Below, one piece after another: positions 1-32,524 of a stretch of 32,524 bases of DNA. Both the position numbers and the translations under genes were made by a program. Under the pieces are notes generated by a model. That model saw nothing but the letters and a program-made list of their open reading frames with translations, was not told the DNA's origin and did no database searches. This DNA comes from Bacteroidota bacterium (GTDB lineage Bacteria > Bacteroidota > Bacteroidia > Cytophagales > MED-G16): NCBI GenBank assembly GCA_036166035.1, contig JAYZHZ010000118.1, positions 1 through 32,524 of the forward strand, in the 5' to 3' direction. Numbering within the stretch: the first letter of the stretch is position 1; every line of letters starts with the position of its first letter.

Positions 1-1350
1 TTTTATTTTATTATAAATTTTAAATATTCTAATTGATTTTTCACCATACACATTATATAGCATTTTAAAATCTTCTGATGAGATACCTAAATCTTTTACT
101 TTATTTAAACATTCATTATAATTAAAATCAAATAATTTTAGATTTTTAGTTTTAGAATTAGGAGAAGAAAATTTGAATTTTTTTACCAGTACATTAATAA
201 CTCTTTCAGCCATTTTTCTATAACCAGTTAGTTTTCCACCTGCAATTGTAATCATGCCATTTTTTGCAATAAAAATTTCATCTTTCCTGGATATTTCAGA
301 TACATTTTTTCTATTCTGTCTTATTAAAGGTCTTAAACCAACCCAAGATGATATAACATCATTTAATTCAAGTTCCACTGAAAAGGCATTATTCACTGAG
401 TCAATCAAATATTTCACCTCTTTTTTTAAAACACATAATTTATCCTTTTCCTTATCAAATACAGTGTCGGTAGTACCTATATAAACAGTCTTTTCTCTCG
501 GTATAGAAAAAATCATTCTACCATCCAAAGCATCAAAATATACTGATTGATTAATAGGAAATTTTTCAATTGGCAAAACAATATGTATTCCTTTTGAGAG
601 AATCAATTTTTTATTTTTACCTTTTATAATATCATCCGTCCATGAACCAGAAGCATTAATTACAGTTTTTGATTTTATTATTAAATTTTTATTTTCAATT
701 TGATCATTACAATTTACACCTGCAATCCTACCATTATCATAGATAAAACTTTTTGCTTTAATATAGTTTATTGGAAGTGCACCAAGATTATATGCTTTCA
801 TTAAAATTTCGATAGTTAATCTGCTATCATCTGTTCTATATTCGGAGTACAATGCCCCGCCTTTAATTTTCTTTTCATTCAAAAGAGGTTCCATAATTAA
901 AGTTTTCTTTTTTGATAACATTTTTTTCTTATCATTATTTTTAACACCTGCTAAATAATCATATAGAAAAAGAGCTAAATAGGTAAAAAATTTATTTAGC
1001 TTTCCATTAATGAAGATCGGGAGTAACATTTTTTCAGATTTAACAAGATGCGGTGCAATACGGTGAAGGACTTCCCTCTCTCTTCCAGTTTCATTAACAA
1101 GTTTTAATTTTAACTGTTCAAGATATCTTAATCCTCCGTGAATAAGTTTAGTTGATTTACTGCTAGTTCCAGAAGCAAAATCATTCATCTCAATAAGACA
1201 AACATTAAGTCCTCTTGAAACAGCATCCAAACATATTCCGGCTCCTGTTATTCCACCACCAATTACTACAATATCAAAATAATTAGAAGAAATTTTATCT
1301 ATTAACTTTCGTCTATTTTTAGATGAAAAAAAATTTATTTTTCTAGCCAA
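1..1350 (-). CDS. glpD: FAD-dependent glycerol-3-phosphate dehydrogenase/oxidase (3' end outside window)
   Basis: Not in the ORF track; I translated the 5' part by hand. TTG at 1350-1348 gives MARKINFFSSKNRRKLIDKISSNYFDIVVIGGGITGAGICLDAVSRGLNVCLIEMNDFASGTSSKSTKLIHGGLRYLEQ, with the GxGxxG FAD motif and the GlpD signature GTSSxSTKLIHGGLRYL. An in-frame TAA lies just upstream (1374-1372), so TTG is the likely start. It overlaps the glpK end by 16 nt. Confidence 0.93.
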   Translation of the reverse strand, partial: MARKINFFSSKNRRKLIDKISSNYFDIVVIGGGITGAGICLDAVSRGLNVCLIEMNDFASGTSSKSTKLIHGGLRYLEQLKLKLVNETGREREVLHRIAPHLVKSEKMLLPIFINGKLNKFFTYLALFLYDYLAGVKNNDKKKMLSKKKTLIMEPLLNEKKIKGGALYSEYRTDDSRLTIEILMKAYNLGALPINYIKAKSFIYDNGRIAGVNCNDQIENKNLIIKSKTVINASGSWTDDIIKGKNKKLILSKGIHIVLPIEKFPINQSVYFDALDGRMIFSIPREKTVYIGTTDTVFDKEKDKLCVLKKEVKYLIDSVNNAFSVELELNDVISSWVGLRPLIRQNRKNVSEISRKDEIFIAKNGMITIAGGKLTGYRKMAERVINVLVKKFKFSSPNSKTKNLKLFDFNYNECLNKVKDLGISSEDFKMLYNVYGEKSIRIFKIYNKIK

Positions 1351-2816
1351 TTCAGAGTTCTTTTTACAGCTTTATTCCAGCCATTATATATTTTTTTTCT
1401 TTTATTATCATCTATTCCTGAATTGAATACTTTATCTATTTTTTGATTTGAAATAATTTTTTCTTTGTCCCAAATAGAACTGGTGATCCCTGCTAAGTAA
1501 CCAGCACCCATTGCTGTTGTCTCAATTACCTGGGGTCTAACAACATCACAATTAAGAATATTACTTTGAAATTGCATCAGATAATTATTCATACAAGCTC
1601 CACCATCCACCTTAAGAGATTTGAGCTTAATTTGTGAATCTTTTTCCATAACATCAATTATATCTTTTGTCTGATAAGCTAATGATTCCAGAGCTGCTTT
1701 AACTATATGATTTTTACCCGTATCTCTAGTCAAACCAAAAATAGCACCTCTAGAATACATGTCCCAGTAAGGGGCACCCAGACCAGCAAAAGCAGGAACA
1801 ACATACACATTTTCTAAATCAGGTATTGATGTTGCTATTTTTTCTGTTTCTGAAGCACTATCGATTATTTTTAGAGAATCTCTTAGCCATTGAATCGCAG
1901 CACCCGCAATAAAGACACTACCTTCCAAAGCATAAGAAATTGAGTTGTCTGAAGAACATGCAATTGTTGTTATTAATCCATTTTTTGAAAATTTAATATT
2001 TTTTCCTGTATTCATTAATAAGAAACATCCTGTCCCATATGTGTTTTTTACCATACCATCATCAAAGCATGCCTGACCAAATAAAGCAGATTGTTGATCC
2101 CCAGCAACTCCATTAATAGGAATTCTAACTCCTTTATAATGGAAATTGCCAAAACTTGAAGAAGAAAATAAAACTTTTGGCAATATTGATCTTGGAATAT
2201 TTAGATAATCAAGTATTTTTTTATCCCAATCAAGATTTTTTATATTAAATATCATTGTCCTAGAAGCATTTGTATAGTCAGTAACATGACTTTTAAATGA
2301 AGAAAAGTTATATATTAACCATGAATCAATTGTACCAGCCATCACATTATTATTTTTAATTTTATTTTTTACTCCTTCAACATTTTCTATTATCCATTTA
2401 ATCTTTGTTGCCGAAAAATATGAGTCAACAACCAAGCCAGTATTTTTCTTTATATATTCCTCTAATCCATCTTCTTTTATTTTTTCACAAATATCTGAAG
2501 TCCTCTTATCTTGCCATACTATAGCATTATAAAGTGGTTTTCCAGTATCCTTTTCCCATAAAACAGTAGTCTCTCTTTGATTTGTAATACCTATACTTAT
2601 AATATTTTTTGGGTCTATATTATTTGATAATAATAACTTTTCAAAAACCTCATATTGTGAACTTAAAATTTCGGAAGGATCATGTTCTACCCATCCCTGT
2701 TTTGGAAAAATTTGAGTAAATTCTTTCTGCTTTATATCAACCAATTTACCATTTTTATCAATTAAAATCGCTCTAGAACTTGTTGTTCCCTGGTCAAGTG
2801 CTATTAAATATTTCAT
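1335..2816 (-). CDS. glpK: Glycerol kinase
   Basis: 493 aa with FGGY/GlpK motifs ALDQGTTSSRA, GWVEHDP, GITNQRETT, YNAIVWQD, YFSATKIKW, TDYTNASRT, GDQQSALFGQ, KNTYGTGCF, VPAFAGLGAPYW and DGGA; adjacent to glpD. Confidence 0.97.
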   Translation of the reverse strand: MKYLIALDQGTTSSRAILIDKNGKLVDIKQKEFTQIFPKQGWVEHDPSEILSSQYEVFEKLLLSNNIDPKNIISIGITNQRETTVLWEKDTGKPLYNAIVWQDKRTSDICEKIKEDGLEEYIKKNTGLVVDSYFSATKIKWIIENVEGVKNKIKNNNVMAGTIDSWLIYNFSSFKSHVTDYTNASRTMIFNIKNLDWDKKILDYLNIPRSILPKVLFSSSSFGNFHYKGVRIPINGVAGDQQSALFGQACFDDGMVKNTYGTGCFLLMNTGKNIKFSKNGLITTIACSSDNSISYALEGSVFIAGAAIQWLRDSLKIIDSASETEKIATSIPDLENVYVVPAFAGLGAPYWDMYSRGAIFGLTRDTGKNHIVKAALESLAYQTKDIIDVMEKDSQIKLKSLKVDGGACMNNYLMQFQSNILNCDVVRPQVIETTAMGAGYLAGITSSIWDKEKIISNQKIDKVFNSGIDDNKRKKIYNGWNKAVKRTLNWLEK

Positions 2817-2820
2817 ATTA

Positions 2821-4173
2821 CTATTTTTTAGAAATTATATTTTGAGTTAAATCAAGATTTTCTATAACAAAATTTCCAACTTTATCTCCTTGATCAACTC
2901 CATATGTTATGGCCGGCATATAATGAATTCCACCCCATATTCTACTTATTGCTGCCTCATCAGAAGCTTGAATAAATGAATCAAATTTTCTTGCTTTGAG
3001 ACCATAAATTTCTTCAGTAGTATCTAAAAATTCAAAGTTATTTCCTAACAAAAAAGTAAGAATATTAGCTGCTGATCTTGAAATTACAGAGTGTCCTGAT
3101 GTGTATTCAGGAAAAGGTGGAGTCTGAAGCAAAGGGATCCAGTCTTCATCAATGTATTGATTAATTAACGTCTCAGGTCTTACAAGTATGCTTCTCCATT
3201 TTTCATCCCAACATACAATAAAGGCATCAAATAAACCTATTGATACCATAGAATAAGTATGGATTGTTTCCATCAAATTTAACTCTGCTTTTTTTGAAGC
3301 AATCTTTGTTATTCCTATCCAATGACCACCAGGAGTTATTTTTTTTGTTGCAAACATTGCATGCCCTCTATGATGAGAAACATATGGATTACAGTCCCAG
3401 AAACTTGCAACATCTTTTTGTTCTTCAGTTAAATTATTACCAATCTCATATACTTCAATAAGATCTTTATAGAATTTTGAAGTTTTGTCAAGACTAAATT
3501 TAGGTGGTGGAGTAATTATAAATTGATTTGAAGAATCTATTACTAATGTTCTTATTTTATTCCAGTGAGGTTCGATTCCTTCCATATAATCTGGAGGGGT
3601 TGGTTTCCAAGATTCTTCGTCATCCCTTTGAATTGTATATTTTGGAAACGATCTTGTCTGCTTATAATTGTCTTCATTATACCATTTTTTAATGTGATTG
3701 GCAACCTCATCACCATAAGCTATTGAACGATCATATATATCTTTAGGAATACCTTTTTCTTTTAATTTTTTAAAAATATCTTTTTGAAACTCATTGATTT
3801 TATTTTCAGAAAAAATCAAATCTTTTCCAATAGTAATAAATGCATGCAAACTAGCAACTGGAAATGAATACTCCTTATTCAAATCAGGTTTTGGAACAGC
3901 ATTTAATCCATTAAGCTGGCCAGCAAAACTTTTATATTTTGGATAATCATTAATTAAAACTTCATAAGCAGCAATAGTTGGATAAACATAAATTCTTGAT
4001 GCTACTGGTGGCGAAAAAATATCATATACAATAACATCTGTTAATTTTTGCATTGATTCATGAAAAAGATTAGGATCTTCGTATGCATTTAAATTATTCT
4101 TATATTCTTCATATGAAGAACATGAAGAAAAAAAGAAAAAAATTAATAAAAACTGAAAGATTTTAATGTTCAT
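2821..4173 (-). CDS. Vanadium-dependent haloperoxidase (PAP2 superfamily), lipoprotein; flavobacterial iodoperoxidase-like
   Basis: Complete vanadate/phosphate-binding motif set: CWDEKWRSILVRP (K..RP), TPPFPEYTSGHS (SGH) and SRIWGGIHY (R..H). The FWDCNPY..FATKKITPGGHW segment is typical of Bacteroidota VHPOs and, from memory, resembles Zobellia galactanivorans VIPO1. Lipobox FFSSC. ATG at 4173 is preferred over the track's TTG at 4176. Confidence 0.88.
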   Translation of the reverse strand: MNIKIFQFLLIFFFFSSCSSYEEYKNNLNAYEDPNLFHESMQKLTDVIVYDIFSPPVASRIYVYPTIAAYEVLINDYPKYKSFAGQLNGLNAVPKPDLNKEYSFPVASLHAFITIGKDLIFSENKINEFQKDIFKKLKEKGIPKDIYDRSIAYGDEVANHIKKWYNEDNYKQTRSFPKYTIQRDDEESWKPTPPDYMEGIEPHWNKIRTLVIDSSNQFIITPPPKFSLDKTSKFYKDLIEVYEIGNNLTEEQKDVASFWDCNPYVSHHRGHAMFATKKITPGGHWIGITKIASKKAELNLMETIHTYSMVSIGLFDAFIVCWDEKWRSILVRPETLINQYIDEDWIPLLQTPPFPEYTSGHSVISRSAANILTFLLGNNFEFLDTTEEIYGLKARKFDSFIQASDEAAISRIWGGIHYMPAITYGVDQGDKVGNFVIENLDLTQNIISKK

Positions 4174-7100
4174 CAACCAAACTTATTATGGAAAGTCTAT
4201 CGTCATTTTTTCCAAGAACAAATTTAGATTTATTTTTATCCAAAGGCAAAACTTTAGTAATATCACCCCTTATTTTTAATCCTGATTTTGCCTGATTTAT
4301 ATAATTAAAAGTGGCATTACCATTACCATTTAATAAAATCCCGTAGCTGGAATCGAATGATCCAAAATAAGTTGAAACACTTGAAAGATTTCCAAATAAT
4401 AATATATCCAAAATATTATCATTATTATAGTCTAATACTTGAATATCTCTAACCGGCGAAATCTGACTAATTAATGGTAACTCTTTTACTGAGAATGATT
4501 CTCCATCATTTATAAATAATATAGAGCTAAATTCATTGGTAAATAAAACTTTATTTTTTGATAATATTTCCTCTGAAAAAATTTCATTAATATCTAGGCC
4601 TGCAAAATCTCTGTAATAAAAGAAATCTCGATTTAAATAATTTAATTGTTTGGTTAACTCATCTTTATTTGAAACTGGAAACTCTTTGGAACCCTTTTTG
4701 TAAGTTATAATATGTTCAATATTCGAATTATTATCAAAATCACCAACATACATTTTTATAGGATTTTCATTCGTTGGTTTAAGTTTTGAATTATTACCAA
4801 TGTTTCCTGCAATAATATCCATTAACCCATCATTATTAAAATCTGCTGTTTCTATTGAGAACCACCAACCAAATTTTTTATTGCCTATAAAATCAGTATC
4901 CTCACGTAATTTACCATTCTCATTAATTAAAATTTTTATATTATTCCAATCTCCACATGTAATCAAATCTTTAATTCCATCCCCATTCATATCTTCCCAC
5001 TTTGCATCGGTAATCATCCCGAAATTCTTCAGAATGTTATTATTATCGATTTTGAAGGAACCATCACCATTGTTAGTTAAAAGATAACTTACTGGAGAAT
5101 AACCATATTCACCCGGAACTACTCTTCCTCCCACAAATAAATCTTGATCACCATCCTGATCATAATCATAATTTATTACAACCGAACCATGTTGATAAAT
5201 TTCAGGTAACCCTTTTCTATTTATAAATTTTCCTTTCTCATTAATGTATAATCTATCTTGAATGCTTTTGACATTTAGAGGATATTCATTCCCTGCACTG
5301 ACAACATAGAGATCTTTATCACCATCATTGTCAGCATCAAAAAACAATGCATCAACATCTTCAGATAAATAATCATTCTCTATTTCATTTTGAGGAAGGT
5401 ACTTATAATTTCCAGAATTCTCACCCAAAAATAATTTTGATTTTTGAAAAGACGGAGAACCAATATAAACATCTAAAATATTATCATCATTTATATCTGA
5501 TACAGCTATTGCGGGTCCTTCTCTTGATAGCATAAATGGAATTAGTCCTTCCCTGTTGAAATCATTAAATGAGTTTTCTTTATGAGAATAATTTATCTTA
5601 ATCATATCAGAGATATCAGAAAAAATCGGATTTGAAATATTTTTTTTCTGAAATACTTTATCTGATGCTTTCTCATACAAATCAATCTTTTGATTAGCCT
5701 TTATTGAATATATCTTTTGTGTTTTTAGAGAAGGCCAAATAACCTGCAATGAATCTATTTCTTCTGTAGTACCAATCCCAAAATTTAGACCAGAAGATTT
5801 AGTAGACATAAAACCCCTATTTAAAAAATTTTCCTTATAAATAACATTATTATCAAACCAAATTATAACTTTTGCTCCAATCCCAAAATAATTATACTTT
5901 TCACCTTTAAATGAAATTTTTAAATGATTATTATTTAACATATCTTTTGTTTTGTTCTTATAGAGAATTGCTTGATCATTTATATTATTTAATATAAAAT
6001 CTTGATCTCCATCGTTGTCAAAATCATCGTATGTTGCTCCATTAGAATACCCATTAAAATCTAAGCCCCATTCCTTAGATACGTTCTTAAAATTTAAATT
6101 TGACAAATTTTTAAATGCATAATTTTTTACTTTACCATCGGGCATTTCTTTTAACAGATCTTGATTATCTAAATCAGGATTCTGGACAAGACCATAATTT
6201 AATTTTTCGTTGGATATAAAGTTGATATAATCCATATCATTCGGTCTTTTTACAATGCCATTTGTTATATATATATCCTTATAACTATCTAAATCAAAGT
6301 CTTCAACCAAAGTCGACCAACTCCAATCTGTAGCATGAATATCCATGAGTTGTGATATTTCTGAGAAAGAATTATTTCCATTATTTAATTGAAAAGTATT
6401 TCTAGTAAACTGTTTATTAAAACCAAATTCAAGTTTCAGTTTATAAATTTCATACGAATCTTCTCCTGCTGAACTCTTCAAAACTTTCTCATCCTCTGGG
6501 AGCATATCCAAAACTAAAATATCAGGATATAAATCATTATTAATATCTGAAATATCATTACCCATTGAAAATCTTGAAGTATGATTTATATAATTTTCTA
6601 AACTTTCTTTAAAGGTTCCGTTACAATTGTTAATATATAAATAATCATTTTCTCTAAAATCATTTGATACATAAATATCATCGCAGCCATCCCTATTTAT
6701 ATCACTAATCGAAATACCCAAACCATAGCCTATGTTGCTGCCCAAAATACCAGCCTCTTCAGATACATCAACAAAAAATTGTTTTCCTTCACTCATTTCA
6801 TTTCTAAAAAGTTTATCACCAGACTTCTCATTTCTTGAAAATCTCAATTTATAATTTCCGTAACTTCTTTCAGTATGCACTGAATGATTTAAAAGATAGA
6901 TATCTAAGTCACCATCACCATCATAATCAAAAAAGGCAGAATGAGTGGAAAAACCTTCAAAATCAAGACCATATTCTTCAGCTCTTTCGGTAAAAGTAAG
7001 ATCACCATTGTTAATAAATAATTGGTTTTTTCCTGAAATATTTTTATAACCGCCAAGTCTAGTTTGGTATATATCTATAAAACCATCTCCATTTATATCA

Positions 7101-7435
7101 ACCATATTAACTCCAGTTTTCCATTCTTCTTCTGAATTTAATCCTGCTTTTTCAGTAATATCAGTAAAATTGAGATCTCCCTTATTTAAATATAACTTAT
7201 TGGCCCCTTGATTAGATGAAAAATATATATCAATAAGACCATCATTATTTATATCACCTGTTGTGACTCCACCACCATTATAGAAGTATAGGTACTCTAT
7301 TAAATTAAACTTTTCATTTTCAACTAAATCATTTCTAAATCTAATATTTGAAGTGTTTTCAGAAACTTTTTCAAACAAAGTATTTTCTTCTTTACACGAA
7401 AAAATTAAAAGAATTATTAAAAATCTATTTATCAT
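4163..7435 (-). CDS. FG-GAP/VCBS-repeat + ASPIC/UnbV-domain lipoprotein (CRTAC1-like), paralog 1
   Basis: Many DxN/DxDGxxD Ca-binding blades (GDINNDGLIDIYF, DYDGDGDLDIY). Family motifs YFYNGGG, SMGND, DMLP and TDWSW; central UnbV-type segment GIGAKVII..RGFMS..LNFGIG..SLQVIWP. Lipobox IFSC followed by KEE. ATG at 7435 overlaps the upstream stop (TGATG). Confidence 0.88.
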   Translation of the reverse strand: MINRFLIILLIFSCKEENTLFEKVSENTSNIRFRNDLVENEKFNLIEYLYFYNGGGVTTGDINNDGLIDIYFSSNQGANKLYLNKGDLNFTDITEKAGLNSEEEWKTGVNMVDINGDGFIDIYQTRLGGYKNISGKNQLFINNGDLTFTERAEEYGLDFEGFSTHSAFFDYDGDGDLDIYLLNHSVHTERSYGNYKLRFSRNEKSGDKLFRNEMSEGKQFFVDVSEEAGILGSNIGYGLGISISDINRDGCDDIYVSNDFRENDYLYINNCNGTFKESLENYINHTSRFSMGNDISDINNDLYPDILVLDMLPEDEKVLKSSAGEDSYEIYKLKLEFGFNKQFTRNTFQLNNGNNSFSEISQLMDIHATDWSWSTLVEDFDLDSYKDIYITNGIVKRPNDMDYINFISNEKLNYGLVQNPDLDNQDLLKEMPDGKVKNYAFKNLSNLNFKNVSKEWGLDFNGYSNGATYDDFDNDGDQDFILNNINDQAILYKNKTKDMLNNNHLKISFKGEKYNYFGIGAKVIIWFDNNVIYKENFLNRGFMSTKSSGLNFGIGTTEEIDSLQVIWPSLKTQKIYSIKANQKIDLYEKASDKVFQKKNISNPIFSDISDMIKINYSHKENSFNDFNREGLIPFMLSREGPAIAVSDINDDNILDVYIGSPSFQKSKLFLGENSGNYKYLPQNEIENDYLSEDVDALFFDADNDGDKDLYVVSAGNEYPLNVKSIQDRLYINEKGKFINRKGLPEIYQHGSVVINYDYDQDGDQDLFVGGRVVPGEYGYSPVSYLLTNNGDGSFKIDNNNILKNFGMITDAKWEDMNGDGIKDLITCGDWNNIKILINENGKLREDTDFIGNKKFGWWFSIETADFNNDGLMDIIAGNIGNNSKLKPTNENPIKMYVGDFDNNSNIEHIITYKKGSKEFPVSNKDELTKQLNYLNRDFFYYRDFAGLDINEIFSEEILSKNKVLFTNEFSSILFINDGESFSVKELPLISQISPVRDIQVLDYNNDNILDILLFGNLSSVSTYFGSFDSSYGILLNGNGNATFNYINQAKSGLKIRGDITKVLPLDKNKSKFVLGKNDDRLSIISLVDEH

Positions 7436-10400
7436 CAATTGTAGATGTATGATTGTAAAGTATCATTATTGTTAAGAACAAATAATAAATTTGAATTTAA
7501 TTTATTTCTGACATTTATTATATCTCTTACTTGTCCTTTAAATAATATTCCAGACTGAGAATTTGGAACTTTTTCAAAATTTTTGTTCTTGTTTCCGAGT
7601 AATATCAAACCATAGTTAGCATCATATCTTCCAACTTCAGGTTTTACATCATACAAATTCCCTCCCATAATAATATCCTTAAAACCATCTCCATTGTAGT
7701 CATCAACATGAATTGCATGAACAGTTGAAAATTGTGTTTCAATTGGTGTATTTATTTTATTAAATTTTGCAGAATCATTAATCAATATTAGTGTGTTCAA
7801 TTCATAAATATTATTCCTTACGCTTGAATTTATTTTTTTATTAGAAAAAATATCATTAACTGTCTGATTTTTATAGCTATTGTATTTCAGATATTTCTTT
7901 TTAAGAGTTGGCATCTGCATAACCAAATCATGTCTTAGTGCCATAGTATATGCACTATCCCCATTATATTGAAATATTATTTGTTCAATACTATTATTAT
8001 CATCAAAATCATTTATATACATTGATATTGGTTTACTTTCACTCGCACTAAATCTAGAATTAATTCCATGGTTACCAATAATAAGATCATCGTATCCATC
8101 AAGATTTAAATCCTCAACATGTAAAGCATTCCACCAGCCATTTGTTTTATCAAAAGATTCAACATCTTTGATTTTATATGAACCATCTATATTCTCAAAA
8201 AGTGTAATTGGCATCCAATGTCCAACCAATATAATATCAATATCTCCATCCATATCATAATCCGTCCACTCTGCATCAGTTATCATTCCAATTTTATTTA
8301 GTTCAGGAGCTATCAAATTACTTACATTAGTAAAATTACCCTTACCATCATTATTTAATATGTAACCATTTGAAGGCATCCCATATTTCTGTGGCACTAA
8401 TCTTGTTCCCACAAAAAGATCCTGATCTCCATCATTGTCATAATCATAATTTTTTACGACCGAAGAGCTTTCAAACAAACCCGCTGGAAGGATTTGATTA
8501 GATTTTATTAATTTCAAATTATAATTTAAATATAGTCTATCTCTTAACTCGGGTGAATAAACTGAAAACTCATTACCACCACTAGTAACATAAATATCTA
8601 AATAACCATCATTATTAGAATCGAAAAAAACACAGTCTGTATCCTCTGATTCTCTATCTTTTTCAAGAACATTACTATAATAAAGATCAAATGAATTTTT
8701 CTTTTGAATATATATTGAAGCAGGAAAACCCTTTGAACCACCAATATAAATATCTTCTAACCCATCATTATTTAGGTCCCCAGAGCATAGACAAGATCCT
8801 TCAGATGAGCTCATATGGAAAAGCAATCTATCCCTATCAAAATCAACAAAATTATTTTCCTTATGAACAAAATCAATCAATCTTTCTTCTGATTCTTCTA
8901 AAAGATTAGTTACATAATTTTTATTATAGCTATCTAAAATTATTCCATCAGATTTATGTATAACTACTTTTTGATTTGGAGTTATATCATATTTTTTTGA
9001 GTAAGATCCATCATCCCATATAACTATAAGAGAATCAATACTATTACTTTCTCCAATTCCAACTATTAAATTATTATCTACTGTAGATTGGAATCCTCTA
9101 ATAGGCATTTGTTCTAACATATAAGTATTTCCCATTGAATAGATATATACTTTACTTCCTATACCATTAACATTATCCTTAGTCCCAACTAACTCTACTT
9201 TAATATAATTATTATTTGGAAATAAAATATCAGTATTATTTCTATAAACAAATGTTTTCATATTTACATTATTGACTACTAGATCATAGTCACCATCATT
9301 ATCAAGATCTCCATATGCAGAACCATTTGAAAAGCTTGGTATATCTAGACCTAATGACTTAGTTGCATCTTCAAATTCTAATCCACCATTATTTATGAAC
9401 GCATAATTTGAAATTGGAACACTGGGAATAAGTTCAATCAATTTTTTAAAATCAACATTACCTGGAGATGCAATTTGATCAATAACTTCATCTTGTGTAA
9501 CATATTGAAGAAAATCTTGATCCGTTAGGTCTTGATATATACCATTTGCAACGAAAATATCTTTTTTTCCATCATTTTGAAAATCAAACATTAAAGCACC
9601 CCAACTCCAATCTGTAGCTTCAACTCCTGCTAATCTTCCAATTTCACTAAAAGTTCCATTTCCATTATTTAATTGAAGAGTATTTCTGGTAAACTGATTC
9701 CAATAACCACTGGACTTTATAAATTGATGTCTATCCCAATTATCAAATGTGGTTACAGTCTTAATTCTATCATCTGTTTCCGGTAACATATCTGTTACAA
9801 AAATTTCAGATAACCCATCATTATTTAGGTCCGCCATATCTGCACCCATAGAAGCCGCACTAATACTTTTAATTTGATTTTCAAGTTCTTCTGAGAATGT
9901 ACCATCCTTATTATTAATGTATAAGTAATCCCTTTCAAAAAAATCATTTGAGACATATATATCCATCCATCCATCATTATTTGCATCACCAACTGTTACA
10001 CCCAAACCAAAACCAATAACACTACCATAAATACCGGCACTACTACTGACATCAATAAATTTCCCATTATCATTTCTAAAAAGTTTATCTCCACCTACAT
10101 TGTCTCTAACAGGTCTTTGGTCTTTTCCAATGTTTGTAATCCTAAAACCACCTTTATAAGAATTATTTAATAGATAACAATCTAAGTCTCCATCTTTATC
10201 ATAATCGAAAAAAGCAGCATGAGTAGAATACCCTCTATCATCCAGACCATATTCAGACGCACTTTCAGTAAAAGTTAAATCACCATTATTTATAAATAAC
10301 TCGTTCTGTTTATTATCCCCTTTAATATCTCCTGAGTTTGAAACATAAATATCTAAAAAACCATCAGCATTAATATCCACAATACTCACTCCTGTGCTCC

Positions 10401-10725
10401 AAGATTTAGTGCCACCCACATTTGCCTTCTGTGTAATATCTTCAAACACAAAATTTCCTTTATTAAGGTATAATTTATTCTCACTAAGATTAGAAGTAAA
10501 ATATATATCAATTAAATTATCATTATTTATATCTCCTAATCCTACTCCTCCCCCATTATAATAATTTCTGTATGTGAAAATGTTAAACTCTGGTTTATAT
10601 AAAAGTTTGTTCTCAAAAAAAATTTTTGTTTTATAGCTTGACAATTCCTCGAAAAGCAAATCTTCTTGAGATGAACAAGAACAAATAATCATTATTAATA
10701 CAAGATATATTAATTTTCTGTTCAT
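7435..10725 (-). CDS. FG-GAP/VCBS-repeat + ASPIC/UnbV-domain lipoprotein, paralog 2
   Basis: 1096 aa with the same architecture: YYNGGG, SMGAD, DMLP, QFTRNTLQLN, TDWSW, GIGSKV..PIRGFQST..DSLIVIW. Lipobox ICSC. Confidence 0.88.
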   Translation of the reverse strand: MNRKLIYLVLIMIICSCSSQEDLLFEELSSYKTKIFFENKLLYKPEFNIFTYRNYYNGGGVGLGDINNDNLIDIYFTSNLSENKLYLNKGNFVFEDITQKANVGGTKSWSTGVSIVDINADGFLDIYVSNSGDIKGDNKQNELFINNGDLTFTESASEYGLDDRGYSTHAAFFDYDKDGDLDCYLLNNSYKGGFRITNIGKDQRPVRDNVGGDKLFRNDNGKFIDVSSSAGIYGSVIGFGLGVTVGDANNDGWMDIYVSNDFFERDYLYINNKDGTFSEELENQIKSISAASMGADMADLNNDGLSEIFVTDMLPETDDRIKTVTTFDNWDRHQFIKSSGYWNQFTRNTLQLNNGNGTFSEIGRLAGVEATDWSWGALMFDFQNDGKKDIFVANGIYQDLTDQDFLQYVTQDEVIDQIASPGNVDFKKLIELIPSVPISNYAFINNGGLEFEDATKSLGLDIPSFSNGSAYGDLDNDGDYDLVVNNVNMKTFVYRNNTDILFPNNNYIKVELVGTKDNVNGIGSKVYIYSMGNTYMLEQMPIRGFQSTVDNNLIVGIGESNSIDSLIVIWDDGSYSKKYDITPNQKVVIHKSDGIILDSYNKNYVTNLLEESEERLIDFVHKENNFVDFDRDRLLFHMSSSEGSCLCSGDLNNDGLEDIYIGGSKGFPASIYIQKKNSFDLYYSNVLEKDRESEDTDCVFFDSNNDGYLDIYVTSGGNEFSVYSPELRDRLYLNYNLKLIKSNQILPAGLFESSSVVKNYDYDNDGDQDLFVGTRLVPQKYGMPSNGYILNNDGKGNFTNVSNLIAPELNKIGMITDAEWTDYDMDGDIDIILVGHWMPITLFENIDGSYKIKDVESFDKTNGWWNALHVEDLNLDGYDDLIIGNHGINSRFSASESKPISMYINDFDDNNSIEQIIFQYNGDSAYTMALRHDLVMQMPTLKKKYLKYNSYKNQTVNDIFSNKKINSSVRNNIYELNTLILINDSAKFNKINTPIETQFSTVHAIHVDDYNGDGFKDIIMGGNLYDVKPEVGRYDANYGLILLGNKNKNFEKVPNSQSGILFKGQVRDIINVRNKLNSNLLFVLNNNDTLQSYIYN

Positions 10726-11291
10726 TTATTTAGTTTTTTTTCTGCAATTAAATCTGAAAACCTCACTCTTACTTCCATATCATCTTTTATCGAAATAACT
10801 ATTCTTCTATTGCCTTTAACAGTTACGAATAATTCTTTATCCGAATCTTCATCTTTTATTCGTATAAATTTAGATTTATACCAATCTTCCATAGTTTTTT
10901 TTATTTCTAGAATAAGTTTATCTGAAAATAAATGTCTATTCCAAGGAGCCCATGATGCATATGAAAAAGTCGCATTCATTTCATATATTTTATCTTCCAT
11001 AAATCTTGGATAAAAAAGCATTTCAATTATACCATTAATAGAATCTTCTTTGAGAATATATTTTACTGAATTATTAGATGGACCTTGAATTATCATTTGA
11101 TTTTTATTCATTTTCCAGCAGTGATCATAAAATTCCTTTGAAGACATATTGAATTTTATTCCTAAAAAAAGAGAATCATAACGCATACCAGATAACATCT
11201 CTCTTTTTTCAAGTGATTTATAACTACTTTCTTTACATGAATTAATTGATAAAATAATTAAAATGAATAAAATTAATTTAACGTATTTCAT
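10722..11291 (-). CDS. Hypothetical lipoprotein (189 aa), unknown function
   Basis: Signal peptide with lipobox INSC. ATGA overlaps with both neighbours (10722-10725 and 11288-11291), which supports a real operon gene. No catalytic motif that I recognise. Confidence 0.8.
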   Translation of the reverse strand: MKYVKLILFILIILSINSCKESSYKSLEKREMLSGMRYDSLFLGIKFNMSSKEFYDHCWKMNKNQMIIQGPSNNSVKYILKEDSINGIIEMLFYPRFMEDKIYEMNATFSYASWAPWNRHLFSDKLILEIKKTMEDWYKSKFIRIKDEDSDKELFVTVKGNRRIVISIKDDMEVRVRFSDLIAEKKLNK

Positions 11292-14200
11292 TTGTTATAA
11301 ATTTTCATACTATCATTATTTAAAGCAAAAATATAATTATCTATATTCTTTCCTCCTATTTTAATTATATCTCTAATCTCCCCCTTAATAAATAACCCAG
11401 ATTTTTTTGATTTTTGAGGTTTGAATGTGCCATCATTATTGCCCAATAGCATCAAAGAAAAACTAGCATTGTTGATTCCGTATTCAGGTTTTATTTTAGT
11501 CTGATTTCCACCAATAATAATATCAATAAAATTATCATCATTGAAATCATCTTCTAGAATTGCATAAATTGATGAAATTTGAGCTTCAAATGGAAGTTCA
11601 ATTTTAGTAAAATCTTGTCCACCATTATTTATTAAAACCAAGCTTGAAAGATTATGAACATATTTTAATTCGGAATCCTCAATTATTTTTTCATCAAATA
11701 ATTCAAATAGTGTTTCATCCTTATAATTTTCAAATTTTAAATATTTTTTTTTGAGATCTGGAATTTGCATCCATAAATCCTTTAACTGAACCATTGGATA
11801 AAGTTTGGAATTATAATGCATACCCAAAATCTGTTCGGTACGTCCATTCTTATCAAAATCATTAACAAGAAGTACCATTGGCATCTTTTCTGAAGCATCA
11901 AAACTTGAATTTTGTCCAAAATTTCCAAGAACTATATCATCAAATCCATCATCATTCAAATCAGATACTTTTAAGACATTATAAAGTCCATTTGATTTTT
12001 CTAATTTCATTTTATCTGTAATTTCCATAAAAGAATCATTTATATATTCCCAAATTCTTACAGGCATCCATTCTCCTACAATTATTAGCTCTTTTTTATT
12101 ATCATTATTCAAATCTACAAATTCACTATCGGTAACCATACCTAGACTCATCAGTTCAGGTATTAGTTTTTCCGTTACATCAGTAAAAATTCCTTCCCCA
12201 TCATTCTGAAGTAAATAACCTCTTGTAGAAGTGCCATAAGATCTTGGATTTAAACGTACTCCAACAAAAATATCTACATCGCCATCCTCATCAAAATCAG
12301 TAGAGGAAACTGTTGAAGTAATTTCAAATTTATTCAACGATGGTAGCATTTGATTGGATTTATGAAACTTTCCGTTTTTATCTCCAAAATAAATTCTATC
12401 AAGTAATTCAGTTGAAAAATCTGAAAATTCACTTCCTCCACTTGCCACATATATATCTATTATACCATCTCCATTAAAATCATCAACCAAACAATCTACA
12501 TCTTCTGAATTTTTCTCTTCAGAGAAAGGTTGTGAATAAGGATAAAAACTACCATCATTTCTTTGAAAATATATTAAAGAAGATTGTCCTTTTGCACCAC
12601 CTACAAAAAAGTCATCAATATCATTTTTATCAAAATCAGCTCTACATAAACATGGTCCTTCATTAGAATTCATTTTAAAAAGAAGTCTCTCCACATCAAA
12701 ATCTACATATGAATTCTCGTTATGTTTAAAATCAAATTTATAATTTTTCTCTTTTAAAAGACTATGCGATTTTTTAATTGATTCTATCTTATTTTCAGTA
12801 TTTTGAGATGGATTGGAAAAAATGTAATGCTTATTAACTTCAAGATTTTTCTTTAATAGAGTTTCTCCCTTTGGAAAAATAATTTTTACACTATCTACTT
12901 TTTGAAAATTATCAAGACCGAAAATTAATCTGTAGTCTACGGATGATTGAAATCCTCTCATCGGAGAAAGCTCCTGATATTGTAATACATTGTTAGAATA
13001 AACAAAAACTTTTGTTCCGATCCCAAATCTATTTTTATTTGAGGAATTAAAAGAAAAGGAAATGAAATTATTATCTGTTAATATTTCATTTGTTTTATTT
13101 TCATATAATAATGATTCCATATTTACATTGTTTAAAACAATATCTAAATCTCCATCATTATCTAGATCACTATAAGCGGAACCATTTGAAAATGTTGGTT
13201 CATCAAATCCAAATTTATGTGTAACATTTTCAAATGATAAATTTCCATTATTCTTAAAAGCAAAGTTTGGAAGAGCTTCTGAAGGCATCATATCTATCAG
13301 TTTCATTATAGGTTCATCTTCAGATTTAATTAAATTTGATATAACTGAAGGATTAGCTAAAAAATTCACATAATCTTGATCTAACAAATCTTTATAGATT
13401 CCATTTGCAACAAAAATATCTTTTAAACCATCATTGTCCATATCAAAAATTAAGGCTCCCCAACTCCAATCAGTAGCATCAACTCCAGTTATTCTTGAAA
13501 TATCAGAAAAGGAACCATTTTGATTGTTTAATTGTAGAGCATTTCTGCTGAATTGATGAAAATAACCTTGATTTAAAGAGAACTGGTATTTATCCCAACT
13601 ATCAAAAACAGCTTTTGACATAAGTCTATCGTGTCTTTTCGGAAGCATTTCTGTAACAAAAATTTCTGAAAAACCATCATTATTGATGTCTGCCATATCA
13701 GCACCCATTGAACCCATCGATATCTCATTCATATAATCTTCTAGAGATTCCGAAAAAGTTCCATCTTTATTATTTATATATAAATAATCTTTCTCAAAAA
13801 AATCATTTGAAATAAACATATCTTGCCATCCATCAAGATTTATATCTCCAATGGTAACACCTAGACCAAATCCTATTTTACTTGTATATATCCCAGCCGA
13901 TTCAGAAACATCAACGAAAAAATTATCATCATTTCTTAATAATTTGTTTCCCCCCAATTCATCTGGAATTTTCCTTTGTCCTTTTACTAAATCAAATCCT
14001 ATACCAATAGACTTAATGGTATTATTTAATAAATAACAATCTAAATCACCATCATTATCATAATCAAAAAAAGCAGCATGAGTTGAAAGACCCTTGTTAT
14101 CTAATCCATAATCTTTTGCCATTTCTGAAAAAGTTAAATCCCCATTATTAATGAATAATTCATTATATCTCCGTTCACCTTCTGGAGGACCTGATTTACA

Positions 14201-14584
14201 TACATAAATATCAAGTAAACCATCAGCATTAATATCAACCATACTGACTCCAGTACTCCATACACCCTCAGACTCTATACCAGCAATAGAAGAAATATCT
14301 TTAAAATTTAATCCACCCTGATTAAGAAATAATTTATTAGAAACTAAATTCCCGGAAAAAAAAATATCAGGCAAAGAATCGTTATTTATATCTCCAATTC
14401 CAATTCCACCACCATTATAAAAATTTCTGTAAGTGTAAGGATTTAATTCTTCGGTATATTCAAGATTATTAACAAAATTAAGGCCTGAACTATAAGGAGA
14501 AACCTTTTGAAATAAAGACTCTTGTGATATATTATTTGTGCAAGAACAAAAAATCACAAAAAGAATTAGAGAATAGTTTTTCAC
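11288..14584 (-). CDS. FG-GAP/VCBS-repeat + ASPIC/UnbV-domain lipoprotein, paralog 3
   Basis: 1098 aa, GTG start, lipobox FCSC. Motifs FYNGGG, SMGAD, EMLP, QFSRNALQLN, TDWSW and GIGTKV..PMRGFQSS..LIFGL. Confidence 0.88.
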   Translation of the reverse strand: MKNYSLILFVIFCSCTNNISQESLFQKVSPYSSGLNFVNNLEYTEELNPYTYRNFYNGGGIGIGDINNDSLPDIFFSGNLVSNKLFLNQGGLNFKDISSIAGIESEGVWSTGVSMVDINADGLLDIYVCKSGPPEGERRYNELFINNGDLTFSEMAKDYGLDNKGLSTHAAFFDYDNDGDLDCYLLNNTIKSIGIGFDLVKGQRKIPDELGGNKLLRNDDNFFVDVSESAGIYTSKIGFGLGVTIGDINLDGWQDMFISNDFFEKDYLYINNKDGTFSESLEDYMNEISMGSMGADMADINNDGFSEIFVTEMLPKRHDRLMSKAVFDSWDKYQFSLNQGYFHQFSRNALQLNNQNGSFSDISRITGVDATDWSWGALIFDMDNDGLKDIFVANGIYKDLLDQDYVNFLANPSVISNLIKSEDEPIMKLIDMMPSEALPNFAFKNNGNLSFENVTHKFGFDEPTFSNGSAYSDLDNDGDLDIVLNNVNMESLLYENKTNEILTDNNFISFSFNSSNKNRFGIGTKVFVYSNNVLQYQELSPMRGFQSSVDYRLIFGLDNFQKVDSVKIIFPKGETLLKKNLEVNKHYIFSNPSQNTENKIESIKKSHSLLKEKNYKFDFKHNENSYVDFDVERLLFKMNSNEGPCLCRADFDKNDIDDFFVGGAKGQSSLIYFQRNDGSFYPYSQPFSEEKNSEDVDCLVDDFNGDGIIDIYVASGGSEFSDFSTELLDRIYFGDKNGKFHKSNQMLPSLNKFEITSTVSSTDFDEDGDVDIFVGVRLNPRSYGTSTRGYLLQNDGEGIFTDVTEKLIPELMSLGMVTDSEFVDLNNDNKKELIIVGEWMPVRIWEYINDSFMEITDKMKLEKSNGLYNVLKVSDLNDDGFDDIVLGNFGQNSSFDASEKMPMVLLVNDFDKNGRTEQILGMHYNSKLYPMVQLKDLWMQIPDLKKKYLKFENYKDETLFELFDEKIIEDSELKYVHNLSSLVLINNGGQDFTKIELPFEAQISSIYAILEDDFNDDNFIDIIIGGNQTKIKPEYGINNASFSLMLLGNNDGTFKPQKSKKSGLFIKGEIRDIIKIGGKNIDNYIFALNNDSMKIYNK

Positions 14585-14609
14585 GATTTATAATAGCTTA
14601 TATATAAAA

Positions 14610-14617
14610 CAAAGATA
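14610..14617 (-). promoter_or_regulatory. Putative Bacteroidota -7 promoter element (TATCTTTG) for the FG-GAP/haloperoxidase/glp sub-operon
   Basis: Exact TAnnTTTG match on the minus strand, 25 nt upstream of the GTG at 14584 and directly after the terminator U-tract. No clear -33 TTTG. Confidence 0.45.
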
Positions 14618-14652
14618 AAAAAAAAGCAAGCGAAAAATATCGCTTGCCTTTT
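14617..14652 (-). terminator. Rho-independent terminator after the susD at 14680-16239
   Basis: Stem GCAAGCGA (14626-14633) / TCGCTTGC (14640-14647) with a 6-nt loop. The A9 run at 14617-14625 gives a U-tract on the minus strand. Confidence 0.85.
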
Positions 14653-14679
14653 ATTAACTAATTAAAATACTCTTAACTA

Positions 14680-16239
14680 TTAGTAGCCTGGATTCTGTGT
14701 TAGTTTAGTATTAGCATCCATTTGAGATTTTGGAATAGGGAAAATTCTCAGATGAGTACCAGTCGCCGTCATTTCCCACCAAGGACCTTCAAATTTTCCA
14801 AATCTAATCAAATCCTGTCTTCTAACATTCTCAACATACATTTCCCTTCCTCGTTCTGCTAATAGATTATCATCATCAAGAGAAGTATATGGATCAACTC
14901 CAGCCCTAGCTCTTATCTGATTAACAATCCCTAAAGCACCAGCAGCATCACCTGTTCTATAATGAGCTTCAGCTTTACCAAGTAAGATATCTGCATATCT
15001 AAATAGTACCCAGTCATTACTCATGTTAGGAGTTCCTCCATTTTCATACTCGTATTTTCCAACTCTAGCACCACATTGACGGCATGCGTCAGGCCATATT
15101 GAATTAATATACGGTGTGAAATTAAGTCCAACTCCATCATCATCTCCAGCTTCTCCACCAGCAGGGTCATCCGTTCCCTGAGGACCAACTACAAAGTTGG
15201 AAAGCCTACTATCAAGAGTTCCTGTATCTGTTCCTTTACCTTTATATACTGTCCCCTGAGGTCCAGGATTTCCTACAGGATCAATATATGAGTTATAAAA
15301 ATCCTCTACTGTTGCATAACCATTCCAAGGTTGAGCTTGAAGATTATATGTGTTCTGACTTGCATAGTGCAATGTCATCTGAACCCAATTAAACCCTCCA
15401 GCAAAAACTTTATCATAAGGTACAACAAAGATATTTTCAGCAGACCCACTATTATCAACTTTAAAGTTTGCAGCATAATTTGATTCTAAACTGTAAAGAC
15501 CAGAATTAATTATAGCGTCAGCATCTGCTTTCGCTCCAGCCCAATCAGGACTACCAGTATAAACTCCTGCATTCAACTTCAGTTTATGTCTTAAAGCTAA
15601 TGCTGCCCATTTATTCATTCTTCCATAAGTACTAGCATCTTTAGCATCAGTAAGAAGAGGAATAACAGCATCCAACTCAGTCATAATCCAGCTGTAAACA
15701 GAGGCTCTTGAAGTATTTGCCTTTGCTTCAGTATCTGTAAAGTCTATAGAAAGAGGAACGTTACCAAACATATCCATAAGATGATAATACCAAAATGCTC
15801 TAATTGCTCTAAGCTCAGCTTGATAAGCTTCTGCTCCTTCAACAGAACTAAACTGATATATCAATCGATTGGTCGTATTAACACCAGCATAAAGTGCATT
15901 CCATGCATTACCAACAAAACCATTATCAGGAGTATATGTATGCTGATGAACTTGTAAAAGAACACCACCATCATACCAGTCACCACCTCTTGTTGGTACA
16001 ACAAGCTCATCTGATGATAGCTCATTAGTTGACCATACATTAGCGTGACTACCCCACATAGTAAAGTTGGAATATGCTTGACCTAAAGCTGCGATGTATT
16101 CATCTTCAGACTGAAAAAAGTTTTCAGCAGCAAGTGTGTCATACAATTCTTCATCTAGATTTGTACAAGCAGGTACTATAAATACCATACAGGCAAAGAC
16201 TAAGATTAGTTTTTTAATATTCATTATTAAATTTTTCAT
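14680..16239 (-). CDS. SusD/RagB family outer-membrane substrate-binding lipoprotein (pair A)
   Basis: Lipobox VPAC. SusD motifs AELRAIRAFWYYHLMDMFGNVPL, LFRYADILLGKAEA, VNQIRARAG, LLAERGREMYVE..RRQDLIRFG and FPIP..LTQNPGY. Directly downstream of a SusC. Confidence 0.95.
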   Translation of the reverse strand: MKNLIMNIKKLILVFACMVFIVPACTNLDEELYDTLAAENFFQSEDEYIAALGQAYSNFTMWGSHANVWSTNELSSDELVVPTRGGDWYDGGVLLQVHQHTYTPDNGFVGNAWNALYAGVNTTNRLIYQFSSVEGAEAYQAELRAIRAFWYYHLMDMFGNVPLSIDFTDTEAKANTSRASVYSWIMTELDAVIPLLTDAKDASTYGRMNKWAALALRHKLKLNAGVYTGSPDWAGAKADADAIINSGLYSLESNYAANFKVDNSGSAENIFVVPYDKVFAGGFNWVQMTLHYASQNTYNLQAQPWNGYATVEDFYNSYIDPVGNPGPQGTVYKGKGTDTGTLDSRLSNFVVGPQGTDDPAGGEAGDDDGVGLNFTPYINSIWPDACRQCGARVGKYEYENGGTPNMSNDWVLFRYADILLGKAEAHYRTGDAAGALGIVNQIRARAGVDPYTSLDDDNLLAERGREMYVENVRRQDLIRFGKFEGPWWEMTATGTHLRIFPIPKSQMDANTKLTQNPGY

Positions 16240-16259
16240 AATTTATAATTTTTAAAAAT

Positions 16260-19202
16260 TTAAAAAGTAACATTTAAACCTAGTGTTAGGGTTCTAGCCC
16301 TATAATAGGTATTACGTCTTTCTATACCAGGAGATAATGGATCAAAACCACCCATTGAACCTCCCTGTGAACCGTCAAATCGGTCACCATACCTAGCTAC
16401 AGGATCAACACCTTCGTAGCCAGTAATTACAAATGGTCTCTGTGCAGAAAAATAAATTCTCATATTTCTTACATTACCAAAATCAGGTATCGAATAACCA
16501 ATTGTAAGGTTATTAAGTTCAAAATATGTTGCGTTTTCAACATGAGAACTGTTAACTGCAGCTTTCTTGATACTTTCATCATAGTACTTAGTTTTAACGA
16601 CATTCCAGTTACCTACTGTAGTTGGCTCTGTATTTTCATAAAAACCTCTATAAGTACTAATTAAATCATGACCAAATTCACCATTCCAGAACATTGAGAT
16701 ATCCCATTTTCCAAATGTAAAAGTATTTGACCATCCTAAGCTGAAGTCTGGAAGACCGTTTCCAATAACTGATCTGTCATCGTCACAGTCACAATAACTT
16801 CCGTCACCATCTAAATCAGCAAATTCAGGTGTTCCGTCAGATTTTACTCCTATTTGTGTTGGTCCCCAAAGTTGACCCATTGGCTCTCCTTCTTTAACTC
16901 TTATTAGACTCACAGCACTTTGTCCTGGAGATCCCATAGAAGCCCTATAAAGAAGTCCTCCTCCAAATGAAAAATCTTCATCTGAAAGACTTACAACTTC
17001 ACTAGAAGCCGAAGCATAATTAATTCCAGTTGTCCAGCTAAATGAACTGTTATCAACTGCTGCAAAATTAATTGCTGCCTCTAATCCACTATTTTTTGTC
17101 TCTCCAATATTTACCATTGTTTGACTAACCAAATTTGGTGGAACAGGAACATCTACATATAGTAACTGATCTGTAGTATTTCTTGTGAAATAATCTATAG
17201 CACCATATAATCTAGAATTCATAACAGCGAAGTCAACTCCAACATTAATATGTGAAGCTTTTTCCCATGCAAGATCTGGATTAGCATTACTTGTTGGTCC
17301 ATAACTTGATACATAAGATCCATTGTAGTAGAAACTACCTGCAGGACCGAACTTTTGAAGTGAAAGATATGATGAGCCCGGAGTATTACCAGTTTGACCA
17401 TAACTCACTCTAAGTTTCAAGTTATCGATAGCATCATTATCAATCAAATTACTCAAAGTTACAGCAGCACCAGCGCCATAAAATAATGCCCATTTGTTAT
17501 TAGCTCCAAATTTTGAAGAACCTTCATATCTTAAATCTAAATTAAAGATATAGGTATCATCATAATTTACGTTTACCCTACCAAAAGCGGCTATTAATTT
17601 TTCAGAGTTTGCCCAACTCCATACACTTCCAAGTCCATTAGCAAAATCTAATGCAGCACCAAGGTTGTGGTATGTAAATGCATCTGTTAAGAAGTTTCCT
17701 CCTTCAGCATGATAACCTTCATTAAAGAATTCTTGATAAGAATAACCAGCAAGTAAGTTAAGATTCGTTTGATCTATATCAGTATTATAACCAAGTGACC
17801 CTTCAAAAAGTGAAAAAGTAAATTGTTGATTATCAGTTACTGCTAAACCATTTCTATCTGACCCTCTAAACCTTGCGGTCTTCTTGTAATAGGCTCCTCT
17901 TTCAACATCAGTAATTTGTTTAGTATAAGATAAACTACCTTCAAGACCATCAGCAATTGAACTTAAATCAAATTCTCCTCTCAAAGAACCTAAGAAGATG
18001 TTATCATCTCCTTCATTTATATTTTGTTCTGCAATAGATAAAGGATTAAAAAAGTCAAAAATAGTTCTCTCTGTATATCCACCATATGGAGAATTCGCAT
18101 CATAAACAGGCATAGTTGGATTTGCTATAGTAGCATATCTAAATGCTTGTTTAAAACCAAAATCTCTTTCTAAATTAGTATTGGAAAGGTTTAAAGTAAA
18201 TTTTGCCTTACCACCAAGTGCTTTTTGTGATATATTAAGATTAGCATTAATTCTTTCATTACCAGTATTAATACCTATACCTGACTGATTTCTATAATTT
18301 ACAGCAGCTCTATAATTAGTTAATGAAGAACCACCTGAAACAGCAATGTTATGAACTTGAGTATAACCATTATCAGTTACCAAATCAAGCCAATCTGTAT
18401 CAGCACCCATATTAACAGCTCCTGGAAGACTTCTATACTCTTCAGCAGTCATGACATTAATTTGTCTAGACACCTGATCCATAGAACCAGAAAAACTATA
18501 GTCTACCTTAGTATTACCAGGATTACCTTGTTTCGTAGTTATTAAAATTACACCACTTGAACCTCTGGTTCCATATATAGCAGCTGCAGCACCATCCTTA
18601 ATAACATCAATTGTTTCGATATCATTTGGATCTATAGCATCTAAAGACCCTCCTGCAACACCATCAATAACAACAAGCGGCTCAGCATTAGCACCTATGG
18701 TAGAGATACCTCTTAATCTAATAACGTATCCATCGTTAGGATCACTTCCTGGCTTAGAAATTGTAAGACCAGCAACTTTTCCTTGCAATAAGCCCATAGG
18801 GCTACTATTTAGACCCTTGTTAAAATCGTCTTCGTTAAGGTGAGATACAGCACTTGTAACCTCTTGTCTACGTTGTGTACCATAACCTGTAACAACGATT
18901 TCATCAAGAGATGCAATATCAACATCTAGTTGAACACTGATCTCCGACTGAGAGCCTACAGTAATTTCTTGTGTTGAATACCCAACGTAGGAAAAAACAA
19001 GAACATCTCCAGAACCCGCATTCAATGAATAATTTCCATCAAAGTCGGTAACTGAACCAGTTCTAGTTCCCTTGACGATTATATTCGCACCGGGTATACC
19101 ATCACCATTCTCATCTGTAACTGTACCAGTCACAGCATTTTGAGCTATAGCATAGCTCATACCTGATAAAAATATCAGGACCAATAGTAAAAGTTTTCTC
19201 AT
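16260..19202 (-). CDS. SusC/RagA family TonB-dependent transporter (pair A)
   Basis: Signal peptide and N-terminal VTGTVTDENG..PGANIIVKGT domain; LDEIVVTGYG; plug motifs EPLVVIDGV and DIETIDVIKDGAAAAIYGTRGSSGVILITTK; NPDLAWEK; C-terminal LGLNVTF. Confidence 0.96.
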   Translation of the reverse strand: MRKLLLLVLIFLSGMSYAIAQNAVTGTVTDENGDGIPGANIIVKGTRTGSVTDFDGNYSLNAGSGDVLVFSYVGYSTQEITVGSQSEISVQLDVDIASLDEIVVTGYGTQRRQEVTSAVSHLNEDDFNKGLNSSPMGLLQGKVAGLTISKPGSDPNDGYVIRLRGISTIGANAEPLVVIDGVAGGSLDAIDPNDIETIDVIKDGAAAAIYGTRGSSGVILITTKQGNPGNTKVDYSFSGSMDQVSRQINVMTAEEYRSLPGAVNMGADTDWLDLVTDNGYTQVHNIAVSGGSSLTNYRAAVNYRNQSGIGINTGNERINANLNISQKALGGKAKFTLNLSNTNLERDFGFKQAFRYATIANPTMPVYDANSPYGGYTERTIFDFFNPLSIAEQNINEGDDNIFLGSLRGEFDLSSIADGLEGSLSYTKQITDVERGAYYKKTARFRGSDRNGLAVTDNQQFTFSLFEGSLGYNTDIDQTNLNLLAGYSYQEFFNEGYHAEGGNFLTDAFTYHNLGAALDFANGLGSVWSWANSEKLIAAFGRVNVNYDDTYIFNLDLRYEGSSKFGANNKWALFYGAGAAVTLSNLIDNDAIDNLKLRVSYGQTGNTPGSSYLSLQKFGPAGSFYYNGSYVSSYGPTSNANPDLAWEKASHINVGVDFAVMNSRLYGAIDYFTRNTTDQLLYVDVPVPPNLVSQTMVNIGETKNSGLEAAINFAAVDNSSFSWTTGINYASASSEVVSLSDEDFSFGGGLLYRASMGSPGQSAVSLIRVKEGEPMGQLWGPTQIGVKSDGTPEFADLDGDGSYCDCDDDRSVIGNGLPDFSLGWSNTFTFGKWDISMFWNGEFGHDLISTYRGFYENTEPTTVGNWNVVKTKYYDESIKKAAVNSSHVENATYFELNNLTIGYSIPDFGNVRNMRIYFSAQRPFVITGYEGVDPVARYGDRFDGSQGGSMGGFDPLSPGIERRNTYYRARTLTLGLNVTF

Positions 19203-19244
19203 ATTTTACTTTTTAAATAGTTTAGTTTAAAATTTAACTTAATT

Positions 19245-19252
19245 CAAAATTA
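19245..19252 (-). promoter_or_regulatory. Putative -7 promoter element (TAATTTTG) upstream of susC pair A
   Basis: Exact TAnnTTTG match 42 nt upstream of the ATG at 19202, with CTTG 17 nt further upstream. The AT-rich context makes a chance match possible. Confidence 0.35.
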
Positions 19253-19467
19253 AATTATTGAAAGTCCAACAAGTTATCCTATAAAAACAGCTATAGAAAC
19301 ATAGCCTAAAATACTAGTTTGGTCGTCGACAACAATATAATTAGTTAACTGCAACAAATTTGCATTAAATTAATTAGAATGGAAAAAAATTAACAAAAAA
19401 TATATTGGTTTATTTTTTATTTATACCAATTGAGTTTTTATAAAGTAATAGAAAAGAAACATCTAAT

Positions 19468-19498
19468 AAAAAAAGCAGGACAAAAATTGCCCTGCTTT
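19468..19498 (-). terminator. Rho-independent terminator after the susD at 19524-21218
   Basis: Minus strand reads AAAGCAGGGCAA-TTT-TTGTCCTGCTTTTTTT. The single stem mismatch is a G-U wobble only on the minus strand, and a U7 tail follows. Confidence 0.85.
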
Positions 19499-19523
19499 AA
19501 TTTATTTAAGTAACCTAAGTAAT

Positions 19524-21218
19524 TTAGTGACCAGAATTTTGCACTAAAACTCCTCCACTACCATCTATTGCAACAATAGGTATAGGGAATAGATTATGCT
19601 TATCCTGATAAGATTGACCTCTTGCAAAAGAAGTTATAACTTCAGATTCTTTAGCAAAATAAGTATTCATAACACTTTTTGCATTGCCCCATCTCCTTAA
19701 GTCAAAGAGACGATGACCTTCCATAGCTAATTCCAATCTTCTTTCAAATCTTACAGCTTTCCTAGCATAATCTGCACTAGGAAAAGAAGTATAAGGTTCG
19801 ATTACATAAGTAGGTCCTGAATCAGGTGCAGTCATATTCTTAGCTCTGTTTCTAACTTGATTAACATAGTCCAAAGCTTTTGATAAGTTACCTGTTTCAA
19901 CAGCTGCCTCAGCAGCCATCAAAAGAACATCAGAGTATCGCATGAAATGATAGTTGATACCCGATCTTTGTTCTCCCCATCCTCCAGTACCTCTGTTGGC
20001 ATCATCACCATTCCAGTAATGATTTTTCTTAGGAAGATAAGGTCCTGATATATCATCAAAACTTGCTCTAATCCAATCTTTACCTACCATAGGTCCATAT
20101 CCATTATAATCAATTCCTCTCCTTCCAACTGTATAATCAAGTCTAGGATCTAGATTACCAGTATGAGGAGTGAATGGATCACCTGAATTAACCTTATAGT
20201 CATTAGTAACATGAGAATTTTGATATGTATCTAATAATGGCAAGCCATTTGCGTCAGTCTGATATGCATCAACCAAATCTTGGGAAGGTTGGTAGAATCC
20301 ACAACAAGTTCCTAAAGGACCTCCTCCTGGAAAATTCAATGTACCACCTTTATTCCCCTGATTAGAAACACCTCCATCAGATGCAAACTGAATTGCAAAA
20401 ACTGATTCTGAACTGTTCTCACCAGTTGATTTAAAGTTTTCAACATATTCTGAATTCAAAGCATATGCTCCTGAACCTATAACTGCATCTAGTGCAGCTA
20501 ATGCTTCACTCCATTTACCTTGGTGTAGATAAACCTTACCTAAAAATGCTCTTGCAGCATGCGATAAAGGTCTACCCGCTTCAGAATAAGAACCAGATCT
20601 AGAACCCGGCAAGTTAGTAGCAGCATACGTGTAGTCTGCTTCAATATCTGCCCATGTTAGAAGCGTTTCTCCAGCATTTGGTAGATTATATTCAAGAGCA
20701 GCAGCAGACTCTGGAGTTATATCTGGAACATTTCCAAATTTTAACTTGAGTTGCATGTTAAAGTGTGCTCTTAAGAACATAGCCTGAGCCATTTGAACTG
20801 AATAATCTGCAGGATTATCACTTCCATTTATTAGATTAATAACAGAATTAGCTCTATTTACTCCAGAAAAAGGAGCTTTCCAAAGACCTAACCAGTAACC
20901 ATTACCAGTTGCCCAGTTATATACCTCTATATCGTAAAGGTCTGCCTGATCACCGTCAGTACTACCCTTATGAGCGTCATCTGCAATGACATCCATCCAC
21001 CAGTTATCACCACTACTTGTCCATCCTCCTTGAGTATTTGTTTGTCCATCAAGAACCGAATAAACACCAGTTAGTAGCAAATCTATACCAGTAGCGTTTG
21101 CTAAGTTATCATCACTTAATGCTCCATATGCTGGAACTTCAGTAAATGATTCATTACAAGCATTAGTAACAAATAAAACTAATGAAATACTTAAAATAAA
21201 TGTTTTAAAATTTTTCAT
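19524..21218 (-). CDS. SusD/RagB family outer-membrane substrate-binding lipoprotein (pair B)
   Basis: Lipobox TNAC. Motifs AQAMFLRAHF..FGNVP, ESVFAIQF, DPRLDYT, MRYSDVLLMAAEA, VNQVRNRA, VRFERRLELAMEGHRLFDLRRWG and FPIP..QN. Confidence 0.95.
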   Translation of the reverse strand: MKNFKTFILSISLVLFVTNACNESFTEVPAYGALSDDNLANATGIDLLLTGVYSVLDGQTNTQGGWTSSGDNWWMDVIADDAHKGSTDGDQADLYDIEVYNWATGNGYWLGLWKAPFSGVNRANSVINLINGSDNPADYSVQMAQAMFLRAHFNMQLKLKFGNVPDITPESAAALEYNLPNAGETLLTWADIEADYTYAATNLPGSRSGSYSEAGRPLSHAARAFLGKVYLHQGKWSEALAALDAVIGSGAYALNSEYVENFKSTGENSSESVFAIQFASDGGVSNQGNKGGTLNFPGGGPLGTCCGFYQPSQDLVDAYQTDANGLPLLDTYQNSHVTNDYKVNSGDPFTPHTGNLDPRLDYTVGRRGIDYNGYGPMVGKDWIRASFDDISGPYLPKKNHYWNGDDANRGTGGWGEQRSGINYHFMRYSDVLLMAAEAAVETGNLSKALDYVNQVRNRAKNMTAPDSGPTYVIEPYTSFPSADYARKAVRFERRLELAMEGHRLFDLRRWGNAKSVMNTYFAKESEVITSFARGQSYQDKHNLFPIPIVAIDGSGGVLVQNSGH

Positions 21219-21230
21219 ATTTCTTATTTT

Positions 21231-24200
21231 TTAAAATGTAACATTTAATCCTAAAGTAGTAACAACTGCTTGAGGATATTCTCCCGAATCAACACCTAAA
21301 TTAAGTGGCGAACCACCCACTTCAGGATCCATTCCTGAGTAACCGCTTAAGGTAAGTAGGTTATTTCCAGAGACATAAATTCTCGCATTTGAAATACCTA
21401 ATTTACTAGTAGCACTACTTGGAAGTGTATATCCAATCTGAATTGTTCTTAACTTAACGTAAGAAGCATCCTCAACAAACCATGAGTTAGGTTGAGTTTC
21501 AGCATTAGAAATAGTTTCACTCAATGCAGGCATATCTGTATCAGTATTTGATGAAGTCCATGAATCTAACACATCTGCATGCCTATTTCCATTAAAGAAA
21601 GTAGGGAAATGTGAATAAATTTTATTGTAATGGTATACATCATTACCGATAGAACCATTTAAGAATGCGTATAAGTCAAAGTTATTATAAGCTAAACTTA
21701 CACTAAAACCAAATGTGAAATCAGGATGAGGAGAACCAATCTCAGTTCTATCATCATCATTGATTGTACCATCGCCATTAACATCCTCGTATTCAAACCT
21801 TCCACTAGAATCAAGTCCTTTAACTTTACGTCCGTAAAAATAAGACATAGACTTTCCAGGACTAGTTCTTGTTATTGCTCCACCTCTATATCCTGTACTT
21901 CCTAAGAAGAAGTTACTAATAAGACTATCAACAGTATTATTGTATTTAGATAAATTAAATCCTATATCATAACTAAAATCACCTGAAGCATCAGCATAAT
22001 TCAATGCTAACTCAATACCAGAGTTTGTTACCTGCCCAATATTAACTAGAGGAGCAGAAGCATCAATTGCAGTAGTTCCAATAAGGTTGTTATCAACAGC
22101 AATTAAGTCATTGGTCTGAATGTTAAAATAATCTAAAGAACCATACAACTTATTATTTAGCAGTCTAAAATCAAGACCTAAATTTTGAGAAACTACAGTC
22201 TCCCATTTTAGATCAGGATTACCAACAGCAGATAATGCAGCACCTGTAGTTGCATTTGATCCATTAAATGGATAATATGCATTTGCCTCACTTAAACTTG
22301 AAACGTTTTGGTCAGGAGCAGTTCTTCCTAGTGATTGATTTCCTAGAGTACCATAAGAAACTCTCAATTTCATATAATTATCTGAATTAAAGAAATCTTC
22401 CTCACTAATAACCCATCCAAAACTTCCGGAAGGGAAAATTGCGTTCGCATTTGCCCTAGCAAATCTTGAAGTATTGTCTTGCCTTACTGTAGCAGTAACA
22501 AGATACTTATCCGAGTAAGCATAGTTTACAGTCAAGAATGCTGAATTAATTGTATAAGCATTTTGTGAAGCCCACTGAACAACTGGCGTACCAGCACCAT
22601 TACTCAGTAAATAGAAATTTGGATCTTCAAAAAGATACTCATTTCTAGAGACCTCATGACCTTTAAAATTTTTCTTTAAAGCCTCGTAACCTAACAATGC
22701 ATCAACACTATGTGAGCCAAAATCAGCTCTATAGTTAAGAGTGTTTGTTACGTTCCAGTTATACTCTCTGAAGCTTTGTTCATACAAAGTATTAACAGAC
22801 TTTGGTTCACTGTGTTCAGGATCTAGATAAGCAAACCTCCTATTATTAAGATCTCTCATCATACCTGCCGCAACAATTTTATAATCAAGTCCTTCTACAA
22901 TATTTATGTTTGCATAAACATCACCAAAAGCTCTAAAGGATCTATTATAATTATTTTCTGATCTCATAAGATTAGCGTACGGACTATTCATATTTCCAAG
23001 TCCCGCTGAAGCCTTATAAGTACCAGCATAATTACCATTATCGTCCAAAAGAGGAATAAGAGGACTAGATCTATATGCTCCTTGAACTTGATTCCCCTGA
23101 TTTTCTTGATCATAAGAAACGTTCAAATGTTCTCCAATTGTGATTCTATCATTCACTCTGAATTCACCATTCATCCTTGTTCTTCCAGTCTTATATCCAG
23201 TCATAATTTGAGCTCCTTGTCTGTCAAGATATTCCATCGACATTAAGAACTTGCTATCTGAACTACCACTAGAAACTGTTACCTTATATTGCTGTGCTAA
23301 ACCAGGATCAAAAATAGCATCCATCCAATCCGTTCCATTTGGATTTACAGTAGCCCCAACATCTATTCCCTGTAATTTACTAGGAATAACAGGACTTCCA
23401 CCAGAACCATATTGTGGATGATTTGGAGTTGCTCCATCATTTAACTTAGACTGCCAAATCATATCTCCATGCTGTTGAGCATTTAAAAGAGTTGGAAGAT
23501 TTGTAGCATAAGTTGACCCAACGTAAGTTTCAAAAGTGACTGTGTTTTTTTGACCATAACTACCATTCTTAGTAGTAATCACGATAACACCATTAGAAGC
23601 CCTTGCACCATAAATTGCTGCAGAACCATCTTTTAGAACATTAATTTGTTCTATATCGGAAGGACTTATACTTGATAAAACATACGGATCATCAGTTTGA
23701 ACACCATCAATTATATACAGTGGGTTATTATCATTTGGAGTAGCATAGCCTCTGATTCTAACAACTGGTGCTGAACCTGGTTGACCGTTTCCAATGACTG
23801 ATATACCAGTTACCCTACCTTGAAGTAATTCAGCTGAATTCACAACAGGAGTTTTAACTGCACTGCCAATGTCTACTGAAGAAATTGCTCCAGAAAGACT
23901 TTTTCTAGTTTGTGTTTGATAACCCGAAACAACAATTTCATCCAAAAATTCTGTGCTCTCAGATAAGGTAATAACTACTCTTGCCTGAGATCCAACTGAA
24001 ACTGTCTGTGTCTCATACCCAACAAAACTAACTTCTAACTGATCATCAGACGAAGCACTTATTGAAAAGTTTCCATCTATGTCAGTTACTGTACCATTTG
24101 TAGTACCTGCAACTATAACACTAGCTCCAGGTATAGGATTTCCACCTTCATCTTGAACTGTTCCACTAACATCTCTTTGAGAGAATGCAACCGAAACAAC

Positions 24201-24239
24201 AAGAAATAGGATGGAAAACAAAGTAATAAGTTTTTTCAT
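21231..24239 (-). CDS. SusC/RagA family TonB-dependent transporter (pair B)
   Basis: Start moved to ATG 24239 (MKKLITLFSILFLVVSVAFSQ is a clean signal peptide) instead of the track's 24284. Motifs LDEIVVSGYQ, NPLYIIDGV, DIEQINVLKDGSAAIYGARASNGVIVITTK, NPDLKWET and C-terminal LGLNVTF. Confidence 0.96.
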   Translation of the reverse strand: MKKLITLFSILFLVVSVAFSQRDVSGTVQDEGGNPIPGASVIVAGTTNGTVTDIDGNFSISASSDDQLEVSFVGYETQTVSVGSQARVVITLSESTEFLDEIVVSGYQTQTRKSLSGAISSVDIGSAVKTPVVNSAELLQGRVTGISVIGNGQPGSAPVVRIRGYATPNDNNPLYIIDGVQTDDPYVLSSISPSDIEQINVLKDGSAAIYGARASNGVIVITTKNGSYGQKNTVTFETYVGSTYATNLPTLLNAQQHGDMIWQSKLNDGATPNHPQYGSGGSPVIPSKLQGIDVGATVNPNGTDWMDAIFDPGLAQQYKVTVSSGSSDSKFLMSMEYLDRQGAQIMTGYKTGRTRMNGEFRVNDRITIGEHLNVSYDQENQGNQVQGAYRSSPLIPLLDDNGNYAGTYKASAGLGNMNSPYANLMRSENNYNRSFRAFGDVYANINIVEGLDYKIVAAGMMRDLNNRRFAYLDPEHSEPKSVNTLYEQSFREYNWNVTNTLNYRADFGSHSVDALLGYEALKKNFKGHEVSRNEYLFEDPNFYLLSNGAGTPVVQWASQNAYTINSAFLTVNYAYSDKYLVTATVRQDNTSRFARANANAIFPSGSFGWVISEEDFFNSDNYMKLRVSYGTLGNQSLGRTAPDQNVSSLSEANAYYPFNGSNATTGAALSAVGNPDLKWETVVSQNLGLDFRLLNNKLYGSLDYFNIQTNDLIAVDNNLIGTTAIDASAPLVNIGQVTNSGIELALNYADASGDFSYDIGFNLSKYNNTVDSLISNFFLGSTGYRGGAITRTSPGKSMSYFYGRKVKGLDSSGRFEYEDVNGDGTINDDDRTEIGSPHPDFTFGFSVSLAYNNFDLYAFLNGSIGNDVYHYNKIYSHFPTFFNGNRHADVLDSWTSSNTDTDMPALSETISNAETQPNSWFVEDASYVKLRTIQIGYTLPSSATSKLGISNARIYVSGNNLLTLSGYSGMDPEVGGSPLNLGVDSGEYPQAVVTTLGLNVTF

Positions 24240-24377
24240 TTTATACTTTAGTTTACTTAAAATAATGAGGAGAAACATGTCCATTCAGTACTCCCCTCAT
24301 ACTGATAAAGTATTTAAATAATACTTGCGGACCCCTAAATTTATAGAAATGTTAACAGAATGAAAAATGATTCCTAT

Positions 24378-27300
24378 TTAAAAATCAAACCTTACAATAC
24401 GCGTAGGTTTATTTGAACTATATACTTGGATGCTATCTATAGTTTCATTCAATAAGATTTTTCTTGAAGATTGAGATAAAAATGAGTTGCCATGGTAAAA
24501 TTCTTTTCTATACATTTTACCATTCTCATAAACATCAGCAATATTTTCATCCGGTTCTAACGCAACAGAAAACTTTTTATCATGATTAACTTTATAGGAT
24601 ATCAATTTGTCCTTATTCTGACCAACCAGTATTATATAGTTATCTTCAGATACCAATAATGCAGAAGATTTTGAGTCCCCAGGAACATAGAAACCAGAGT
24701 TATTAATTTCAATAGGTTTAAAAAATTCACTGTTTCCAAGAAGTACTAAGCCATTTAATGCATCATATCTTCCCATTCCTATCTCTGAACCATAATCATT
24801 GCCTACTAATGCAATATCATCAAAACCGTCACCATTAAAATCTTCAATTATTGATCCATATATTTTAGAGATCTGGGCTTCATCGGGTAAATCAATAATC
24901 TTAAATTTACCATCTCCAAGATTTTCAATATAAACGGAGGAAAAATAATTTACTTTAAATTTAGATACCTGAGAATTGTTTAGATTCATTTGTTGAATAA
25001 GTTGTTTAAAAGTGACCCTACCAAAATCTTCATGAAGAATATACTTTCCTCTTATATCTATAACTTCTTTCTGGAATTCATGTCTAGTAAAAAATGGATA
25101 CAGCTTATAATTACCTTTCTCATCTTTAAAATATGCTGAGGGAAAGAAATCTTTAAATTTATTACCATCAAAATCGGAAGAATAAACTAAGATTTCATTG
25201 CTTTCATAATTCAGCAAGGTATTTTTTCCAATATTTCCAACTATATAATCAATGTCTCCATCTTTATCAAAATCAGAACCATTAATACTATTCCAAAAAC
25301 CAAAATAATTTTCAATTCCATTTTTTTCAACCTCCTCAAATACATTACCATTATTCCTAAATATTCTTATTTGCATGTACTCTCCTACAACAATCAAATC
25401 TGATTTATTATCATTATCAAAATCAGTCCATATCGCATCAGAAACTAATCCTATAGAATTCAGCTGAGGAGCAACCTTATCATTAACTATTAAAAATTTA
25501 TTCTCACCTTTGTCCAATTGATTCTGAAGTATAAAACTGGTGGCCGGTGTTGGATAATCTTGAGGAACTAATCTACCACACACAAACAGATCTAAATCAC
25601 CATCATTATCATAGTCACTAGCTTTTACACATGATCCACTACTTAAAAAATTTGGAATTATGCCTTCCGATAAAACAAAATTACCACCATCATTTATAAA
25701 TAATTTATCGGTATATGAAATATGCATTGAATCAAATTCATTACCTCCACTTACAATGTATAAATCATTATCCGAGTCGTTATCAAAATCAAAGAGTAAT
25801 ACCCCCAATTCTTCTGAAGAAAATGTCAAATCTGAATCACTAAATAATTTCTGTTCATTGAATGATCCATCCTTTTCCTGAATAAAAAAGGTTCCCGAAT
25901 AATTTCGTGATCCACTAATGTAAAAATCATCTAGCTCATCTCCATTAATATCTTGAACTGAAATTCCTGGACCAAACTGAGATAGTTTATGATATAACAA
26001 AGGCTGGTAATTAAAATCTATAAAATCTAGTTCTTTATGATTATATGGAATATTGATTTCAGAAAACAACTTCAATGGTCTGTCATCAGTTTTAGATTTA
26101 TAATTTATATTCTCATCATATACTAATTCAATAGATGTATTTACCTGTAAAGAAAGGTGTTTATTTTTATGTCCATCAGGCCAGTGAATTATAAGGCTAT
26201 CTATAGATTTTGAGTCAGATAAACCAAAATGAATAATATTTTGCATAGAGGACAAATACCCTCTGAAAGGATTGTTTTCATAGAACTTGTATTTCCCTTC
26301 AGAAAATAATTCAACTGTTGCACCTATTGCATTTATATTATTCTCTTTTCCAACTAATTTTATTTTTATCCAATTATTCTCATTGAACTTCTCTGAATTA
26401 TTTTTAAAAACATTTGCTTCTCCATCAATATTATTTACTATATAATCCAAATCCCCATCATTATCTAAATCTCCATGAGCCGCACCATTTGAGAATGTAG
26501 GTTTAGTTATTCCCCATTTTTCAGTTACATCTTCAAACAACACAATTCCATTATCTTCAGAAATATTTCTAAAAGCATAATTTTTTAATTTGACTTCAGG
26601 AATAATCGATAGAAGCGTCTCTTTTTTAGTAAATCTTGCTATCTGAGTTTGGTAGTCAATAAAATCCCTATCCGTAATATCTTTTGGAAAACCATTTGTA
26701 ATTATTAAATCATTAAAACCGTCATTATCATAATCACCAACAATTGGAGCCCAGCTCCAATCCGTTCCACTCACTCCAGACATCATTGCTATCTCAGAGT
26801 ATATTGGTTTATCATTAACAAATCCTTGATTTTGTTGCAAGGTATTTCGAACAAATTGATAAGCATATTTGTATCTATCATTATTTATATATGTATTATA
26901 ATTATTCTCAGTAAGCATAGTTTTCCTCCTGAAATTATCATCCGGCATCATATCAAGTTCAATTACTTCATTTAATCCATCGTTATTAAAATCAATAATA
27001 TTATTACCCATTGATGAATAAGAAGTATGCTTAAAATATTCAGATGACTTATCCGTAAATGTTCCATCTTTATTATTTATCCACAAAAGATCGTTTGTTA
27101 AATAATCATTTGACACAAATATGTCTTTCCAACCATCTTGATTCAGATCAGATACACATACTCCCAAACCAAAACCTTCAATTAAAATGCCTGCCTCCTT
27201 AGTCACATCAGTAAAATATGGATGACCCAATTCTTTAATAAAATCATTTCTTAAAAGTTTATCATTCTTAGGAGATGTTCCATCCACAACTTTTTTTCTG

Positions 27301-27908
27301 TACTGATTAGGTTGTTTATACTTGTCCATTTCATTTATTAGAAGGTAAACATCTAAGTCTCCATCATTATCATAATCAAAAAAACTTGCGTTAATGTTAT
27401 GAGAGGAATCATCTAGCCCATATTCAACCGCCATTTCTTTAAAAACAGGAATTCCTTCACTATTAACCCCTAGATTAATATACAAAAGATTGGATCTTAA
27501 CTTTTCAGGATTATACGTTGAACATGATATGTATATATCTATCAATCCATCTTGATTTATATCAATTATTGAAACTCCTGATGACCATCTTCCATTTCCT
27601 CCAATATTTGCTATTTGAGATATTTCATTAAATTTCCAGTTTCCTTCATTTAAATACATTTTATTTCCTACCATATTTCCGGTAAAAAATATGTCCTGCT
27701 TTCCATCATTGTTAAAATCTGCAATAGCAGCACCTCCACCATTATAGAGATATTCATAATCAAGAATATTCATCGAATCATTTTCTGAAATTAAATTATT
27801 AAAATAAATCCCTGTATGTGATGATTCCATCTCTTCAAATAATGCTTTATCCGTACAACAGAAAAAGAGAATACTGATAAGTAAAAAATTTAATTTGTTA
27901 TAAATCAT
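24378..27908 (-). CDS. FG-GAP/VCBS-repeat + ASPIC/UnbV-domain lipoprotein, paralog 4 (with C-terminal extension)
   Basis: 1176 aa, lipobox LFFCC. Motifs YLYNGGG, SMGNN, DMMP, QFVRNTLQ, TDWSW and AIGATV..PFRGYLSS..IIHFGL..DSLIIHWPDG. The start overlaps the galE stop (ATGA). Confidence 0.88.
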   Translation of the reverse strand: MIYNKLNFLLISILFFCCTDKALFEEMESSHTGIYFNNLISENDSMNILDYEYLYNGGGAAIADFNNDGKQDIFFTGNMVGNKMYLNEGNWKFNEISQIANIGGNGRWSSGVSIIDINQDGLIDIYISCSTYNPEKLRSNLLYINLGVNSEGIPVFKEMAVEYGLDDSSHNINASFFDYDNDGDLDVYLLINEMDKYKQPNQYRKKVVDGTSPKNDKLLRNDFIKELGHPYFTDVTKEAGILIEGFGLGVCVSDLNQDGWKDIFVSNDYLTNDLLWINNKDGTFTDKSSEYFKHTSYSSMGNNIIDFNNDGLNEVIELDMMPDDNFRRKTMLTENNYNTYINNDRYKYAYQFVRNTLQQNQGFVNDKPIYSEIAMMSGVSGTDWSWAPIVGDYDNDGFNDLIITNGFPKDITDRDFIDYQTQIARFTKKETLLSIIPEVKLKNYAFRNISEDNGIVLFEDVTEKWGITKPTFSNGAAHGDLDNDGDLDYIVNNIDGEANVFKNNSEKFNENNWIKIKLVGKENNINAIGATVELFSEGKYKFYENNPFRGYLSSMQNIIHFGLSDSKSIDSLIIHWPDGHKNKHLSLQVNTSIELVYDENINYKSKTDDRPLKLFSEINIPYNHKELDFIDFNYQPLLYHKLSQFGPGISVQDINGDELDDFYISGSRNYSGTFFIQEKDGSFNEQKLFSDSDLTFSSEELGVLLFDFDNDSDNDLYIVSGGNEFDSMHISYTDKLFINDGGNFVLSEGIIPNFLSSGSCVKASDYDNDGDLDLFVCGRLVPQDYPTPATSFILQNQLDKGENKFLIVNDKVAPQLNSIGLVSDAIWTDFDNDNKSDLIVVGEYMQIRIFRNNGNVFEEVEKNGIENYFGFWNSINGSDFDKDGDIDYIVGNIGKNTLLNYESNEILVYSSDFDGNKFKDFFPSAYFKDEKGNYKLYPFFTRHEFQKEVIDIRGKYILHEDFGRVTFKQLIQQMNLNNSQVSKFKVNYFSSVYIENLGDGKFKIIDLPDEAQISKIYGSIIEDFNGDGFDDIALVGNDYGSEIGMGRYDALNGLVLLGNSEFFKPIEINNSGFYVPGDSKSSALLVSEDNYIILVGQNKDKLISYKVNHDKKFSVALEPDENIADVYENGKMYRKEFYHGNSFLSQSSRKILLNETIDSIQVYSSNKPTRIVRFDF

Positions 27909-28936
27909 TTAATCTTTTTATTGATAGAAGTCTCCCAGTTCCAAGCCGAGCGCATCATATCATCCAAACTTTTTTTTGAAGACCAATTTAATGCCTTTTT
28001 TGATAGTTTATTATCTGAAAATATTTTTTCTATATCACCCTCTCTTCTTTCTGAAAAAACATAATTTAATTTTATATTATTAACCTTTTCAAATGAGCTA
28101 ATCACATCCATAACAGAATATCCTTTACCAGTTCCAACATTATAATATTCATAAGGATTTTCATTTTTCAAATATAAAATCCTTTCTAGGGCAGCTATAT
28201 GTGCTTTACTAAGATCCTCAATGTGGATATAGTCTCTTACTGCTGTTCCATCATGGGTATGATAGTCATCACCAAACACAACTAATCTATCTCTAATCCC
28301 TGCTGCTGTCTGAGTAATAAAAGGAACCAAATTATCAGGCATACCCTTAGGCAATTCCCCAATCAATGCTGAAGAATGAGCACCAACTGGATTGAAATAT
28401 CTAAGTGAAATAGCAGAAATATTATTGTTTGAATTTGTAAATTTTTCTAAAATTTTTTCTGAGATCTGTTTAGTTTCAGCATATGGTGATTCTGCTTTCT
28501 TAAAAGGAGCTGACTCATCAACAGGCAGCTTATTAGGTTGTCCATATACTACACATGATGATGAGAAGACGATGTTTCTAACACTATGAGTTTTCATTGA
28601 CTCCAATATATTCTCTAAAGATTTAATGTTATTATTATGATATTCCAATGGCTTCTTTACAGATTCACTCACAGATTTGAGTGCTGCAAAGTGAATAACA
28701 GCGTCAAAATTGTTTTCTTTAAAACAATTTTGAGTTTATTTTCTTTCTGTCAGATCAAACTCATAAAATTTTGGTCTTGTGCCCGTTATTTTTTCAATTC
28801 GATCTAAAATAAACCTCTCTGAATTGGAAAGGTTATCTACTATTATTACTTGAAATCCCTTATTAATCAGTTCCACTGTTGTATGAGAACCTATATAACC
28901 AAGTCCTCCTGTAACTAAAATCTTATTTTTTTTCAT
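27905..28936 (-). pseudogene. galE: UDP-glucose 4-epimerase interrupted by one in-frame TAA at 28736-28738 (nonsense allele or sequencing error)
   Basis: Track ORFs 28736..28936 and 27905..28672 are in the same frame. Read-through gives [15 protein letters not shown]...FDLTERK*TQNCFKENNFDAVIHFAALKSVSESVKKPLEY...FSSSCVVYG...SPYAETK...LRYFNPVGAH...RDYIHIEDL, a full-length 343-codon GalE with the GxxGxxG and YxxxK motifs intact. Confidence 0.9.
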
Positions 28937-30051
28937 ATTTCAGAACATGTTATTCCATCACTAATTTCTGTAACTATGGGTGATAAATGTATCGAAAATT
29001 TATTGTAATACTCTTTCGATACTAAATCAATATAAGAATCAATAAAATCGGAGTGAATTAAGTTAATAGTGCACCCTCCAAATCCTCCACCCATCATTCT
29101 AGATCCCAACACATGTTCATAATTTTTTGATATATCAACCATAAAATCAAGGTGTTGACAACTTACTTCATACAATTCCTTTAATCCATAATGTGACTCA
29201 TACATCAACATCCCAAATTCTTTAAATTTTGATTCTTTAATTTTTTTCACAGAGTTGACTACCCTTTCATGCTCTTGAATAACAAATTGTGCACGATTAA
29301 ATACTATCTCATCCATAGTTCCTTTAAATTCGTTTAAAATTTTTAAAGAAACATCACACAAATAATTTACCTTTTTATATCTTGATTTGATTTCGTTCAA
29401 TGCAGATCTACACTCACCAACTCTCATATTATATAAACTATCTGACAGCTTATGTTCTATGTTAGTATTCAAAAGAAGAAATTTATATCTTCCGAAATCT
29501 GAATCAATAAAATCAAAACTTCTATTCTTACAATCAATCAATAAAACCTTATTTTTCTTCCCATTAAGAATAGTGGACTGATCCATTATTCCTCCAGTTA
29601 ATCCAATAAAATTATGTTCTACTTCTCTTGCTATATCAATTATATCATTATTTGTTAAATTGAGATTATTAAGTTTATCTAAACCCTTTATAAATCCACA
29701 TATAAGTGATGAAGATGAACTTATTCCAGCTCCTATTGGCAAGTCACCATCAATTAAACACTTGAACCCATTTATTAACAATTTTCTTTTTTTTATGAGG
29801 TTTTTAAGAACACCTATGATATAATTTTCCCAATGAGTCTCACTCTTTTCTAAAGAGTTTATGTTAATTATAAAAGATTTGTCAATTGTTTTAGATTGTA
29901 TATAACATTTAACCCCTTGAATAGATTCTAGCTGAAAAATGATTTTATTTTTTATGGCTGCAGGAAGCACTTTACCTCCGTTATAATCAATGTGTTCCCC
30001 TATAAGATTTATCCTTCCAGGTGATTCAACTAAAACTTTTTTTTGGATCAT
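28933..30051 (-). CDS. galK: Galactokinase (GHMP kinase)
   Basis: [13 protein letters not shown] galactose-binding signature, [13 protein letters not shown] motif, GIMDQ, YEVSC and [16 protein letters not shown] overlap with galE. Confidence 0.94.
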
Positions 30052-30081
30052 AAATCAAAGTATTAAAAAAAATGTTCAGAC

Positions 30082-30115
30082 AAAAAAAAAGACAGAAATA
30101 AATTCTGTCTTTTTT
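30082..30115 (-). terminator. Rho-independent terminator (potentially bidirectional) after the SnoaL-like pair
   Basis: AAAAAAAAAGACAGAA-ATAAA-TTCTGTCTTTTTT is a perfect inverted repeat with A/T tracts on both sides, 21 nt after the stop at 30137. Confidence 0.8.
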
Positions 30116-30136
30116 AGGACTTATTAGTATTATTTA

Positions 30137-30646
30137 TTATTCCATTTGACTTTCTATCTGATCAAATACCCCTCCTAAATCAAACCACTCTAAATCCGTT
30201 ACAATTTTTCCATCATCATTAAACTCTAACACACAATAGTATTTAGTAACTGTCTGTGCACCGGAGTTATGAGTTCCATTCCATGTGCCATATACCCTAA
30301 CTGATCCGTTAGGAACATAGTTATCATCAACACCAGGATAATATTGCCTTTCATCAAAACTAAAAACTTCAAATTCTGTCATCCAACCTGTCATGCCCTC
30401 TTTAAAAGCAGCTTTTGAAAGTGAATCAGAAGTGTTTGCAGGTGACCATATTAAGTCATCAGAATACATATTTAACATTCCATCTAAATCTTTAGCAATA
30501 AATAAGTCAAAAACTTTATCTGCAATATCTTTGTTTTTATTAAACTTTTCCATTCCAGAATCTAAAGCACTTGTATCAGCTTGAGGTGGTGTAGTACAGC
30601 TTACAACTGCAAACCACATAAATAGTACAATTATTACATTTCTCAT
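30137..30646 (-). CDS. SnoaL/NTF2-like fold lipoprotein
   Basis: Lipobox VVSC. NTF2-like pattern NKDIADKVFDLFIAKDLDGMLNMYSDDLIWSP...VRVYGTWNGTH..SG...LEFNDDGKIV...WFD. Confidence 0.75.
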   Translation of the reverse strand: MRNVIIVLFMWFAVVSCTTPPQADTSALDSGMEKFNKNKDIADKVFDLFIAKDLDGMLNMYSDDLIWSPANTSDSLSKAAFKEGMTGWMTEFEVFSFDERQYYPGVDDNYVPNGSVRVYGTWNGTHNSGAQTVTKYYCVLEFNDDGKIVTDLEWFDLGGVFDQIESQME

Positions 30647-30671
30647 TATATTAAATTTATTTTGTTATTAA

Positions 30672-31229
30672 TTATTCAGCATCAATCTGAACTTGCATCC
30701 CATTTACATCGAACCAATCGGTAAATCTACCTATTTTTCCATCGGCATTAAAAAACATAAGCCCATACCATTTATTGTAAATGACTTTTCCTGTTTCAGA
30801 ATGAACTGCTCTCCATGTTCCATAAATTCTTACGTTATTAGGAAGATCAGTTGCTGTCTCAGATGGGTAAACAGAACCACCCCAATAAGCTGGTTGTTTT
30901 TCTCCGCCCATGCCTAGATCTATTCCTTCGTCAAAAGTTATATCATCATAAGTATCATGATAATACTTTAAAGCTTCTCTCATTGCTTCCATATTCACCC
31001 ATACATCTCCATTGTATTGTGGCGGACTCCATAGTGCGGTATCAGAAAACAATGCCATTTGAGCTTCTAAATCTTCATCAGCAAACCCTTGAATAAATGC
31101 TCTTATTGAAGCTACGTTTCTATCAAAAGTTGCTATATTTTCACTGTTGTCGTTTACTGATTCTTGATTAGTTGTCTCACAACCATAAAATAAACCAGTA
31201 ATCAAAAATAAAATCGCTATTTTTTTCAT
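30672..31229 (-). CDS. SnoaL/NTF2-like fold lipoprotein (paralog of 30137-30646)
   Basis: Lipobox FYGC. Pattern NVASIRAFIQGFADEDLEAQMALFSDTALWSP...VRIYGTWRAVHSETG...FFNADGKIGRFTDWFD. Confidence 0.75.
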   Translation of the reverse strand: MKKIAILFLITGLFYGCETTNQESVNDNSENIATFDRNVASIRAFIQGFADEDLEAQMALFSDTALWSPPQYNGDVWVNMEAMREALKYYHDTYDDITFDEGIDLGMGGEKQPAYWGGSVYPSETATDLPNNVRIYGTWRAVHSETGKVIYNKWYGLMFFNADGKIGRFTDWFDVNGMQVQIDAE

Positions 31230-31261
31230 AAATAATTTTGTTAATACATTAAACTAGATAT

Positions 31262-31269
31262 CAAATTTA
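31262..31269 (-). promoter_or_regulatory. Putative -7 promoter element (TAAATTTG) for the SnoaL-like pair
   Basis: Exact TAnnTTTG match 32 nt upstream of the ATG at 31229, within the divergent intergenic region. Confidence 0.45.
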
Positions 31270-31366
31270 GCTTAAAAAAAACTTAAGTATAAAAGATGAT
31301 ATGAATAAATCTATTAAAAATGTTTTATTGACTCATTTAATGATTTAAATTCGAAAAAAATACTAT

Positions 31367-32524
31367 ATGATAAGATTTATATTATCAACAATTTTTTTAT
31401 TATCATCTTTATTTGATGCCACAGGACAAAAGAATTATATAATTCCAGAACCACAAAATATAACTTTTCCAGAAAGTAAGCAGAATGGTTTCAGATTATC
31501 CAAAAAAACTTCTATCGAAGTTCAGGGTATTGATATTTCTAAATCATATGTTAGTGATTTTATATCTTTTGTGAATTTTGAAACTGGTTTTGATTTAAAA
31601 TCAAAGGTTAACAAGAAGTCAAACATACAACTGAGAGTAGCTGATGGCATAAACGAACTTGGAAATGAAGGCTATAAAATATCAATTCTTCCTAAAGAAA
31701 GTCTAAAAATTGAGGCTAATACAGAAATTGGTTTATTTTATGGGATTCAGACATTAAAACAAATAATTCACTTTACAAAAAGGAAAAGAGATGAAGAAGA
31801 TTTTACTGATTTTGATGTAGAAGTTAAGGTTCAAAACTTTATAAATAATTCCTCCCAACAAAATTATAATGCTGCCAACTTAACTACTGCAGGATATAAA
31901 AACGTTAATGAGACTGCTCATTTTTATGGCAGAGAAGAGGTTGAAACTAAGCCCTTAGATGTTTATAATTTTCCACCTATGATAGTAGAAGATTTTCCTA
32001 GATTTTCTTACAGGGGAATGATGCTTGATGTAGGAAGACATTTTATGCCTAAAGAGTTTGTAAAAAAATTCATCGATATAATAGCTATGCATAAGATGAA
32101 TAAATTTCACTGGCACCTCACAGAAGATCAAGGTTGGAGAATAGAAGTTAAAAAATATCCTAAATTGACTAAAATTGGATCATCAAGGCCTGAAACTTTA
32201 GTTGTGCATGCTAGATTTGCAGGAGACAATCCTAAATTTGATGGTCAACCCCACTCTGGATATTATACTCAAGAAGAAATCAAAGAAATTGTTAATTATG
32301 CTAAAAAAAGATTCGTTGAAATAATTCCAGAGATTGATATGCCTGGCCACACATCTGCACTTATAGCTGCATATCCTGAATTTGGTTCCTCAGACAAAAA
32401 TGTAGGCTTTAAAAAAATCTGGGGAGTTCAAAAAGACATATTAAAACCCACAGAACAGACTTTTAAATTCATTAATGATTTATTTGGAGAATTAACTAAG
32501 CTTTTCCCTTCTAAATTTTTTCAT
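31367..32524 (+). CDS. GH20 beta-N-acetylhexosaminidase with N-terminal GH20b domain (3' end outside window)
   Basis: Not in the ORF track; translated by hand. MIRFILSTIFLLSSLFDATGQKNYIIPEP...LGNEGYKISI...GLFYGIQTLKQI...EDFPRFSYRGMMLDVGRHFMPKEFVKKFIDIIAMHKMNKFHWHLTEDQGWRIEVKKYPKLT...GYYTQEEIKEIVNYAKKRFVEIIPEIDMPGH...FPSKFFH. The window ends just before the expected catalytic HxGGDE. Confidence 0.94.
   Translation, partial: MIRFILSTIFLLSSLFDATGQKNYIIPEPQNITFPESKQNGFRLSKKTSIEVQGIDISKSYVSDFISFVNFETGFDLKSKVNKKSNIQLRVADGINELGNEGYKISILPKESLKIEANTEIGLFYGIQTLKQIIHFTKRKRDEEDFTDFDVEVKVQNFINNSSQQNYNAANLTTAGYKNVNETAHFYGREEVETKPLDVYNFPPMIVEDFPRFSYRGMMLDVGRHFMPKEFVKKFIDIIAMHKMNKFHWHLTEDQGWRIEVKKYPKLTKIGSSRPETLVVHARFAGDNPKFDGQPHSGYYTQEEIKEIVNYAKKRFVEIIPEIDMPGHTSALIAAYPEFGSSDKNVGFKKIWGVQKDILKPTEQTFKFINDLFGELTKLFPSKFFH

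Follow-up and report, generated by a model that had tools for sequence, protein, structure and literature searches.

Two tandem Sus-like uptake modules with giant propeller lipoproteins and adjoining glycerol genes in a small-genome marine Cytophagales bacterium

Gene content and layout of the window

We analyzed a stretch of 32,524 nucleotides (the window) from contig JAYZHZ010000118.1 of an abundant small-genome marine bacterium of the order Cytophagales. It holds an uptake cluster of a widespread type that is joined to glycerol genes in relatives too. Gene families were assigned by Pfam and NCBIfam models. The genes galK and galE, the propeller gene FG1, two SusC/D pairs, three further propeller genes, a haloperoxidase-like gene, glpK and glpD follow each other in that order on one strand (Table 1). 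Every listed open reading frame of positions 1 to 31229 lies on the minus strand, confirming the one-strand arrangement of gal, uptake and glp genes described in an earlier note. The GH20 gene diverges from the SnoaL-like genes, an arrangement kept across the bacterial family, and is a neighbor outside the uptake unit. It is also the sole glycoside hydrolase gene of the window, in which neither GalT nor a galactosidase was found, as the earlier note had stated.

Table 1 Features of the window in the order of the coding strand
Feature	Position	Strand	Basis or remark
GH20 beta-hexosaminidase	31367..32524	+	PF00728 2.2e-63; divergent, runs off window
SnoaL-like lipoprotein B	30672..31229	-	PF12680; signal peptide + Cys
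SnoaL-like lipoprotein A	30137..30646	-	PF12680; signal peptide + Cys
Intrinsic terminator, SnoaL-A/galK interval	30085..30115	-	fold -14.2 kcal/mol, z -4.66
galK, galactokinase	28933..30051	-	TIGR00131 273 bits (cut-off 226.65)
galE, UDP-glucose 4-epimerase, one in-frame TAA	27905..28936	-	Pfam/NCBIfam
FG1, CRTAC1-like FG-GAP/UnbV lipoprotein, accessory module A	24378..27908	-	Pfam; lipobox
SusC1, TonB-dependent transporter, module A	21231..24284	-	TIGR04056 799 bits
SusD1, module A	19524..21218	-	PF07980
Intrinsic terminator 3' of SusD1	19472..19498	-	-16.2 kcal/mol, z -4.70
Promoter-proximal box CAGTTAACTAATTA and palindrome TTGTCGACGA upstream of SusC2, candidate operator	19322..19351	-	conserved 12/12
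SusC2, TonB-dependent transporter, core module B	16260..19202	-	TIGR04056 650 bits
SusD2, module B	14680..16239	-	PF07980
Intrinsic terminator (possibly attenuator) 3' of SusD2	14621..14652	-	-17.9 kcal/mol, z -7.67
FG2, CRTAC1-like double-propeller lipoprotein	11288..14584	-	Pfam; lipobox
189-aa lipoprotein without family	10722..11291	-	no Pfam/NCBIfam match
FG3, CRTAC1-like double-propeller lipoprotein (modeled one)	7435..10725	-	predicted structure
FG4, CRTAC1-like double-propeller lipoprotein	4163..7438	-	Pfam; lipobox
PAP2/haloperoxidase-like lipoprotein	2821..4176	-	PDB 4CIT/4USZ E 5.5e-151
glpK, glycerol kinase	1335..2816	-	TIGR01311 709 bits (cut-off 590)
glpD, FAD glycerol-3-phosphate dehydrogenase or oxidase	1..1350	-	PF01266; runs off contig

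The galK/galE overlap reads ATGA (28933-28936), as does that of the galE stop (TGA) with the FG1 start (ATG, 27905-27908). At the other end 'taat' separates the haloperoxidase stop TAG from the glpK ATG at 2816, a gap of 4 nt, and glpK and glpD overlap by 16 nt. Sequence reading bore out the earlier claims of an ATGA coupling between galK-galE and FG1 and of a 4-nt spacing before glpK, and both junctions are free of terminators, as had been noted. Three strong intrinsic terminators sit elsewhere on the coding strand, and for each of them 0/200 shuffles folded equally well. The terminator scan of the window found none from FG2 to glpD, a stretch packed with overlaps of 4, 4, 4, 14 and 16 nt and the one 4-nt gap. 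From this gene packing, module B (SusC2, SusD2, FG2, the 189-aa gene, FG3, FG4 and the haloperoxidase gene) and glpK-glpD are predicted to form one transcriptional unit.

The interruption of galE suspected in the earlier note is a single in-frame TAA at 28736-28738, where five orthologs carry Lys (4/5) or Ser (1/5); the intact ortholog of genome G005 passes TIGR01179. The window galK is 50-54% identical to other copies in the genus and 63% identical to that of G018. The strong terminator between SusD2 and FG2 counts against one transcript for the whole of module B.

Surface proteins, regulation and substrate leads

All four propellers, the 189-aa protein, the haloperoxidase and both SusDs carry a lipoprotein signal with Cys and are, judging by these signals, probably exposed on the surface. 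The predicted structure of FG3 (pLDDT 86.5, pTM 0.88) has murine CRTAC1 (9ETN) as its best PDB match (E 1.8e-24), and the structure search with this model showed no resemblance to a hydrolase or lipase. The model thereby speaks against the earlier suggestion that a galactosidase or lipase is hidden among the FG-GAP/UnbV proteins. The small 189-aa lipoprotein is kept between the first and second propeller genes (23 orthologs aligned); its model reaches a pLDDT of 93.3, and the best structural match (Z 7.9) is not significant. The haloperoxidase-like protein matches the vanadium-dependent iodoperoxidase of Zobellia (PDB 4CIT/4USZ, E 5.5e-151), and K326-X6-R333-P334, S360-G361-H362, S411-R412-X5-H418 and the lipobox C19 are invariant in 11/11 aligned sequences. 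This closest characterized relative acts as an iodoperoxidase, not as a phosphatase.

The solved chains nearest to SusD1 are 5LX8, 6Z8I and 5T3R, all titled 'SusD homolog' (E 3e-60, full length), the first two being the levan-binding BT1762. For SusD2 the nearest is SusD 3CK7 (E 2.1e-29), the starch SusD of B. thetaiotaomicron, and its match to the SusD model NF033071 (2.8e-49) falls under the cut-off. SusD1 is present in only 4/25 family genomes, and we regard module A (FG1, SusC1, SusD1) as an accessory copy of fructoside type inserted upstream. FG1 is 47% identical to a propeller of G028, where the FG1-like gene, a haloperoxidase paralog and a GH32 stand in a row, and in G019 a GH32 lies between SusD1 and SusC2. 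A scan of 70/132 candidate ORFs in loci of relatives identified as tail genes GH37 trehalase, SSF or MFS transporters, GlpF, DUF3179, two kinds of GH13 and a ROK kinase, while GH65 or GH97 sometimes precedes the haloperoxidase gene. The uptake locus of the window has no glycosidase; the genus has one unlinked GH97 and one 932-aa GH13. By homology, the SusDs together with the enzymes of relatives point to alpha-glucosides and fructosides as probable substrates.

The CAGTTAACTAATTA box and the TTGTCGACGA palindrome precede SusC2 in 12/12 family genomes, irrespective of which gene (galE, SnoaL, SusD1 or GH32) comes before them; neither has a second exact match in the window, and none stands before galK. 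As far as such motifs can be read, SusC2 has its own conserved promoter, independent of the upstream gene. In G108, SusC and a LacI gene are divergent; 'TGCAAACGTTTTCA' is found ahead of SusC, and the gap between trehalase and glpK holds the palindrome 'CAAACGTTTG'. The SusC and glp sides of this locus may thus share a LacI-type site; the shared 9-mer is weak evidence, because two other 9-mers are common to the same regions, as expected by chance.

Distribution of the glycerol and galactose genes

In the window and in 18/18 family genomes having both genes, glpK-glpD directly follows the haloperoxidase gene, and GlpF lies one gene beyond glpD in 4/4 near-complete genomes of the genus. Among the best 80 named loci, the haloperoxidase gene comes right after a propeller gene in 37, and 28 of these, all from other Cytophagales, were evaluable (at least 3 kb downstream). 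Co-directional glpK/glpD, counted within 10 kb and usually accompanied by GlpF, follow the haloperoxidase in 10/28 of them and in 0/18 haloperoxidase loci without propellers. The predicted linkage of glpK/glpD to a SusC/D and FG-GAP cluster in relatives is thereby borne out, and the view that the glycerol genes are part of the locus is supported. Module B most likely forms one evolutionary unit with glpK-glpD, to which the gain or loss of SusC2 to glpD as a single block, seen in genome G011, also points.

Alternatively, the core would serve small alpha-glucosides and fructosides only ('trehalose-type'), and an unrelated glp operon would have stayed adjacent since an early Cytophagales ancestor and been compacted by streamlining. 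We consider such plain synteny possible, if doubtful. Among 48 haloperoxidase-positive genomes outside the order (from a class-wide sample of 401, compared by eye), none has glpK within 10 kb on the same contig, which limits the link to Cytophagales and would allow for inherited synteny. In keeping with this, glp genes are absent from 18/28 named core loci and from the loci of 73/76 haloperoxidase-positive genomes of the order sample outside the family. The three with glpK within 5 kb are G167, G108 and G235; the core and the glp genes of G235 point toward each other, and loci of the G084 type have four intervening genes on the opposite strand. Genome G011 has the divergent GH20 and SnoaL genes as well as galK and galE, immediately behind which stands a 157-aa gene found after glpD in G005; the genome lacks exactly the block from SusC2 to glpD, for which a single deletion across neighboring genes would account. 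Against plain synteny, the adjacency persists between families that share only 50-60% protein identity, the intervening genes vary (trehalase, MFS, SSF, GlpF), and only haloperoxidase genes preceded by propellers show the link. The possible LacI-type site of G108 argues in the same direction, as do flavobacterial loci with a glycerol kinase or glycerol facilitator beside PAP2, listed in the supplement of PMC6298971.

The earlier note had proposed everything from galK to glpD as one locus for a galactosyl-glycerol compound (floridoside, isofloridoside or deacylated MGDG/DGDG), imported by SusC/D, split by an uncharacterized propeller with galactosidase activity and metabolized by GalK/GalE and GlpK/GlpD. 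The glycerol half of this proposal stands on the linkage in family and order; the galactose half is unsupported, and we consider the whole improbable. In its favor, the locus is flanked by galactose genes at one end and glycerol genes at the other, translational coupling links galE with FG1, and no other enzyme of the locus could explain a hexose product. Furthermore, galK-galE immediately precedes the uptake genes in the window, in both g2 genomes and in the eight g1 genomes whose contigs allow judgement (G005, G007, G009, G012, G014, G015, G016 and G018), and module A comes directly after galK-galE in all 4 genomes carrying it. According to supplementary Table S3 of PMC6298971, PUL47 of Cellulophaga sp. 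RHA_19 contains PAP2, glycerol kinase, an SSS transporter, a GH36 alpha-galactosidase, a repeat protein, SusD, SusC and GntR. Because it combines PAP2, glycerol kinase, GH36 and SusC/D, a galactosyl-glycerol variant of the locus family may exist elsewhere.

Against it, galK-galE stands at the head of the locus in g1 and g2 alone among the genera. In genus g3, SusC2 directly follows SnoaL in 4/4 genomes and the locus lacks galK-galE; galK was found in 3/4 genomes, each time on another contig, with no galE beside it in the two neighborhoods examined (G020, G023). Conversely, G011 retains galK-galE although the uptake block is missing. Outside the family, a galK no more than 5 kb from a haloperoxidase match occurs in 1/76 order-sample genomes, where it is convergent and beside a haloperoxidase paralog, and galK/galE were not seen in the best 80 named loci, whose 10-kb flanks mostly fall short of the locus head. 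The pair also sits upstream of the conserved SusC2 promoter and palindrome, and the window galE contains a stop. GalT, GH2, GH27, GH35, GH36 and GH42 were not found in 5/5 genus genomes (four at least 94% complete), and both the substrate leads and the FG3 model described above speak against this reading. The claim that galK/galE stay linked to the SusC/D and FG-GAP cluster across lineages did not hold beyond g1 and g2: galK-galE appears to be a neighbor pair, separately anchored beside the GH20 and SnoaL genes, and not a conserved component of the system.

Proposed function of the locus

The locus family consists of SusC/SusD, giant CRTAC1-like double-propeller surface lipoproteins, a small lipoprotein and a homolog of the Zobellia iodoperoxidase; it is widespread, catalogued and functionally unstudied. 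For the two tandem Sus-like modules of the window, the best reading is scavenging of small algal glycosides and glycerol, which we hold with about equal belief and doubt. SusD and the propeller lipoproteins would capture small glycosides shed by algae or cyanobacteria, candidates being disaccharides of trehalose or sucrose type and glycosides of glycerol (glucosyl- or galactosyl-glycerol, for example). SusC would bring them in, an enzyme encoded outside the stripped-down locus, or the propellers themselves, would split them, and the freed glycerol would enter via GlpF, GlpK and GlpD. The substrate class is what we infer, as is any role for the haloperoxidase.

Against scavenging, TonB-dependent SusC/D systems for molecules the size of disaccharides or glycosyl-glycerols are unusual, four giant propellers and the iodoperoxidase homolog are left unexplained, and the window locus has no glycosidase for the splitting step.

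Vanadium haloperoxidases and PAP2 acid phosphatases have a common active site, and all three PAP2 phosphatase motifs are retained. The PAP2 lipoprotein might thus be an extracytoplasmic phosphatase acting on a glycerol-phosphate glycan or lipid head group (teichoic-acid-like polymers, glycerophosphodiesters), with glycerol taken up via GlpF and GlpK, which handle free glycerol; the adjoining GH20 would also fit. We regard this as very unlikely, as the nearest characterized relative is an iodoperoxidase, a phosphodiesterase is absent from the loci examined, and the accessory enzymes of relatives target neutral alpha-glucosides.

The GlpD of the family scores best on the model for type 1 glycerol-3-phosphate oxidase (424 bits; 310 on that for GlpD), and stays below the cut-off of every NCBIfam GlpD and GlpO model. 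Surface iodide oxidation by the haloperoxidase, with H2O2 from GlpO-like or sugar oxidation and help from calcium-binding propellers, would suit this score, the close homology to a structurally solved iodoperoxidase and the membrane oxidase and haloperoxidase proposed for Arenibacter C-21, whose iodine uptake requires glucose, oxygen and calcium (PMC5064120), but is hardly credible, since the match to GlpO is limited to the N-terminal FAD part and falls far short of the cut-off of 840 bits, GlpD would be cytoplasmic whereas the haloperoxidase is a lipoprotein, and SusC/D and the sugar hydrolases of relatives would go unexplained.

In favor of scavenging of small glycosides, PMC6298971 labels such loci 'alpha-glucan', 'trehalose' or 'unknown', and reports that SusC/D of the trehalose type were expressed in North Sea blooms.

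Gene order and predicted transcription units

Contig C118, which makes up the entire window, belongs to an assembly of 1.29 Mb in 167 contigs that is 65% complete, and its G+C content ranges from about 25 to 39%. Annotation with Pfam and NCBIfam gave the order GH20 (+ strand, divergent), two SnoaL-like lipoproteins, galK, galE, FG1, SusC1, SusD1, SusC2, SusD2, FG2, a 189-aa ORF, FG3, FG4, a PAP2/haloperoxidase-like gene, glpK and glpD, the last open at the contig end. FG1 to FG4 are CRTAC1-like FG-GAP/UnbV propeller proteins. FG1, SusC1 and SusD1 are referred to as module A, and the genes from SusC2 to the haloperoxidase as module B. Lipoprotein signals are present on all four propeller proteins, the 189-aa protein, the haloperoxidase, both SusDs and both SnoaL proteins.

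Features of the window and their positions
Feature	Position	Strand	Observation
Stretch with every ORF on one strand	1-31229	-	
Haloperoxidase gene	2821-4176	-	PAP2-like
189-aa lipoprotein gene	10722-11291	-	between first and second propeller genes
Strong terminator	14621-14652	coding	after SusD2
Both SusC/SusD pairs	14680-24284		compared between genera
Box and 10-bp palindrome	19322-19351		one exact match each in the window
Strong terminator	19472-19498	coding	after SusD1
galE/FG1 overlap	27905-27908	-	ATGA
Stop codon within galE	28736-28738	-	single in-frame TAA
Strong terminator	30085-30115	coding	after SnoaL-A

An earlier note had read the stretch from galK to glpD as a galactosyl-glycerol (floridoside/galactolipid) locus, and it described the gene order and junctions correctly. 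The ATGA overlap of galE and FG1 is present, 4 nt separate the haloperoxidase stop from the glpK start, and neither junction contains a terminator. A second ATGA overlap couples galK to galE. From the three strong terminators on the coding strand we predict three transcription units, galK to SusD1, SusC2-SusD2 and FG2 to glpD. Read-through past susD is common, and the latter two units may be joined by it. A sigma-70 promoter scan, which is uninformative for Bacteroidota, gave as many hits in the window as expected from shuffled sequence. One RNA run contains 6% of the words from positions 1-10000.

Upstream of SusC2 lie a promoter-proximal box and the palindrome TTGTCGAC(G/A)A, neither of which has an exact match before galK, FG1 or FG2 of the window. 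Both are conserved in 12 of 12 genomes of the family, whichever gene precedes them (galE, SnoaL, SusD1 or GH32), which suggests a separate, probably regulated start for module B. A Pfam search of the window found no regulator gene. The palindrome was not found near the glp genes of 80 named loci, most of which stop short of the SusC promoter. In the more distant genome G108 a divergent LacI gene sits beside the locus, and LacI-like half-palindromes occur upstream of SusC and again in the trehalase-glpK gap, which is a weak sign of shared regulation.

Glycerol genes recur beside the uptake core in Cytophagales

The family sample comprised 25 genomes in three genera, g1 (that of the window), g2 and g3. 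In all 18 genomes that have both genes, glpK directly follows the haloperoxidase gene. The haloperoxidase gene of G018 lies at a contig end where glpK was not found, and neither gene was seen in five genomes, in one of which (G016) the locus runs off the contig. The g1 layout is the divergent GH20/SnoaL pair, galK, galE, SusC2, SusD2, FG2, the 189-aa gene, FG3, FG4, haloperoxidase, glpK and glpD; the g3 layout is the same minus galK-galE in four of four genomes. GlpF is encoded one gene past glpD in all four near-complete g1 genomes, and the window stops inside glpD. Module A is restricted to four of the 25 genomes (G000, G018, G019 and G021), always directly after galK-galE, and a GH32 gene stands between SusD1 and SusC2 in G019.

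The galactose genes follow a different course. Three g3 genomes have galK (G020, G022 and G023), always on a different contig and with no galE beside it in the two neighborhoods examined (G020 and G023); galK was not found in G024 (g3, 61% complete). In the 87% complete G011, GH20/SnoaL, galK and galE are followed immediately by the 157-aa gene that comes after glpD in G005. The deletion spans exactly SusC2 to glpD, a 19-kb block (L122 7800-8800 compared with L006 1-2400 of G005), and a second small deletion removed most of glpF. This genome has therefore kept galK-galE without the uptake block and lost glpK-glpD together with it.

G018 (L001 4326-14380) carries galK, galE, FG1, SusC1, SusD1 and the haloperoxidase gene up to the contig end, and module B is missing; the position of the haloperoxidase gene directly after SusD1 could reflect a deletion or an assembly join. 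In SusC2 and SusD2 the window shares 88-89% identity with g2 (L012/L013 of G019, L125 of G021) and only 64-74% with its own genus, and SusD1 is 85-86% identical between g1 and g2. Judging by these identities, the part of the locus that encodes the transporters appears to have been exchanged between genera.

To look outside the family we compared 251 genomes of the order. At a threshold of E <=1e-60 the haloperoxidase was present in 90, of which 76 are non-family genomes. Within 5 kb of it, glpK was found in three of these 76 (G167, G108 and G235), with two more at about 40 kb, and galK in one (G086), where it is convergent and adjoins a paralogue. From at least 603 matching named loci we took the best 80 as a further set, which partly overlaps the others (L041 is a contig of G024 and L058 of G108). 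Among these 80, a propeller gene lies just upstream of the haloperoxidase gene in 37, and co-directional glpK/glpD within 10 kb was seen in 10 of 28 propeller loci with at least 3 kb of downstream sequence and in 0 of 18 loci without propellers. In a class-wide sample of 401 genomes, the haloperoxidase was present in 48 that lie outside the order; when the positions of the two genes were compared by eye, none of these had glpK near the haloperoxidase gene on the same contig. In the samples covered, the glycerol link is recurrent within Cytophagales and was found in no genome outside that order. Overall, the core of SusC/D, propeller and haloperoxidase genes has a real and recurrent partner in the glycerol genes in this order. 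The expectation that independent lineages keep both gene sets beside the uptake genes held in part for glp and failed for gal. The chief alternative account of this arrangement is inherited synteny and nothing more, to which we give about half the confidence of the reading preferred below.

The tail genes of relatives were assigned by Pfam for 70 of 132 candidate ORFs and 11 further ORFs. They encode GH37 trehalase, SSF and MFS transporters, GlpF, GlpK, GlpD, DUF3179, two kinds of GH13 and a ROK kinase, and occasionally GH65 or GH97 precedes the haloperoxidase gene. Fulvivirga sp. M361 is a cultured relative carrying the locus together with a glp tail. A second, shorter locus type occurs in large Cytophagales genomes (L127 in G086, L130 in G028, L131 in G035 and L132 in G174). 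It consists of SusC, SusD, a single propeller of 1140-1180 aa and a haloperoxidase paralogue 43-48% identical to that of the window; it adjoins GH32 in G028, and FG1 of the window belongs to this single-propeller type.

Galactose genes as lineage-specific neighbors

The interruption of galE suspected in the earlier note is a lone stop codon within an A-rich run. Aligned orthologues carry Lys (four) or Ser (one) at this position, so one base change explains the stop, whether as a nonsense mutation of recent origin or as an error in the assembly. Recoding was rejected, as the codon stands alone, at a Lys position and within the A-rich run. The galE orthologues of relatives are intact, and the G005 GalE clears TIGR01179. 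The galK of the window is unusually diverged, with 50-54% identity to other copies in the genus compared with 71-80% for the haloperoxidase and GlpK.

Profile searches for galactose-pathway enzymes and glycosidases covered five genomes of the genus, four at least 94% complete and G000 at 65%. As the earlier note had observed, the window contains neither galT nor a galactosidase, and the searches of the genus agree for the families covered: the N- and C-domains of GalT (PF01087 and PF02744) and families GH2, GH27, GH35, GH36 and GH42 were found in 0 of 5 genomes. Like the Leloir set galK-galT-galE-galM of model bacteria, the window has a GalK that passes its equivalog model (TIGR00131, 273 bits against a cut-off of 226.65), but unlike that set it has an interrupted galE and its genus yields no GalT in five of five genomes. 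The missing GalT is not decisive, because a B. thetaiotaomicron control likewise had no match to PF01087 or PF02744, and Bacteroidota may use another enzyme in its place. Four of the five genomes have one GH97 copy each, the exception being G000; the copy of G005, the one GH97 neighborhood examined, is unlinked and lies on a different contig beside sulfatase genes. A single unlinked GH13 protein of 932 aa occurs in four of five genomes, and the one trehalase match (G004, 26.1 bits) is weak and barely above the family cut-off.

The divergent GH20/SnoaL-like lipoprotein genes (30137-32524), galK and galE hold together in the window and in relatives (L003, L007 and L122), even where the uptake block is missing. 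Together with GH20, galK-galE might form a set for salvage of N-acetylgalactosamine or galactose, which fits both the missing GalT and the retention of the block in G011. Of the galactosyl-glycerol proposal, then, the glycerol half stands as a recurrent partnership, while the galactose genes are a lineage-specific neighbor with galE apparently damaged in this genome, and no galactosidase tied to the transporter was found in the window or, among GH2, GH27, GH35, GH36 and GH42, in the genus. We consider that proposal unlikely; what credence it keeps is owed mainly to PUL47 of Cellulophaga, whose entry in the available part of a North Sea catalogue includes a glycerol kinase (PMC6298971 Table S3).

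Comparison with known systems and candidate substrates

Both adjacent susC/susD pairs were recognized by their models, with TIGR04056 scores of 650 and 799 bits, both above the cut-off, and PF07980 on both SusDs. The nearest solved chain of SusD2 is 3CK7 (E 2.1e-29), presumably the starch SusD of B. thetaiotaomicron, and those of SusD1 are 5LX8/6Z8I/5T3R (E 3e-60, full length), which carry the title 'SusD homolog' in the PDB and which we take to be the levan SusD BT1762 of the pair BT1762/BT1763; in neither case does the likeness fix the ligand. Adjacent SusC/SusD pairs are shared with the Sus and levan systems of B. thetaiotaomicron. In contrast to Sus, the window has no SusG-like protein, GH13 or GH32, and propeller lipoproteins occupy the place of SusE/SusF/SusG. 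Pfam found no CAZyme between 1 and 30051 of the window, and corresponding loci of relatives in other families contain GH37, GH13, GH65, GH97 and GH32. GlpK clears its equivalog model; the GlpD-family flavoprotein falls below all model cut-offs and may be either GlpD or GlpO. Counting the GlpF of relatives, the predicted glycerol set glpF-glpK-glpD is complete, but unlike glpFK/glpD of model bacteria the window genes are fused to a Sus-like operon.

The haloperoxidase is homologous over its full length to PDB entries 4CIT/4USZ (E 5.5e-151), deposited as vanadium-dependent haloperoxidase, which we take to be Zg-VIPO1, the vanadium-dependent iodoperoxidase of Zobellia galactanivorans. The 4USZ structure is that of a Zobellia iodoperoxidase (PMC5064120). 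All 11 sequences in the alignment keep the motifs KX6RP, SGH and SRX5H and the lipobox Cys without change. Homology and motifs are those of a putative enzyme of the Zg-VIPO1 type, although such residues alone cannot separate peroxidase from phosphatase. Unlike Zg-VIPO1, the window protein is a lipoprotein encoded within a Sus-like operon.

The AlphaFold model of FG3 (pLDDT 86.5) best matches murine CRTAC1, cartilage acidic protein 1 (9ETN, Foldseek E 1.8e-24, target TM 0.68), and its N-terminal FG-GAP propeller plus UnbV/ASPIC domain, an arrangement common to both proteins, matches CRTAC1 by sequence (E 8.9e-8). Other matches were generic double propellers (DDB1, SF3B3 and GH74, TM <0.3). No hydrolase or lipase fold was seen in the FG3 model, and Foldseek neither supports nor opposes a hydrolase. 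Unlike CRTAC1, the window proteins have a second propeller, are lipoproteins and occur as three or four paralogues beside SusC/D. To our knowledge, no catalytic activity has been reported for CRTAC1 or for bacterial double propellers. A Protein Atlas search returned only unnamed VCBS/UnbV clusters. The 189-aa lipoprotein was found as 23 sequences across loci labeled Cytophagales, Flavobacteriaceae and Saprospiraceae. Its model is confident (pLDDT 93.3), it has no recognizable family, and its best VIA structural match, an Rhs immunity protein (Z 7.9), is within noise.

Our literature search returned no description of this locus type and no paper joining UnbV with SusD. Related PULs with ASPIC/UnbV (FG-GAP) and PAP2/vanadium haloperoxidase genes do appear in the accessible portions of the North Sea Flavobacteriia catalogue of Kappelmann et al. 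2019 (PMC6298971). Its main text describes 'trehalose-like alpha-1,1-glucan' PULs (103/116 'trehalose'), a type whose SusC/D were detected in North Sea bloom metaproteomes. The listed genes of its Table S3 include GH13, SusC, SusD and three ASPIC/UnbV genes in PUL62 of Dokdonia ('alpha-glucan'), two FG-GAP proteins and a vanadium haloperoxidase in PUL156 of Gramella forsetii ('unknown'), and fructokinase, GH32, GH37, permeases, a glycerol uptake facilitator, GH97 and PAP2 in PUL345 of Tenacibaculum. The supplement also names a cultured relative with the locus, Cellulophaga sp. RHA_19, which has the GH36 variant. As far as these entries go, catalogued PULs and the window have in common that SusC/SusD precede one to three ASPIC/UnbV repeat proteins along with PAP2/haloperoxidase, and two entries, PUL47 and PUL345, have glycerol genes like the window; the window locus differs in having no CAZyme or regulator gene, in being doubled by a second module and in its direct fusion to glpK-glpD (PMC6298971). 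It shows the SusC/D, ASPIC/UnbV and PAP2 order of the 'trehalose / alpha-glucoside type' PUL family, and the GH37 trehalase and GH13 alpha-glucosidase of that family are both absent from the window by Pfam. Substrates in the catalogue are predicted from CAZymes only, and the word glycerol does not occur in the main text as available (PMC6298971).

In our best reading, held with about even confidence, the locus serves to scavenge small glycosides of algae, of the alpha-glucoside/fructoside type and possibly including glycerol glycosides, and is coupled to glycerol catabolism. That glycerol genes are attached repeatedly leads to the hypothesis that glycerol glycosides and related low-molecular-weight algal exudates are taken up, which would in addition inform what CRTAC1/UnbV proteins do generally. 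We know of no role in uptake for either the propellers or the iodoperoxidase homologue. A bolder version, which we regard as improbable, is that the propeller lipoproteins would be the missing enzymes of a novel surface machinery, by which small glycerol glycosides of algae (glucosylglycerol, floridoside) would be broken down to glycerol and a hexose. In this abundant, genome-reduced marine lineage of Cytophagales the system would be pared down to transporter, propellers, iodoperoxidase homologue and glpK-glpD; if true, nature would offer no cleaner case for testing what the CRTAC1/UnbV family as a whole does.

Many Bacteroidota carry loci of this family, and here more than 25 kb of a tiny genome is devoted to one. 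Positions 1-10000 recur almost unchanged in marine metagenomes, with 0.91-0.97 of the sampled words present in each of 19 runs drawn from about 11 studies, and the organism is therefore common in seawater.

What the first reader, a model, noticed from the sequence alone, without database searches (positions are those of the whole stretch)
2821..27908. PUL-like locus with no CAZyme: two SusC/D pairs, four giant FG-GAP/UnbV lipoproteins and a vanadium haloperoxidase
Seen: about 25 kb of co-directional genes containing two SusC/SusD pairs, four paralogous 1090-1176 aa FG-GAP + ASPIC/UnbV lipoproteins, one unknown lipoprotein and a lipoprotein VHPO. I recognise no glycoside hydrolase, lyase, esterase, sulfatase, peptidase or regulator. 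Established: SusC/D pairs normally sit next to enzymes that cut their substrate; bacterial CRTAC1-like FG-GAP/UnbV proteins have no assigned biochemical role that I know of; UnbV is named after a conserved unknown gene of enediyne PKS clusters. Inference: this is a distinct type of surface uptake system in which the propeller proteins are unrecognised enzymes or substrate-capture proteins, and the haloperoxidase adds oxidative or halogen chemistry at the transporter. I recall similar neighbourhoods in other Bacteroidota, so the arrangement is probably conserved but functionally unexplained rather than unique. About 13 kb spent on four paralogs in such a compact genome suggests selection.
Basis: partly seen in the sequence, partly recalled or inferred. 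Interest (0 to 1): 0.85.

Follow-up and report, generated by a model that had tools for sequence, protein, structure and literature searches.

The report
SusC/D cassette with propeller lipoproteins and haloperoxidase
A small-genome marine bacterium carries a conserved outer-membrane nutrient-uptake gene cluster that pairs its transporters with giant calcium-binding propeller proteins and a vanadium haloperoxidase, a widespread partnership whose chemistry is still unknown.

Summary
On the minus strand lie two SusC/SusD pairs, four 1091-1176 aa FG-GAP/UnbV_ASPIC lipoproteins, a 189 aa orphan lipoprotein, and a lipoprotein that matches the Zobellia vanadium iodoperoxidase Zg-VIPO1 (PDB 4CIT) at E 5.5e-151. 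No CAZyme lies inside 2821-27908.

The locus is not an oddity. SusC-SusD-FG3-U189-FG2-FG1-VHPO-GlpK-GlpD is syntenic in 7 of 7 relatives examined. A ~1100 aa FG/UnbV gene lies beside the best VHPO homologue in 16 of 20 Bacteroidia families. At least seven protein clusters fuse FG/UnbV to VHPO.

"No CAZyme" holds only for this lineage. Homologous cassettes elsewhere sit in LacI-linked loci with GH37 trehalase, GH65, GH13, sugar importers and GlpF/K/D. One paper lists "trehalose PULs" in North Sea flavobacteria, but I could not check whether they match.

FG1 folds (pLDDT 90.7) as a double CRTAC1-like propeller with no enzyme-like structural match.

Best reading (0.4): a streamlined uptake cassette for small glycoside or glycerol-type cargo. 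The propellers capture or scaffold, and the haloperoxidase works with them at the surface. The enzyme's physiological activity (haloperoxidase or phosphatase) is unresolved.

This is a new variant of a known kind. Interest 0.65.

The parts
1..1350 (-). GlpD/GlpO-type glycerol-3-phosphate dehydrogenase/oxidase; the C-terminal end is cut by the window edge.
   Evidence: Pfam DAO, E 8e-48. NCBIfam best hit is type 1 glycerol-3-phosphate oxidase at 380 bits; GlpD models score 289 and 263 bits; all are below cut-off. Full-length orthologues behave the same way. It overlaps glpK by 16 nt.
1335..2816 (-). Glycerol kinase GlpK.
   Evidence: NCBIfam TIGR01311, 709 bits against a cut-off of 590. It starts 4 nt after the VHPO stop. 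Syntenic in 7 of 7 relatives and found downstream of VHPO in 12 of 43 named loci that have at least 8 kb of downstream flank.
2821..4176 (-). Lipoprotein vanadium haloperoxidase of the Zg-VIPO1 type (PAP2 superfamily).
   Evidence: PDB 4CIT/4USZ at E 5.5e-151. K326, R333, S360, G361, H362, R412 and H418 are invariant in alignment A3. The signal peptide ends ...FFSSC. It overlaps FG1 by 14 nt.
4163..7438 (-). FG1: a double-propeller FG-GAP/UnbV_ASPIC (CRTAC1-like) lipoprotein, the paralogue always next to VHPO.
   Evidence: Pfam. AF2 model with pLDDT 90.7 and pTM 0.91. Best fold match is murine CRTAC1 9ETN, E 9.5e-27, TM 0.72 on the target. Position -1 is FG1-like in 21 of 21 three-FG loci. It has 9 DxDxDG-type motifs.
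7435..10725 (-). FG2: paralogous FG-GAP/UnbV_ASPIC lipoprotein.
   Evidence: Pfam. Position -2 is FG2-like in 21 of 21 three-FG loci. It has 11 DxDxDG-type motifs.
10722..11291 (-). U189: a small conserved lipoprotein of no known family, with a conserved WAPWN motif.
   Evidence: No Pfam or NCBIfam family above cut-off. Homologues lie between FG3 and FG2 in 7 of 7 relatives and in 22 of 80 named loci. AF2 pLDDT 94. There is no clear fold relative. The ESM Atlas finds only Bacteroidota 'hypothetical protein' clusters.
11288..14584 (-). FG3: paralogous FG-GAP/UnbV_ASPIC lipoprotein, first gene after SusD_a.
   Evidence: Pfam. Position -3 is FG3-like in 14 of 21 three-FG loci.
14680..16239 (-). 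SusD_a lipoprotein.
   Evidence: Pfam SusD_RagB, E 2e-31. 70-88% identical in relatives.
16260..19202 (-). SusC_a, a TonB-dependent transporter.
   Evidence: TIGR04056, 650 bits against a cut-off of 368. Its orthologue heads the cassette in relatives and in G211, G285, G288 and G168.
19524..21218 (-). SusD_b lipoprotein (second, variable module).
   Evidence: Pfam SusD_RagB, E 1.2e-47. The module is present only in G005 of the 7 relatives examined.
21231..24284 (-). SusC_b, a TonB-dependent transporter (second module).
   Evidence: TIGR04056, 799 bits.
24378..27908 (-). FG4: an FG-GAP/UnbV_ASPIC lipoprotein of a different subfamily (about 1170-1205 aa), partner of SusC_b/SusD_b.
   Evidence: Pfam. 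In metagenome contig L161 the order FG4-SusC_b-SusD_b-VHPO-GlpK occurs without module A. Many loci at 43-46% identity read SusC-SusD-FG-VHPO.
27905..28939 (-). UDP-glucose 4-epimerase GalE, interrupted by an in-frame TAA at 28736-28738. Its stop overlaps the FG4 start.
   Evidence: TIGR01179, 325 bits, for the part after the stop. Stop-to-stop frames and the sequence are shown.
28933..30051 (-). Galactokinase GalK.
   Evidence: TIGR00131, 273 bits against a cut-off of 227. Found upstream of the cassette in G007, G008, G015 and G022 of the 7 relatives, and also in contigs L160 and L161.
30137..31229 (-). Two SnoaL-like small lipoproteins (30137-30646 and 30672-31229), upstream and co-directional.
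   Evidence: Pfam SnoaL_2. At least one SnoaL-like gene lies in the same position in G002, G007, G008, G015 and G022.
31367..32524 (+). GH20 beta-N-acetylhexosaminidase, divergently transcribed and cut by the window end. It is the only CAZyme in the window.
   Evidence: Pfam Glyco_hydro_20, E 2e-63. Syntenic in 5 relatives.

Best explanation
The locus is a streamlined member of a widespread Bacteroidota outer-membrane nutrient-uptake cassette. SusC/SusD transporters work with CRTAC1-like double-propeller surface lipoproteins (FG-GAP/UnbV_ASPIC), a small orphan lipoprotein, and a Zg-VIPO1-type vanadium haloperoxidase lipoprotein.

Shown:
- The gene content.
- The lipoprotein signals.
- Tight operon-like spacing from FG3 to GlpD.
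- Conservation of the cassette and of paralogue order across families.
- FG/UnbV-VHPO gene fusions.
- Embedding of homologous cassettes in alpha-glucoside/trehalose plus glycerol catabolic loci.

Inferred:
1. The calcium-stabilised propellers are substrate-capture or scaffold subunits at the SusC/D complex, not the glycan-cutting enzymes.
2. The VHPO is physically attached to the FG1-type propeller. It uses H2O2 and halide to modify the captured cargo or its surroundings at the cell surface.
3. The cargo is a small glycoside or osmolyte-type carbohydrate (trehalose-like or glycosyl-glycerol-like). Its glycerol moiety, and here perhaps a galactose moiety, feeds the flanking GlpK/GlpD and GalK/GalE.
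4. In this lineage two alternative modules sit in tandem in front of one VHPO: module A (SusC_a-SusD_a-FG3-U189-FG2-FG1) and module B (FG4-SusC_b-SusD_b).
For: Synteny within the family:
- The full module A plus VHPO-GlpK-GlpD is present in 7 of 7 relatives from 3 genera.
- A VHPO homologue is present in 19 of 24 other family genomes.
- The three genomes with no UnbV match at all (G012, G018, G019; 74%, 87% and 54% complete) also lack VHPO. The other two VHPO-less genomes (G016, G017) have UnbV matches only in frames that look cut at contig ends.

Across the class:
- Taking one best VHPO locus from each of 20 families, a ~1100 aa FG/UnbV gene lies beside it in 16, one of them as a fusion. SusC/D is in the same cluster in 5.
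- My rough arithmetic (423 UnbV matches in 301 genomes) puts the chance expectation for a neighbour within 10 kb at about 1-2%.

Among 80 named loci at 52-76% VHPO identity:
- 28 of the 43 with 10 kb of upstream flank have 1-3 FG genes upstream.
- 14 of the 23 FG-bearing loci with both flanks present also hold GH37, GH65 or GH13.
- The paralogue order is fixed.

Fusions:
- A 1356 aa FG-GAP+UnbV+VCPO+T9SS protein lies on contig C115 of the same MAG.
- 7 of the 17 longer VHPO homologues are FG/UnbV-VHPO fusions, in the same order as the separate genes.

VHPO identity: matches 4CIT at E 5.5e-151, and the seven vanadate-site residues are invariant.

Propeller fold: CRTAC1 9ETN is the only specific match, and each FG protein has 9-11 DxDxDG-type motifs.

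Cargo context: GH37, GH65, GH13, SSF, MFS, ROK, LacI and GlpF/K/D lie in homologous loci.

Module B alone occurs with VHPO-GlpK in L161.

In G007 and G022 the only other SusC above cut-off also sits beside an FG/UnbV-VHPO fusion.

Literature: a 'trehalose PUL' class, and strong in-situ expression of a related SusC-like protein, are reported in PMC6298971 (passages read).
Against: - No expression, binding or activity data exist for this locus.
- The window's family lacks GH37 (1 of 25 genomes) and GH65 (0 of 25). A trehalose-like cargo would therefore have no known hydrolase here, and no galactosidase is seen either.
- The FG/VHPO pair also occurs without SusC/D in 11 of the 16 FG-adjacent families. 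Some of those neighbours looked to me, by eye and untested, like polysaccharide-synthesis genes. So the pair is not tied to uptake.
- VHPO belongs to the PAP2 phosphatase superfamily and is fused to exo-glycosidases in some proteins (GH37, GH20, GH97). In G013 a phosphodiesterase follows the pair. These facts fit a phosphatase role as well as a haloperoxidase role.
- Among the 80 named loci, 15 of the 43 with full upstream flank have no FG gene upstream.
- Several carriers bear names of taxa that I recall as soil, freshwater or sludge organisms (Chryseolinea, Ohtaekwangia, Haliscomenobacter). Iodide is scarce in such habitats.
Confidence: 0.4

Rival explanations
1. Phosphatase reading. The VHPO-like lipoprotein works in vivo as a PAP2-type phosphatase. 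It strips phosphate from phosphorylated glycosides, glycerophospho-compounds or teichoic-acid-like phosphoglycans held by the propellers. The freed glycerol and sugars are then imported and catabolised by GlpF/K/D, trehalase, GH13 and similar enzymes.
For: - Pfam places the protein in the PAP2 superfamily. The conserved K...RP, SGH and SR...H motifs are shared by acid phosphatases and VHPOs (the motif equivalence is recalled knowledge).
- VHPO domains are fused N-terminally to the exo-glycosidases GH37, GH20 and GH97.
- A type I phosphodiesterase follows the FG+VHPO pair on G013:C78.
- Glycerol genes directly follow VHPO here and in 12 of 43 named loci.
- The cassette occurs in taxa I recall as non-marine.
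Against: - The nearest characterised homologue (4CIT/4USZ, E 5.5e-151) was deposited as a vanadium-dependent haloperoxidase. Papers I read cite it as an iodoperoxidase (PMC5064120, whole text; PMC9296495, passages).
- No Pho-type regulator or phosphate transporter was seen in the loci.
- The regulators found are LacI or ROK type, which points to sugar control.
Confidence: 0.2
2. Peroxide and iodine chemistry reading. GlpF-GlpK plus a GlpO-like glycerol-3-phosphate oxidase generate H2O2 from glycerol. The surface VIPO uses that H2O2 to oxidise iodide to hypoiodous acid, for iodine uptake or accumulation, for antagonism against neighbours, or for peroxide detoxification. The propellers serve only as calcium-dependent anchors.
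For: - The DAO gene and its full-length orthologues score best against the type 1 glycerol-3-phosphate oxidase model (380-517 bits), above the GlpD models.
- VHPO-GlpF-GlpK-GlpD are directly adjacent in L131 and L147. GlpF follows GlpD in G007.
- Arenibacter sp. C-21 accumulates iodine in a process that needs glucose, oxygen and calcium or H2O2, and it has at least five VIPO homologues (PMC5064120, whole text).
- An AhpC/TSA-like gene lies inside the G065 cassette.
Against: - All glycerol-3-phosphate oxidase and dehydrogenase scores are below the curated cut-offs, so oxidase versus dehydrogenase is undecided.
- This reading does not explain the SusC/D transporters, the three conserved propeller paralogues, or the GH37/GH65/GH13 genes of homologous loci.
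- As far as I recall, ambient seawater iodide and H2O2 are far below the enzyme's reported Km. I could not check this, because Fournier 2014 is not held.
Confidence: 0.15
3. The FG-GAP/UnbV propellers are themselves unrecognised substrate-cleaving enzymes (lyase, hydrolase or esterase) that replace CAZymes in this locus.
For: - The window's family keeps three or four propeller genes while lacking GH37 and GH65.
- Three ancient paralogues are kept in a fixed order.
- Non-calcium invariant residues exist: W372, W374, M292, M312 and Q992, plus the near-invariant H619 and E621.
- Calcium-dependent beta-propeller lyases and phosphoesterases are known (recalled).
Against: - The confident model finds only CRTAC1 and generic double propellers. 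GH74 appears at a TM score of about 0.2, and no catalytic family stands out.
- The invariant columns are dominated by Asp, Asn and Gly of the repeat calcium loops.
- In other families the propellers co-occur with ordinary GHs rather than replacing them.
Confidence: 0.15
4. Coincidental neighbourhood. The VHPO, the propellers, glpK/glpD and SusC/D are unrelated genes that happen to be packed together in a compact genome.
For: In a streamlined genome short intergenic gaps are the rule. Synteny within one family could simply be inheritance.
Against: Adjacency in 16 of 20 families, recurrence in 80 named and 70 metagenome loci, and independent fusions.
Confidence: 0.02

Closest known systems
Predicted trehalose (alpha-1,1-glucan) PULs of North Sea Flavobacteriia (Kappelmann et al. 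2019, PMC6298971; PUL103 and PUL116)
   Same: These are SusC/D-based loci assigned to a trehalose-like substrate. Homologues of the window cassette in other families carry a GH37 trehalase right after VHPO. The paper reports strong in-situ expression of a related SusC-like protein (0.19 %NSAF; passages read).
   Different: The window has no GH37; in its family GH37 is found in 1 of 25 genomes. The gene content of PUL103 and PUL116 is in a supplement I could not open, so I could not check whether they contain FG/UnbV and VHPO genes. The main-text passages I read mention neither.
Zg-VIPO1, vanadium iodoperoxidase of Zobellia galactanivorans (PDB 4CIT, 4USZ)
   Same: A full-length match at E 5.5e-151, with all seven vanadate-site residues conserved.
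   Different: Zg-VIPO1 is discussed in the context of iodine and halogen metabolism on macroalgae (passages read). Here the gene sits in a SusC/D-propeller-glpK operon of a planktonic small-genome bacterium. I could not determine the genomic context of Zg-VIPO1 itself, because the paper is not held and Zobellia was not among the 80 loci returned.
CRTAC1 (cartilage acidic protein 1; murine structure 9ETN) and UnbV/E4 of enediyne clusters
   Same: FG-GAP propeller plus UnbV_ASPIC domain. The fold match has E 9.5e-27 and TM 0.72 on the target.
   Different: The bacterial proteins are tandem double modules of about 1100 aa. They are lipoproteins, no EGF domain was reported by Pfam, and they are genetically coupled to VHPO and SusC/D. 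Neither relative has an assigned biochemical function (recalled).
SusCD 'utilisomes' with extra surface lipoproteins (SGBPs), and beta-propeller capture lipoproteins such as BtuG on BtuB (recalled knowledge)
   Same: The lipoprotein genes lie directly downstream of susD, in the position typical of surface binding proteins. The propeller-lipoprotein-plus-TonB-transporter logic is also the same.
   Different: There is no sequence or specific fold relation. The FG/UnbV proteins are much larger, come as fixed paralogue trios, and always travel with a VHPO.
H2O2-dependent iodine uptake of Arenibacter sp. C-21 (PMC5064120)
   Same: This is a Bacteroidota organism with several VIPO homologues. Its iodine uptake needs calcium and an H2O2 source. 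The window locus combines a VIPO, calcium-binding propellers and a possible H2O2 source (a GlpO-like enzyme).
   Different: No genes have been assigned in Arenibacter. The role of SusC/D and the propellers in iodine uptake is pure conjecture.

Membership tests
Polysaccharide utilization locus (PUL) | Adjacent susC/susD pair | tested here: met
   Two pairs are present. Both SusC exceed the TIGR04056 cut-off and both SusD match PF07980.
Polysaccharide utilization locus (PUL) | CAZymes for the substrate encoded in the locus | tested here: not met
   There is no GH, PL or CE domain in 2821-27908. Only a divergent GH20 lies 3.5 kb upstream. Homologous loci in other families do carry GH37, GH65 and GH13.
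Polysaccharide utilization locus (PUL) | Dedicated regulator (HTCS, SusR, ECF/anti-sigma, LacI and the like) | tested here: not met
   No regulator domain was found in the window, and SusC_a/b lack an STN domain. A LacI regulator is found upstream of SusC in G211 (confirmed by Pfam). LacI-like genes, assigned by phmmer only, lie upstream of SusC in L184, L185 and L192.
Polysaccharide utilization locus (PUL) | Substrate-induced co-expression | not testable with these tools
Only operon-like spacing is shown.
Trehalose-type PUL (as named in PMC6298971) | GH37 trehalase in the locus | tested here: not met
   There is none in the window. A real PF01204 hit occurs in 1 of 25 family genomes. GH37 is present after VHPO in 10 of 43 named loci with at least 8 kb of downstream flank.
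Vanadium-dependent haloperoxidase (Zg-VIPO1 clade) | Full-length homology to a solved VHPO | tested here: met
   4CIT at E 5.5e-151; query residues 5-443 align to chain residues 11-449.
Vanadium-dependent haloperoxidase (Zg-VIPO1 clade) | Vanadate-binding residues (Lys, Arg, Ser-Gly-His, Arg, His) | tested here: met
   K326, R333, S360, G361, H362, R412 and H418 are invariant in A3 and align with the same residues of 4CIT. Their assignment as the vanadate site is recalled.
Vanadium-dependent haloperoxidase (Zg-VIPO1 clade) | Vanadate-dependent halide oxidation | not testable with these tools
   This needs an enzyme assay. The same residues also define PAP2 acid phosphatases.
CRTAC1-like / ASPIC-UnbV family | FG-GAP repeats followed by a UnbV_ASPIC domain | tested here: met
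   All four proteins have PF13517 plus PF07593 above cut-off.
CRTAC1-like / ASPIC-UnbV family | CRTAC1-like fold | tested here: met
   The FG1 model (pLDDT 90.7) matches 9ETN_A at E 9.5e-27 with TM 0.72 on the target. The protein is a tandem of two such modules.
Known propeller CAZymes (for example GH74, propeller lyases) | Specific structural match to a catalytic family | tested here: inconclusive
   Only a generic double-propeller match to a GH74 enzyme appeared, at TM 0.18-0.24 and rmsd 25 A. No propeller lyase appeared among the 50 rows shown.

The most novel reading that the evidence does not exclude
The FG-GAP/UnbV propeller plus VHPO pair is a previously unrecognised extracellular redox accessory module of Bacteroidota TonB-dependent uptake systems. 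In this reading, glycerol-fuelled H2O2 from GlpF-GlpK and a GlpO-like oxidase feeds a surface haloperoxidase docked on calcium propellers. The enzyme makes hypohalous acid right at the transporter, to oxidise, release or trap cargo. Halogen and peroxide chemistry would then be a general aid to nutrient capture. In this streamlined lineage it serves both SusC/D systems that pass the SusC cut-off in G007 and G022.
Probability: 0.12. Interest if true: 0.9.

Novelty: new variant of a known kind. Interest (0 to 1): 0.65.

Why it matters
The physiological role of bacterial vanadium haloperoxidases and of bacterial CRTAC1/UnbV-like propellers is open. This analysis shows that the two are a conserved genetic pair that is sometimes fused. 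In many Bacteroidota the pair is wired to SusC/D transporters and to trehalose/alpha-glucoside and glycerol catabolism.

The organism here is a widespread planktonic marine bacterium. Its DNA is held nearly whole in 19 runs of 11 named studies. In the near-complete relatives G007 and G022 the only two SusC genes above cut-off both carry this pair.

That gives a concrete, testable entry point. Cultured carriers exist, for example Fulvivirga sp. M361 and Spongiivirga sp. MCCC 1A20706. If the haloperoxidase acts on cargo at the transporter, that would be a new principle of nutrient capture, with consequences for marine carbon and halogen cycling. If it is really a phosphatase, the annotation of a whole 'iodoperoxidase' clade would need revision.

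Tried and rejected
1. Complex prediction of FG1 residues 22-595 with VHPO residues 30-451 gave 'no answer' (score 0.05 against a mark of 0.32). It counts neither for nor against binding.

No expression evidence was obtained, and the small share is not used for anything.

3. U189 fold. Foldseek against the PDB gave nothing at E <= 0.001. VIA-align wide gave a best Z of 7.5 (an Rhs immunity protein), which is within the stated background. The weak resemblance to UTRA/GntR effector domains was dropped. The ESM Atlas gave only 'hypothetical protein' clusters.

4. Rfam at gathering threshold found no RNA family in the window. The four intergenic regions I checked had no meaningful repeats.

5. A SusC on G023:C4 that scored like SusC_b turned out to be a different locus, with no FG or VHPO within 20 kb by phmmer.

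6. Literature searches:
   - 'UnbV' + 'SusD': 0 papers.
   - 'FG-GAP' + 'polysaccharide utilization loci': 0 papers.
   - 'ASPIC' + 'TonB-dependent' + 'Bacteroidetes': 0 papers.
   - At least 3 of trehalase, SusD, haloperoxidase, FG-GAP, ASPIC, VCBS: 0 papers.
   - 'UnbV' alone: 13 papers, none with a title or abstract on PULs or VHPO (listing only).
   - Whole-word FG-GAP, SusD, PULs, SusC, haloperoxidase: none of the 40 top-ranked papers held FG-GAP or haloperoxidase.
   - 'CRTAC1' + 'propeller': 16 papers, none with a title or abstract on bacterial homologues (listing only).
   - The first search was spoiled because 'SusC' matched 'susceptib...'.
   So I found nothing in print on the SusC/D + FG/UnbV + VHPO cassette in the searchable library. 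Subscription papers and supplements were not searched. That includes the supplement of PMC6298971, which describes the trehalose PULs.

7. Fournier 2014 (PMC4249250) and Amachi 2007 (PMC2168056) are not held. What I say about them is recalled or taken from papers that cite them.

9. I considered horizontal transfer as an explanation for the higher G+C of the SusC/D genes (0.34-0.36, against 0.27-0.30 for the FG genes). I did not pursue it, because the same genes are syntenic in all relatives.

10. The tallies (67 of 301 and 151 of 301 genomes) include the unpublished genome G190. No locus was fetched from it, and no other claim rests on it.

Full report
**What is in the window**

Every ORF of at least 120 aa between 1 and 31229 is on the minus strand. 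In the direction of transcription, Pfam and NCBIfam give:
- two SnoaL-like lipoproteins
- galK
- galE, interrupted by an in-frame TAA at 28736-28738
- FG4 (1176 aa)
- SusC_b and SusD_b
- SusC_a and SusD_a
- FG3 (1098 aa)
- U189 (189 aa, no family)
- FG2 (1096 aa)
- FG1 (1091 aa)
- VHPO (451 aa)
- glpK
- a GlpD/GlpO-type flavoenzyme, cut by the window end

A GH20 gene lies divergently at 31367. All four FG proteins carry FG-GAP_3 repeats and one UnbV_ASPIC domain. VHPO, FG1-4, U189 and both SusD begin with a lipoprotein-type signal ending in Cys. From FG3 to GlpD the genes overlap or are 4 nt apart. The largest gap, 321 nt, lies between the two SusC/D modules. The natural borders are wider than 2821-27908.

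**The haloperoxidase**

Pfam sees only a sub-threshold PAP2 hit. The PDB sequence search matches the Zobellia galactanivorans vanadium-dependent haloperoxidase (4CIT, 4USZ) at E 5.5e-151 over the whole length. In an alignment with homologues down to 34% identity, K326, R333, S360, G361, H362, R412 and H418 are invariant. They align with the corresponding residues of 4CIT, which I recall as the vanadate site. The same motifs define PAP2 acid phosphatases, so sequence alone cannot tell a haloperoxidase from a phosphatase.

**The propellers**

An AlphaFold2 model of FG1, built on 35 homologues, is confident (pLDDT 90.7, pTM 0.91). Foldseek finds murine CRTAC1 (9ETN) as the only specific match (E 9.5e-27, TM 0.72 on the target). 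All the rest are generic two-propeller proteins such as DDB1, SF3B3 or a GH74 enzyme, at TM below 0.3. The protein is thus a tandem of two CRTAC1-like modules.

Invariant columns are dominated by Asp, Asn and Gly of DxDxDG-type loops, with 9-11 such motifs per protein. A few non-calcium invariants stand out (W372, W374, M292, M312, Q992). Nothing points to a catalytic centre. I read the propellers as calcium-stabilised binding or scaffold proteins, and this is an inference.

**Conservation within the family**

The window is contig C118 of a 1.29 Mb MAG at 65% completeness. Its GTDB family holds 25 genomes of 1.0-1.8 Mb.
- A VHPO homologue at 70-80% identity is present in 19 of the 24 others.
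- On the contigs of 7 relatives from 3 genera, the order SusC_a-SusD_a-FG3-U189-FG2-FG1-VHPO-GlpK-GlpD is identical in 7 of 7.
- The second module (FG4-SusC_b-SusD_b) is present only in G005.
- A metagenome contig at 70% FG4 identity (L161) shows galK-galE-FG4-SusC_b-SusD_b-VHPO-GlpK with no module A.

So two alternative modules use the same slot in front of one VHPO, and the window carries both in tandem.

The three family genomes with no UnbV match (G012, G018, G019) also lack VHPO. The other two VHPO-less genomes (G016, G017) have UnbV matches only in frames that look cut at contig ends.

**Conservation beyond the family**

In a sample of 301 Bacteroidia genomes, VHPO-like genes occur in 67 and UnbV_ASPIC in 151 (both tallies include the unpublished G190).

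I took the best VHPO locus from each of 20 families and labelled its ORFs by phmmer with the window proteins.
- A ~1100 aa FG/UnbV gene lies beside the VHPO in 16 of 20, once as a fusion.
- SusC/D is in the same cluster in 5 of 20.
- Chance would give about 1-2% (my arithmetic).

Among 80 named genome loci with 52-76% VHPO identity:
- 28 of the 43 with 10 kb of upstream flank have FG genes upstream (three genes in 18, two in 9, one in 1); 15 have none.
- Where three are present, position -1 is FG1-like in 21 of 21, position -2 is FG2-like in 21 of 21, and position -3 is FG3-like in 14 of 21. The trio is therefore old and ordered.

FG4-type genes in 70 metagenome loci often form a compact SusC-SusD-FG-VHPO quartet.
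- Of 39 complete FG genes with downstream flank, VHPO follows directly in 9 and lies within 8 kb in 15.
- SusC/D lies upstream in 16 of 29.

**Fusions**

- The same MAG encodes, on contig C115, a 1356 aa protein with FG-GAP, UnbV_ASPIC, a VCPO-type domain and a T9SS sorting tail.
- Of 17 longer homologues of the window VHPO, 7 are FG/UnbV-VHPO fusions. One is VHPO-GH37 trehalase, one VHPO-GH20, and one VHPO-GH97. Six are proteins of about 865 aa; the one scanned, P0002, carries two PAP2-type stretches. One is VHPO with a secretion tail.
- The domain order equals the gene order.

This is strong genomic evidence that VHPO works together with the propellers and, in some organisms, with exo-glycosidases.

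**The 'no CAZyme' point**

Pfam annotation of accessory ORFs changed the picture.
- In G211 the cassette is preceded by a LacI regulator and followed by a GH37 trehalase lipoprotein, GlpK, GlpD and two GH13 genes.
- G288 has GH37. G285 and G168 have a GH65 next to VHPO. G285 also has an SSF symporter.
- In the 80 named loci, clustering of unlabelled ORFs added GlpF/MIP (12 loci), MFS (10), ROK kinase (9), a beta-phosphoglucomutase-like HAD (4) and PfkB (4).
- Of the 43 loci with at least 8 kb downstream, GH37 occurs in 10, SSF in 10, GlpK in 12, GlpD in 11 and GH13 in 10.
- Of the 32 loci with both flanks, 23 have FG genes, and 14 of those also have GH37, GH65 or GH13.

So the locus type is an alpha-glucoside/trehalose plus glycerol utilisation locus with an unusual surface apparatus. 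The window's family is a reduced version: GH37 in 1 of 25 genomes, GH65 in 0 of 25, and GH13 as a single ~935 aa gene elsewhere in 12 of 25.

Kappelmann et al. 2019 list 'trehalose PULs' in two North Sea flavobacteria. They report a related SusC-like protein at 0.19 %NSAF in a bloom metaproteome (PMC6298971, passages). The gene content is in a supplement I could not read.

**A second SusC/D locus with the same partnership**

In the near-complete relatives G007 and G022, only two SusC genes pass the TIGR04056 cut-off. One is this cassette. The other heads SusC-SusD-311 aa lipoprotein-FG/UnbV-VHPO fusion-arylsulfotransferase-ChrA-sulfotransferase, the locus whose end is seen on C115 of the window's MAG. 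G023 has a third SusC without such partners. In this lineage the propeller-VHPO partnership is thus a general companion of SusC/D uptake.

**What the haloperoxidase does**

The evidence is mixed.
- For halide or peroxide chemistry: the close homology to a solved, published iodoperoxidase; an AhpC/TSA-like gene inside the G065 cassette; the fact that the GlpD-type enzyme and its full-length orthologues score best against the type 1 glycerol-3-phosphate oxidase model, although below every cut-off; and the report that Arenibacter sp. C-21 needs calcium and an H2O2 source for iodine uptake (PMC5064120, whole text).
- For a phosphatase role: PAP2 ancestry; fusions to exo-glycosidases; a phosphodiesterase after the FG+VHPO pair of G013; the glycerol genes; and the occurrence of the cassette in taxa I recall as non-marine.

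I keep the haloperoxidase reading as the default and give the phosphatase reading 0.2.

**Other checks**

- No Rfam family or notable intergenic repeat was found.
- U189 is a Bacteroidota-only orphan with a confident but unmatched fold.
- The DNA stretch 2821-12800 is held nearly whole (0.92-0.98 of sampled words) in 19 DNA runs from 11 named studies of seawater or marine metagenomes (one further run names no study), some of which may be the source. The organism is therefore widespread in seawater.

**Verdict**

It is a conserved SusC/D + CRTAC1-like propeller + VHPO cassette, here stripped of its glycosidases and fused into one operon with glycerol catabolism. It is a new variant of the PUL idea, not a new kind of system. 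The propeller-VHPO pair is the unexplained core.

My confidence that the pair is one functional unit tied to uptake is high, about 0.85. My confidence in the full mechanism I propose is 0.4.

Noticed in passing
window 28736-28738 (minus strand): galE carries an in-frame TAA between its Rossmann N-terminus (28739-28939) and the rest of the gene (27905-28735). A 99%-identical metagenome contig (L179) also shows a split gene. It could be a real nonsense mutation or a shared assembly error. Full-length galE (349 aa) is present in L160 and L161.
   Followed up: partly
L001 (G000:C115) 10004-19182; L227 (G022:C2) 2148-15704: A second SusC/D locus in the same lineage reads SusC-SusD-311 aa lipoprotein-1356 aa FG-GAP/UnbV/VCPO/T9SS fusion-arylsulfotransferase (ASST)-chromate transporter-sulfotransferase. 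The sulfotransferases hint at phenolic or sulfated substrates.
   Followed up: partly
window 14001-24000 versus the rest: The SusC/SusD genes have a G+C of 0.34-0.36, while the FG, VHPO and flanking genes have 0.27-0.30. This may reflect amino-acid composition or expression level. It was not analysed.
   Followed up: no
window 1-1350; L023 1356-2954; L037 4384-6024; L131 13561-15258: The 'GlpD' next to glpK scores best against NCBIfam type 1 glycerol-3-phosphate oxidase (380-517 bits, cut-off 840). GlpD models score lower (289-356 bits, cut-off 360). The alignment comes in two stretches, so the enzyme could be an H2O2-forming oxidase.
   Followed up: partly
P0001, P0006, P0016: In metagenome proteins a Zg-VIPO1-like domain is fused N-terminally to GH37 trehalase, to a GH20 chitobiase-type hexosaminidase, and to GH97.
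   Followed up: partly
L156 (G013:C78) 124-6266: One family member has an extra stand-alone FG (1085 aa) + VHPO (421 aa) pair, followed by a type I phosphodiesterase/nucleotide pyrophosphatase. Their signals are not of the lipoprotein type.
   Followed up: partly
L228 (G007:C11) 5872-9958: In G007 the FG/UnbV-VHPO fusion gene of the second locus is split into two overlapping ORFs (944 + 426 aa). This is either a frameshift or a natural split form.
   Followed up: no
window 30137-31229 and 31367-32524: Two SnoaL-like lipoproteins and a divergent GH20 sit upstream of galK. A GH20 and at least one SnoaL-like gene are found in the same position in 5 relatives and in contig L160. A GH20 also lies next to the cassette of G065.
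   Followed up: no
L046 (G065:C86) 14352-16254: One SusC/D-FG-VHPO cassette contains an AhpC/TSA-like protein. It also holds a 440 aa protein with a weak hit to the C-terminal domain of copper type II monooxygenases (E 9.5e-4, below cut-off).
   Followed up: no
window 2821-12800: Near-identical DNA (0.92-0.98 of sampled words) is held in 19 public DNA runs of seawater or marine metagenomes from 11 named studies; one further run names no study. The nearest named genome records are 'Flammeovirgaceae bacterium' and 'Marinoscillum sp.' MAGs.
   Followed up: partly
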